Source: Pachysolen tannophilus NRRL Y-2460
Lineage: Eukaryota
Direction of reading: 5' to 3'
DNA: 64,000 nucleotides
Assembly (NCBI GenBank): GCA_001661245.1
Contig: KV454011.1
Coordinates: 1,900,041 to 1,964,040 of the forward strand
Every line of letters begins with the position of its first letter. Positions within the stretch are counted from its first letter, which is position 1. This document shows positions 1-64,000 of the stretch, in pieces. The notes under the pieces are model-generated. The model was not told where the DNA came from and searched no databases. It was given only the letters and a program-made list of their open reading frames with translations. Position numbers and translations under genes: made by a program.

Positions 1-31
1 ATAAATAAAATAAATAAATAAAATAAATAGT

Positions 32-748
32 TTAAAAAATGCCAAACCATTTTTTCCTTTTGTCTTCTTCATAATTGAAGTTATCTGCAGTTACCAATAC
101 TGGCTCACTTTGTCTTAATGCCAGCAACTCTCTTTCCAGTTGAATTCTTTCAGCTTCCATCATTTGCTTCAGAGTTGGTTTTTGTAAAGCATACTCAGAC
201 TCATAATTTTCAACATCAATTGGAGCATCTGATACTGAAGAGTATTTACGTTCAAAAAAAGGTTTACTCCTTGGGTTAACTAAATCATCTATTTGTTGGT
301 CAGTTAAATTACCAGTTAAATATTGTTTTACTCTTAATTGAAATCTGTAACATTCACTAAACACATTATCAAACCCATCATTCCAACGATAAAACATTAT
401 TCCATATATGGAAATGCCAACAATAAGTACCCTACTTGCTAATTTCATTCCTGAGTTAAATCTTGCATTTGGATTAATACGACGTAATACTTTATATTTA
501 CCAGGATATAACTCTGATGGAGGACGAGGTGTATATTGTAAATTTTTCATTGTATGCCTTAATTTCGAATATTCAGTAGCATCTTTAGGAATTTCAGTAA
601 AAGTTGACTCTCTACCAGGTGCTTTAAACTCTGATGGATAACCTCCTGGTGGTCTTACATCTGTTATATCATATGGATTATAAGGCGCCTTTGGTTGAAC
701 CCAATTGGGCGGATTAGCTCTTCTATCCAAATCTTCATCTCCTTTCAT
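32..748 (-). CDS. Uncharacterised protein with one predicted transmembrane segment
   Basis: Long ORF. First ATG is at 748 (MKGDEDL...); the track starts at a non-ATG codon (766). Pro-rich N-terminus, hydrophobic segment VLIVGISIYGIMFY, C-terminus KKWFGIF. No family recognised. Confidence 0.7.
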   Translation of the reverse strand: MKGDEDLDRRANPPNWVQPKAPYNPYDITDVRPPGGYPSEFKAPGRESTFTEIPKDATEYSKLRHTMKNLQYTPRPPSELYPGKYKVLRRINPNARFNSGMKLASRVLIVGISIYGIMFYRWNDGFDNVFSECYRFQLRVKQYLTGNLTDQQIDDLVNPRSKPFFERKYSSVSDAPIDVENYESEYALQKPTLKQMMEAERIQLERELLALRQSEPVLVTADNFNYEEDKRKKWFGIF

Positions 749-1011
749 ACTGAATACTAAAATCAATCCTCTCTAACTAAAATGATCGATTCTAGATCTT
801 ATTTAATAATCTATAGGTTTCTATTTGGTTGTATTTAATTAATTAAATAAAGATTTTCAGCTTTTGCAAAAAAAAAAACCAAAAAAATAAATTTAAAAAA
901 AATAAAAATATTTATATAAATATTTATATATATTATATATACTAAAATATATTAATCTAAAGTTCCAAACACGTATCATAATATTGACACATTCATATGA
1001 TTGATCCTTAA

Positions 1012-2838
1012 ATGATGAATCCTTACCTTTCACTGTTCTTGTCCTTTTTTTCATTGGAAGCATTGGATTCGAGATTAGCTCCTAATTCCAATTTATCCAA
1101 GAGAGGTGCTATAATCAAATCAGCTCAACCTTCAAAATGGTCGACTTTAGAATTTAAAATTTATATGGTATTATTTATTATTTTTGTTCCGATGATGTAT
1201 AAGACAGCAATGGATGCATCGAATGAAACAAATAAGAATTATTATATATATGAAGGAATATTAAGTGATGGTTGGATTTTTGGAAGAAAAGTGGATAATT
1301 CAGATTCTCAATATAAATTTTTTAGAGATAATTTCCCACTGTTGGTTGGTTTAATGACAATTCATTCTTTATTAAGGCAATTATCTTTAATATTTAAGGT
1401 TGGAAGAAATAAATTTGATCTTGTATTTGGTTGTATCTTTTTATTTGCAGCTCATGGGTTTAATTCTATTCGAATATTATTACATTTAACAATTAATTAC
1501 GTATTAGGAAAATATATCACTAATAGAAAAGCTGCTAAACTTCTGACTTGGGCTTATGGAATATTGGCTCTTTTCATTAATGATAAATATGGGAATCTAA
1601 GATATGTTTATTTTTCACCAATCTTGGCTCCACTTGATAATTTTAGAGGTATTGTATCTAGATGGGATGTTTTTTTCAATTTCACCTTATTAAAAATGTT
1701 AAGTTTTAATTTTGATTATTTGAATAGAATGAATGAATTAGAGGCTGAAGTAAAGCAAAAATCTCTGCCTTCATCATCATCATTATCATCATCAAGGATA
1801 AATACTGAAGTAGAAGCTAAAACAAAAAATATTGGTGAAAAAAATCCAAATTTAGATCAAATAGATGGTGATAGTGGTAGCGAAGTTCAAAATAAATCAG
1901 AATTACAATCGGAAAAAATTTTTTTAAATGATAGAGAAAGATTGGATGCTCCTTTACAAATACCTGAATATAATATTTCAAATTATTTAGCATATATAAC
2001 GTATGCACCATTATTTATTGCAGGTCCTATAATTACTTTTAATGATTTTATTTATCAATCATATAATACTTTACCAACAATTAATAAGAAAAAAATTTTT
2101 CTTTATGCATTGAGATTAGGTTTTTGTATCTTAGTGATGGAATTTCTTTTACATTATATTTATGTTGTTGCTGTTTCAAAAGCAAAAGCTTGGCATGATG
2201 ATACTCCATTCCAAATTTCAATGATTGGATTATTTAATTTAAATATTATTTGGTTAAAACTTTTAATACCTTGGAGATTATTTAGATTATGGGCATTAAT
2301 TGATGGAATTGATACTCCTGAAAATATGATTAGATGTATGGATAATAATTATTCAGCAATGGCTTTTTGGAGAGCTTGGCATAGATCTTTTAATAGGTGG
2401 GTCATCAAATATATTTATGTTCCATTAGGAGGCTATAAATATCGAATTTTATCCTCTTTGTGTGTTTTTTCATTTGTAGCTATATGGCATGATATTGAAT
2501 TAAAATTATTAATATGGGGGTGGATGATTGTAATTTTTCTTTTACCAGAAATTTTAGCTAATAAATATCTTAATACACCATATTATAATTCAAAATGGTG
2601 GTTTAGACATTTATGCGGTGTTGGTGCTGTCCTCAATATATGGATGATGATGATTGCTAATTTGTTTGGATTTTGTCTTGGTAAAGATGGAACAATTATG
2701 TTTTTAAAACAAATCTTTGATACATGGGAAGGTATAAGATTTTTCATTATATCAAGTAGCTTATTATTTGTTGCAGTTCAAGTAATGTTTGAATTAAGAG
2801 AAGCTGAAAAGAGGAAAGGAATCAACGTAAGATGTTAG
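1012..2838 (+). CDS. GUP1: MBOAT-family membrane-bound O-acyltransferase (GPI anchor remodelling)
   Basis: [56 protein letters not shown] with the catalytic His, and C-terminal [15 protein letters not shown] are typical of Gup1. Confidence 0.95.
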
Positions 2839-2942
2839 ATTAGAAACAACAATGATGCATTAATTATATATATTTCAAAAAAAAAAAAAAAAAAAAACAA
2901 TTCAATTTAAATGAACAACTAGCTTAGCTCTATTTTTAATTT

Positions 2943-3632
2943 TTATTTATAAAATTTTTTATATTGACCTGGAGTCAAAACCAATTTTTGAAACCATAAC
3001 CCTTTTTTCTTTTTTTTAGCTTCTGCTTCCAACTCTCTATAAACTTGTTCCTTACCATCAAATTCTGCTGATGCCTTACCTTCATAAACAATTGCAACTC
3101 CATTTTTAATCATTTGTTCACTTACATCTTTCCAACCTGTAAACTTCCATACTAACACCTTACCAACAACACGTTGATATTGATCAATACTTAAAGGCTT
3201 CACCCAAACATTTTTCCCCAAAATATAATATCTTAACCATTCTAATGCTTCTTCACTAAAGGGCTGAGATGGTTTCCCAAAATGTGATCTTTCCGGTGCA
3301 TCAACTCCACATAATCTAACATGTATTGTCTTTTTCTTTAATTTTTTAAAATCATTCACCTTGGGAGTTAATCGAAGCCAATGCCAACCCAGTAACCTAC
3401 CCCCAGGTAAATGAAATAAATGAAAATTATCCCCATCTCCAACAGAAGTCACTTTACCATATATAAATTGTCTATGGAAATATTTCTGTGGTATCTGTGA
3501 TGATGAAGAAATTCTTCTAAAATTCGTACTATAAAACTTATAAGAACCAAGTATAGTCCCAGTTAATATACATGTCCCAATTATAATCTTGGGATGGAAA
3601 AATGAAATCTCCTCATGCCTCTTATTATCCAT
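2943..3632 (-). CDS. LCL3: Staphylococcal-nuclease-like endonuclease Lcl3
   Basis: GKVTSVGDGDNFHLFH.PGG, VRLCGVDAPE..HFG, DQYQRVV; N-terminal TM segment; first ATG at 3632. Neighbour of GUP1, as in S. cerevisiae. Confidence 0.92.
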   Translation of the reverse strand: MDNKRHEEISFFHPKIIIGTCILTGTILGSYKFYSTNFRRISSSSQIPQKYFHRQFIYGKVTSVGDGDNFHLFHLPGGRLLGWHWLRLTPKVNDFKKLKKKTIHVRLCGVDAPERSHFGKPSQPFSEEALEWLRYYILGKNVWVKPLSIDQYQRVVGKVLVWKFTGWKDVSEQMIKNGVAIVYEGKASAEFDGKEQVYRELEAEAKKKKKGLWFQKLVLTPGQYKKFYK

Positions 3633-3859
3633 TTCTTCACACCTTACTCTAAACTTCAATCCTCTTTGCTACTTCTTGGTTCAACTTGATTTGTATCATT
3701 AGAACTCTTCTGTTTACGTTTCCTTAATTGGGTTGTTTGCTAAAAAAACCCAAAAAATAATAATAATAATAAAAATAATAATAATTTTTAAAACATGATA
3801 TAAATTATAAAAGTTTTAAACATTGACAAAAATTATATCGATTACAGAGGAAATTCAAG

Positions 3860-4391
3860 ATGTCGAAGGTGTAAGTAGTTGATTGTCTTGATTGATTGAT
3901 TGATGAATTTGTTTTAATGGCATTGATTGTAAATTTATTGAAGTTTTAATGCTAACGATAAATTTTTTTTTTTTTTTTTTTTCAGCCCAAGAAATTTCAA
4001 GCTTTTAGAAGAGTTGGAGAAAGGAGAGAAAGGTCTCGGAGCTGAGTCATGTTCGTATGGTCTTAGAGATGCAGATGATATTACTATGACCCACTGGAAT
4101 GGGACTATATTGGGGCCACCAAACTCGAATCATGAAAATCGGATCTATTCTTTGACATTAACATGTGATGAAAATTATCCAGAAAAACCGCCTATAGTTA
4201 AATTTCATTCCAAGATCAATCTTCCTTGTGTCGATAGTAAAAAGGGTATTGTTGATCCTTCAAAGTTTCTGATCTTGGGAAACTGGAAGAGGTCTTACAA
4301 CATGGAAATAATCTTGTTGGAGTTGAGGAAAGAGATGGCTAATGGTATAAATAGAAAATTGCCACAACCAGCTGAAGGAACTACATTTTAA
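3860..4391 (+). CDS. MMS2: Ubiquitin-conjugating enzyme variant Mms2; join(3860..3870,3986..4391)
   Basis: Splicing gives MSKV|PRNFKLLEELEKGEKG...WNGTILGPP.S.HENRIYSL, the canonical Mms2/UEV N-terminus. Confidence 0.95.
3871..3985 (+). other. Spliceosomal intron in MMS2
   Basis: GTAAGT donor, TGCTAAC branch (3950-3956), poly-T tract, CAG acceptor; restores the reading frame. Confidence 0.95.
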
Positions 4392-4766
4392 GACATTGGT
4401 GAGAGTTGTGGTGTTGAATTAATTAGCATTTGGGTTTATTTCACTGCTTTTACTGGTTTTACTTTCTTTTTTACTTCTTCTTCTTCTTCTTCTTCTACTT
4501 TTGAATTACTTTGTGTCATAGAGATTGGTGCTGTTAAATTTAGCATTCATTCTTATATATCTGTATAGATTCTTTCCTACATTCTCATCACCGTTCCTGC
4601 CCATTCTAACTTTCCCATTTTCAATTTTCTTTTCAGTTCATTACTCTTTTGTCTCTTGGTTGTTTACCATTATGACAACCTTCTAACAATATATAGTTGT
4701 GTTTTCCTTTAATTTGGGAGTTTTTCAAAAAATAAAAAAAAAGTTTGTAGAACACCTAGCCTAATA

Positions 4767-5138
4767 CTAATCACTATGATTCATTTCATCTTGATAAACT
4801 TTTCTCATTATTTCATCAGCTTTTAAAAATTTTTCCAATAAATCATCACCACTTCCAGTCTGTTTTTGATAAAATTGGTTGAATTTAAAATAATCATTAC
4901 AAGTCTCATCTGTTATTTCTATAAGCTGATATCTCGGCTCAGTAGTTGTCTTATCCTTCGGCCTCAAACATCTTGTGAATAATCTCTTAAATGGTAAACA
5001 GATTATTTCTGATCCATTAAATGTACATTGATTTTGTATTAACGAATATAACGTACAATTTGCATCATCATCTTTTAAAAATTTCTTATAAGTATTATCA
5101 ATCTCTTTTTTTGAATAAACGGGTATTGGAGGTGACAT
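4767..5138 (-). CDS. SOM1: Mitochondrial inner-membrane peptidase subunit Som1
   Basis: MSPP start; C.L.SL.Q.QC.F.G.E.IC.PFKRLF.RC Cys pattern; E(I/V)TD motif; divergent from PCM1, as in S. cerevisiae. Confidence 0.88.
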   Translation of the reverse strand: MSPPIPVYSKKEIDNTYKKFLKDDDANCTLYSLIQNQCTFNGSEIICLPFKRLFTRCLRPKDKTTTEPRYQLIEITDETCNDYFKFNQFYQKQTGSGDDLLEKFLKADEIMRKVYQDEMNHSD

Positions 5139-5378
5139 ATTGACATCTCTATTTATTATCTTTTCTCTCTATATTCTATTTGTCTTTTCATTAATCATAT
5201 TCAAATCTTATTATAAAAAGTTTATTGAATTTTTCATAATTTCTATTTTGTTTTTGTATTTTATAATTTATTTAAATTTGAGTATTTTTTTTTTGTATTA
5301 TTTTATTTTTTATTTTGTTATTTTTAATTTTAAAAAATACAACAATTGAACGATATTTATAGAGACTGGAACTGGATC

Positions 5379-7010
5379 ATGATGGATCAGAAGATGTTAG
5401 AAGTCATCAGGTTAAATAGTTCAAAACATCCAAAGCCTGAGAGTTTGGAATTTAGTTATGGGACTGCTGGTTTCCGTATGTTGGCTAAAAATTTGGATTC
5501 TGTGGTATTTAGAGTTGGGTTATTGGCATCGTTGAGATCTAAAGCTTTGAATGGGAAAACTATAGGTATTATGATAACTGCGTCGCATAATCCACCTGAG
5601 GACAATGGTGTGAAGTTGGTAGATCCTATGGGTGAAATGTTGGATCAAAATTGGGAAGTTCACGCAACTGCATTATCCAATTGTAATAATGTTGAAGAAT
5701 TATGTAATTGTCTTGAACAAATTATTAGTTTTTTCAAAATTGATTTAACAACTTGTTCCAAGATTGTTATTGCTAGAGATTCTAGGGAATCAGGTTTAAA
5801 ATTGTTGGAATCAACGATTGATGGTTTAAAATCATTTAATACTGAATATCAAGATTTTGGATTATTAACTACACCTCAATTACATTATATAGTGAGATGT
5901 TCAAATGATATCTCATTTGGTGAACTGTCAGAAAATGGTTACTATAAGAAACTTTCAAATAGTTTTAATAATATTTTCCACTATGAGAATGAGAATGAGA
6001 ATGGAAAGGAAAATTCTACCAAAATTTGTGTTACCATTGATGCTGCAAATGGAATTGGTGCTGATAAGATTGTTAAACTAAGATCTTACTTGTCAGAATA
6101 TGTTCAATTGGAATTGGTTAATGATAAATTTATGGAACCTCAATTATTAAATGTACTGTGTGGTGCTGATTTTGTCAAGACAAATCAAAAATTACCAAAT
6201 GGTATAAATTCTTTTAATTTAAATACTTTATTTTGTTCATTTGATGGTGATGCAGATCGAATTGTATTTTATTATGTTGATTCTGATAAAGTTTTCAAAT
6301 TATTAGATGGTGATAAGATTGCAACATTATTTGCATTTTTTTTCAAAAAAATGTTAGCTTTTTTAGAACTTGATGTATCTATAGGTATTATTCAAACAGC
6401 ATATGCCAATGGTAGTTCTACAACATATATTGAAGATAATTTACAAATACCTGTGATTTTCACTCCTACAGGAGTGAAACATTTACATCATAAGGCTTTG
6501 GATTATGATGTTGGTATTTATTTTGAAGCTAATGGACATGGTACTGTTTTATTTTCTCAAAATTTTATAAAATCTGTTACAAATTATCAATCTAATAATA
6601 TTGAAAAAAAAAGAAGTATTAATATCTTAAAAGAAATTGTTAATTTGATTAATCAAACAGTTGGGGATGCTATATCAGATTTATTAGCAGTATTGGTGAT
6701 TTTAAATTTTTTCAAATTTAAACCTTCAGATTGGGATAGTAATTATAAAGATTTACCTAATAAACTATTAAAAGTAATAGTTAAAGATCGTACCATATTT
6801 AAAACAACAAATGCTGAAAGAAGTTTAGTCGAACCAAAGTTTTTACAATCCAAAATCGATCAATTGGTTAAATCTTATAACAAAAGTAGATCTTTTGTTA
6901 GAGCCAGTGGTACTGAAAATGCTGTTAGAGTCTATGCAGAAGCTCAAGACCCCAAAAGTTGTGACGAACTAGCTGATAAAGTCTCCGCCTTGGTTCAAGA
7001 ATATAGCTAG
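5379..7010 (+). CDS. PCM1: Phosphoacetylglucosamine mutase
   Basis: YGTAGFR, ITASHNP phosphoserine loop, SFDGDADR metal loop, YFEANGHGT, RSFVRASGTENAVRVYAEA. First ATG at 5379. Confidence 0.97.
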   Translation: MMDQKMLEVIRLNSSKHPKPESLEFSYGTAGFRMLAKNLDSVVFRVGLLASLRSKALNGKTIGIMITASHNPPEDNGVKLVDPMGEMLDQNWEVHATALSNCNNVEELCNCLEQIISFFKIDLTTCSKIVIARDSRESGLKLLESTIDGLKSFNTEYQDFGLLTTPQLHYIVRCSNDISFGELSENGYYKKLSNSFNNIFHYENENENGKENSTKICVTIDAANGIGADKIVKLRSYLSEYVQLELVNDKFMEPQLLNVLCGADFVKTNQKLPNGINSFNLNTLFCSFDGDADRIVFYYVDSDKVFKLLDGDKIATLFAFFFKKMLAFLELDVSIGIIQTAYANGSSTTYIEDNLQIPVIFTPTGVKHLHHKALDYDVGIYFEANGHGTVLFSQNFIKSVTNYQSNNIEKKRSINILKEIVNLINQTVGDAISDLLAVLVILNFFKFKPSDWDSNYKDLPNKLLKVIVKDRTIFKTTNAERSLVEPKFLQSKIDQLVKSYNKSRSFVRASGTENAVRVYAEAQDPKSCDELADKVSALVQEYS

Positions 7011-7189
7011 CTAACCTATAATATAAATCTACATCTACATCTACATCTACATCTAGATATCCATCTAGATATATCCAATAACTTTAGTTAATTCCTTTTC
7101 TATTCTATTCTCTTGTATTCTCCTGGAGTTATCGCACACTAAAAACCTGAAAAATTTTTTTTTTGCTTTCTCTTCTTTCTTTTTTTCAC

Positions 7190-7199
7190 CATGTGAAAA
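7190..7199 (+). promoter_or_regulatory. ICRE/UAS-INO-like E-box (CATGTGAAAA) upstream of POS5
   Basis: Exact match to the CATGTGAAA Ino2/Ino4 consensus, about 280 bp upstream of the POS5 ATG. Confidence 0.35.
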
Positions 7200-7470
7200 A
7201 TCAACTTTCAAATTGTGAAGGCTCATCAAGAAAAGTTTAGTAAAAGAAAAGTTCAACTTCCAACAAAGTTCAGGTATCTCTAATCATAGCAATTTATATT
7301 GGAAATATCTATGAAATTAAGCTTATTTTTTTGAAATTATAATTAAAAGAATTGTGATAATTTTTGTTAAAAGAAGAAAGCAGTGCGGGCCGAGCGCAAA
7401 ATAATAAATCTTATGTTTTAAAGATAACCTTTAAGTTATCACATTTGGACCTTAAATAATAATATTTGTG

Positions 7471-9162
7471 ATGAGATTAAACCCGATAATATTTTCGTTA
7501 AAGACGGTTCACCGGAACCATTTGCGGAAGTCAAGAGTGTTATCGCTGCTGCTACTGCTGCCATTGTTACTGCCTCCGGTGCTGCTTCCATCGCTGCTGC
7601 TGCTGCTGGTATCGCTGTTATCGCTGTTACCATTACCAATACCGTTATCGTTATCGTTAGTGTCAAAGACTCTGAGGAATATTTCCTTTACATTTTCAAA
7701 TCCGGTTTCCGCACCTATTACTATGTCAAGATCATCATATTCTACATCTACATCTTCATCACAACAGCAGAATATTAAAGATTTTTCAACACCAGAGGCA
7801 TCTCCTCAAAATAAAAATGTTAAGATAAAATCGGTACAAGATTTAAGATCAAGACAACTTCCTGAATATGTATCTTCTCCAACTTCAAAACTTCATAATT
7901 TAATCTGGACAGAGCCGATACAAAATGTATTTATTGTGAAAAAACCTTGGCAACCTCATGTTAGAGATGCAATGATTAAATTTATTTCATTTTTACATAA
8001 AAATTATCCATCTTGTAATGTTATAGTGGAACGGGATGTTGCTGATGAAATTTTATTGGATTTCCATTCTTTCCCATTAGATGGTAATGAACCACCTCAT
8101 GTCTTGTATACAGGTGAACCAAATGAGATCATTGGTAAGACTGATTTGTTGGTAACTTTAGGTGGAGATGGAACCATATTGAGAGGTGTGTCATTGTTTT
8201 CAAATACTGTTGTACCACCAGTTTTATCCTTTTCATTGGGTACTTTAGGTTTCCTTTTACCTTATGATTTTAGCCACCATGTTAGTGCTTTTAAAGAAGT
8301 TTATTCATCAAGGGCTAAGGCTTTACATAGAACTAGGGTTGAATGTCACATTGTGAAGGGTAATGAAAAACCTGAATCTTTGGAGAAACAGTTGAATAGT
8401 AAAAATCTTAAAGATAATGAAAGCAGTGCTGGGAGTATCAATAATATAACTAATATGACTAATAATAGTTTAAAAGATTTAATTGAGTTGACAAAGGAAC
8501 AAAAAGAAATTATTCATAAGAAAGAATTGAGGAATAAAAAAGTCCATGCAATGAACGATGTTGTTCTTCATCGTGGATCCTCTCCTAGCTTGGCTACTTT
8601 GGATATATATATTGATGGAGAATTTTTAACTGGCACCACTGGAGATGGTGTGGTTTTTGCAACACCAACTGGTTCCACTGCTTATTCTTTATCTTCTGGT
8701 GGATCAATTGTTAATCCATTGGTTCCTAGTATATTACTTACACCTATATGTCCCAGATCTCTTTCTTTTAGACCATTGATTTTACCTTCTACTACACATA
8801 TAATGGTTAAAATAGGTTCTAAAAATAATTCTCAATCTTCTGTGAAACTTTCGATAGATGGAGTTTCACAAACTCATTTATCAAAAGGTGATGAAATCCA
8901 TGTTATAAGTGAGACTGGAACAATATATTTACCTCATCTGAAGCGTCCTTTGGATAACGATTTTGAAAGAGAAAGATTAGAAGAAGAAGAATTTGTAGAT
9001 ATTCGGAAAAAACTGCAAACTGTTGATAGAAATAAATATAAAGGTATATGGTGCATTGCTAAAAGTGAAAATGATTGGGTTAGAGGTATTAATGAGCTAT
9101 TAGGTTTTAACTCTGGGTTTAAAGGTTTCAACAGAACAGAGGTGGATACAAATCCCGAATGA
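7471..9162 (+). CDS. POS5: Mitochondrial NADH/NAD kinase
   Basis: LVTLGGDGTIL, PPVLSFSLGTLGFL, AMNDVVLHRG, TPTGSTAYSLSSGG, TPICPRSLSFRPLILP, W..GINELLGFNS; basic presequence-like N-terminus. Confidence 0.93.
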   Translation: MRLNPIIFSLKTVHRNHLRKSRVLSLLLLLPLLLPPVLLPSLLLLLVSLLSLLPLPIPLSLSLVSKTLRNISFTFSNPVSAPITMSRSSYSTSTSSSQQQNIKDFSTPEASPQNKNVKIKSVQDLRSRQLPEYVSSPTSKLHNLIWTEPIQNVFIVKKPWQPHVRDAMIKFISFLHKNYPSCNVIVERDVADEILLDFHSFPLDGNEPPHVLYTGEPNEIIGKTDLLVTLGGDGTILRGVSLFSNTVVPPVLSFSLGTLGFLLPYDFSHHVSAFKEVYSSRAKALHRTRVECHIVKGNEKPESLEKQLNSKNLKDNESSAGSINNITNMTNNSLKDLIELTKEQKEIIHKKELRNKKVHAMNDVVLHRGSSPSLATLDIYIDGEFLTGTTGDGVVFATPTGSTAYSLSSGGSIVNPLVPSILLTPICPRSLSFRPLILPSTTHIMVKIGSKNNSQSSVKLSIDGVSQTHLSKGDEIHVISETGTIYLPHLKRPLDNDFERERLEEEEFVDIRKKLQTVDRNKYKGIWCIAKSENDWVRGINELLGFNSGFKGFNRTEVDTNPE

Positions 9163-9302
9163 TAAAATTTTTTAAATATATAAAAATTGCTTAATTTTCA
9201 TAGAAAATATTAAAAAGTTAATAAACAAGTTTGTTTGATTTTTTATTTCGATATATAAAATAATAAAAAGATCCCTTTGATTTTTTTTTTTCAGACAAAA
9301 CC

Positions 9303-10409
9303 CTAAACCAATAACCCACCAGCCACTCCTGTCTCTGTATTCTCTGATTCATTGTACAGATTCATATATTCCTGTTGTTGTTGTTTTCTTTGTCTTCTAT
9401 AAGTCATCAATTCTTCGTAAAGTTGATTTTGAATTTTTGAATTTTGTTGTAATTTGTGATAAATATCTTCATTAACTTCAAAATTCAAGCCTTGCAGATA
9501 AGTTATATCCAAGTTATTCCCATTATCCCGTACCTGTATAGGTAATAACCATTCTCTCCATGTTGTACCCATAACTGTTTGTAAATTTTTTTTCCAACCT
9601 AAATCAAAAATATTACCCATTTCATCGGAATTGGGTACTTCTGGGTAAGGAACATTTGATCTTGTCTTTTTGGTAAAATTTGTTCTATAGCGTTGGAAAT
9701 CATAAGATTCAATAGTTGTTTGGTTTTTAAGTACTTGATATACGGTAAAACCTGCAAATACACCCACACTTATAAAAATTGTTAGTGATAATATAAATAA
9801 GAACAAATAATTTAATGAAAAGTAATTTTCCAAATATTCTTCATTTGTGAAAAATTTGTACAGAAGCTCTCCTGTCACTATTAAACCAAATGAAGAATAT
9901 AAAACTGAATAAATTAAAAACTGGATAAAATATTTGACATTTTTAAAACCAATACAAGTTGCAAACCAGGGGCAATGATGATCCATTTTTAAAACACATT
10001 TTTGACATGAAGAACAATGATGACATCTATCTGGTTTCCATACCCTACACTTATTACAATATCTAAAGCTACCATCATTTCTCACTGTTAAACTTTTGTT
10101 CAACAAAAAAGAAGGAGGTACAACAGCTTCATTTTCTTCAGGTGTCCCATCAACGAGCCTCAATTCTTGAAAATCTAATGGAGATCCGCCTCCAACTAAA
10201 ACCACCATATAATAAGAATACAACCCAATTACAGCGAAGTAAAGCGCTATAATAAAAACCAAAAACAGACTATACCCTTGTAAGCACTTGAGTGGAATAT
10301 CAATAGCCAACACATAGCCCGACCATACGTATAACGAAGAACAAAAAGCCTTTGGAAAAGTGGATGCCAAAGTACAGCAACATTTCTCTACTTTATATAG
10401 TACAGCCAT
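9303..10409 (-). CDS. PFA3: DHHC palmitoyltransferase Pfa3
   Basis: C..C..WKPDRCHHCSSC..CVLKMDHHCPW..CIGF.N.K.F.QFL, N.TTIE, NIFDLG..NL..VMG..WLLP; N-terminal CC.LA..FPK.F. Confidence 0.88.
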   Translation of the reverse strand: MAVLYKVEKCCCTLASTFPKAFCSSLYVWSGYVLAIDIPLKCLQGYSLFLVFIIALYFAVIGLYSYYMVVLVGGGSPLDFQELRLVDGTPEENEAVVPPSFLLNKSLTVRNDGSFRYCNKCRVWKPDRCHHCSSCQKCVLKMDHHCPWFATCIGFKNVKYFIQFLIYSVLYSSFGLIVTGELLYKFFTNEEYLENYFSLNYLFLFILSLTIFISVGVFAGFTVYQVLKNQTTIESYDFQRYRTNFTKKTRSNVPYPEVPNSDEMGNIFDLGWKKNLQTVMGTTWREWLLPIQVRDNGNNLDITYLQGLNFEVNEDIYHKLQQNSKIQNQLYEELMTYRRQRKQQQQEYMNLYNESENTETGVAGGLLV

Positions 10410-10728
10410 CTAATAGAACTTATACCATATGCCTCACAAAAAAAAACACACACACAACAACAACAACAACAACTCTTCAAGCTCAATAAGACGAAAACTA
10501 TCTCCTGAATATCAACTTTTGTCGTCTTGATTATATTTTATTAATAAATTTGTATAATCTTTTATTTTATTATAATATGTTTACCATTTCAAAAGCCTTG
10601 AAGTTTCCATTTTCGTTTCTTGACATTTTGGTGTTTTCAATTTTTTTTTATTTTATATATATTTGAACTCGTCAAAGAACAACAAAAAACGAACTTAACT
10701 AGTTGATATTGCTACAAGAGTAGATAAT

Positions 10729-13700
10729 ATGGATTTTAATCATGATGGTGGTGGTGTCAGAGTCGGTTATTATGATCCGTTTGATTTATATGGCAAATTT
10801 TCAGAGGAATTATCGAAGAAATTGCCTTTAACCAATTTACACTGGAAAGAATCTAAAGATAAACAGTTGAAATCTATTGATGTGTTGAGATTGACATTTG
10901 TTCAGGATATACCGAACTCTTCTTCGACGAGTAGTTCAATTGATTTTTCTGATGAGCAGAATGATCAATTTTATCATAATTTAATTTTACAATCTCAAAA
11001 TAATAACGTTCCTTATGTGCAGGTAATGCTCATAAAATGTCTTAATATGGATGATTACAAGTCTAAAGTAAGACCTTTGATTAGAGAATGGTTGAAACAA
11101 AAAATCACAGGTAACATTATACCCACTGGGTGGTTGTTGGTATTGGTTGCAGATGGATCTATTGACGAGGAACCAACTGTTTTCAACAAATCGACAAATG
11201 TTTATAACAAGATAAAATTGGATTTTGAAGAATCTCATTGTATAAAGTTAAAAGCTGAATATAAATCCACATTAGAATATAATGAGAATTGGAATTCGTT
11301 GATAACTTCTTTTAAATTGACATTGTTGGATTCATTTACCGAGCGGTTGAAATTATATAAGAAACAATTGCAAAGTTTGGATAAACGGAAAATTATAAAT
11401 CCTATTTTCAAAATTGTTCTTCAAGAAAGTACTGCAAAAATTTTCCAAGATATGACCTTGTATACTGAATCCTTAATTGAATATGACAAATTATTAAAGA
11501 AATTTAATAAATTGGTTCATGATAAAATCTTGGAGGTGCCAACTGGGTTAGAATCTCCTGATATGGATTGGGGAAGTTTTATTAATAACAAATTATTTCA
11601 TCTGAATTTGAATTTAGAAAAATTGTTATTTGACAAAAAATTAACTAAATTCCAATTTTATTGTTATAATTTCTTGAAGCAATCGAGTTTGTTAATATCA
11701 TTGTCAACAACAGCTTCCTCTCCAACTTTTAGAACATTGCATATAATAGAATTATTAAGAAGGTTAAGGATTTTCACTTCAAATTTACTCAATTTATGTG
11801 ATAATAATTTGGAATTAATAAGTCAAGTTTCAGAATTTAATTTTATAATCATTGATGAATATTTACAAAATGAAGCTGTTTTGAAAACAATCCAATATAA
11901 TTTGGGAAAGCCAGAGATTCAAAAACATGCAGAATTGTTGGAATTTATTGGAGAATTAAAGTTATGCCAAAGAGAACAATTGATTAAAATTGGAGAATAT
12001 TTCAATTATAAGATTGAAGGAGTTATTGCAGATGTGGATTTACATAATGATAATATTAGTAATAAACATGATGAATCATCACAGCAAAAGCTTTTCCAAG
12101 TGACCTACGCTCCCTTGGTAGAACCTTTAAGATCTCAATCAAATTTTGAGGATAAATTTGTTGAATTAACACAACAGGTAGTTGAAAATTTTAACATGGC
12201 AAATATAAGACCAAGATCTATAGATATATTGTCAACTGAAATTGCGATGGTTTTTTATAATAATGGACTTTACGAAAAAGCCAGTAATATATTGAGCAGT
12301 TGTTTCCAATTTTATAAATTACAAGGATGGGATTATATTAGTTGTCATTTATTAAAAATATACATTGAATGTTTAGAAAAAATTGTTAATGAAAACGATC
12401 ATCCCGATTCAAATTCAGAAAGGGATGAAGCTGGTGAAGTTGGAAAAACTCATACTTTACTTTGTTCTTATTTAGATTTATTATCAACAAAGTCTTGTAC
12501 TTCCAGGGAAATCTCATTATTGGCAAATAAAATTACAAAGTTGTCTTCTTCATTAAAAGAAAGTGATCTGGGATTAATTTATCCATTGGAAACCTTGTTT
12601 GATTTCAAAATCAATAAATTCATAGAAAGTGAAGATGTTAACATTTATAATTTGAAGGTAACATTAACCAGTCATTTCAAATTTAAAACCCCGGATTTGA
12701 AGGTGAACAGTATTTCTCTAGAGCTAATAAATATGCAGGATCCAGATGAATCAATAATTTTGAAGAATTCAGACATTCAAGCTCTTTCAGTAGGTCAAAA
12801 TAGTAACAAGTTTAAATTGACAACTACAGAAATTATTGAAGATGACTTCAAATTGAGTAAATTGGTTGTTTCTATTGGTAAATTGAACTTACATAAAGAT
12901 TTCAGCAAAGATAATGAAAGGGTTAAATTATTTCCTGTGATTTCAACGGCACCTTCAGAAAAGAATAAACATCCTAAAAATAATTTCTGGTGTGATTTAT
13001 CCATACCTTCAAAAAGATATCTAAATGATGACTCTATGTTATTAACTATCAATAATGGAGACTCAGCATTGAATGATTTGAATATTCAGTTTTGGTGTGG
13101 TAATACAAGTTCAAATTTAGAATTAGTAGAAACTAAAACGACATGTTTTTCCAAGACAGATAATGGTAAATCGATTGATATCGAAAGTTGTAAAGACGAT
13201 GATGGGAATATTGTTTTCAATATTAAAAACGGAATAGCTGAAAACGAAGTTTTAGAAGTTTATGTTCCGTATTTGATTAACCCAGTTCCTGGAAGTAATG
13301 ATGACGAAAATCAGTATGTCTTGAAAATCAAAGCAAAACTAAAATATAAGCAAAATGGACAATGTCATCAATACCATTTCAAAAAAGATATTGATACATC
13401 TTTATCAATTGCAGTTACCGTCCAGGATATTTTTAAATCATGTACCTTATTTTCAAATTTTTCGATTGGAACTTCAGATTCAAAATTACCAATTAAAATC
13501 ATTGATGTTGATTTTCACTCTTCAAGTTCAGACTCGAATTACAATATAAGTACTTGTTCGAATTCACTCCTTAAAAAAAGCGATAACATGATTGCTTATG
13601 GCGAACAACCAGCGAAATTTTTTTACAAAATTGAAAAGAAAGATGATAATTTCGACAAAGAAGATGAAACTTTTTTATTGACAATTAAATATAGGGATTT

Positions 13701-14955
13701 GAAAGATGAAGCATTATATATTATCAAGGATGAATTTAAAAAAATGATAGAAGATCATGAAAAGGATAATCATAGTTATAATTTCAGAAAATTTGCTTTG
13801 AAATCAGTTACTCTTTTTGAAAATTTATTAAGTATTCGGTTAAATCTCTATTCCATTGAACAATTAATCAGGATTGATAATAATTTAAACCAATTGGTGG
13901 ATTCAATATTAAGAAAATTCTTTGAATGGCATGATGGTGGTGCTAAAAATGGTGGCGACCAAGAAGATGAAAAATTTGTTCAAGAGTTTGCCCAAATTTT
14001 ATTAAATTTCTTTAAAAAATTTTCAATTAAAAATGGATATCAAGTTTCAATATTAGAGAAAGAAAAATATTTTGAATCTTTAAATAAGATTTTGAAGATA
14101 AATGTTCCTGTACCACTAGTTAGAATAATTCACAAATTAGAATTTAAAATTTTACAGACCAGGAGTCATTACATTGTTGGGGAGCCGATTCAATTGGAGC
14201 TATATATTAACTCTACAACTTCTTGGAGTGGTAAACCACCATTAGAACCCTTAATTTCAAAAGATGATGAATCATCGATTTCACCACCAATCGCAGAAAT
14301 TAAATCACCTAATCCAGGATTGAAACCAGGAGCATCTGCCATGTCAGGGTCAGTATCTCCAAGTGTTTCAAGTGTGCCTAGTTCTCCTGTTTTGCAACAG
14401 AAACAGCAAAATCGAACTGTGAGTGATGGTGATTCCAGTGATTTATATCATAATGATATGTCGACTTCTACAATAGACTTGAATCTGGTCAATGAGAAAA
14501 TTGACAAGAAAATTGATAATATTAAGAAAAAGAAAAAAGTTATGTTTGAATCAACATCTAAAAACAGAAAAAAAAATAAGCAAAGTTGTTTATCGTTTGA
14601 AATAGATTTACAAATTAGTGATAATTGGTTAATTAGCGGTAAGAAGAAATTTTTGTATAAAGTAACACCTTCTGCATTTTCATCAAACAAGCATAATTTT
14701 GAACTTGAAGAACCTGTGAATTTAATATTGATTCCATTGAAAATTGGTAAGATCCCTCTTCCAAAGATTGATATTAGATTATTAAATGAGGATGAAGATA
14801 GAGATGAAGATGAAGAAGCTGGTGATAAACCAGAAGGAGAAGAAGAGATTGAGCATGATTTGGGAGATGAATTTACCATGGAAATCGATTACAAGAATAA
14901 TTTTGAAACATTAACAATTGTTAGCGAACTAGATAAAATTAATTTTGAATTTTAA
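10729..14955 (+). CDS. TRS130: TRAPPII-specific subunit (TRAPPC10/Trs130)
   Basis: VGYYDPFDL...LPLTNLHW..LKSI..L, YKSKVRPLIREWL, C-terminal NWLISGKK..LIPLKIG.IPLP.I; 1408 aa. Confidence 0.85.
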   Translation: MDFNHDGGGVRVGYYDPFDLYGKFSEELSKKLPLTNLHWKESKDKQLKSIDVLRLTFVQDIPNSSSTSSSIDFSDEQNDQFYHNLILQSQNNNVPYVQVMLIKCLNMDDYKSKVRPLIREWLKQKITGNIIPTGWLLVLVADGSIDEEPTVFNKSTNVYNKIKLDFEESHCIKLKAEYKSTLEYNENWNSLITSFKLTLLDSFTERLKLYKKQLQSLDKRKIINPIFKIVLQESTAKIFQDMTLYTESLIEYDKLLKKFNKLVHDKILEVPTGLESPDMDWGSFINNKLFHLNLNLEKLLFDKKLTKFQFYCYNFLKQSSLLISLSTTASSPTFRTLHIIELLRRLRIFTSNLLNLCDNNLELISQVSEFNFIIIDEYLQNEAVLKTIQYNLGKPEIQKHAELLEFIGELKLCQREQLIKIGEYFNYKIEGVIADVDLHNDNISNKHDESSQQKLFQVTYAPLVEPLRSQSNFEDKFVELTQQVVENFNMANIRPRSIDILSTEIAMVFYNNGLYEKASNILSSCFQFYKLQGWDYISCHLLKIYIECLEKIVNENDHPDSNSERDEAGEVGKTHTLLCSYLDLLSTKSCTSREISLLANKITKLSSSLKESDLGLIYPLETLFDFKINKFIESEDVNIYNLKVTLTSHFKFKTPDLKVNSISLELINMQDPDESIILKNSDIQALSVGQNSNKFKLTTTEIIEDDFKLSKLVVSIGKLNLHKDFSKDNERVKLFPVISTAPSEKNKHPKNNFWCDLSIPSKRYLNDDSMLLTINNGDSALNDLNIQFWCGNTSSNLELVETKTTCFSKTDNGKSIDIESCKDDDGNIVFNIKNGIAENEVLEVYVPYLINPVPGSNDDENQYVLKIKAKLKYKQNGQCHQYHFKKDIDTSLSIAVTVQDIFKSCTLFSNFSIGTSDSKLPIKIIDVDFHSSSSDSNYNISTCSNSLLKKSDNMIAYGEQPAKFFYKIEKKDDNFDKEDETFLLTIKYRDLKDEALYIIKDEFKKMIEDHEKDNHSYNFRKFALKSVTLFENLLSIRLNLYSIEQLIRIDNNLNQLVDSILRKFFEWHDGGAKNGGDQEDEKFVQEFAQILLNFFKKFSIKNGYQVSILEKEKYFESLNKILKINVPVPLVRIIHKLEFKILQTRSHYIVGEPIQLELYINSTTSWSGKPPLEPLISKDDESSISPPIAEIKSPNPGLKPGASAMSGSVSPSVSSVPSSPVLQQKQQNRTVSDGDSSDLYHNDMSTSTIDLNLVNEKIDKKIDNIKKKKKVMFESTSKNRKKNKQSCLSFEIDLQISDNWLISGKKKFLYKVTPSAFSSNKHNFELEEPVNLILIPLKIGKIPLPKIDIRLLNEDEDRDEDEEAGDKPEGEEEIEHDLGDEFTMEIDYKNNFETLTIVSELDKINFEF

Positions 14956-15016
14956 CATAAAAATATTTATATAGAATAATAATAATTGCATTCTTTTTTT
15001 TTTTTTATTTCATTAA

Positions 15017-15832
15017 TTAGTTATTGAATTCCTTTATGGATTGGAACAACGATAAAGCATCCGGTTTCCTTGCCACTGCGCTTGGTACAATTCCATTTTT
15101 AATCAAATACTCTTCTGTTGTAGGTCCTATGGATGCAATTTTCAAATTTTCCCAAAAATTATTTCCAATATATTTAACAATATTTTCTGTCCCCTGAGGA
15201 GAATAAAAAACTATCCAATGATTAACATTTCCATTGTTTTGATCAACTTTATCCAATTCTTTATGAAATCTTTCTATAATATCATCCATTGGTTCTGTCT
15301 TGTATATAATTCTCTCTATTAAATCAAAATTTTCCATTCTTAATCTTTTAGGTATTATATCCTTTCTAATTTCACCAGTAAAAAAACAAATTTTTAAATT
15401 TTTATCCAAATCATCTTTAATAATAATATCTGAAAGAATTGATCCATTACCAGCATCAGAACCTCCCCTTATATCTATAAAACCTGCATTAGCCAAAAAT
15501 CTAGATGTTGTAGGCCCTACAGTGTATGCAGGTTTTTGGAAAATTAAATCTTTAATTATATGATTTGTTAAAGAACCCACACATTCAATAAGTACCTCAA
15601 CTGCTCTATGAGAAGTAACAATCAAAGAAGAAGTCATGTATAAAAACTCATCAGAAATTAAATAATTCACCAATTCTTCTTTATTTAAATGAGTATGTCT
15701 CAATAAGGGAATAAAATGTGGTTCATAATCTTGATCATTTCCAAATTGTTCCTCATACGGATCTACAGGAGTAGTAGGGTTTTTCAAAAGTAATACATGC
15801 GAAACACTATTACTAGGCATTCCATTACTCAT
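15017..15832 (-). CDS. HEM4: Uroporphyrinogen-III synthase
   Basis: VLLLKNPT.P.DPY, LIVTS.RAVE, YTVGPTT, GG.DAGNG..L, FTGE.R.DIIP, VFYSPQG, ASIGPTT..YL. First ATG at 15832. Confidence 0.93.
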   Translation of the reverse strand: MSNGMPSNSVSHVLLLKNPTTPVDPYEEQFGNDQDYEPHFIPLLRHTHLNKEELVNYLISDEFLYMTSSLIVTSHRAVEVLIECVGSLTNHIIKDLIFQKPAYTVGPTTSRFLANAGFIDIRGGSDAGNGSILSDIIIKDDLDKNLKICFFTGEIRKDIIPKRLRMENFDLIERIIYKTEPMDDIIERFHKELDKVDQNNGNVNHWIVFYSPQGTENIVKYIGNNFWENLKIASIGPTTEEYLIKNGIVPSAVARKPDALSLFQSIKEFNN

Positions 15833-15884
15833 CAGTGACAAAAACCAATCACCAATTATTATCAACCTACAATATTACCACCCA

Positions 15885-16350
15885 CAGTACTAAAATGATA
15901 AATTACCGGGTATTAATGATTTTAAATAATTATGTCCCCCCATCAATCATCTTTAATAATATTTAATACCGGTAGTGCTCTCCATGCTCAAAATGACCGA
16001 ATTAGTGCGAACTCTTATTTGGTCACACGACTTTTCTGTTTTTTTCTTCCTTTTCAATTTGTCTGCCTTTTTGATAACCTTTTTTTTTGGGTCGTCAAGT
16101 GACCCTTTTTTAGTATCTCATTTATTATCTACAAAGTAATTTAAATGACCCAAAAACTTTTTTGAAATCAGGACCGTAAAGAGAGAGAGAAAGAAGGAAA
16201 GAAAGAGCGTATTACTCCGGGAGGAAAAGAAGAAAAAAATATTTCTTAATTTTTTCTCTTCCTTCTTTTTTAGCATTTCTTGAAGCTTCGGCTCAGAAAG
16301 GACTCATCTCATTCTTGGCGGTGTGTGTAGCGGTCGTACTACTAACTAAC
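15885..16350 (+). ncRNA. Candidate structured non-coding RNA, class unresolved; boundaries approximate
   Basis: Consecutive stems at 15904-15916/15963-15974, 15994-16025 (GCGA GNRA loop), a long U-rich/purine-rich arm ~16027-16210, ~16221-16265, and AGC-TTCG-GCT at 16284-16293. G-U pairs favour the + strand. Confidence 0.5.
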
Positions 16351-16503
16351 AAGTAATAACTTAAATGATTGTAGAAACCATTTTTCCATATTTGTGAACC
16401 GGTAAAGCGGGAAAGAAAAGGAAATCAATTTGGCAGGATGTTAAATACTTTAATATTAACTGTAGATATAATTCAAAATCTCTTACTTTTTTCGATTACT
16501 ATA

Positions 16504-16552
16504 GCTATAAGCTATAAGCTATAAGCTATAAGCTATAAGCTATAAGCTATAA
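16504..16552. repeat. Perfect heptamer tandem repeat (GCTATAA)7
   Basis: Read directly from the sequence. Confidence 0.95.
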
Positions 16553-17044
16553 GTATGCTTATAATTAGACTAGACTCTTTATTCTTATTTGACCGTGTCA
16601 ATTTAACTTGTCTTTTCAGGTTTCTTTCGAAATAGCAAAGTGAAAAATGAAAAATGAAAAATGAAAAAAAAAATTTCACTGATAAAAAAAAAAATTTTTT
16701 TTTTTTTTTTTTTTTTATCTTTTTGATAAGTAATATGAATAGTTAAAAAAAAGTACCAACAAATCTTAAATAATTTGATATAATAATAAATAATTAAAAA
16801 GTTATAATTATTTATTTATAAATAAATTATTTTTAATAATTAGTTACTACTTTTTTTTTTTTTTGCTTTTTTGCATTTTTATTCAAGTTTTCAGTATTTT
16901 AAAAAGGTTCAAAAAAAATTCATAATTAGATTACATTTACAGTTAGTTGATTTGTCTTTGTATTTTTCAATTTTGAGAAGGAGAAATTGGATTCGTGTGA
17001 CTGAATATTTTTTTTTTTTTTAGTATATAAACTCATAGGAAAAT

Positions 17045-18238
17045 ATGTCGGATAAGAATATTGTTTCAAATATATCGAGTTTATCGCTAAATGATACTGT
17101 GACTCCATCTTTAAGTGCGAAGAAATCACTCCTATCGACATCGCTAGCTCATGATAAACAATTAAAATTAGACCAAGAGCTGCAGCTGCAGCTGTTGCAG
17201 CAGCAGCAACAACAGCAGCGATCTGTTCCAATATCTTTGAATCAAGGATCTGGGTGTTCTGGAGAACCTGAAGAGCCTTCTTTATTAGCATCTTCTGTGG
17301 GCAAAGACGTTGGCGGAAGATTGGTTCCTTCTTCATCTGCAATATCACTTTTCAGTTTGAATAACGAATCGGAAACAGATGATCAACAACAACAACAACA
17401 ACAACAGCAACAACAACAACAGATACATTTACAGCAGCAGCAGCAGCATTTATCAGCACATCAACAAGGTCCATCTGCTTTCCAAGAACGTAAAAATTCC
17501 CTAAGCAGCTTATCAAGTACAAGTACAACCACTGGAATGCATAACTCAATACATCTTCAAAGACATCAGCATTATTTTAGTAATACATTAACACCGTTGT
17601 CTTCAATGTCCACCACACCCACTTTCAAGAAAATAGGATTGCTGAATTCATCAAATAAGTTTAATAACACTGTTTCTACAACGGCAAGTGCTTCTCCAAG
17701 ACAAATACCAGCTATGAGTAATAGTAACACTTCGGGGAATTTTAATGCTGCAAGTATGGGGGTCTCAGTAACAGTGGGCGGAAGTAACGTCCCGCCAGAG
17801 CCAAATTTAGAACCAACAAGTCTTGGAGGTTCTCCATCAATGTTTTATCTCTCTTCAAGAACTCCTCCACCATCCTTGACAAATTCATCTTACTTGACAC
17901 TAAACAATATGAATGCTTATAAACAACAACAACAACAGCAGCAGCAGCAGCAGCAGTTACAACAACAACAGCAACAGCTACCACTGGGTGCTATCAGAAT
18001 ACAAAATAGCCAGCATTTGCATCATCAACAACAAAGAAGTCGGGACTTGAACTTGAACTTAAACATGTCAGATATTTCACCAAACTTGTTCCCAATCGGT
18101 ACCCCAAATGACGCCCCACCAATGACTCCGCTATTACTAAACAATAGCAATGGTGAAGACTTCAGATTCATCAATCCAGGTATTAGTTCAAAATCTCCAA
18201 ATATAGGTAAGGAAAATTATGAAAGGTTCACAGAATAA
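17045..18238 (+). CDS. Uncharacterised low-complexity Q/S/N-rich protein
   Basis: 397-codon ATG ORF with in-frame polyQ tracts and two complex islands (EPTSLGGSPSMFYLSSRTPPPS; SPNLFPIGTPNDAPPMTPLLL). Confidence 0.75.
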   Translation: MSDKNIVSNISSLSLNDTVTPSLSAKKSLLSTSLAHDKQLKLDQELQLQLLQQQQQQQRSVPISLNQGSGCSGEPEEPSLLASSVGKDVGGRLVPSSSAISLFSLNNESETDDQQQQQQQQQQQQQIHLQQQQQHLSAHQQGPSAFQERKNSLSSLSSTSTTTGMHNSIHLQRHQHYFSNTLTPLSSMSTTPTFKKIGLLNSSNKFNNTVSTTASASPRQIPAMSNSNTSGNFNAASMGVSVTVGGSNVPPEPNLEPTSLGGSPSMFYLSSRTPPPSLTNSSYLTLNNMNAYKQQQQQQQQQQQLQQQQQQLPLGAIRIQNSQHLHHQQQRSRDLNLNLNMSDISPNLFPIGTPNDAPPMTPLLLNNSNGEDFRFINPGISSKSPNIGKENYERFTE

Positions 18239-18495
18239 ACACAGCAAAAATTACAAATTTCTTACATGAAATTTTTCCACAAAAAAAAAAAAAAAAGAAA
18301 AAAGAAAGCATTATCAGATTGCATGCAACTACAAAGTAAAGCAAAAACAATCGTCTTCTATACATATATATCTATATATTACCATCTACATAAAAATATA
18401 TATATCTTGTAAACTGGAATACTCCTATAGCTCTTAGTAAACCTCAAAGTACATATACCATAACTATACTTCCTAATTTGGAAGTTTCTGTTTTT

Positions 18496-18530
<35 letters not shown>

Positions 18531-18768
18531 GTTCAGCAGAAACGAAGGAACGACGATAATAATAATACTCGTCGAGTCAATCAAATTAATGGAAAAGTAT
18601 TAGTTAAATTAGAGATACATTTAATAAAAGAATCAATCATTATAAATCTATCATTAGATTTATATGGATATACACTATTGCCACCATTAGATTTTAATAT
18701 TTGATTTGATTTCTATTGGCAAAAATATTTGAATTAAAATCGATATTTTATCAGAAGAAGAATTATTG

Positions 18769-21700
18769 ATGAGTAATAGTAGTGTAAACGGGATCAATAA
18801 CAATAGTATAGTAAGTATTTAAAGACCAGAAGTTGATAATAACGTTGGCAAAGAGACCTAGACGGTAGCATCAATAGTGGCAATAGTGGAGGAAGTAGTA
18901 GTAGTAGTATTGGTAGTAGCAGCAGCAGTATACTAACAGATGGTTTTTTTTTTTGTTTTTTTTATTTAGTATAAGATGGACAGGATCCGTTTGGAGTCAA
19001 TAGAGAGAAGACGGCAGAAATGTAGTGATACTATTAAGCAGAGGAAAAGAAAATTAGCAGAATTGTACTATGTCAGCAAATCACCATTGATACCTGTATC
19101 TGCCCAGGAAATATTGAAAAGTGAAGACAGATTGCTTGCGTTCTTGGAGAAAAATGATTTGGAGAATGGGCATGGTTTTCAAGCATCGAAATTACCTTCC
19201 AGCAGTGGTAGTAATAATATTGCAAGTTTACAACAACAACAACAACTTGGATCAAGATCAAGGTCACAATCACAATCGCCAGTATTGAAAAACACAATCA
19301 TTAATAACAATAACAATAGGCAGGGTGTTTCCTCCTCAGCTTCATCACAATCCAAATCATCATCGAAGAAATCAACACCTTCAGCAACACCGACACTGAT
19401 GGGAACACCAACACATGCAAGAATTTCAGCCACTCAAACACCACCACTGCTTTTGAAGAATAATGACCAACTACTGATTAGCCAGCAGCATCAATTGACC
19501 ATGTCTGCTCCTCCAGCAATGCAGAACAAACAAACACAAAAACCTGTTAATACCATTATTAATACTCCAATAGTCAGTGATATACTGGCTTCTTCTCCGA
19601 TTACCGTACCAGCAAAGAGAAGCGCAAATACAATAACATCAGATGAAGTGATATCACCTAGCAAGTTTTTAAAAGTTGATAACTCTGAAGGAAGCCCAAG
19701 TAGAATAGTGGTGCCTTCAGTAACTCCAGTTCTTCTGGAGCAGCAATTGCAACACCAACAACAAGCTCAAACTCAACAGCTACAACAACTTCAAAAAGAA
19801 AGCGGGAGACTGGACTTGATTCAATCTACACCGTTACCGACAATAGCCTCAGAAATTTCAAATAGTAACAATAGCGGTGAACGTTTACAAGAACAAAACA
19901 CCCTGGCCATTAGTGCAGTAAAAGAAGCTGCAAATAATATTTCCCATAATCAGAACATTAACAATAATACTAATATAAATAACAACGACGGTGACAGTAA
20001 AGTTACTGTTGCTGTTAATGGCAGCCAGAGTATGACTGCAAGCGACGAGCAAGAGAGAGAAAAATTGGACGAAGAACTCAAGCTGCAACAAGAACAAAAG
20101 TTAAGAGAAAAAGAATTGTATGCGGTCTCCCCCATTCCTCATGATTATGTAGAGACCCCAACTTTATCAAGTTTAATATTGGCATTTTCACAGTCAAAAC
20201 AAATCGATGATTTAGGAAATGATGTTATTCAGAAAAGCAGAGAGCTCAATTTATTTGACAATATCGATATCAGTAAATTGTCGGTTTTACTAATGCCTGA
20301 AAATTACCCTTCAAAAATTGCAGAATCCTCACCATTAGCCGAATTATATTATTTAACTCAAACATGTCCTCTTTCCAAATTACTACCAGGAACTAATAAA
20401 ACTTTAACAACAGATACCTATGAGTCTGCATTATTAGAAGGTAAAGTTGCAGTTGTTTATTCGAGAATTGAAGAATTGAAAAGACAAAAGAAGTGGAGTC
20501 TTAGACAGCCTGGGCGTTTTGTTGATCCTTTCACCGCTGAAAATGGGCCTAGTAGCTCTCACTGGAATAGTTTGCTCACAGAAATGAAATGGATGTCAGT
20601 TGATTTTGCAGAGGCTAGAAAATTCAAGTTGGTGCAATGTTTCTACATTGCTCAATCGGTTATGGATTATTGGAATTATGGTAAAATAGTATGTGCTCAT
20701 GGAAAACCTGTTGAATATTATTTGCGAACCACCAGAGAAAGTAGTGGTGGAAAGGTCAGACAGCAAAGTACAGATGGAAATCCAGCTTCTAAGTTTGGAG
20801 AGAAGATAACAACTACAGATTCAATAAATGAAGAGGAGAGTAATGAAAGGGACGTGCATATGGAAGATTCTATAGAGTCTACCGATAATAAAGATGTCAC
20901 AAAGGAGGAGCAGGATGAAGAATCAGCAAGTGAAAACCCAGTGGATTCTGTGTCACAACTGGAAGAAGAAAGCGAAGATCATCACACTCAGAGCTTTCCA
21001 AAAGAGGATTCTGAAGACTGGAATATTGATGTTTCATTATTGTTGGAGCGTCCGAATCCAGCAGACGAAATTGTTCCACCAAAACTTCCAGAAATTAGTG
21101 AACAGGACTTCCTGAAACTTGAAGATAAATCTTTTCAACCTTTCAAAATATACGTTGACTCTGAAGACTTGACCAACACAGATCTGGCTATCATTGAAAA
21201 TTTGCCAACTTATATCGCATTTGACGACTTCAAAGAGGAAAAACTGATTGATCCATATTTGAAGAATCCAATAACGGCTGTGTCTAGATTACTAACACCA
21301 ATAGATGAAGATGATGAAGAATGGTATAAAGTGGTAATGAGAAATGATGATAGTGTTACTTCACCCCTTGCCTCGACTTATCAAAAAGGTTTCTTTGGCC
21401 TTAATGGACAGAAAAGGCTAAACTTTATCAAGCCTCCGTTACCTCCATCTTTGAAGTATTTAGATCTTAGAACTCCAACTATTTGGTTACCAGAAGATGA
21501 TCGTTATCTTATTCATTATATTGCTGAATATCAGTTTAATTGGAATATAGTTTCTGCTCATTTGTCAGCGCATCCAACAAGGGGTTATTCATCAAATATA
21601 GAAAGAAGAACGCCATGGCAATGTTTTGAAAGGTATATTCAGTTAAATGACAAATTTCAGTTCTCAGATATGAGGGGAGGCTATTCGAGCTTGGCACAAC

Positions 21701-23700
21701 AATGGTTAGAGGCAGCTCATAAGGCTCAAGCAACAACAAAGAGAAGAATTTCCCCTTTGGGTGTCGGTAGTGATTCTATTCAAAGAGGTCACAAGAGATT
21801 GAGATGGGCCAGTATGTTTGATGCAATTAGAAAGTGCATGAGAAAAAGAGAAAATGCCCCTAAACCTAGTAATAGTCCACATAAAAAATTCAATGATGAA
21901 AAGAAGGGTAATGTTCCAACTCCGGCAGAGTTGTCGAAGCTAAAATTCGATAGGGATAAGGCTATTCAAGAAGCTTACATGCACCAAAGTAACGCTAACG
22001 GTAATTTCGCCATGAGAGCAAAAAATGCCGCCGCTGCGGTATTGCTGCAGCAGCTGCTGCAGCAGAAACTTGTGGGCAACAATTCTACTTCAAATACATC
22101 TTCCTCTGGTTCCTCCAATTCGGTCGTTGGTAATCCTGCAAATCAGCAACTTCAAGGAACAAACGTTCTTAAACCTCAGAATCAACAGCGTATCCAGAAT
22201 GCCCAAAGAATTGTCACTAATGGTAACCCAAGGCAAAACGTTATGAATGGGGGCCTGCAGCAACCTCAAGGAATGATTTCTAATACTAATGCTCCAGGCA
22301 TCCGTAATGGTAATGTCATTACGAAGCCAACAACTCCGAATGGCACACCTTATACTAATGAACAAATTCAACATCTTTTGCAGTTACAGCGTCAAAGAAA
22401 ATTGATGCAGCAAAACTCAGCATCTGCTTCGCCAGCAGGTAGTAATGGAAATAATTCAAATTCTAGCACGCCACTTCTATCATTAGCAAATTTGAATGCT
22501 GCAGCATCCGGTGGTAAGGCTAGCGTTTCTGTTGCCGGATCACCCAATCAGACTTCTATGGTTCCAAATTCAAGTAATCAAGTGACAATGGGAGGTAACA
22601 ACAACGCCTACACGAATAATAATAATAATAATAATATTAATAGCAATGGAAGGTCTCCTTCGATCCAGAACTCACCAGTGGTGACGAATACTGCCGCTCC
22701 CTTAAGAAAATTAAATCTTTCAAACTTTTCTAATGCTCATGTATCTGCTATTATCAACCAAATCCAGCTTCAAAATCCTAAAATGTCAAAAGCTGATGTA
22801 ACAAAATTAGCTGCCAATTATTTGCATAATTTAACTCAACAGCAACAACTGCTGCAGAATCGTACAAGTCACGCTATGGGAGTTAATCAGAGGCCAAATA
22901 ATGGAAATAATGGAAATAATGGTAGTAATGTTAATAATGGCAATAATAATGGTAATAGGCAAGGCAATGTTTCTGGTAGTCCTCAGATGAATCCATCAAA
23001 TTCCACCAATCAAGTACGCCGTCAAGCTACAAATCTCAGTATGCTTACTCCTGAACAGTTGACAACATTGGCCAACAATCCAAATCTTACAGAGGTTCAA
23101 AGAAAACAAATTCTAATGTTAAAGAATATTCAACAACAAAAAGCTGCTGCTGCACAGCAACAGCAGCAGTTAAGGAATGCGTCTAATCAAGCAACAAGGG
23201 CAATGCTTATGCCCCAACAACAACAACAACAACAACAACAACTGCAATTGTTGCTGCGCCAATTGCAAAATGGTCCTTCCACAACTGCACCAACACCTCA
23301 ACAGTTGGCAGCACAGAGGGCTAGTATCCAACAGCAACAACAACATCAACATCAGCAGCATCAGCGTCAGCAGCAACAGAATTTGGTGGACGGAACTACT
23401 GGTGGGCTTATCAATGGCGTGAATGGTGGAGTATCGAGCTCAATGTCTACTCCAACAAACTCAACTGTTGGCCTTCATCAACAGGTTCCTGAGGGCTCTT
23501 CCCCAGTATCGTTGAGATTTGTTGCCCCAGAAATTAATGTCAATAACAATAATTTATCAGCCATGTCTTCACCTTTAGTTCAGCATCAACAGCTTTCCAA
23601 TAACAGTAATGGAAGCACTCGTACCAACTCCCCTGTGAGCGGTCGCGTCCTAGGTGGTGTAGCTCTCAATCAGCAGGGTAATAATAATGCGAGTGAATAA
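18769..23700 (+). CDS. EAF1: NuA4 scaffold subunit Eaf1/Vid21; join(18769..18810,18970..23700)
   Basis: LAELYYLTQT.PL.KLLP, HSA region (RIEELKRQKKWSLRQP...HW..LL.EMKWM..DF.E.RK.K), SANT-like PTIWLPEDD...NW..VS...ERRTPWQCFERY, Q/N-rich tail. Confidence 0.93.
18811..18969 (+). other. Spliceosomal intron in EAF1
   Basis: GTAAGT donor after a 14-codon ATG exon, TACTAAC at 18931-18937, poly-T, TAG acceptor. The join is in frame; the intron contains an in-frame TAA. Confidence 0.85.
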
Positions 23701-23957
23701 GATTGGGGTTATCTTTAGCATGATTCACATAGATTCACATAATTTTTCTTATCTTATTTTATCTTATTATATTTTATTTTTTAGTTTTTTGGTTATATAA
23801 ATAATGTATTTAAGAAAAAAAATTGGAGTTTTGTTTTGATTTAAATGATTTTGAAGAAAGAATGACAAATATTTTAAAGAAAGCTATCTATCTATCTATA
23901 TACTAGAATAAATTGCATACCAGTTCCAATAAATCCAATCTTTTTTTTTATATATTT

Positions 23958-24470
23958 TTATCCCAATTTTTTTTCAATTTCTATGATACGTTTCTTAAAA
24001 TCTTGTGCAATAAGACCAATTTGACCAATTTTATTAAACTCATTCATCAATTCTTGGCAATCTTTCAACAACCTATTCAATTTGAGTAAATTCATGTTGA
24101 TTCTCGCCACATCTGATTCATAATTATTCTTTTGGAATGTAATACTATCTTCAGTTTGTTCTGATAAAGATTTTACTCTATCACTTATCTTGTACATCAA
24201 ATAATCAAAATTTAAAGCCAATTGCTTAACACCAAGTGGATCATCTTCAACATCATCATTGTCTCCACTGCCAAAACGATTTATCCCATCAAAACTCATA
24301 TCTTCTTCTTCTTCTATTTCTTCATCTTCTTGAGATGCTTCCTCAACTTCATTCTCAACTTCAATACCAATATCATCCTCAGCTAAAGTCAAATTATCAT
24401 TACTAACACCACCACCATTACTTCCACTAACCAACGTCAACTGATCCGAAGAACTCGATGACAGTGACAT
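23958..24470 (-). CDS. CNL1: BLOC-1 complex subunit Cnl1
   Basis: DPLGV.QL.LNFDYLMYKI.D.V.SL followed by a coiled coil; divergent from GGA, as CNL1/GGA1 in S. cerevisiae. Confidence 0.82.
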   Translation of the reverse strand: MSLSSSSSDQLTLVSGSNGGGVSNDNLTLAEDDIGIEVENEVEEASQEDEEIEEEEDMSFDGINRFGSGDNDDVEDDPLGVKQLALNFDYLMYKISDRVKSLSEQTEDSITFQKNNYESDVARINMNLLKLNRLLKDCQELMNEFNKIGQIGLIAQDFKKRIIEIEKKLG

Positions 24471-24760
24471 AATAACCTCTTATCTACCATCTACCATCTA
24501 CCATCTACCAGCAACCAATTCTTACTCTTCCTATCTCTCATCATTTCCTTAATTCTTCGTTGTTGGTCGGCTTCAATTACGACTTTTGGCTGTATTTGCC
24601 CGAACCAGTTGTTGACAGACAATTTGGTGAAAATGATGTGAAATCCAACAGCTGAGCAGGAAGTTTGAAAGGCGGTGGATGGTTGATATAACAATAATTA
24701 TTTTAATTAAATTTGAAAGATAAAATTTAATAAAGCAATCAATCTATTTCAATTCCAAAG

Positions 24761-26794
24761 ATGTCTTCTTCTTTGTCTTTATCGGCAGATCTTCAAAATG
24801 CTAATCCGAGATTGTTGAGAAGAATTCGTATGTATGATTATAAAAAAGTTATTATTGGTAATAAAAAAAAATTACCGGCTAAAAATTGTTAATTACTAGT
24901 TATTTACTAACACATATTGAATAGAAAGAGCATGTAGACCAACATTAACTCAGCCAGATTTGGGTTTGAACTTGGAAGTTTGTGATTTTATAAATGAGAA
25001 GCAAGGTTCTCTGTAAGTAATGTTTTTTTTTTTTTTACGTTTTTAATTTGTTTTGTGAAGAAAAATGCTCTTATTGATTGAATATTGTTATACTAACACA
25101 CATATGATTAAAAAAAATTTTATAGTCCTCGTCAAGCAGCAATTGTCACAGTTAAGTTGATCAATAGTAGAGATCCTCGGATTTCGGAATTGGCAATTCA
25201 ATTATTGGATGTATTGGTGAAAAATTGTGGATATCCATTTCATTTACAAATTTCAAGAAAAGAATTTTTAAATGAATTGGTGAAAAGATTTCCTGAAAGA
25301 CCTCCGGCCAGGTATTCTAGAACTCAAAGATTGATTTTGGGTCAAATTGAAGAATGGACTCAAACTATATGTAAAACTTCTCGTTATAAAGAAGATATGG
25401 GTTTTATTAGAGATATGAGAAGATTATTGGCTTATAAAGGTTATGTCTTTCCAGAATTAAAAAGAGAAGATGCTGCAGTATTAAATCCTTCTGATAATTT
25501 AAAATCAATTGAAGAACTTCAAAGAGAGGAAAGAATTGCACAAAGTGCTAAGCTTCAAGAATTAATTAGACGTGGAAGACCTCAAGATTTAAAAGAAGCT
25601 AATAAATTGATGAAAATTATGTCTGGTTTTAAAGAAGATGAATCATTAGAAACAACAAAACAAAGAGTTGCTGAAGATATTAACAAATTGAAAAGAAAAG
25701 TTGATTTGTTTAATGAAATGTTAAACAATGCTAGTAATTTGGGTAAAATTGATGAAACTGATTCTACTCTTGTTGAATTATATGGTGCTTTAAAAGTTTC
25801 TCAACCAAAAATTCAAAAAATTATTGAAGAAGAAAGTGAAGATGAAGAAGCAGTTACTAATTTGTTACAATTAAATGATAATATAAATCTGCTTTTAAAC
25901 AAATACCAATTGTTAAAAGGTGGTGATGTTTCAAATGCGAATAATATTCAAGTAAATGCAGGTTCAGGTAAAAATGGAAATTCTTTAAATTTAATTAATT
26001 TCGATGATGATGATGATGATGAAGATGGTAGTCAAAACAACTCAGGAAATGCCTCATCCGGAAACAATAATAATAATAATAATAATAATGATATTCAAGA
26101 TTTATTAAGTGATTTAGGAGGGTTATCATTTTCATCCAATGACAATCTGGGTTCTATTGCCCTAGAAACATCTCCTCCACCTGCTGGTAATGGTGGAATC
26201 AATCTTGATGCCTTGAAATCAATTAATGCAGCTTCTGGTTCAAATGGAAATTATGGAGCCGGTAGTTCAAGACCTCCTTTCCCTCCACCATCTTCCACTA
26301 CAAACAACGATTTCACTTCGTCTTTATCGGTTGCTCCTCCAATCGCATCACAACCACATCAACAACAACAACAGCAATTGGATCCATTCGGATTCGATTT
26401 CTCATCTTTATCAGCTCCCGCACCAACGGTATCTCAAGAAACTGGCCCGAAAATCTTAATCAACCAATCAGAGCATGTAAAAATTGAATTTATAATAATA
26501 AATAAATCATCAAACTCAATATCACTAAAAGGTGTTTACAGCAATGTTGGACAATCTCCAGTTTCTGGATTACAATTCTTAGTTGCTGTTCCAAAGACAT
26601 GGGAATTGCAATTACTTCCTCAATCTGGAAATTTTATTAATGCTGGTGTTAATAATGGTATTACTCAATTCATCAACATTACGAAAAAACAAGACCATCT
26701 CGATGACACTAAGCCATTGAAAATTAAATGGAAGTGTGACTACATTGCTAACGGAATCTCAGTAGATGAGTCAGGTGTTAGTGACTTAAAATAG
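24761..26794 (+). CDS. GGA2: GGA clathrin adaptor (VHS-GAT-GAE); join(24761..24827,24925..25012,25126..26794)
   Basis: Splicing restores the VHS start LLRRI|QRACRPTLTQPDLGLNLEVCDFINEKQGSL|PRQAAI..VKLIN. Also LVKNCGYPFHLQISRKEFLNELV, GAT AKLQELIRRG.P.DL.EANKLMKIM, and a GAE ear. Single pre-duplication GGA1/GGA2 orthologue. Confidence 0.94.
24828..24924 (+). other. GGA intron 1
   Basis: GTATGT donor, TACTAAC at 24905-24911, TAG acceptor. Confidence 0.92.
25013..25125 (+). other. GGA intron 2
   Basis: GTAAGT donor, TACTAAC at 25091-25097, TAG acceptor. Confidence 0.92.
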
Positions 26795-27470
26795 AATAAT
26801 GATTATTCATCCAACTGGAAGCTTTGTTTTTTTTTCTTTTTTGAGTTCCCAAATAGATTTTAATGGGTTTATCCACAGTTTTTTTTTTTATTATTTTCTC
26901 TACGTTATTTTATTTCCCTTTATTTTTTTTTTATCTTTGTTAATTTTTAGCTCTAAGAATCTTCTCCATTTAGTTTTGAAATCTGAGATCTGCTCTGATC
27001 CAGACTTGGTTTTTCATTGACATTTTTATCTACTGAGTTGTTTAGAGTTCTCTCTTACTGTTACTTATGTTTCTTTACTTATTTTTTTTTTTTTTTTTTT
27101 TCTTTTTTTTTCACTTTCATTAGTTCACTTAGTCTTCGAAAAGAATTTAGAATCGTTACTATTATTACCTCCCTAGTCTGTAAGAATTTTCTGATAATTT
27201 TGATAAAAATTTTGAGTTCGGAACAGTTAGATATTCCCCCACAAATAATGCAATCGATCATGAATTTTTGTAGTTGTTAGTTGAAAAAAAAAAAAAACTG
27301 TAAATTCTCATGTTCTCAAATAGTAAATAAAGTGGGTGAATTTACCGTTGAAACTATTAAAATCTGATACCTTCGGGGCCGAACAACTTAAGCATAAATA
27401 AGAATATATAAAGCCAGGTAAAAGTTATGGTTTTGAAGATTGGATTTTTTGAAGTTCAATTGGGGGAAAA

Positions 27471-29057
27471 ATGATAAGATTGGGTCATAATGTAAGAACT
27501 GTGTTGTTACCTTTGAATTCTATTAGGAACAGAAAGCTATTTTTGATATATACGACAACTTCAATTAATCTTTTCAGTACCAAAGTTGAATCGGAAAAGG
27601 GAAATGATGTTAAAAAGGATTCTGGTAGTAGTCGTAAAAGTTTGTCCTTAGTTGAGTCGATATCGTTGTGGTACGATGCGATGTCCCATTCGAATCCAAT
27701 GAAAGTGAAGCAAGATGAATTGTTAACAAGAGCTTTACCAGGTTATTATAATACCGATAAGCCTAATCCAAGTTTCCCAAATTTGAAAGCAACAAACAAT
27801 TTGATCCCTATAGAAGATGGAGATAGAAATAAAGGATCTGTATTAAATGAACTTAGAATTGAGAATTGTTCGGCTAAGAGTACAATACCAAATAAAGAAG
27901 AAATTGATGATAAGACTACCAATTTGGTGATGGTTCACGGTTATGGGTCATCTTTAGGTTGGTATTATAAGAATTTCCATGGTTTGATCAAAGATAATGA
28001 AAATTGTAGGATTTTTGCTTTAGATTTGTTAGGTTTTGGATTATCATCTTCTCAACCACTTGATGTTTCTTCAATAGATAATGATAATTCAACAAAAGAA
28101 TTTGATATCATGTATGATCACCAATCTTTAACACATTATGAGCTTATTCATCCTCCATTAAAGTTACCTAAGGAGTTTGAAATCAGCCTGAAAGAATTTA
28201 AAAGATATTTTGAAAACTTAGATAAGAATAAACAATTAATTGAAGCAATTGAAAATCGTCATATTGATGCTATAGAAAGTTGGAGAAAAGCAAATAATTT
28301 AGAAGATTTTACCTTGATGGGACATTCATTTGGTGGGTATATTTCATTAGCTTATACTTTAAAGTATCCTGAACGTGTTAAAAAATTGATTTTAGTTTCT
28401 CCCGGAGGAGTTGAAAGAAATCCATATGCTATAACAAACCCAATTTTTGAAAAAAATTCACCAGAAACTGTACTGATTATGAATGGAACTCAATCTGAAG
28501 TTCGTTTTAAACCATCAACAACTCCTGAAGATTATGAATTCTTAGGGAGATTACCATTAATGCCGATATGGTTTAGATTTTTTTGGTCTAACCATATTTC
28601 AGTTTTCAGACTCTTACAACTCTTGGGCCCGTTAGGCTTAATGAAATTCTCAGCCTTGGCATTTAAGAGATTCTTGAGAGATAAGAAAAATGGATTAAAA
28701 GGAGCTTATGAGGAAACAGTGCTGTTCACTTTGTACGTTTTCTGTACTTTTAAAAAATATTCATTTTCAGATCAAAGTCTTATGTCACTTTTCACTTCTA
28801 CTATTGTAGCTAAACACCCAATGTTAGACAGAATAAACAAACTCCAATGTAAAACAATCTGGATATTTGGTGAGTTTGATTTTATTTATAAAAACATCGG
28901 TAAAGTTGCTATGGAACAATTAAATTCAAGACCAGAAACTAATGGAGAGCTACCAAAAGCAGAATATAAAATTGTATCTAAAGCAGGTCATAACTTATTT
29001 TTAGATAATCATAAAGAGTTTAATGATACCGTGAAGCGGTTTATCGGATGGAAATGA
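27471..29057 (+). CDS. ECM18: Alpha/beta-hydrolase, Ecm18/Ict1/Cld1 (ABHD4/5-like) family, probably mitochondrial
   Basis: VMVHGYG, ALDLLGFGLSS, IESWR, LMGHSFGGY.S..Y.LKYP..V.KLILVSPGG, AGHNLFLDN (HX4D). Convergent with a DUF2841 gene, as ECM18/YDR124W. Confidence 0.75.
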   Translation: MIRLGHNVRTVLLPLNSIRNRKLFLIYTTTSINLFSTKVESEKGNDVKKDSGSSRKSLSLVESISLWYDAMSHSNPMKVKQDELLTRALPGYYNTDKPNPSFPNLKATNNLIPIEDGDRNKGSVLNELRIENCSAKSTIPNKEEIDDKTTNLVMVHGYGSSLGWYYKNFHGLIKDNENCRIFALDLLGFGLSSSQPLDVSSIDNDNSTKEFDIMYDHQSLTHYELIHPPLKLPKEFEISLKEFKRYFENLDKNKQLIEAIENRHIDAIESWRKANNLEDFTLMGHSFGGYISLAYTLKYPERVKKLILVSPGGVERNPYAITNPIFEKNSPETVLIMNGTQSEVRFKPSTTPEDYEFLGRLPLMPIWFRFFWSNHISVFRLLQLLGPLGLMKFSALAFKRFLRDKKNGLKGAYEETVLFTLYVFCTFKKYSFSDQSLMSLFTSTIVAKHPMLDRINKLQCKTIWIFGEFDFIYKNIGKVAMEQLNSRPETNGELPKAEYKIVSKAGHNLFLDNHKEFNDTVKRFIGWK

Positions 29058-29269
29058 AGTTTTTTATGTGTCACATTATACATATATATATATATATTCT
29101 ATTTTACTTACTACCATTGATTTGTAGAGTCAGTTTCAAATTAGAAATTATATTGAAGCTGCATCACTGAAGCTAGGATTTAGAAACTAAAGTTCATAGA
29201 GCCGGTTAGACTATCTTTGTAAATATTCTACTTTATATTACTGTAAAACTGTCAATATATCTTGTCCAT

Positions 29270-31108
29270 CTATTTATTTGTTGGTGAAGAATGGAATAAT
29301 ACTGTATCGTCACTTCCGCTACTACTACTACTGCTGCTACTACTACTACTAAGTCCACTTCTATGTAACTTATACAGGGTGTTGTTCTCGGTCAAGACCT
29401 CATTACTATAACGTTTAGAAATATTGACTCTCCCCGGCCTAATACTTTTAGGATCATTTATATGCATCTTTAATGGTGCCAATACAGAAGGTTTTGAGTT
29501 TGTCCTATCCGTTTTATCTTCATCATTAAATTTGTACAATTTAGGTGATGACAATATGCGCTGAGGCACAACTTCCAACAGTCCCAATCTTTTGGATAAA
29601 GATTGCATATGATTATGTGAATAATTCAAGTATTGTGCGTTTGGATCTCTTGAAGACAATGGTTTTCTCTTGTTACTGCGAACAGTTGGTGTTAAAGAAT
29701 ACTCGAGCAAATGATTATAGTCTTTTTGATTCACAAAATTTGTATTTTCGTCATATGAAGGTGCTATCTTTTGTCGAATTGAGGAAGATGAATTTACAGC
29801 AGTAGCTTTTCCCAAAGCTGCATAGTCCGGTGTTGAATAATTTGTATTTCTGTAACGGCTCTCATTATTATCAATTGTGGATGGAAAAACCAAAGGTGTA
29901 TTATCATTTGTATAGTTAAATTTTGGAGATGAGTAAATATTTGTATCATCATGCTCACGTATCTCAGAGAAATTTTCATTATCATGACTATAGGAAACTA
30001 AACTGTAACGAGATTGAGTTTGTTGGTTATTATTGTTATCGTCATCATTTCCTAGTTCCTCATTTACTTCTTCATTCTGAGTTTGTTGCTGTTTTTGACT
30101 TTCTGTATCTTTTCTGAGATCTGAAAGGGGTAAATTAAAAGGGCTTGATGAACTAAGTGTTGGTGGAACTAACGGTGTATTTGTAGAACTAGTTGGTTGA
30201 TTATCATTTCTTTCAGCTAATCCATTAAATCTTCTCTTTCTTGAATCTAAAGATGAAATTTTAGTTTTCTTATTATTATTACTCATGTAAAATACTTTTG
30301 ATGTGGCTTTCTTAAAATCACTAACTAAAATTTTAAAATCCTCGTTGGTACAACTTAAACCATTGGCAATTTTGGTTTTCAATTCTCTTTCCATCGAAAT
30401 AACAAAATAAATCTCTGATAAGACACACATGCGATCTTTTGGAATCATTGCAATACATTCATTAGTTGCAAATTCCAAATCTTCAACGCTAACATTTTCA
30501 TTTCTCACAATTGAATTCATCAAATTCAAACGTTCATTTTTACGAATATGATCAGGTTCTCTATGTCTAACATCCAGCGGCCACCATGGTGGCCTTGTAG
30601 CATCTCCTTTAATATAAGGATAATTTGATTGTTTTTTCGGTTCTATGGCCTTAATCCAAGCTTTTGCAAGATATTTACAAGAAATTTGCTGTAATTCTTT
30701 AAAACAAATTTCCAAATGTGATTCTACCAGAAATTCGTCAGATAAATCCAAGACATAAAAGGGAGACTCCAAGACACGATGATATCTATTACTTATATTA
30801 CTGGAAGTGGTTGAACTGTTACCATCATTTTCATCTCCTGTATGATTTGAAGAATCATGAACAAAATTTAACATGCTAAATGGCATATCATGTAACGGTA
30901 GCGTCAAGCCAGGTTCTAAATTTGATTCTGCAAACCTTCCGTTGATTAATGAGTCCATCTCATTTGGAAGTAGCTTCAGATAGTCAATTTCGGGACTACT
31001 TGACTCTGATTCTGAGCATATAGCACGAACTTCGAAATATTCATATTTTTTCGGTTTTTGTTGAATAACTTTAATCAATTGTTGTATGTTTCGAAATTCA
31101 TGTTTCAT
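29270..31108 (-). CDS. DUF2841 (YDR124W-like) protein
   Basis: F.ELQQ..CK.LAKAWIKAIEPKKQ..YPY...PPWWP.DVRHREPDH..K.ER. Start uncertain (ATG at 31210 or 31108). Confidence 0.8.
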   Translation of the reverse strand: MKHEFRNIQQLIKVIQQKPKKYEYFEVRAICSESESSSPEIDYLKLLPNEMDSLINGRFAESNLEPGLTLPLHDMPFSMLNFVHDSSNHTGDENDGNSSTTSSNISNRYHRVLESPFYVLDLSDEFLVESHLEICFKELQQISCKYLAKAWIKAIEPKKQSNYPYIKGDATRPPWWPLDVRHREPDHIRKNERLNLMNSIVRNENVSVEDLEFATNECIAMIPKDRMCVLSEIYFVISMERELKTKIANGLSCTNEDFKILVSDFKKATSKVFYMSNNNKKTKISSLDSRKRRFNGLAERNDNQPTSSTNTPLVPPTLSSSSPFNLPLSDLRKDTESQKQQQTQNEEVNEELGNDDDNNNNQQTQSRYSLVSYSHDNENFSEIREHDDTNIYSSPKFNYTNDNTPLVFPSTIDNNESRYRNTNYSTPDYAALGKATAVNSSSSIRQKIAPSYDENTNFVNQKDYNHLLEYSLTPTVRSNKRKPLSSRDPNAQYLNYSHNHMQSLSKRLGLLEVVPQRILSSPKLYKFNDEDKTDRTNSKPSVLAPLKMHINDPKSIRPGRVNISKRYSNEVLTENNTLYKLHRSGLSSSSSSSSSSSGSDDTVLFHSSPTNK

Positions 31109-31900
31109 GGTGAATAACAAATATTTTGAAAGACTTTTTTTAATTCGATAAATCAATTTAAAAAAAGTCCATATTGAAGAAATGTGAGCTATGAGAAGCA
31201 ACTTGAACATCTATTTATATAATATCTATCTTTATAATTGATGTAAAAATAAACATATTAGATTCATAACCAAATACGGCCTTTGTTTTACTTTTGATAG
31301 TAAAAAACTTGATTAATCACAAAATACAAATAACATGAATAGTAAAAAACAGCTTTACCTCCTCAGACTTTGAAACCAATTAGATTCAACCATTTACTGA
31401 TAGAATTTATCAATTTTTTGTCAAAGATATGATCCAGTTGAACATCAAGTTATCATCCATAAAAAGTTTCAAATCAGTTTTACATGCAGAGATATGCATA
31501 ATTTTTACTTAAGTTTAACCCCCAAAACCCCAAAAAGACGTTCAAGAAGATCAATTATACATCAACCATTTTATTAGTAAAAGGGAGAGTTGCTGTTGGT
31601 TAGCTTCGGGGTTGATTCCGATTCCGAGTTTGACTTTAATTTTGACTTTGACTTCAGATGGAATATAGAGATTGGGGGTCTTATTTTTTTTTTTCAGTTG
31701 AGCTTTTTACTTTTACAAAGAAAATTACAGAGAATCTATTCTACTTATTTTCAAAAGAAGAAAAAGAGCAATGTTGAACTCGTGGACTCGTAAATGAACA
31801 TCATTAATTATAATAGAGCAATAATGAAAAAAAAAATAGCATAAAAATGGTTTCCCTTTTTTTTTTCTTAGGTGTATATATATATATATATAAGGATTAA

Positions 31901-32848
31901 TTATTCAACCCATTCAATAGGGTTCTTGAGAACTTTGAGTAATTTGTCCTCCCTGGAACCTTCTTCAGGATGATGGTCATACATCCAACTAGCAGTTAAT
32001 GGTAATGACATCAATATAGATTCAACTCTTGAACCAGGGGTTTGTAATCCAAACTGAGTACCTCTATCCAAGATCAAATTGAACTCTACATATCTACCTC
32101 TTCTTAATTGTTGCCATTTTTTCTCTTCTTCGGTAAAAGGCATATCTTTTCTTCTTGCAACAATTGGTAAATATGAAGGAAGGAAAGCATCAAAACAACT
32201 TTCAACAATTTTCAAAATTTCTTCTGCAGGTTTTGTATTAAAATCATCAAAAAAGATTCCACCAATACCACGAGTTTCACCACGATGTTTAATATAAAAA
32301 TAATCATCGCACCATTTTTTAAATTCAGGGTACAAAGATTTATCATATTTATCCAATGCATCTTTATGATTTTGATGAAATAACTTAGCATCCTCCTCAT
32401 ACAAATATGAAGGTGTTAAATCAGCACCTCCACCAAACCACCATGTTTGAGGTGTACCATCTTCATTCCAAGTCTCGAAAAACCGATAATTCAAATGAGT
32501 GGTTGGGGCATGTGGATTATATGGATGTATAACCAAAGATAAACCACACGCAAAGAATTTCAAAGATCCATCTCCATTGGTCACAAGAGTCTTATGATCG
32601 GCCTTCATTCTAGCTATAGCCTGAGGTGGCAAGCTACCATAAACTGCAGAAACATTAACTCCAGCTTTTTCAAAAGTCGTACCTTCTTGTAAAACCATAG
32701 AAGTACCACCTCCACCAGTCTCACCTCTTACCCATGTATCTGCCTTAAACTTCGAAGTCCCCAAACTTTCCAAACCTTCCACTATCTCCTTCTGCTTACG
32801 ACGAACCAAATTCTCCATTTGGACAGGAATCGAAAGATCTTCACTCAT
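31901..32848 (-). CDS. HEM13: Oxygen-dependent coproporphyrinogen-III oxidase
   Basis: [75 protein letters not shown]. Confidence 0.98.
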
Positions 32849-33259
32849 TCTTGCATAGAACTATTTGAGTAAAAAACCAAGATTCTTGAAATTTAAAGAC
32901 TCTTCTCTTCTCCACCAAAAAAGAAAAAAAAAACAAAATGATATACAGCTATATATATATATATATATCAATCAACGAACAAACTAAAACAAAAAAAAAA
33001 AAAAAGGAAAAGGAAAAAAACGATATCCTATTTGAATTTATACAATGAAAAAAGAGAAAGCCAACAACACAACAACTCTTCGTTTCGTCGCATACAAAAA
33101 AATTTCAAACTATCTGATGACACCAAATTTATTGGACATAAAGAAAAAAAATTTACCAATCTATGCAGGAAGTGAAGAAGGTATTAAATCAGGAGATACT
33201 TTTTGGTACTAAACACTACTAGTAAAAGTAAGTAAGGTATTAAAGAAGGTTTCTTTCAG

Positions 33260-35434
33260 TTATACGAACAGTTGTAGTACGCTATCTATCTTTACTCCCA
33301 TTTCTTGCCACTCACCTTCGGGGTCACTAAGTACAGTGATTGCTCCTCCTGCACCTATTCTCCATAGATTTGAAGTTGGGGTGTTTTGGAGATCATTAGT
33401 GTAGTGATAACAGCTTCTTATTATTACAGACCAATCTGAAAAATTATTCAAAGACCAGTAGCCGCATATACCTGAATAGATTCCTCTTCTTTTGTTTTGT
33501 TCTATTTTTTGTAGGAGTTCTACAGACCTCTTTTTGGGTGCACCAGTCATGGATCCTGGAGGTAATGACTCAGATAAGATGTCGATACCGGTATACCTTG
33601 AGTTGGAGAAACTTCCTTCGATGACACTTACAAGTTGGTATACTGTTTTATATTTTTCCACTTCCATTAATTTTGGTACATGAACTTTATCCAAGAAGTT
33701 GTAAAGATCATGTCTGATCAAATCAACAATCATCAAATTTTCACCCATTTCTTTTGGAGTGTGTAAGATTTTAGAAGCTTTTTCAAAAGTCATATTAGGG
33801 GAATTTTTAAGTGTTCCCTTAATTGGTCTTAATTGACATTTTTCATTATTCCAAGAAATAAATCTTTCTGGAGAAGAGGATATTAGTTCACAATCTTGAA
33901 ATTTTAAAAAACTTGAATAAGGAGATGGGTTTCTCTTTGCTAAGATTTTATAAATTGACCAAGAATCTATATCATTAGGAATCTCCATTAAACATTGTGT
34001 AGTTAGACATAGTTCATAAGAATCTCCTTTCTTTAAATATTTTTGACATTGTTCAAATTGCTTAAAATAATTTTCTTTATCTGGTTTGTGAAATTTAATC
34101 TTTTGGGAAGTTAACTCAGTTAGTTCCAGTACAGAATTGACAATAGGATCATAATTTTTTTCAATAATTATTTTTGGTAAAGTATCACTCATTTTTGTAA
34201 TCCATTCATCATCATTGTTTAATATACTAGCAATATAAAATAGATCTTTCTTTAAATCGTGTAATATAAACCTTTCAATAAAGCATAATTTTGTATCAGG
34301 TATTGGTTCATCAGTTTGTTGTTGTAAATCGGCTGAATTTATGAAAAAACCTTCTTCATACGAAAAAAATCCAATCAAACCACCAACAAATGGTAATTGC
34401 TCTTGAATTGAGCCAATCATCTTGCTTGACATGTAATCAGAAACAAATTTCCATATTGAATTGTTTAATTTAACAATTTTTTTATCAAATTTATTACCCC
34501 AGGTAGATAATTCTACTATATTTGGTACATCTGTAGAATGTGTTATAACTTCTGATTTACCTATAATCGGTAATCCAATAATAGACCAATCACCTGGAGA
34601 TGATGCACTATTTAATAATAAGAAATCCTGATTAAGTTCATGTTTTAAATAATCACAAACTTCAATAGTTGAAAGTGAACTACTACTAATTGTTTTAAAT
34701 TTTAAAAAATTCTCATTATTAAAAGTATTAGCATTCATCAATGGAATCGGCCTTATTATATGCTCATCATATTCTAAACTGTTGTCTCTAATGATGACTC
34801 TATGTGAATCTTTGTTATAACTTTTAGCAATTTCCCAAAAATTTTTAATCATAGTAGAACCATATTCGGAACAAATCGATTCTGGATGATATTGTACTCC
34901 AAAATGTGGCAACTTCAGATCTCTGACAGCCATTAATATATCCTCACTACCATCTCTAGTATAAGCCAAGGGTAAGACTCTTTCTTGTGGATCAGTTAAA
35001 TTGACATGTAAAGAATGGTAGCGTACACTTTTAAAATTAGAATCTATACCCTTGAACAAATTATCTCTACCATCACCAACCACATTTACATCACATACCT
35101 GACCATGCTTTATATCTTCCAAATAATCAACCTTGTTGCCATACAAACTGCACAAGACTTGAAAACCCAAACAAATCCCCAAAATCGGAATTTGCCTCTG
35201 CTGTGAAAATAAATCACCTATACTTCCAATATCTTTTAAATTCTCAGGATGACCAGGACCTGGCCCGACTATTATACAGTCAAATTTCTCAAGAAATTTG
35301 TCAAGACCAGAAGAGTCCTCAAAATTAAACGAATCATTATAAACAGTGTAAACTTTTGCCCCTGTAGAAGTTTCAACCAAATTTTTCAAATTAAACGTAA
35401 ATGAATCATACGAATCGACTAATAGAATTGACAT
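33260..35434 (-). CDS. ABZ1: Aminodeoxychorismate synthase (PabA-PabB fusion)
   Basis: LLVDSYDSFTFNL, GPGPG.P, PILGICLGFQ, RYHSL, GVQYHPES; chorismate domain SSSPERF, ENLMIVDLIRHDL, PPGSMTGAPK. First ATG at 35434. Confidence 0.96.
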   Translation of the reverse strand: MSILLVDSYDSFTFNLKNLVETSTGAKVYTVYNDSFNFEDSSGLDKFLEKFDCIIVGPGPGHPENLKDIGSIGDLFSQQRQIPILGICLGFQVLCSLYGNKVDYLEDIKHGQVCDVNVVGDGRDNLFKGIDSNFKSVRYHSLHVNLTDPQERVLPLAYTRDGSEDILMAVRDLKLPHFGVQYHPESICSEYGSTMIKNFWEIAKSYNKDSHRVIIRDNSLEYDEHIIRPIPLMNANTFNNENFLKFKTISSSSLSTIEVCDYLKHELNQDFLLLNSASSPGDWSIIGLPIIGKSEVITHSTDVPNIVELSTWGNKFDKKIVKLNNSIWKFVSDYMSSKMIGSIQEQLPFVGGLIGFFSYEEGFFINSADLQQQTDEPIPDTKLCFIERFILHDLKKDLFYIASILNNDDEWITKMSDTLPKIIIEKNYDPIVNSVLELTELTSQKIKFHKPDKENYFKQFEQCQKYLKKGDSYELCLTTQCLMEIPNDIDSWSIYKILAKRNPSPYSSFLKFQDCELISSSPERFISWNNEKCQLRPIKGTLKNSPNMTFEKASKILHTPKEMGENLMIVDLIRHDLYNFLDKVHVPKLMEVEKYKTVYQLVSVIEGSFSNSRYTGIDILSESLPPGSMTGAPKKRSVELLQKIEQNKRRGIYSGICGYWSLNNFSDWSVIIRSCYHYTNDLQNTPTSNLWRIGAGGAITVLSDPEGEWQEMGVKIDSVLQLFV

Positions 35435-35630
35435 GATCTTTACCACAACCACTTCCTTAAGCCAACAAAAAAAAAAACTTTATAACTATCACCAAAATTA
35501 GCAAATCAGCAACTAATTTCTTCTACCTTCTACCTTCTACCTTCTAATCAAATACTCTAGTAAACTTCTATTCCACTCTTTTCTTCTTCTTCTTCTTCTT
35601 GATAGTGAAAAATGGAAAATGAAAAAAAAA

Positions 35631-35638
35631 CTCATCGC
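35631..35638 (-). promoter_or_regulatory. PAC element (GCGATGAG) next to RRPE-like TGAAAAA tracts
   Basis: Exact CTCATCGC in the divergent ABZ1/HRT3 promoter. Confidence 0.45.
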
Positions 35639-35791
35639 ACAAAAGTAGTGTTAGAGTGCGTCAAAAGACGATTTAGTTTTAAAGGTCTTAATCTTTAATC
35701 AGAAGATTGGATGGGGTTTAGATAAATGAATAATTGCGAGATATTGTGAAACTTTGAGTGAGAGTTTGAAAGAAGGAATATATATAGATAT

Positions 35792-36970
35792 ATGATTATG
35801 GGGTCCGTTGAGTTGGAATCAGATCTTAATAGGCTTTCTTTAAAAGAGACTTTAAATTATAATGCTAGTGATCCAAATCAACGGTATAGAGATAAATTAG
35901 AAAATTTGTCTCCAAGATCAATGGAAGCTTTAACTGTTTTCCAAGTTGGAGTTTCCAAAGAAATGGTTGGTAAGATGAGTGATGCTATTGAAAATTATAG
36001 GAAAGCTGAAAAATTAGATAAAGATGTTGAAAAATTGTATAGGGCAAAAATTTACGCAGAATCACAAAGTGTACCTGAAAATAGTAAAGATGGTGAAATT
36101 ATAATAGAAAAGCCAATAGTTTTAAATGAAAAAGAAGTTGCTAAAATTGATGCTAAGAAGTTATTGTCAACTTTTAAAAATTCACAAATTCTTATAAAAA
36201 ATCAAGAATTACCACCAACCATATCTATACTTCCTGATGATGTTATATTATTAATCATGGAATATTTAGCAGAAATTGATACTCCTTCATGGATTCAATT
36301 TTCTCTTTGTTGTAAAAAATTATCACATTTAGGTTTTTGTACAAGTGATGTTTGGAGAAAATTATGTTTTTTAACTTTTCCTTATCAAAATTATGAACCT
36401 GAAGTTGCAGCTTTAAATGGTATTACTAAAAATCAAGATAAAATCGTGGGGATATACGATAATAGTTGGTATAACATGTATCGCCAAAGGCCTTTTATAA
36501 AATTTAATGGGATATACATAAGTATAGTCAACTATTATAGAGAAGGTGGTAAATCAGAGGGTTCATCTCTGTGGACAAACCCAATAAGAATGATCACTTA
36601 TTATAGATATTTAAGATTTTACAAAGATGGCTCTGTTTTAAAGTTGCTCACTAGTGATGAACCTACATCAATAGTTCCAAAAATAAACAAAAATTGGAAA
36701 GAACAGACAAACCTCAAGGTCTATAAAGGAACTTGGTATATAACACCAGAAGGTAATATCAGTATCAAAAGTGAAGGTTCGGTAAAGAATTATCTTTTCA
36801 TTGAAAATTTAAGCATAAAAAATTCTTCAAAATTGAGAAAACACAACAAATTGTCCTGGATAAACTACGAGTTTATGGATAACGAAACTACAGAACTCTA
36901 CGAATTCGATATCAAAAAAGAGAAACCATACATATTCTCTAGAGTCAAGTCATATAAAGACGATATATAA
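35792..36970 (+). CDS. HRT3: F-box protein Hrt3 (FBXO9-like)
   Basis: N-terminal E..GKMSDAI..YRKA, F-box ISILPDDVIL.IM, RPFIKFNGIYIS.VNY.R.G, ITYYRYLRFY.DG, FSRVKSY. Confidence 0.9.
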   Translation: MIMGSVELESDLNRLSLKETLNYNASDPNQRYRDKLENLSPRSMEALTVFQVGVSKEMVGKMSDAIENYRKAEKLDKDVEKLYRAKIYAESQSVPENSKDGEIIIEKPIVLNEKEVAKIDAKKLLSTFKNSQILIKNQELPPTISILPDDVILLIMEYLAEIDTPSWIQFSLCCKKLSHLGFCTSDVWRKLCFLTFPYQNYEPEVAALNGITKNQDKIVGIYDNSWYNMYRQRPFIKFNGIYISIVNYYREGGKSEGSSLWTNPIRMITYYRYLRFYKDGSVLKLLTSDEPTSIVPKINKNWKEQTNLKVYKGTWYITPEGNISIKSEGSVKNYLFIENLSIKNSSKLRKHNKLSWINYEFMDNETTELYEFDIKKEKPYIFSRVKSYKDDI

Positions 36971-37274
36971 AATAAAAAGCATATATATATATATATATAT
37001 CTATATATATATATAAAGTGAAAAATAAAATATTTCCTCTTTAAGTAATTTTTGTGTGATTTTAAATGATTTCTTATAAATTTCCTAAAACGGTAATAAT
37101 TTTTATTGGCTTTTTTTTTTTGTATCGTCTATTGTCACATGCAAATTTTTCAATTATGTCTAAGATTGAGAGTATGGAATAGCATATGATAATTTCAAAT
37201 TCACCAAAGACAAGACAGGTTTGGCGCTTATCCTGTTTGTTTAGATCGAAATCGGATAGTGTTTGGAAAATAGC

Positions 37275-39071
37275 ATGTCTGATTTAAATAATTTTTTTCC
37301 AGGATATGGCAATAATGGTAGTAATATTGGTGCGAGTACCAATGATATCGGTATTAATAATGGTAGTAAAGGTATTAATGGTAAAAACGGTATTAAATGT
37401 ATTGGAACGCAGGCGTCTTCGGTAGATTCTTACATCAATGTATCTTCAACGTCGTCATTGTCATTGTCGGATTATAGTGGTAATCAGCAAGCGAGGCAGC
37501 AGCTACTGTCGTGCTCATCATTACTGTCATCATTACTGCCCTCGGTACAACTGACTTCAAGGTCTTTGGCTGGGGTGGATGTGGATAATAAAGCCAATAC
37601 TAATACTAATTTTATGGGTAATATAATGGGGTTATCTGCTACATCTACTGGAAATGAGTTACTGCTGGTTAATATTGATGGGCTATTTGATGTTGATGGA
37701 ATAGATTTTGAAACTGCTTACAAGATGATCACTAATGATCTAGATTCTAGTAAGGTGGGGACAGGTCCAGTTGTATCCAATTTGAATTCTCTTGGGTCGT
37801 TATCTAAAATGTCAAACTTGAAAATGGCAAATACCAATGTTGGATCATCCGCTTCTTTGAACCTTTTGGATTCTACAAGTAATATTTATGAAAAAAAGGA
37901 AAAAGCTAATAGTAGCACTAATAAGAATAATAACATTACAGCTAATTATGGAAATCAAATTTTTGCAAATAATGATCTTCGACCCATTACACCAGAACCA
38001 TTATTAGATTTACACTCGTACAATGATCAAGAGAACTTGCTGTATAAATCTCCAAATACGTTATCAAGCGAAAGATTATTACAAGAACATAGAAATGCTA
38101 TTATAGAAGCGGGATTAAAAGCTCACAATCAACATCAGGGTATGAATCTGAACTCTTATGAACCTAATACACGTTTTGCTGTTTCACCAAATACTAGAAA
38201 CATTTTAAACTCTATAAACAATTTTAATTCAATGAATAAGAACTTTAATTTTAATAATTCGGGATATGAGTTGTTATCCTTGACAGAAAGTTCTGCATTA
38301 GAAAATTTTCTTGATAGTGTGGTTGATGAAACAAAACTAAGTAACTTGGAAAAACATTGGTCTTCGATAGATCCATTGGCATCAGAAAGTTTATCTGCCT
38401 CTAAAAGAGAACAATCACAACCAACAAATGCAATTAATAATTGTTTGCTTCCGGGTTTACAAACAGATACAACTACAGTTGGTAATAATTTAATTAAAAA
38501 TGAAGATATAAATTCGAATTTACCTCTTCCTTTTCTTCGAGGTACCACAACTAATACAAATAGAATCACTGACTCAGGGGAGAATTATTACAATAGTGAC
38601 ATCAAAGAGCAAATAAAGAAGGAGTATGTTGAATCGGCTAGCGATTCACAACCGCAGGTAAAGAAAAGAGGAAGGAAAAAGAAAATTGAAAACTCAAACT
38701 CTTCGTTAGCACAGTCATCGTTATCGCCATCGTTGTCTTGCGATTCAAAAAGAATGAAGAAATCGCCGCTGGCATCGGATCAGAAAAAATCACACCGTAA
38801 AATCCTTTCTGAAGATGAAAGAAAATTCAATCATACTGAATCAGAAAAGAGGAGAAGAGCAATGATTAAACAATCATACGATGCATTATTAGAGACTATA
38901 AAAGCTGAAAACTGTTATAGTAAAAAAAGATCATGTAGTGGTAAGGATGAAAACAAAAAGTCTAAGTCAAAACTGAAAAAATCTAATTCCAAATATGCTG
39001 TAATGAGTACTGTAATTGAAGAAATTGAATGGTTGGTTGATGTCAACAACAAATTGAAAAATAAGGTATAG
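37275..39071 (+). CDS. INO2: bHLH transcription factor, Ino2-like
   Basis: C-terminal bHLH (LSEDERKFNHTESEKRRRAMIKQSYD.L...SKY.V...IEEI.WL...N.KL), internal LLS.TESSALENFLDS motif, and location between HRT3 and KIN1. First ATG at 37275. Confidence 0.7.
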   Translation: MSDLNNFFPGYGNNGSNIGASTNDIGINNGSKGINGKNGIKCIGTQASSVDSYINVSSTSSLSLSDYSGNQQARQQLLSCSSLLSSLLPSVQLTSRSLAGVDVDNKANTNTNFMGNIMGLSATSTGNELLLVNIDGLFDVDGIDFETAYKMITNDLDSSKVGTGPVVSNLNSLGSLSKMSNLKMANTNVGSSASLNLLDSTSNIYEKKEKANSSTNKNNNITANYGNQIFANNDLRPITPEPLLDLHSYNDQENLLYKSPNTLSSERLLQEHRNAIIEAGLKAHNQHQGMNLNSYEPNTRFAVSPNTRNILNSINNFNSMNKNFNFNNSGYELLSLTESSALENFLDSVVDETKLSNLEKHWSSIDPLASESLSASKREQSQPTNAINNCLLPGLQTDTTTVGNNLIKNEDINSNLPLPFLRGTTTNTNRITDSGENYYNSDIKEQIKKEYVESASDSQPQVKKRGRKKKIENSNSSLAQSSLSPSLSCDSKRMKKSPLASDQKKSHRKILSEDERKFNHTESEKRRRAMIKQSYDALLETIKAENCYSKKRSCSGKDENKKSKSKLKKSNSKYAVMSTVIEEIEWLVDVNNKLKNKV

Positions 39072-39496
39072 TTAGAAGAAAGAGGTTCCAAAAAAAAAAA
39101 ATCTTTTCTTGTGGAAATAATGATATATATATATATGTATATGTACGTTAATGGTGCTTGCTACTAATGCAATTTTGCAAATGACATTTCAACAACGTAT
39201 AGTTATAATATACCCAACTAAAATATTGAAAATATTAAATATTAAGGAGCGACCACGAAACTAATAACAAGAACAATGAAAAGTCAAAGAAGTAAAAATA
39301 GTAAAATAAAAGCAAAAAACAATAGGAATGTAGGAATTATTATGTATATCTTTAGATGTCACTTAAAAAAAAAAAAAAATGGAGAAAAAAAAAAAGAAGA
39401 AATAAAAAAAATAAAAAAATGAAATGAAAAATGAAAAATGGAAAATGAAAATAAAATAATAAGCTAAAAATTAAAAGAAATTTATTAAAAGCGTTT

Positions 39497-42400
39497 TCAT
39501 AAATTTAATGCTTGCAAAATCTGACCTGCTAATGCTTTATACATCCAGGTATTACCTGTCAATTTCTTAAACTGAACACCAAATAAGCCAACTAAAGGAA
39601 CTTTAACAATATGAATCTCAAACTTCAATGGTGTTCTTCTCTCATTCTTATTTGAATCGATCCTATTCACGTTGTTATTACCAGCACTGTTTAGGTTCGC
39701 ACTAACAGCACTTTGATCAGTATATGCAGTTGTAGCAAAATTCAGCGATGTTACATGCTGAGTATTTGAACCCTTAGAGGTCTTCCCATTATTTCCGCTG
39801 GAAATATGTTGTTGTTCAACTCTAGAAGAATCCAACATGTCAGAGCCACCTCTAACATAATGTAAAGAATCCAAAGAGTCTTGACTTTCTGTACTATTGA
39901 ACGAGCGCGAATGCTGGTGACGTTGAATATTAACAGGTGCAGGTGTTAACGTCATTAGATTGTCGTTGAATCCTGCACTATTTGAAGCAGTCGGCGTTGT
40001 TGCAATGTTAGGATTGATCCTCAATTGATCTGGCTTCTTTCTGTAGTTCAATAGACCATTGCCCAATGAGAATTTACGCTTATGAGTTTTGGACATCGAA
40101 GCAGGACTGGTAATAGATGATGGCACACGATTAAGCCCATTGGAAGAACGTGAAGATGAATCACCAGAAATAACGTCTTCTCCCACATTAGGTTCTTTTT
40201 CATCTGAAGAACCTCTTGCCGACGAATCTGAACTCAAATGTGAACGTGTCCTTGTAACAGGAGGGGTCTTATCTCCTTCAGTAACATTGGTTCTATTCTC
40301 TTCTTTCGTTCTGTTTTCTTCTTTCCCTTCATCAGATACACTTCCACCGTTATCTTCCTGTTCTTCCTGAGTAGTAATCACTTTTGGTACAACCGAAGTG
40401 TTGATTGATGGAACATGATAACAGATAAAGCCTCCTTTAACTTCCTTAAACTGAACATTCAATTGTTTCAAGACATTTATAATATTATATCTGATAACAG
40501 GCAAAGGTTTGGTAGATGTTGTTTGAACTGAGAAAAATCCCTTCAAAAACAAAGTTCTTGGATATTCAATTGATGGCATAGTTCCACTTGGGGCATGCTC
40601 AAAGTTAGCGATCAACTCTGCCTCAGTCATTTCCTTACCAGTATCATTACTAGAAATACTGTTTTGTTTCGATCTCTTGATAATTGAAGTATTGAAATCA
40701 TCATCGTTGAGATTAACATCATCGAAAAAGCCTTCATCTTGATTATGCTGAGGTAACAGTGGAACAGGTGGCACTTGTCCGTTCTTGTCTAGCAACGAAT
40801 TTTTTCTGACATGGCCAACCGATTTAGCTCTTGCTGATGGATGCATCTTACGCGAAGTGCCTTTTGGTTTCAATAAATTAGCATTTTCGGTAGTATTACC
40901 AGAAATTTCTTGCAGTTGCAGTAACTGCTTTGCTCTTAACAATTTGTCCTCGTTACTACCCACCGAAACAGAAACCGCTCTTTGATGAGGTTGTTGGTCT
41001 TGGTTAGGTTGTACAACCAACGTATTCTGTGGTAATGGTGGAAATTTCTGATTCCTCAATTGCTCTTTTTCTTTCGAAGTTATCTTCATGCTTCCCACAC
41101 GGCGAACCAAAGGTTCTATAGCAGTTTGTGGGTAATACTGCTTCAATTCATCATGCAGTGGAGGTGATGGCGATTCATATGCATTTACAGACGGAATCTT
41201 AGATGATCTATCGACATCATCATTTTCTGTTGTGGTCGTAAATGGTTGCTGATAGTGTTGGTTGGAATAATTGTGAGTAGGCGAACTTACAATGATTGGA
41301 GTCTTCAATTTCTTACTGCTGAGCCTTCTAAATAACGAATTGAAGCCACCTTTGTTGGCCGTGGAAGCATTGTGCTCATTAGCATACTGTTGATGTAATT
41401 CTTTCTGCTGTGGTGACGGAATACTGGTAGAAACAGGTGAAAGTGATCCTATTGGATTAGTGTTAGCGGAAATCAATGCCTGATCAATATTTGAAGTCTT
41501 AACTGATTTTGGAGATTGGCTACGACTAGATTGTTGAAGTGGTATAGAACCTGGTGTAAACTCACGTTGTTCTTGTTGTGGGGTATGAGGTTTATAATTC
41601 ATCTGTCCATGAGTTGTTGAAGTGTAAGCAGCCTCAGGATATGCTAAAACTGGTTTCAGCGTAATTTTCGATGATACGTATTCCAGAGCAATCTGTTGTT
41701 CTCTTTCGGATTCTTGAGCTTTCAATTTTGACTCATCCGTTTCTTCCACCGCTTTTTCAATTTGCTTTTGCATATCCTGCTGTGATGTACCGGCATCAGC
41801 AAAAACATCTCTTTGAGTCTGAGCCAGCTGAATATCGGTCTTGCTTGCCTCCATCTTTGCCTTCTTACGTTTCTTCATTTCGTCTACCAAGAAGTATATT
41901 GAAATTAGGGGATGGTATCCAATTGTTGGATCAGGCATATATGTATCATATTGATCAGTAAAAGTTTCATTGTTTTGTTTCTTATACCAGTTATCAACGC
42001 ACAGAAGATATTCTTCTGAAGTTAAAACTTCAGTTAAATCGTTTACTATTTGATCTTCAGTACCTAATTCCAATCTCAGAATTTCTTTAACAATTTCTAA
42101 GTCCAATGGTAAAACCAAAGGCAATCTGTGCGGAACATATGTACATGGAGGAGATCCATATCCTTGGATTATCCAAGGATGATGCATAATTTCCGGTAAA
42201 GTAGCTCTTTTAATCGGATCTACCACTAGCATCCTTTTCAATAATGATAAACATTCGGGAGATAAAAATTTCGGATATTCGACATGTCCTTGCTTAATTT
42301 TATCGTGCAAAACACTGACACTTTGATCATCAAATGGAACCTTTCCGCAGACTAGAACATATAAAACCACACCAAATGACCAAATATCCACTTCTGGCCC

Positions 42401-44110
42401 AACATACGGATGAGCTGAAAGTAATTCCGGAGCTGCAAAATATAAAGAACCACAAAAAGTTTTCAATAAATGTTTGCGATCATAAAGGTTAGATAATCCG
42501 AAATCGATAATCTTTATTTCACCGGTTTTAGATATCATAATGTTTTCAATTTTCAAATCTCTATGAACAATGCTATTCGAATGACAATAGAATAAAGCAG
42601 AAGATATACCACGGGCAAATTTTCTTGCGTGCCTTTCTTTTAAAGATCCATGAGAAACAATATAATCTAACATCTGACCACCTGAGACGTATTCAAAAAG
42701 CATATAATAATGGTTTGACATCGGTACCATATCAAACAATCTACAAATAAATGGATGATACATTATCTTATCTAGCGCAGCTTCTCTGATAGTTCTAGTA
42801 TCTCTTGCTACTTCTTTCTCATATTCTTTGCGCCTTTTCAGTAATTCTCCTGGGTCACTAGTTGGAGGGTCATCAGCATGCATTCTCAACCATATTTTAG
42901 CTGCGCGAGGAACAACTTTAACAGCACAGATTTCGTTTGTCTTTCTATGTCTTGCCAACTTCACTTTACCCATTGAACCAGCTCCAATTGTCTTGTAAAA
43001 ATCCCAATCTCCTATTGATTTTCTATGAAATTGGGTTGATGATGGCTGTTGTTGTAACGGTGGTGGCTGCTGTGACTGAGATTGTTGTTGTGATTGAGGA
43101 GGTATCACTAAAGGTGTTTGTTGCAGTTCCAGTTTTTGCTGCTGCTGTGGTGGTAATGGGTTGGAAACGGAATGCAGATGAATGGATGAGCTCACAGGCT
43201 TGGCAATTGGTTGAGAAACCGTTCTGGGCTGATGTTGATTACTGTTGATTGTATTTGTATCCACAGTAAGTGGAGGCAATAAACTATTTCCTTCTTGTGG
43301 TTGTTGTGGTTGTTGTGGTTGTTGTTGTTGATGTAAAGGAAAATTCATTCTTTGGGTTGAACTTGGAGACCTTTGATTCTGATATTGGGTTTGTACTGCT
43401 GCAGCCATTTGCGCTGATACTGATCTTGGTGTTTGAATTTGCGGCTGTTGCTGATGTTGCGACATTAATCTTGATTGTTGTGGTGAAACAACCATTCCAG
43501 GAACCGGTACCTGTGCTCCATTAGATGCAACTCTTCTTGAAGTGGACGGTGTTCTTTGTTGTAACGGCGACAGCTGCAGCAGTTGAAATTGCAGCAACTG
43601 TTGCAGTTCCTGTTGAAGTTGGAAATTTGTATTTATGTGATAATCATTCAAATTATTGTTGCTCGGATTCAAAATGTTACTACTTGCATTTCTCAACATT
43701 CTTGGTGTTGCTGGTGCTGCATTTGGCTGAGCGCCACTTCTATACATACCGCTGTTACCGATTACTGTTGCTGTATTGGTATTGACATTGACATTGGTAT
43801 TGGCACCAGCACCAGCACCAGAGGCGGCGGTGCCGGCCGAAATAGCGTTACCGCCGCCCGTGCTACCGCCACTGCTCGCACTACTGATATGATTACTACC
43901 TGATGAAGATTGCTGATGATGCCTCACTTTTGGTAAAATATTTGTTATATGTTGCGATGGATCTAACATATTGTACTGCAACAGCTGCAGTTGTTGTTGT
44001 TGTTGTTGTTGTTGTTGCAGCAATGGTTGACTACTTCTAACATTGTTATTGTTATTGTTATTGTTCGATGGCGACCTGACATCATCATCATTATAACTTC
44101 TGTTTAACAT
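39497..44110 (-). CDS. KIN1: PAR-1/MARK-family Ser/Thr kinase Kin1/Kin2
   Basis: FHRKSIGDWDF..TIGAGSMGKVKLA, HRDLKIENI, DFGLSN, FCGSLYFAAPELL; KA1 domain PLKFEIHIVKVPLVGLFGVQFKK..GNTW.YK.LA..IL..LNL. First ATG at 44110. Confidence 0.96.
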   Translation of the reverse strand: MLNRSYNDDDVRSPSNNNNNNNNVRSSQPLLQQQQQQQQQLQLLQYNMLDPSQHITNILPKVRHHQQSSSGSNHISSASSGGSTGGGNAISAGTAASGAGAGANTNVNVNTNTATVIGNSGMYRSGAQPNAAPATPRMLRNASSNILNPSNNNLNDYHINTNFQLQQELQQLLQFQLLQLSPLQQRTPSTSRRVASNGAQVPVPGMVVSPQQSRLMSQHQQQPQIQTPRSVSAQMAAAVQTQYQNQRSPSSTQRMNFPLHQQQQPQQPQQPQEGNSLLPPLTVDTNTINSNQHQPRTVSQPIAKPVSSSIHLHSVSNPLPPQQQQKLELQQTPLVIPPQSQQQSQSQQPPPLQQQPSSTQFHRKSIGDWDFYKTIGAGSMGKVKLARHRKTNEICAVKVVPRAAKIWLRMHADDPPTSDPGELLKRRKEYEKEVARDTRTIREAALDKIMYHPFICRLFDMVPMSNHYYMLFEYVSGGQMLDYIVSHGSLKERHARKFARGISSALFYCHSNSIVHRDLKIENIMISKTGEIKIIDFGLSNLYDRKHLLKTFCGSLYFAAPELLSAHPYVGPEVDIWSFGVVLYVLVCGKVPFDDQSVSVLHDKIKQGHVEYPKFLSPECLSLLKRMLVVDPIKRATLPEIMHHPWIIQGYGSPPCTYVPHRLPLVLPLDLEIVKEILRLELGTEDQIVNDLTEVLTSEEYLLCVDNWYKKQNNETFTDQYDTYMPDPTIGYHPLISIYFLVDEMKKRKKAKMEASKTDIQLAQTQRDVFADAGTSQQDMQKQIEKAVEETDESKLKAQESEREQQIALEYVSSKITLKPVLAYPEAAYTSTTHGQMNYKPHTPQQEQREFTPGSIPLQQSSRSQSPKSVKTSNIDQALISANTNPIGSLSPVSTSIPSPQQKELHQQYANEHNASTANKGGFNSLFRRLSSKKLKTPIIVSSPTHNYSNQHYQQPFTTTTENDDVDRSSKIPSVNAYESPSPPLHDELKQYYPQTAIEPLVRRVGSMKITSKEKEQLRNQKFPPLPQNTLVVQPNQDQQPHQRAVSVSVGSNEDKLLRAKQLLQLQEISGNTTENANLLKPKGTSRKMHPSARAKSVGHVRKNSLLDKNGQVPPVPLLPQHNQDEGFFDDVNLNDDDFNTSIIKRSKQNSISSNDTGKEMTEAELIANFEHAPSGTMPSIEYPRTLFLKGFFSVQTTSTKPLPVIRYNIINVLKQLNVQFKEVKGGFICYHVPSINTSVVPKVITTQEEQEDNGGSVSDEGKEENRTKEENRTNVTEGDKTPPVTRTRSHLSSDSSARGSSDEKEPNVGEDVISGDSSSRSSNGLNRVPSSITSPASMSKTHKRKFSLGNGLLNYRKKPDQLRINPNIATTPTASNSAGFNDNLMTLTPAPVNIQRHQHSRSFNSTESQDSLDSLHYVRGGSDMLDSSRVEQQHISSGNNGKTSKGSNTQHVTSLNFATTAYTDQSAVSANLNSAGNNNVNRIDSNKNERRTPLKFEIHIVKVPLVGLFGVQFKKLTGNTWMYKALAGQILQALNL

Positions 44111-45060
44111 AATCCTCAACTTCTACTCTTCTCAATCAACTCACTCCAACGATCTTCTCTGAATTGAAAAATACTAGATTTCTATTTCTACCTCTATTTA
44201 TTTATTGTGATATTTGTTTCGTTATTAATTGAACAAATAATACTCAAAATAAAAAAAAATATAAAAAAAAATAATTAAGAAAAAAAAAAAAAAAAAAAAA
44301 ATTGACCTCTCAACAATTCAATATCTTCTTGTTTTGTTAAAATTAATTCTTAAAATCTCTTTTATTTTCTTTTTAAAAAAAAAATCTTATCTAATGAGGA
44401 TATAATATCAACTCTCAAACAATTAATGTTATTTACCGAGAATTGATTGATTGGTATTCTCAATAAACAATAGATTTATTTTTTTGTTTTAATTGTGTAT
44501 TTATAATAGTAACACTTTTTGTTATTTTTTAATTTTTTTTTTTTTTTAATTTTTTAATATTTTTTATTTTTTTTTTTCCTTGGTTGCAAAAGGCGGGAAG
44601 TCCTCCAGTCAAACACCGGTAACTAAAAGGGATAAAAAACAAAAATTTAGTTCTTTATAAAATTAATCTAGTTCAAGTTCTTTTTCTTTTTTTCTTTCTA
44701 TATTTTAATCTTATTACAATATTATTTTTATTTTCAAATTTCATAATATCTATACTATAGATCTAGAGAATATAATATTATTATTGTATTTTGATAAAGT
44801 TATATGTAGCCTTTTTGTTCTTTTGTTGGAGCAGTGTAAAAAGTATTTTTTTTTCTTTTTTGATTAGAAAAGGTCATCCACCGCGTATTCCTCCTACACT
44901 ACAAACTCTTTTATTTTACAAATGAGATTTTAGCATAGCCAACTTTAAAAGATTCAATTAGACTACTAAGTTAATATTATAAAGGTGCTTCAAATAATTT
45001 TTTTTTTTTTTTTTTAAAGATAAATGATAAGTTGTGTTTGCTCTCTTGTATAATATGTGT

Positions 45061-45097
45061 GTACATTGCTGATGTACGTTGCTGATGTACATGGCTG
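45061..45097. repeat. Imperfect 13-bp tandem repeat x3 (GTACRTTGCTGAT)
   Basis: gtacattgctgat gtacgttgctgat gtacatggctg. Confidence 0.8.
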
Positions 45098-45442
45098 GAG
45101 AAAAAAATTTTTTTTAGAAGAAAATAAAAAAAAAAAAAAATCAAAGTGAAAGGAGATCTCGGTGCGGAAAGATAGAAATTTTTCCCTTATTGGAACCGAT
45201 GACGTAGGTGAAGATGATAATACTAAATAATACTAATAATAACGATACTTTTGTATAGTACTAAAAAGGGGGAAGAAAATTTTTTAAAAAAAAAGCGCAC
45301 ATAAAAGAAAAAAAAAACAAAATATAGAGATGACATGTCACTTTTGATCAAGGGCGTGTACGGTTGAACACGACACAATAAGAGACATGAAAGACACAGA
45401 AAAGACACAGAAAAGATACACACGCACGACACAAGAGACACA

Positions 45443-47041
45443 TTAGTCTGTAGTACTTTCAGTAGTATTAAGTTGTGGTAAAGATGGTTGTGTAGTTTCT
45501 TGCTTGTTTTCCGTTTCTTCTTGCACTGGTGGTATAACAGGTTCTTGATTTTCAACTGGAGGAGGAGGAGTAGCTGTGTGAGGGATCTCAACTGGGTTAG
45601 CAACTGCGTTAACAACTGTGTCGACAACTGGGTTAGCGGTTTCGTTGGTGATTTCGTTAGCGATTGCGCTATCATTGGCTCCTGGTTCTTCCAGTTCCAC
45701 CGTGCTGCTACTGCTTTTTTGCACTTCTGTAGCGGCAGCTAAATCAGCAGTAGATATATCAGCGGCAGCTGAATCGGCAGTTGCTGAATCAGCAACATGT
45801 GTATTACCAGCAGTTTCTGATTCAGTTATACCTTGTTCTTCAGGTTCATAATCTACTTGTTTTCTTTTATACCTTTCTTCTCTTGAAATTGCACCAAGAC
45901 TATTTTCTCTACTGAGATATTCGTTTTCTTTTAGTTTCATTCTCTTTGCTGCTCTGATGGAGGCAGCTTCTTGTCTCATAATTTCTTCTTCTTTTAATCT
46001 TATTTCTTCATCTTCTTGTCTTTTTTTCTGTTTTTCTTCTAATCTTGAAGATCTTTTCCTATGTTGAAGCATATTTTGTATTTTTATTTGTTTTTGTCTT
46101 GATAATTCCAGTCTACGTCTTTTAAGGTCATTTTCTGCAACTTTTTCATAATGTGGTTTTAATGATCTATATAATTGTGAAGATTTTGAATGTTTAGATA
46201 TAAATGAATCAAATTCATAAATATTAGTTGCTAAACATTTAAATTTTTTCAAAATTGGTTCAATATTATTATAAATTTCATCAATTGATAAAGGTGGATT
46301 TCCTGATTTATTTATTTTTTTAAAAAATTCTTTTCTTGATTTTGGAATTATTAATTTTGGAAATTCTAATTCTTTATAATATAATCTTGAATCTGGTAAT
46401 ATAAAATATTCTTCTCTTAAATTTGATTTTTTATTTGAAGTTAAAGTTAATATTGGCATAACTCTCAGTTCTTGAGAAGGTTTAATAAATTTTGAATCAA
46501 TTATTTTTCTTAATGATTCATTATGATTAGTACATAATATTATTAATTCATAATAAATATCAATTTGTTCAATTAAATTTAATTGATAAAAATTAAATTT
46601 TATTAATTCTTCATCAGTTGGATATTTATCTAAAAAAAATTGTGGTAATAAATTTTGTAAAAAATGATTAAATTCATTAAAATTTCCAAATTCATCTATA
46701 ATTGAATCATTAATTTTATAACCAATTAAAAATTGAAGAGCATGAGATTTAAATTTATTTAAAAATTGTGGAGGATTTAATTGTAATAATTCTTCTTCAA
46801 AAGAATCAACATCAAAATGTTCCCCATTTAATTTGATAATACCTCTAAAAAGATAAAACCATTGTACTATAAAACTAAATTTCCAATAATTTCTTAATTC
46901 TTCAAGTCTATTAGCATAAATTGGATCATCTAATGGTAATTTCCATGGCGCTTTTAATAAATGCAGTCTTAAATCATCAGATAAAAGATTACATAGCAGA
47001 TGCGCCGGATGCTCAGGTGATGGTGTCGGTGTCGGCAGCAT
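45443..47041 (-). CDS. DDT/WHIM-like chromatin-remodelling accessory protein (possible Ioc2-like ISWI partner)
   Basis: N-terminal LRNYWKF.FI.QW.Y.F...IKL..E.FDV..FEEELL (DDT-like), EYFIL.D.RLY (WHIM-like), basic coiled coil RKRSSRLEEK; adjacent to KIN1/2. Confidence 0.55.
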   Translation of the reverse strand: MLPTPTPSPEHPAHLLCNLLSDDLRLHLLKAPWKLPLDDPIYANRLEELRNYWKFSFIVQWFYLFRGIIKLNGEHFDVDSFEEELLQLNPPQFLNKFKSHALQFLIGYKINDSIIDEFGNFNEFNHFLQNLLPQFFLDKYPTDEELIKFNFYQLNLIEQIDIYYELIILCTNHNESLRKIIDSKFIKPSQELRVMPILTLTSNKKSNLREEYFILPDSRLYYKELEFPKLIIPKSRKEFFKKINKSGNPPLSIDEIYNNIEPILKKFKCLATNIYEFDSFISKHSKSSQLYRSLKPHYEKVAENDLKRRRLELSRQKQIKIQNMLQHRKRSSRLEEKQKKRQEDEEIRLKEEEIMRQEAASIRAAKRMKLKENEYLSRENSLGAISREERYKRKQVDYEPEEQGITESETAGNTHVADSATADSAAADISTADLAAATEVQKSSSSTVELEEPGANDSAIANEITNETANPVVDTVVNAVANPVEIPHTATPPPPVENQEPVIPPVQEETENKQETTQPSLPQLNTTESTTD

Positions 47042-48204
47042 TTTTCAAAAAAAATTATTCAATTCTCACCAATATAAATATATATATATTTATATATATA
47101 TATGTTTTTATCAACGCGCCCTAAATGTGAAAAGTCAAAAACACTTTAAAAAAAAAAAAAGAGAAATCAAATAAAGGTAGTGCTAAATAGTACACAACTT
47201 ACGAAAACAGAAATCCCTGGTTTTTTAATAACTTTCTGTTGCTTATTGATATTACATACACGTCTTTGTAATGTATCAGCAGGTTTTAAAATTTATAACA
47301 AGAAAAGAAAAAAAAAATTTTTTTGCCCGCATAAAACAGCAGAAGCACTAGTAACAGCAGTAGAAGTAGTAATAAGCAGTAAGAGTATTAATTATTCAAT
47401 ATTTTTTTTCAATTGACCGAGTAAACAAGAAAAAAAAAAAGCTACATGTAAATCAGCAAGATCAAATCATCAAGATATAATTGATGGATATCTCTAATTA
47501 ATGAATTGCCTTTCCTGCTCATACAAGAATAGATCTTGGTTATTTAAAACCAAATATATTTTATATATATATATATATATAAATATATATATGAATCGTA
47601 TGAGCCAATTAAATTTATTATATTCATAATGGTAAGAGCCAGTTCCGAGGGTGTTCTAAATTTCAAAGTAATTATGAATTTCTGTTTTTCCTGACCCTCG
47701 GTTCAGTTTAGATCGTTTAAATTTCTTTCTAATTTTTTTTGCTTTGCTTTTCCTCTTTTGGTATTCGCTAGAAAGTAAAGGAAAAATTATTTAAAATGAC
47801 CCGTCAAAAAAATTAGGAACCACCGGCTCATACCGGTTTATCTTGTTTTCTTAACTGCTTAGACCCTCGAAACTCATTTTCCATTCATTTTCCACTCATT
47901 TTTCATGCCTTTTCTTGGTCAAAATTAGCGGTGAAAAAAAAAAAAAGAAAAATTTGAATATTGTTGATCATTTTCTACCGTTTTTTTTTTCTTTTTTTTT
48001 TTTTTTACTCTTTTTATATTAGAATCTCTTTTTAATATTTCTTTCTTTTTTTTATATATATATATATATTGATATAACTATTCTCAGTTTGAAGAAAGGA
48101 ACAATCAAAGTTTGTTTTTTTTTTTGTTTGTTTGTTTGTTTAATTCAACGTGGTTATATAGCTGTTACACAAAAGAAAAGGTAATAAAAAGAAAAATAAA
48201 GAAT

Positions 48205-49983
48205 ATGGAATCTTTAGCTCGTCAATCATTGAATGCTTGTCCATTTGTTCGTTCAACTTCAGCAAATGCAATGAGACTGTTATCCAAGAATTCGAACTTG
48301 GTTATGCAGGCAAGACATTGTCCAGTTATGGGTCCAGCTTTGGAGCAACAGAGAGAATACTCAACTCCTTCTAAACCAGTACAGGCTGCTGCCACTTCTG
48401 CCGTGTCACCAACGCCGGAAGTTGTTGTTGCTCCCGCACCAGCTCCAGCTACCGCACCAGCTTCTGGTTCAACTACTTCAAGTCAAGCTTCCAATCCAGT
48501 TTCAATTCATGGTCGTGGTAACCGTCAGCCGATTAGTTTTGCTTCCAATGAAACTTCTTTTGATTTTGATGGTTTATTTGAAACTGATATTTTGAAAAAA
48601 CGTCAAGAAAGTTCATATCGTTATTTTAATAATATTAATCGTTTAGCAAAAGAATTTCCTAGAGCTCATCGTGATACTGAAGATGATAAAGTGACTGTTT
48701 GGTGTTCAAATGATTATTTGGGAATGGGTAGAAATGAAAAAATTTTAGAAACCATGAAGGCAACTTTAGAAAAATATGGTGCAGGTGCTGGTGGTACTAG
48801 AAATATTGCTGGTCATAATATGCATGCCATTAATTTAGAAAGTGAATTGGCGGCGTTGCATAAACAAGAGGCTGCATTGGTTTTTTCATCTTGTTTTATT
48901 GCCAATGATGCTGTTATCTCATTATTGGGTCAAAAAATTAAAGATTTAGTTATCTTTAGTGATGCTTTAAATCATGCTTCAATGATTGTTGGTATTAAAA
49001 ATTCAAGAGCTAAAAAGGAAATCTTTAGTCATAATAATTTAGAAGATTTAGAACTGAAGTTAGCTTCTTACCCACGTTCTACTCCAAAATTAATTGCTTT
49101 TGAATCTGTTTATTCAATGTGTGGTTCCGTGGCTCCAATTGAAAAAATTTGTGATTTGGCCCATAAATATGGTGCTTTAACTTTCTTGGATGAAGTCCAT
49201 GCAGTTGGTATGTATGGTCCTCATGGTGCTGGTGTCGCTGAGCATTTAGATTTCGAAGCTCATTTAAAAGCAGGTATCGCATCACCAAAAGGTATTACTA
49301 CAATTTTAGATAAAATTGATATGGTTACAGGTACCTTGGGTAAATCTTTTGGTACCGTTGGTGGTTACGTTGCAGGATCTGCAAATTTAATCGATTGGTT
49401 TAGATCTTTTGCTCCAGGTTTTATTTTCACCACATCTCTTCCTCCAGCTGTTATGGCTGGTACTGCAACTTCGATTAGAATTGTTAGAGCTAATATCGAA
49501 GATAGAGTTAAACAGCAGAAAAACACTCGTTATGTTAAGGATCAATTGAATCAATTGGGTATTCCAATCATTCCAAATCCTTCACATATTGTTCCAGTTC
49601 TTGTTGGTGATGCCGCTGCAGCAAAAAAGGCTTCTGATTTACTTATGGACAAACATAGAATTTATGTCCAAGCAATCAATTTCCCAACTGTTGCTAGAGG
49701 TGAAGAAAGATTAAGAATCACTCCAACTCCAGGTCACGGTAAGGAAATCAGTGATGTTCTTATTGGTGCCATTGATGATGTTTTCACAGAATTGAACTTG
49801 AGAAGAATCCCATCTTGGGAAAATGTCGGCGGCCATTGCGGTGTTGGCGTTGCAGGTTCAAAACCAGCTCAACATTTATGGACTAATAAACAATTGGAAT
49901 TGACAAACAAAGATTTGAATCCAAATTGTATGGAACCTGTTATCAAACAATTGAAAGTTTCTTCAGGTATTCCTGTTGCTTAA
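48205..49983 (+). CDS. HEM1: 5-aminolevulinate synthase, mitochondrial
   Basis: [62 protein letters not shown] (PLP lysine), [17 protein letters not shown]. First ATG at 48205. Confidence 0.98.
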
Positions 49984-50847
49984 AAAGGTACAAAAGAAGG
50001 ATATGTGGAAAATTCAAAACTAATCTAAATTGCTGAACTTCAAAATTTGTTATTTAAAATATTTATTAATTTTTGATACAATTGAATCTTTCCACTATTT
50101 ATTAAATAATGTTCACAGTTAATTTAAAAAAGATTATTCCAATTTTCTTCCTTGACCTCTTTATGTCATCAATTTGTCCACTTTATATATATTACCTTTT
50201 TTTTTTTTTTATTTTTGTTTCTTAAATTTTTTAATCATTTTACTTTCTATTTCAATGTTTTACGATTTCTCTTTTCTTTTCCTTCTTATTTATTGGAAAT
50301 AAAAGAATAAACTTATTATTATTGAACGTAACCACAAAAATTATTTATTGTAGTCTTAAAAAGAAGACATAAAGTTTTGAACAATGACTGTCCGTAAAAG
50401 TATTCCAACAAAGAATTAAAAAAAGAAAACAAAAAAAAAAAAAAGTAAATGTTAACAATAGTTCATTTCGCATGGTATATATATATATAATAGAACAATT
50501 AACTTATTATCATCAGTTCATATTCAGTAAGTACCGTTTACCAATTTTTTTTTTTAATAATATAATATAATATACAACAAGTTTTTTTTTTTTTTAAACA
50601 TCGCTTTTCATTTTAGATTTTAGATGTTTTTTGGGCTTTTTTTTTTTTAGATTTAGCTTCAAATTTTTATCTTTTGAAAAACAATCTCTTCTTTTCATTA
50701 AGTCAATTCAATTCCGTGGTCCATTTTGTAAAAAATGAAAAGATTATAGGAAAAACTCCTTTTGAACAATAATACAGTTAAAGAACAAAAAAAAAAAAAT
50801 AAAAATAAAAATAAAAAAAAAAAAAAAAAAACCAACCAACTCTATAA

Positions 50848-53415
50848 TTATTGACCATTACCTTCTTCACCAAATTTAGTTCTCTTTTTGTCCCCTCCAA
50901 TAGCTACCGTATCTTTGCCATCAAGCTGATGAACCTGTCTGGCCCCTTGTTCATTGATGATTGATTCATCCGATTTTTTCGAAATCGTGCCGTTTGACTT
51001 GGCCTCATCACCATTTTCTTTGAATTCTTTTTCTTGTCTTCTAGCGAAATCAGATAATTTCTGTTCTAAGAGCAATTCTCTTTGTCTTGCTGAACTTTCC
51101 AGCTGTTCTAATTCCATGATTCTTGTCTTATACAAATCGTTAACCAATTCTAACTCAGAAATCCTTGTTCTAAGAATGTTGACATCATCAGTATTGATCT
51201 TGGTCAAAGGAGATGATGATCTATGAGGTTGTTGTTGTTGTTGCAGTTGCAGTTGCAGTTGCTGAGATTGGCTTAAGTGCAGTAACAATGGCTGGGAATT
51301 CTGTTGTTGATAATGTATTTGTGGAAGCTGATGGATTGGATTTAGTAAAGATGGTGGTTGTTGCTGTTGTAAAGAAGGTGATGTGGAAGACGTGCCACTA
51401 CTTTGAGTTAGACTTGGTAATGTCGGATTACCAACAGAGTTATGATTCATCAAAGGTTTCAAAGATGTCAATGGCGGAGGAGTACTTGAATTAGTATATC
51501 TCTGGCTGCCAAGGTCACCCAGTGAATTGGTTAATGAACTAATACCAGGAATAGAATTTGACAATGAGCTATGTTGTTGCAGATGATTTTGTTGGGATAA
51601 AGAAAATTGGGGACCAAAACTTGGCGAAGTGGCAGCAACTGCTGATGATGATGATTCTTGTGCAGCAGCAGATGAAGATACAGAAGCAGGTGCACTTACC
51701 CCTTTTTGTTGTTGATTTGCAGCTGCCGCAGAGACAAGGGCAGGGAGCTTTGTTGATGAATTTGAGCTTGATCCCATAGCATTCATTAAAGGAGAGTTGA
51801 TACCATTTAAAGCAGAAGAAGGTGAATACGGAACTTTCATCAAACCAGTTCCACTTCTATTCCTTGACATTGTATAGCTATTATTGTTATTTATATGACC
51901 ATCTTCTTCCAATTTAATACCTGGAATTTTCCTATCATCATGTTCATGTGCCAAATTTTCTAAAGTTCCTGCAGCTGCGTATTCTCTATCTTTATTAGTA
52001 TTACCAGCAGAACTTGTTGAACCTCTAAGACTTGCACGTTCTGAAGATTGTGAAGGATTAAACTTTGGTGTTGTACTTGCCAATAATAAAGGAGATGTGA
52101 TTGTAGTTAAATTCGGAGCAAACTGTGCTGGAGTAGACGATGGATAATGTAATGGTTGAGCAAAATGATGGTGACTACTAGCATGCCCTTGTAAATGATG
52201 CAGGTGCAGCACTTGAGAAGGATGTGGATGTGGTTTCAAATACCCACTACCACCACCAGCTCCTGTTGCTGACATCGCATAAGGGGAGTTTACTGTTGAT
52301 GCCGAGGTCTGAGGATGTAAATTAGAAGACCAACTAGAAGTGTATGGATATGGTGAATTGTTTCCCGTTGCTTGTTGTCCCCTTGGTAATAATGGAATCA
52401 AACTTGGTTGTTGAGAGGAAGAATTTCCTGTGTTACCAGTATTAGCATTAGTAGCTGTTGCTCCTGCCACTCCAATTGTTTGTGTTCCCGGTTGGCTTGC
52501 TGATTCCCCACCAGGCAAACTTGTTGAAGAACCTATAGAAGTGACTCCCATCTTATTATTATCCTGGAGACTAGGGGAATTCTTATCATTTTTTCCTGTA
52601 GAAGGTTTATACTGTTTTGGGGAGAACTTCCCTGAAGAATTTATCCTTTCTCTTGCTCTCAACTCCGGAGTATTTGGTCCACTACTCAAAGTCCCTTGAT
52701 TATTAGAAACATTAACTGCTGAATTATTTGCTGAACCCATGGCTGAACTTATGGTAGAACCTGTAGTTGAACCATTATTATTATTATTACTATTATTACT
52801 ATTATTATTATTATTTTTACCATTTTGATTATGTTTAACTCTATTTCTAGATTTGATAACATCAGTCTTTAACGAGATTGGTCTTGGTCTTCCATGAAGC
52901 TTTAAAAATAATCCACATGCATTACACAACACTTGTCCACTCTCATCTCTACGCCATAAAGGTGTTGTTTGAGTCTTACAATTATGACATATTGGTGAAG
53001 AAATATTTGTCTTTGTTGTTGTTGATCCATTCGACGTATTAATAGTCGAAGTTGTCTTTGCATTTGGATGAACTGGATTACGATCTTGCGATGAACTAGA
53101 TAAACTAGATGACCGCGAATCCCTTTGATGATGTATTTGATCCTCTTGTTCTTTCTTTTGCTCCAACCCTGATCCTGCCCCAGACCCTGTCAAGGAAAAC
53201 GAGGACTGAAGAGGAAGCAGCAGCTGGGGCAGCAGCTGAGGCTGCTGCTGCAGACTCCCCAGTAAACTCCCCAGCGAACTCACTTGTAAAGGCTGCTGCT
53301 GTTGCTGTTGCAGTGACGGCGGCAGAGGCGGTGAGGACACCAGCGCCGGGGCCCGGTGCTGGTGCTGCAGCTGAATCGCCGCGATTGACGGTAAACTTCT
53401 ATTGGGAGCAGACAT
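50848..53415 (-). CDS. GZF3: GATA zinc-finger repressor with C-terminal leucine zipper (Gzf3/Dal80)
   Basis: [50 protein letters not shown] and zipper [23 protein letters not shown]. First ATG at 53415. Confidence 0.9.
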
Positions 53416-53891
53416 ATTAAAAAACACTCTATCTCAGCAAAAAAAAAAGCAAAAAAAGAATAGAGATCAAAAGAGCAAAACCAATAATCAAAAAAAAAAA
53501 AAAAAAATTCTAATATAAAATAATAATAACAAATATTAATAACAAATATTAATATTAACAGTAACAATAATTTTAGTAGTAATAATAATAGTAGTAGTAG
53601 TGATACATATACGTAAAAAAAAAAATAGTATCCTATCAAACTATCTATAGATAATAATAATAATAATAACAATAATTAATTACTAAAAAAATGAAAACTC
53701 CTTTTTCTATTTCCCAATATATCTAATGTATTTATTGAATGATATATGAATAACTTATTTCTTATCTTTCCTTTTGTACTATTTTTCTTAAAAAATTTGT
53801 TAATTATTGATAAGTGAAATAAATGAGAGGAAAAGAAATTAATTTTTTTGGTCAAAGAAATCGGTGAAAAAAAAAAATTTTTTTTTTTTTC

Positions 53892-53931
<40 letters not shown>

Positions 53932-53953
53932 TTTTTTTTTTTTTTTTTTTTTT

Positions 53954-54331
53954 NNNNNNNNNNNNNNNNNNNNNNNNNNNNNNNNNNNNNNNNNNNNNNN
54001 NNNNNNNNNNNNNNNNNNNNNNNNNNNNNNNNNNNNNNNNNNNNNNNNNNNNNNNNNNNNNNNNNNNNNNNNNNNNNNNNNNNNNNNNNNNNNNNNNNNN
54101 NNNNNNNNNNNNNNNNNNNNNNNNNNNNNNNNNNNNNNNNNNNNNNNNNNNNNNNNNNNNNNNNNNNNNNNNNNNNNNNNNNNNNNNNNNNNNNNNNNNN
54201 NNNNNNNNNNNNNNNNNNNNNNNNNNNNNNNNNNNNNNNNNNNNNNNNNNNNNNNNNNNNNNNNNNNNNNNNNNNNNNNNNNNNNNNNNNNNNNNNNNNN
54301 NNNNNNNNNNNNNNNNNNNNNNNNNNNNNNN
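53954..54331. other. Assembly gap (N run) flanked by poly-T/poly-A
   Basis: Run of N characters. Confidence 0.99.
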
Positions 54332-54933
54332 AAAAATTTTTTTTTTTTATTTTTTATTTTTTTTATCTTATCGCCAATTGACACGTATAAATGGATTTGA
54401 ACGGAAATTTGGGATTCGATCGGGTTGACAGATCGGCAGATTTACTGTTGTGCCTAAAGGGGTATGCGTGCCCGTGGTTCTGAATGATTGTTAGTTTTTT
54501 TTTTTTTGGCAGATTTTTTTTTCCAGTGTGTTTTTGGTGGCCCCGTGCCTGGAAGTTTCCGCCGGTTCATAGGCGGATAAGATTCCTTGGGGTTCCGCCT
54601 AGAAGTGGCCCGTCATTTCTTTGAGTTTCCCGCCTACCAGTTTGTTTAATAATTGTCTAGTTGTCTAGTTGTCTAGCTGATGGTTACTTAACAGTGTTTC
54701 CAACCTAGAAAAGAAAAGAAGGGAATTGATAGCTATTGCTTTGAAAAGAGCTTAAAGTGAATCGAGAGAGACTAGATTGATGATAAGGTCATTTTACTTT
54801 TTTTTTTCTAAGAAAATATTTCGCTTATGAAAACTAGATTTCTGATTTGAGCATATTTTTTCTCTTTTTATATATATAATTATAATTATATTGTGTTGTT
54901 TTTATTGTTTTACAAGTTATTAAGTTATCGAGA

Positions 54934-56583
54934 ATGAGTCCACAGGTGGTGCTGAGACATTCGTCGCATCATTTTGTGAATGTGAAATATGGTTATTTTG
55001 TTTTTATATTTGTTGATTTGGCTTATCCTATTTACCTTTATCTTACTAGAAAATTTTATACTTTAAGATGGTCAAAATCTGGTAGATCAACAAGTTATTT
55101 AAAACTTGTTTCTATTCCACTTACATTGAAGATTTTTTTATGGAGTTTTTTAATTTTATTAATTGGGTTTTGGAATTTACATTTAGGTAATGATTTTGTG
55201 ATACATTTGAAAAGATTTGGTAGAATTTCTTATGTTTTAATTCCTTTAGATATATTACTTTCATTTAAACCATGTCCAATTCCATTTAACAATTATTTAG
55301 ATATGTTAGTTCTTCATAAATGGATATCAAGGTTGATTATAATATGTGCAATTTTCCATTCAATTGGATTTTTCATACGTTGGAGTTTATTAAATTCTTT
55401 ATCAAGAAGTACACTGAAACCATTAAATCTGTTAGGTATTGTTGTATTTGCATTATTTAGTATCTTAATAATAATTTCAATAAGACCTATAAGAAGATTT
55501 TTTTATAAATTTTTTTATATTTTCCATATGATTACAGTATGGTCAACAGTTATATTAATTGGATTTCATGCAAGACCAGGTGTAACAATTTACAGTTGCA
55601 TATGTGCTTTATTATTAATATATCAAATTTATTCACGTATAAGATATACTAAAAATATAGAAGTTTTGAATTATAAAAAACCTATAGGAGCTTCTTTACT
55701 GTTGATCACTTTATCTAAAACTTTACCACTGGTTTTTTCTCCTGCTTCACATATTAGACTTTCATTTCCTTTAACTTCATTTCAATCTTGGATTTTCCCA
55801 ACTCATCCATATACAATTGCAACACATCCAAGTGATAAAGAAATTAAATTAATTGTTAAAGAAACTCATTTTTTCAAACTTGTTAAATTTGAACAATATT
55901 CAGTTACAGGTCCATATGAATCTTTGCCTTTAAATTTTTTCCAAACAGCTGAAAATATTTGTATTATTTGTGGAGGTTCAGGTATTTCATATGGATTACC
56001 AATATATTCTCATTTTAAAAAACTGATAAATAATCATTCTGTATTTGTTAAATTGATATGGATAACTAAAAATAAAAATGATTTATATCTTTTAAATGAT
56101 TTACAAATTCAAGGAATAGAAATTTTTATCACACTGGATAAATCATCATTTATTCAAAATGTGTTAGAACCAGAAAATAATAGCAATAATAATGGAGATA
56201 GTAGTTTTATGGATGATGAAATGAATGATTTTTTAATCGATGATGATGAACTTGCTCATGACAATAATGATACACATTCTTTAGCATCAATAGATTCATT
56301 AGATCATGAATTAAATCCTTTTAATAATTCAAATACTACTGAAATAAATGGTAAAGAAAGATTTACAGGAATCAAATCACAAGCTGATTTCCGTTCAAAA
56401 AACATTGCACATTATGGTAATAGACCTATATTAAATGAATGTTTTAGAAAAAATTTAATTAAAACTGCAGATACAGCTAATAAATGGGTTATTGCATGTG
56501 GTCCCCAATCTTTAATCAATGATTGTGAGAAATTTGCAAAACAAAAGAAAACGAGATTTGCATCAGAGGTTTACGCGATGTAA
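54934..56583 (+). CDS. AIM14: Ferric-reductase-family metalloreductase / NADPH oxidase Aim14 (Yno1)
   Basis: RHS..HF.N.KYGY, KR.GRISY.L.P..I.L, LHKWISR, heme-ligand histidines, HPYTIA (FAD), CGGSGIS..LP, ACGP.SL. Confidence 0.85.
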   Translation: MSPQVVLRHSSHHFVNVKYGYFVFIFVDLAYPIYLYLTRKFYTLRWSKSGRSTSYLKLVSIPLTLKIFLWSFLILLIGFWNLHLGNDFVIHLKRFGRISYVLIPLDILLSFKPCPIPFNNYLDMLVLHKWISRLIIICAIFHSIGFFIRWSLLNSLSRSTLKPLNLLGIVVFALFSILIIISIRPIRRFFYKFFYIFHMITVWSTVILIGFHARPGVTIYSCICALLLIYQIYSRIRYTKNIEVLNYKKPIGASLLLITLSKTLPLVFSPASHIRLSFPLTSFQSWIFPTHPYTIATHPSDKEIKLIVKETHFFKLVKFEQYSVTGPYESLPLNFFQTAENICIICGGSGISYGLPIYSHFKKLINNHSVFVKLIWITKNKNDLYLLNDLQIQGIEIFITLDKSSFIQNVLEPENNSNNNGDSSFMDDEMNDFLIDDDELAHDNNDTHSLASIDSLDHELNPFNNSNTTEINGKERFTGIKSQADFRSKNIAHYGNRPILNECFRKNLIKTADTANKWVIACGPQSLINDCEKFAKQKKTRFASEVYAM

Positions 56584-57273
56584 AATAGATAAACAACATT
56601 CATTAGAAAATTTATAATTAAATCTTAATTCTATATTTTATTGTTACTCTTGAATTTTTTTTTTTTTTTTTTTGTTTTTTTTCTTTGTCTTCTACTTCTT
56701 TTTAAGTCAATTAAATCTAATTTATTATTTATATATATAAATATCTGTAAATAATCAAAGTGAATAACTGAGATAGCTATATCTAGCTAGCTAGCTATAA
56801 ATATATATATATATATATATGTACAATTAAGGATACAGCTAGTGGTTTACATGCATCAGCTATTAGAGAGAAGAAATAAAACACACATAGTTGAAATCAA
56901 CAGCCCCAGTTAGAGAAAAAAATTCTTCTAAGGTCCACAGCCCTTGTGTTATATATATTTTTTCCTAGCTAAACGAGGGCTGGTTTAATATTAGGGCTAA
57001 ATTAATAACAGGGGCGGTATTGGATTGTGTTACCTCTGATGCGCTCGCTGATGCCCTCACTGCCGCCGCCTCTTGGCAGCGGCCTCTTGGCCGTCCACAA
57101 AAAAAAAAAAACCACGGGGACTCCCGTAAGAGTTAAAGGACTGGGTTCCACTAACATGGCGGGCATACTTTTCTCTTTTCTCTTTTCTCTTTTCTCTTTT
57201 TTTTTTTTTTTTTTTTTTTATTGCAAGTCCAGATGACGTTGACCAGTTTGTTTCTTCTCTTATCCAACTGATA

Positions 57274-58281
57274 ATGTCAGCAGTTTTTGAGCGGGGACAA
57301 GATTTGAAGCAAAGAGGTAATGATGCTTTTGCAAAGGGCAAATTTAAGGAAGCTGCGGAATTGTATGGTCATGCGATCAAGATTATAGAAGATAACCCTG
57401 TATTATACTCAAACAGATCGATTTGTTTTATAAGATTACAAGAATATGATAATGCTTTGAGAGATTGTAATCAAGGACTACGATTAGTTTGTCAAGACCA
57501 GCAAGGTGATAGTAAAAGCACAAAGATCAAGCTACTATATAGGAAAGGGTTAGCGTTGATTAATTTGAAGAGGTTGCAAGAAGCTCAAGAATGTCTTGAA
57601 GAAGGGTTGAATTTGGATAAGAATAATACCGCTATTAAAAACGAATTACTGAAGTTACACGGAGATAGAGGGAAGTATGGAATTCAAACCAAGAAACTTA
57701 AGAGAGATACTGTATTAAACTCTGGATTGTTGAAAATACCTATAGTGGAAGTTGATAGGATTCCTATTGAATTTACTCCAAATTATAATCGACATGAGGA
57801 AATTTCCCGGAAAAAATTAGAAGAAATGGATACTAAAGATTATTCTGAAGAAACACACAATGACTTGGAAAATTCAAAATTAAATTCAAAATACTTGAAT
57901 AAATTGACTCCTAGTATTTTATCTTCGATAACATTGTGTTCATTTCAAGATTATCTTCATATAGAGAAAATACAAATTGTAAATTACTTATTTTCAAAAG
58001 ATCCATTGATATATAAGGATATTTTCAATAATCATTCAAGAAGTGGTATTGATGATATTTTTTTAAAATTCTTTTTAGACTGTATTAAATATCGCTTATC
58101 AATGAAGAATACAATTGATGAAAAATTAAAAATTATACAATATTTGAAAATCTTCACCGAATGCCGTCGTTTTAATTTATCCAAATTAATGTTAAGTAAT
58201 CATCTTATAGATGAAGTTTTTGGATTAATAAAAGATCCCGCAATAACAGAGTCTGACGCTTTGCTAAAATCCTGGAGATAA
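57274..58281 (+). CDS. TPR co-chaperone with C-terminal RPAP3_C-like domain (R2TP, Tah1/RPAP3-like)
   Basis: Three TPRs with carboxylate-clamp residues (LKQRGNDAF..G.F.EA..LY..AI; YSNRS.C; KLLYRKG.A); C-terminal L..FTEC.RF.L..LML. Confidence 0.7.
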   Translation: MSAVFERGQDLKQRGNDAFAKGKFKEAAELYGHAIKIIEDNPVLYSNRSICFIRLQEYDNALRDCNQGLRLVCQDQQGDSKSTKIKLLYRKGLALINLKRLQEAQECLEEGLNLDKNNTAIKNELLKLHGDRGKYGIQTKKLKRDTVLNSGLLKIPIVEVDRIPIEFTPNYNRHEEISRKKLEEMDTKDYSEETHNDLENSKLNSKYLNKLTPSILSSITLCSFQDYLHIEKIQIVNYLFSKDPLIYKDIFNNHSRSGIDDIFLKFFLDCIKYRLSMKNTIDEKLKIIQYLKIFTECRRFNLSKLMLSNHLIDEVFGLIKDPAITESDALLKSWR

Positions 58282-58535
58282 TGCAATTTTTGTAAATAAG
58301 AAAAGTAATAATTGTTAAAAGAATAAATTATAAACTATATTAAATTAATTATAAATCAAATAAACATAAACCTTTTTAATCATTTTATAAATATATATAT
58401 GTATATCTATATATATTTCATCAAAGATAACCCTCAACAAAAAAAAAAATAAAATAAAAATAAATTTCGAAACGATGCTTAAAACAACCACAGAGATAAA
58501 ATGCGCTTAATTTTCTTTTTAAACTATCTTTACTT

Positions 58536-61500
58536 TCAGCTTAAATATTTTGGCTTTCTGTAACCACGTAGTCCCTTACGTGGATTAACTTGGGTATCTG
58601 GCTGGACAAATACAAGTAATGTCTCCGGCAAATATTCAACTAAAGATATATCAAATGTTTTATCCAATAATATAGGAACGACAATTATCGAAGATAATAA
58701 AATCAGCATTATCAAGAAAATTAAAGAGTAAAAATATACTGTCATGGTTCTTTTCCTTCTTTGTTTCAAAGAAAATATTTGAGGACGAATTAATCTCCCT
58801 GGTTTCAACCATAATAACATCAATGAATGAAACCTATCAATATATGGAATAAGCAAAATTGGCAATTGTATGAACAAGATGAAATGACAAAGGAAAAAAT
58901 CGCCAGCAAACATACTCATTTCAATTACTTTGCAAATATATTCTCTTACTGGTTGAGTCAAAATATTCCATCCAAGACCAGCAGATGCCCATTTTCCGGA
59001 CCACCAAGCATAATTTGTACTATCGTATTTCATCTCACGAGTGAGGAAAATTTGTGTAATCAATTTGAAAAATAAACTTTGAATCAATATTGTGTCACAT
59101 AAACCTAAAACAGATGTTGCAAAATCCCAATTCTGACAAAGCCATAGAAATTCAAAAAATGCAACATGATTCAAAATTGAAAAAGAGTGAGCAAAAAGTG
59201 CTAATAATGACGGGAAACCACTATATAAAAATGTTAAGATCGGTCCAAAAAGAGCTGAAATTATAAATAATGCCAAAAGCAAGGCCATGTTAAGTGCAAT
59301 TGGTCCAAAAGAACAAAATAATATTCTTAAAACAGTATTTGCAGGCATGCTTCCACGAACATCATTTTGAGAATTCGCAAAAAAATATGCTAGGGAAACA
59401 AAAAAAGTCATTATCAAATGTGGTATAGTTTGAGAAAGAAGTAAATTAAAGGCGGATGGTTTTCTAAAATCAGGTGTTGGTTTCTCCAATGCTCTTTTTT
59501 TAACTTTACGTTTTGAACCAGTAAGTTGAGTTCTAGTACTTCTGACATATCCATTCCAGTTATCTTTATTATATCTTGAACTCCCTGCTGATAGCCATCC
59601 AAGAAAGTTTTTATAATCAAGGAAAAATTCACACCACAAAAATTGATTTGGATTGAATAAAAATGGTGAAATACACAATGCACCAATTGTTGCCCATAAA
59701 TATAGTAACGACGGTTTCCACATACTGATGGAGCTGTAAATTAACATACAGATGGCTGTTGCCCCAAAATATAAACTTTCCGTTGCAAATCTTGTGTACA
59801 ATACAGAAAATGGAACTCTGACGGTTGCAAAACCTCGACCTGTTGCAATATAACGCGCGCCTCCAATAGCAAGATCATTAATTAACGACTGAGCATAAAT
59901 TTTACACACAAACACTTCGAATAACGGAGAACACGAAGCAAAATGCTTAGCAAAACGAGTCAAAGCTCTCCATATACCTCTTTCAGTCAATTCTTGAACA
60001 CACAAAGGAACAAATGAAATTGCAAAAACCATTGAAATCGACAAGATACAACGTTGGAGCCATTCAACAACCGGGATTAAGTTCAAACAGCCAGGCGGTC
60101 TTCTAGCATCTGTGATTGGCCTATTTTTATCATATTCACAAATGACGGAATCATGCGTCAATGCAGCCATGTTAATACAGACCAAAAGGAACAGTTTGAT
60201 CGATAAAAGGATGAAAACATTGTTCAAATGGAAACCTGGATGAGCATAATAAAAAGATAAAAATCTATCAACTGGTAATTGCGTTCCTAAATAGAAATAT
60301 TCACGTGAAAGCATTTGTTCACCCATTCCTGCACCAATCTTGGTAGTGAAATTCAAAATAGATCCAAACCCAAGATCACGTCCTTTACCACATTGCATAT
60401 ATTCACAATGCTTAATACGCCCACCACGAATCATCGCATTCATACCCGCATATATATCTTCATTTAAATGTAAACCTTTTTGAGCTTTTGAAACACCACC
60501 TCGAGTCGTCATGAAGACGCTATTCAAGAAATCTGGATGTCCATAATGAAGCTTTCCACCAATATGGGCTAAAGTTCTGGCAAATAAAGTACCAAATGTT
60601 TGTTCTTTACCTGCTGCAACGTCCCCTAAAACTCCAATATTTTCAGAGAAAATATATTCTCTAGTACCAATAATGGCAACAGGATTATTATAGTTTCCAA
60701 CAAAGTTATTATCAGTGTAAGGATCTGTTGGGACTGAGGATTCTTCAAATTCAGCCAATACATTTCTAATTTTCAAACACTCTTCAAGGTAATTGTCTTG
60801 ATTAGCGTCAATTAATTGAATGTATTCACCACGACAAAATATCACAGAGTGGTTTTGGTTATCACTTTTACCATCACCAAGAATAGGATTACCAGAAAGT
60901 TTGATACGGTATTTTGGTTTTCTTTGACCATTTTCAGTAATTTCACAACTACCGTCAATAAGACAAGAATAGAAATTAACCTCACCAGTTTCCTGAATAA
61001 TTTCTTCTTCAAGATAAGAAATTTGTAATTCAGGGTAAGCACGTAATATGAAATCTTTATCTTCCTGTTCTGCAGTGAAAAATTCGTTCAATCTTTGCAT
61101 CGAAACAATTATTCTAAACTTTCTTAAAGCCATAATGGATGCAGATTCTAATTTTTTATGTTCACTATTATCAAAATCTTTCAAGTTTGGATTCTCAACG
61201 TCAAATAAAAGTTTGATAGCACGAGAGTAGTTCATAAACCCTGAAATTGTTCTGTAAAGAGTTTGAGAACGTAAAGAGGCCCAAATACGAGTTCTCAAGA
61301 TATATTCAGGGGAAGAAGACTTGAAACCAACACAATAATATGCCAAATCGTCAAATTTTAATACCGAATCTTCTTCTGAAATTGTAGCAGAGTCACCAAT
61401 TTCATGAGATAACAGTTTGGTATCTTGAACAAAATTCTCCCATTCTGAGGGATGAAGCTGCTTGAGATATTCTAATAATGTGACATGAGAATATTTATCT

Positions 61501-64000
61501 TCTTCTCTAATAATTTCTTTCAAAGACAACGTAATTTTCTCAGAATAATGTGGAATTAATACAGAGAAAGTAGGCATTGACTTTGTTGAAGTAGCTTCGG
61601 GCATTGGTGTAGATAGAGATTGAGCAAAAAATGTAATTCTCCTTTGTGCCTCGGTTTGTGATTCAAATATTGAGGATTTCATAAATTGATCTTCTTGTGA
61701 AACAAAAAAATTAGGTTCTTTTAAAACACCTTCTCCAGTATCGGTTTCAATTGTTTGTTGATATATTAAGCGTTGAACAACATCAACAGATAATAAATGT
61801 TCACGATACATAGAGATAATAATCGAATTCCAAACTTGTGAAACCAAATATTTGGCCTTAATATTACGATCCGAGTTGGAAGCAATGATCTTGGAAAAAA
61901 TTCTCTTTGGTAAACGTGAAAAGATATTACGCCATGGGGTCCAAATTGAAACTCCAATGTAAAAAGAACGACAGACAGAAAATAAAGTATTGGAAATGAT
62001 ATACCACAAATAAGTATCAAGGAAAAATAAAATGATATCTGTGAAATACATTAATGCCAAAAGAATCCATGGTTGGTATGAACAAAACAATGAACCAAAA
62101 TAGACCTCTCCAATACATCTTCTAATTTGCATTGTACTCAATTCTCTTATTGGATCACGGAGCGAAAGCGTTAAGAAAAAATATGACTCGGTAAATTTTG
62201 CAGAAAATACCAAGACCCAAAGACTCCATGATGATAAAGAATTCCTGCCATGTAATTTATATACCGAACCTGTGAAATATCTACTTGCCAAAAATGATCT
62301 TTCATCTCTATTGAGATAACTAATACCGAATAAACCACCTAATGGAGTTATCGAGAAATAGATAACCGTGAAAAGTGAGAAAACAAATTGGGCAATGGCA
62401 ATGGTTAAACACTCAAAACTTGAATCATCCAAATCACGAAAAAGGAAAATATAAATTGAAGGAGACGTATTCAAGATTAAAATGAAAAAAAGGAAAAATA
62501 ATTTTTTAGTCAAAGGTTCAGCTCCAGGCCATTTTCTTGGAACAAATACGTATTCAGCTAAAGTGGCAACGATATTGATAAAAGTGGAAAGTGATCCTGC
62601 TAAAGAAATTGCAGAAAGTGTTGCCTGCATAGTTGGCGGATTATTAAGAGCCTGTTTGTAATTTTTTGTATAAAGGGTTGGAGAATTAAAAACTGTATAA
62701 TACCAGAAAACTGATATATGAATGATCCATATACGATTAAAATTTGTAATTAAATGGAGCCAGGTCCTTGTTTCATGAAAAGTCTTATAAAAAGCTTTTT
62801 CCCATAAAATGTCCTTCATATAGATATAACGCTGAGTTGGTGGAATGGACATAAATTTTGTCTTACGATCTTTCAAGACAATTTTTTCTAAACCTTTTCT
62901 ATACCAAAATAATTGATTCATATCATCGTATCCAATTGTTGAAGAATGATCTTTATCGCAACGAACGTAAGCGCCATCTACCAAATCATATGTTTGGTCA
63001 CGATAAAACTCATATAATGGAGTAATAACATGATCCAAAAACCCATCTGGCGATGCCTGTTCAATTTTTGCACTAAAATCCAAAGAATAGAAATAATCGT
63101 TGCAACATTTGAAAATAAAACAAATACATTCTGGCATAAATCTTATATTATTTGCTTCACCCCAAATCAAAAGGTACAAAGCGATTTGTACAACACAATC
63201 TAATGCTGATAAGGAATTCATATTTTGAGACCACCTTTTTTCTGATTCTTGTAATGACAATACGTCTTCTTTTGTGATATTTTGTGATCTCATATAATCT
63301 TTTGTTGGAGTACCATCCAGCTTAGCGTTTTTATATCCAATTGTGTCATCAATATCTAATTGTGAAGCAAAATACCATTTCCTAAAATTTGAATTTAATC
63401 CGCCAATATAATCTGCATGTAAGGATCTTAGCGCTAGTATTGGTCCCATTCTTGAAGCTCTTGAATCTAATAGTTTTAAAAGATAATCAAACATATTTCT
63501 AGTGTTATCCAATTGGAAACCAAATACGTCTGTCAATTGTATGAATATTGCTTCAATTTCCATTCTAGTTATTGGGATGCATTCAGGGGGATTCCATGAT
63601 GGATAGGGATCATAATAATTATCAAATGCATCATAAATTCCTCTTTCCTTAAAAGCTTCACCTTCGACTTTTTGATCGGCACCAAATTTTTTACTTGCAT
63701 AAAGATTTCTAACTTTACCCAAATCATTCCAATGACTTGTATTAATAAAAGGTGTATTAAAAGCGCTAAATGGCAAGGCGCTTTTTTCTGTAAAAGCTGA
63801 ATTAAACCCAGTTCCATGGAGATCATTTATATTAAATGCTTTAAAAATGGGTAAAAGTTAGTAAAAGAGGAAAATCCAACAAATCAGCCTATCCGCCTAC
63901 TGAGGTAATTCTTACTAGAAGTTGTTGATTTAGGGTTATTTTGATATTCCGGTGAATCAGTATACCTCGTTGAAGAATCATCTGAAAATTCTTCCTTCTC
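58536..64000 (-). CDS. 1,3-beta-glucan synthase, FKS family (FKS3/GSL1-like paralogue), 5'-partial; join(complement 63916..>64000, 58536..63838)
   Basis: LYLLIWGEANNIRFMPEC, IGYDDMNQLFW, FLTLSLRDP, RRITFFAQSL, LGDGKSDNQNH, GLHLNEDIYAG, KIGAGMGEQMLSRE. The track start at 63776 is TTG; the frame continues upstream through an intron. Confidence 0.93.
63839..63915 (-). other. Spliceosomal intron in the FKS gene
   Basis: Minus strand GTAAGA...TACTAAC (63863-63857)...TAAAG; joins ...NPKSTTS-T-FNINDLHG... in frame. Confidence 0.85.

What the first reader, a model, noticed from the sequence alone, without database searches (positions are those of the whole stretch)
1012..63838. Non-standard genetic code: CTG appears to encode Ala (CUG-Ala clade signature), not Leu
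Seen: CTG is scarce in the conserved cores I inspected (e.g. the KIN1 kinase domain) but dense in disordered Q/S/A-rich tracts (EAF1 AAAAVL-X-QQ-X-X-QQ, GZF3 Q-X-Q-X-Q-X-Q and PQ-X-X-PQ-X-X). Where CTG falls in conserved motifs, homologues as I recall them carry small residues: PCM1 5925 FGE-X-SENGYY vs human PGM3 YGKATIEGYY; HEM1 49054 DLE-X-KLASYP vs common fungal DLEAKLA; DUF2841 30577-30575 WWP-X-DV; HRT3 36569 SS-X-WTNP (Ser/Ala-like). Established: CUG is Ala in Pachysolen/Nakazawaea/Peterozyma and Ser in two other yeast clades. Inference: a Pachysolen-like yeast. Counter-evidence: FKS DTK-X-L (61415-61413) sits at a usually aliphatic position, and Ser cannot be excluded.
Basis: partly seen in the sequence, partly recalled or inferred. 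Interest (0 to 1): 0.8.

Follow-up and report, generated by a model that had tools for sequence, protein, structure and literature searches.

The report
Pachysolen yeast reads CTG as alanine

Summary
The window is a 31.8% G+C yeast locus with 22 long ORFs holding 140 CTG codons. One ORF (AIM14-like, 54934-56583) matches the NCBI protein PACTADRAFT_64355 of Pachysolen tannophilus NRRL Y-2460. All 472 aligned non-CTG residues are identical, and all 7 CTG sites are 'A' in the record. The next best homologue is 54% identical.

For this species, CUG=Ala is published: a tRNA-Ala(CAG) with G3:U70 and A73, and 97.2% of 907 MS-supported CUG sites read as Ala (PMC4937558). It is NCBI table 26.

Tests on the window alone:
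- **Distribution:** CTG is depleted in Pfam domains (23/6241 codons against 117/9234 outside, odds 0.29) and clusters in Q-rich tracts.
- **Leu:** it fits CTG sites badly, by Pfam scores (S-L +8.7, A-L +6.6 bits) and by orthologue columns (A-L +15.2 bits).
- **Ala against Ser:** not resolved. Orthologue columns give A-S +4.3 bits (bootstrap 71%). Pfam gives S-A +2.1 bits.

Verdict: interpretation supported, phenomenon already known, low interest.

The parts
54934..56583 (+). AIM14-like ferric-reductase ORF with 7 CTG codons (residues 7, 161, 166, 256, 266, 364, 401). This is the ORF that identifies the organism.
   Evidence: All 472 aligned non-CTG residues are identical to PACTADRAFT_64355 of Pachysolen tannophilus NRRL Y-2460, and all 7 CTG sites are 'A' in the record. 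The record lacks 51 residues that it models as an intron.
39497..44110 (-). KIN1/KIN2-like kinase ORF with 22 CTG codons, none in the Pfam kinase stretch 428-647.
   Evidence: Column 424 is Ala in 75 of 120 homologues. Column 678 is A 54 / V 29 / S 24. Column 703 is M 49 / L 22.
18976..23700 (+). EAF1/VID21-like ORF with 20 CTG codons, mostly in Q/N/S-rich tracts.
   Evidence: Column 1024 is A 39 / S 31 / G 15. Column 737 is Q 70. Column 1423 is L 45.
50848..53415 (-). GATA-factor (GZF3-like) ORF with 20 CTG codons in Q/P/S-rich tracts.
1012..2838 (+). GUP1-like MBOAT ORF with 4 CTG codons.
   Evidence: Column 110 is L 36 / I 17 / A 10. Column 178 is L 44 / A 22 / V 19.
5925..5927 (+). CTG at PCM1/AGM1 residue 183 (FGE-x-SENGYY).
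   Evidence: Aligns to Pro in C. albicans 2dka and A. fumigatus 4bju. Coordinates confirmed.
49054..49056 (+). CTG at HEM1 residue 284 (DLE-x-KLASYP).
   Evidence: Aligns to Gln (S. cerevisiae 5txr/8eim), Arg (7x98) and Glu (2bwn). Pfam Aminotran_1_2 scores 218.5 / 221.1 / 221.6 for L/S/A.
30575..30577 (-). CTG at residue 212 of the YDR124W-like (DUF2841) ORF (WWP-x-DV).
   Evidence: Coordinates confirmed. The Pfam family score, with 2 CTGs in the matched stretch, is 133.2 / 136.2 / 136.3 for L/S/A.
36569..36571 (+). CTG at HRT3-like residue 260 (SS-x-WTNP).
   Evidence: Coordinates confirmed. Pfam FBO_C scores 64.1 / 64.6 / 64.4 for L/S/A.
61413..61415 (-).
   Evidence: Aligns to Ile in S. 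cerevisiae GSC2. The other FKS CTGs, 1124 and 1620, align to Met and Leu.

Best explanation
The window is nuclear DNA of Pachysolen tannophilus, the same as or nearly identical to strain NRRL Y-2460. In this yeast CUG is decoded as alanine by a tRNA-Ala that carries the anticodon CAG (NCBI table 26).

Shown here:
- the organism's identity;
- that CTG sites do not behave like Leu sites;
- that CTG is depleted in conserved domains and concentrated in Q-rich low-complexity tracts.

Taken from the literature and not shown here: the tRNA-Ala(CAG) with G3:U70 and A73, and mass-spectrometric proof of Ala at CUG sites.

Inferred: CTG sits mostly in poorly conserved columns because today's CTG codons arose after the ancestral Leu meaning was lost, at sites that tolerate Ala. 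Many arose by single-base change from neighbouring CAG Gln codons in Q tracts.
For: Identity:
- P0121, PACTADRAFT_64355 [Pachysolen tannophilus NRRL Y-2460], matches ORF 54934-56583 at all 472 aligned non-CTG residues and has 'A' at 7 of 7 CTG sites.
- The next hit is 54% identical.
- The nearest other named taxa for KIN1 and EAF1 are Kuraishia, Ogataea and Komagataella at 45-53%.

Literature:
- PMC4937558 (abstract, and Results part 1 of 2) reports that the tRNA(CAG) is a tRNA-Ala with G3:U70 and A73. It counts 16,824 CUG sites. Of 907 sites fully supported by fragment ions, 97.2% read as Ala.
- PMC5951914 (passages) defines an Ala clade of Pachysolen, Nakazawaea and Peterozyma.

Not Leu:
- Pfam whole-protein scores were summed over 18 families. 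Ser exceeds Leu by 8.7 bits and Ala exceeds Leu by 6.6 bits.
- In 16 filtered orthologue columns Ala ranks first (-0.1 bits) and Leu scores -15.3.
- True Leu sites of matched entropy give A-L = -23.6, against +15.2 for CTG.

Distribution: CTG odds inside against outside Pfam stretches are 0.29, against 1.18 for the five Leu codons.
Against: Within the window, Ala is not separated from Ser.
- Orthologue columns give A-S = +4.3 bits, with Ala ahead of Ser in 71% of bootstraps.
- The Pfam sum favours Ser by 2.1 bits. That shrinks to 0.3 if TPR_11 (29.1 / 30.8 / 32.6 for L/S/A), which I had left out, is added.
- Plurality-class likelihoods are equal: -32.9 for Ala and -32.3 for Ser.
- CTG columns do not look like ordinary Ala sites. 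Entropy-matched true Ala sites give A-S +24 (5-95%: 13.6 to 33.2) and an own score of +18.8, against +4.3 and -0.1 for CTG.
- Five of 16 filtered columns are dominated by L/I/V/M/F. In addition FKS 717, 1124 and 1620 align to I, M and L.

Other limits:
- The 'A' in the NCBI record reflects the translation table used. It is not independent evidence.
- Identity rests on one named protein. No Pachysolen record was listed for KIN1 or EAF1. The tool may withhold the window's own proteins; I could not tell.
- No tRNA gene lies in the window and no whole genome is held.
Confidence: 0.97

Rival explanations
1. CTG is read as serine, as in the CUG-Ser1 (Candida/Debaryomyces) or CUG-Ser2 (Ascoidea/Saccharomycopsis) clades.
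For: The Pfam sum is 2.1 bits higher for Ser than for Ala. Plurality-class likelihood is marginally better for Ser (-32.3 against -32.9). CTG is enriched in S/Q-rich disordered tracts.
Against: The organism is P. tannophilus, for which MS shows Ala (PMC4937558). The nearest named relatives are Kuraishia, Ogataea and Komagataella, not Candida-clade species. Orthologue columns favour Ala by 4.3 bits. Only 1 of 16 filtered columns has Ser as its commonest residue, and 5 are hydrophobic. Database homologues that look like CUG-Ser species translated with the standard code show many Leu in Ser-dominated KIN1 columns (24, 15 and 9 in three of them). In that tally the window's CTG count was not among the six highest listed (lowest listed 5), and its exact value was not printed.
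Confidence: 0.01
2. CTG is ordinary leucine (standard code), and its odd distribution is only codon bias in an AT-rich genome.
For: Some CTG sites lie in hydrophobic columns: GUP1 110 and 178 (Leu commonest), AIM14 161 and 166 (Phe/Leu), KIN1 703 (Met/Leu), FKS 717/1124/1620 (I/M/L). Three Pfam families score best with Leu: DHHC, FAD_binding_8 and Glucan_synthase. A fourth, Asd-4, is only 0.4 bits better than with Ser.
Against: In orthologue columns Leu scores 15.2 bits below Ala, where true Leu sites of matched entropy score 23.6 bits above Ala. The Pfam sum is 6.6-8.7 bits lower for Leu. CTG is depleted in domains (odds 0.29) while the other five Leu codons are enriched (odds 1.18). The species is known to lack CUG-Leu decoding (PMC4937558).
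Confidence: 0.01
3. CTG is decoded ambiguously, as Ala plus a second amino acid at an appreciable level, as reported for Ascoidea asiatica (Ser/Leu).
For: CTG columns fit no single amino acid well: the best log-odds is -0.1 bits. A third of the columns are hydrophobic.
Against: PMC4937558 (Results) reports 97.2% Ala. It found ambiguous translation at 8 and non-Ala translation at 18 of the fully supported sites, a level similar to the AUG control. A poor fit is also expected if CTG sites are simply young and unconstrained.
Confidence: 0.01

Closest known systems
Pachysolen tannophilus nuclear code, NCBI translation table 26 (CUG = Ala)
   Same: It is the same organism and the same codon reassignment. 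The window's AIM14-like protein matches the NRRL Y-2460 record, which carries Ala at each CTG site. The ORF listing itself names table 26 'Pachysolen tannophilus nuclei: CTG=A'.
   Different: Nothing found. The only discrepancy is a 51-residue stretch that the record splices out and that is open in frame in the window.
CUG-Ala clade relatives Nakazawaea and Peterozyma (Krassowski et al. 2018, PMC5951914)
   Same: Same reassignment, by the paper's passages. The unnamed best homologues at 54-57% identity (P0001, P0122, P0306) might belong here. That is a guess.
   Different: The window is not from these genera. No named sequence of either appeared in my searches, so nothing could be compared.
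CUG-Ser1 clade, NCBI table 12 (Candida albicans and relatives)
   Same: CUG has been taken away from Leu, and the codon avoids conserved Leu positions.
   Different: That clade uses a tRNA-Ser(CAG) rather than a tRNA-Ala(CAG) (PMC4937558). The window's proteins are closer to Kuraishia, Ogataea and Komagataella than to Candida species.

Membership tests
CUG-Ala code (NCBI table 26; Pachysolen/Nakazawaea/Peterozyma clade) | The organism belongs to the clade. | tested here: met
   All 472 aligned non-CTG residues are identical to a P. tannophilus NRRL Y-2460 protein. The next homologue is 54% identical.
CUG-Ala code (NCBI table 26; Pachysolen/Nakazawaea/Peterozyma clade) | A tRNA with anticodon CAG carrying alanine identity elements (G3:U70, A73, no long variable arm). 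| not testable with these tools
   There is no tRNA gene in the window and no whole genome is held. Published for this species in PMC4937558.
CUG-Ala code (NCBI table 26; Pachysolen/Nakazawaea/Peterozyma clade) | Peptides show Ala at CUG sites. | not testable with these tools
   Published: 97.2% of 907 fully supported CUG sites read as Ala (PMC4937558). I did not check whether any of the window's 22 proteins are among them.
CUG-Ala code (NCBI table 26; Pachysolen/Nakazawaea/Peterozyma clade) | CTG sites do not align with conserved Leu. | tested here: met
   A-L is +15.2 bits over 16 columns, against -23.6 for true Leu sites. The Pfam sum with Leu is 6.6-8.7 bits lower.
CUG-Ala code (NCBI table 26; Pachysolen/Nakazawaea/Peterozyma clade) | CTG sites fit Ala better than any other residue, Ser included. 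| tested here: inconclusive
   Ala ranks first of 20, but only 4.3 bits above Ser and in 1003 of 2000 bootstraps. Pfam favours Ser by 2.1 bits. Class likelihoods are equal.
CUG-Ser codes (NCBI table 12, Ser1 and Ser2 clades) | The organism lies in a CUG-Ser clade. | tested here: not met
   The organism is P. tannophilus. The best named relatives are Kuraishia, Ogataea and Komagataella.
CUG-Ser codes (NCBI table 12, Ser1 and Ser2 clades) | CTG sites concentrate in Ser-dominated columns. | tested here: not met
   Ser is the commonest residue in 1 of 16 filtered columns. In the tally of Ser-dominated columns the window's CTG count was not among the six highest listed (lowest listed 5) for KIN1, and its exact value was not printed.
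Standard code (CUG = Leu) | CTG sites behave like the other Leu codons in conservation and column content. | tested here: not met
   Domain odds are 0.29 against 1.18 for the other five Leu codons. Leu ranks 5th of 20 at -15.3 bits.

The most novel reading that the evidence does not exclude
About a third of the alignable CTG sites sit in columns dominated by Leu, Ile, Met or Phe: 5 of 16 filtered columns, plus FKS 717, 1124 and 1620. Entropy-matched ordinary Ala sites show this in 11 of 72 cases. If the excess held genome-wide, some CUG codons could be survivors of ancestral CUG-Leu sites that passed through the reassignment. That would argue against complete codon loss before capture, as in the tRNA-loss model. 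With these numbers the excess is not significant, and it may only reflect the tolerance of Ala at hydrophobic sites.
Probability: 0.08. Interest if true: 0.45.

Novelty: already known. Interest (0 to 1): 0.1.

Why it matters
There is no new biology here. CUG=Ala in Pachysolen tannophilus was published in 2016 and has its own NCBI table.

Practically, the window's 22 long ORFs must be translated with table 26. Otherwise up to 140 residues are wrong.

It is also a useful calibration of the scan. A reader with no tools picked out a rare code from one 64-kb window. Tool-based comparative analysis of the same window can exclude Leu but cannot by itself tell Ala from Ser. The tRNA, proteomics or the organism's identity is needed for that.

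Tried and rejected
- **Whole genome:** none is held for this window, so the tRNA(CAG) could not be sought. ARAGORN finds no tRNA in the window.
- **Exact look-up:** That question could not be asked that way.
- **Sequencing runs:** five runs in two studies hold 97% of the sampled words of 48205-52000, under coded organism names only. No RNA holder is listed.
- **Earlier notes of this scan:** nothing by place or by words.
- **Closest relatives:** I looked for Leu at Ala-dominated columns in the nearest unnamed relatives, as a sign that they too use CTG=Ala. P0001 has 3 of 33 in KIN1, no more than several standard-code species, so this is uninformative.
- **Plurality-class likelihood:** it does not separate Ala from Ser.
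- **Pfam families dropped from the 18-family sum:**
  - families overlapping the same region as a counted family: PK_Tyr_Ser-Thr, ABC1, Hydrolase_4, Abhydrolase_6, Esterase, Cys_Met_Meta_PP and all seven TPR families;
  - families left out because I judged, that they hold no CTG in the matched stretch. Of these, KA1 changes by 0.5 bits (62.6 / 62.1 / 62.1); DUF7077 by 0.3, TRAPPC10 by 0.2, and AMG1_III, PGM_PMM_I and NAD_kinase by 0.1.
- **Calibration not run:** I did not calibrate the Pfam score differences by re-reading true Ala or Ser codons.
Full report
**What is in the window**

The window has 31.8% G+C (20223 of 63622 called bases) and holds 22 ORFs of at least 250 codons. Pfam recognises ordinary yeast genes among them.
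- a GUP1-like MBOAT;
- PCM1/AGM1;
- an NAD kinase;
- a DHHC palmitoyltransferase;
- TRS130;
- HEM4, HEM13 and HEM1;
- EAF1;
- a GGA-like adaptor;
- a PABA synthase;
- a KIN1/2-like kinase;
- a GATA factor;
- an AIM14-like ferric reductase;
- an FKS glucan synthase.

These ORFs hold 140 CTG among 15497 codons. For comparison there are 705 TTA, 462 TTG, 198 CTT, 78 CTA and 40 CTC. No tRNA gene lies in the window and no whole genome is held for it.

**Check of the observation**

The distribution claim holds:
- CTG is 23 of 6241 codons (0.37%) inside Pfam best stretches and 117 of 9234 (1.27%) outside (odds 0.29, p 1e-9).
- GCN Ala codons are spread evenly (odds 0.93).
- The five ordinary Leu codons are enriched inside (odds 1.18).
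- Gln is about 3-fold enriched within two residues of a CTG, and CTGs cluster with each other.
- The KIN1 kinase stretch has none.

One caveat applies. Fourteen CTGs lie in the first 84 codons of ORF 7471-9162, which may not be coding.

The claim that homologues carry small residues at CTG sites was not reproduced:
- HEM1 284, also cited, aligns to Gln, Arg and Glu.
- FKS 717 aligns to Ile.

**Which amino acid fits, from the window alone**

*Pfam scores.* I scored all 22 proteins against Pfam three times, with CTG read as Leu, Ser or Ala (tables 1, 12, 26).
- Over the 18 families I counted, Ser beats Leu by 8.7 bits and Ala beats Leu by 6.6 bits. I chose one family per region: those that hold or adjoin a CTG or whose score changed. 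The dropped families are listed under Tried and rejected.
- Ser beats Ala by 2.1 bits. That falls to 0.3 if TPR_11, which I had dropped, is added.

*Orthologue alignments.* I aligned four proteins with database homologues, writing X at every CTG:

| Protein | Homologues used |
|---|---|
| KIN1 | 120 of 120 listed |
| AIM14 | 64 of 65 (the organism's own record left out) |
| EAF1 | 120 of 120 listed |
| GUP1 | 112 of 150 representatives, those of 450-800 residues |

- The four proteins hold 53 CTG codons. Sixteen lie in columns that pass a filter set in the script that first scored the columns, after the raw columns had been printed: occupancy at least 0.7 and flanking identity at least 0.2. 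The other 37 were dropped.
- Summed log-odds rank Ala first (-0.1 bits). Ser follows at -4.5, Gln at -5.8, Lys at -7.5 and Leu at -15.3.
- As a control, samples of 16 sites from each of 37 other codons gave the right amino acid in at least 199 of 200 draws.
- CTG columns are much more variable than average (median entropy 2.55 against 1.63 bits).
- Entropy-matched controls show what real sites look like. True Ala gives A-S = +24 (5-95%: 13.6 to 33.2). True Ser gives -17.7. True Leu gives A-L = -23.6.
- CTG gives A-S = +4.3 and A-L = +15.2. In bootstraps Ala is above Ser in 71% and above Leu in 93%.
- By commonest residue the 16 columns split into 3 Ala, 1 Ser, 5 L/I/V/M/F and 7 other. This is equally likely under Ala and Ser, and 6 bits worse under Leu.

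*Conclusion from the window alone.* Leu is excluded as the general meaning. Ala against Ser is open. CTG sites look like sites under little constraint.

**Who the organism is**

The AIM14 search returned NCBI protein PACTADRAFT_64355 of Pachysolen tannophilus NRRL Y-2460.
- In the pairwise alignment all 472 aligned non-CTG residues are identical, and all seven CTG sites are Ala in the record.
- The only difference is a 51-residue stretch absent from the record. It corresponds to an in-frame GT...AG segment, 56204-56356, that the public model splices out.
- The next best homologue is 54% identical, so this is the same species and probably the same strain.
- For KIN1 and EAF1 the best named hits are Kuraishia, Ogataea and Komagataella at 45-53%. 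This fits a lineage beside those genera rather than the Candida clade.
- No Pachysolen record was listed in those two searches. I cannot tell whether the tool withholds the window's own proteins.

**What is known**

- Muhlhausen et al. [quoted passage not shown] They also show that 97.2% of 907 fully supported CUG sites are Ala by LC-MS/MS, out of 16,824 CUG sites in 5288 predicted proteins.
- Krassowski et al. 2018 (PMC5951914; listing and passages) place Pachysolen, Nakazawaea and Peterozyma in one Ala clade.
- Riley et al. 2016 (PNAS) was seen only as a reference entry.

**Verdict**

The phenomenon is already known and codified as table 26.

The mechanism (a tRNA-Ala with anticodon CAG) is taken from the literature and could not be re-tested here. 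What I showed directly is the organism's identity, the non-Leu behaviour of CTG sites and their skewed distribution.

The only loose end of possible interest is the share of CTG sites in hydrophobic columns. On these numbers it is not significantly above that of ordinary Ala sites (5 of 16 against 11 of 72).

Noticed in passing
window 7471-7722: The first 84 codons of the NAD-kinase ORF hold 14 CTG, including a (CTG)5 run, and have no acidic residue. Read with table 26 they give an Ala/Leu/Ser/Pro-rich stretch that could be a mitochondrial presequence of a POS5-like kinase. It could also be untranslated leader, with the real start at the ATG at 7723. A 64-codon ORF lies on the minus strand (7439-7633) over the same repeat.
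   Followed up: partly
window 56204-56356: The public P. tannophilus AIM14 model lacks 51 residues. These correspond to this 153-base GT...AG segment, which is open in frame in the window and encodes an N/D-rich insert. The 5' end (GTTTTA) is a poor match to what I recall of the yeast splice consensus, so the intron may be a modelling artefact.
   Followed up: partly
window 53954-54331: A run of 378 N lies between the GATA-factor gene and the AIM14-like gene. It is either an assembly gap or a withheld stretch.
   Followed up: no
KIN1 homologues P0117, P0096, P0030 (alignment): These unnamed database proteins carry 24, 15 and 9 Leu in columns where at least 60% of sequences have Ser. This is the signature of CUG-Ser yeasts whose genes were translated with the standard code. 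It is a caveat for any column tally made on this protein collection.
   Followed up: partly
window 58536-63563 (minus strand): The FKS-like ORF aligns to S. cerevisiae GSC2 only from GSC2 residue 182, so it lacks the N-terminal region of FKS1/GSC2. It may be an FKS3-type paralogue or may have a different start.
   Followed up: no
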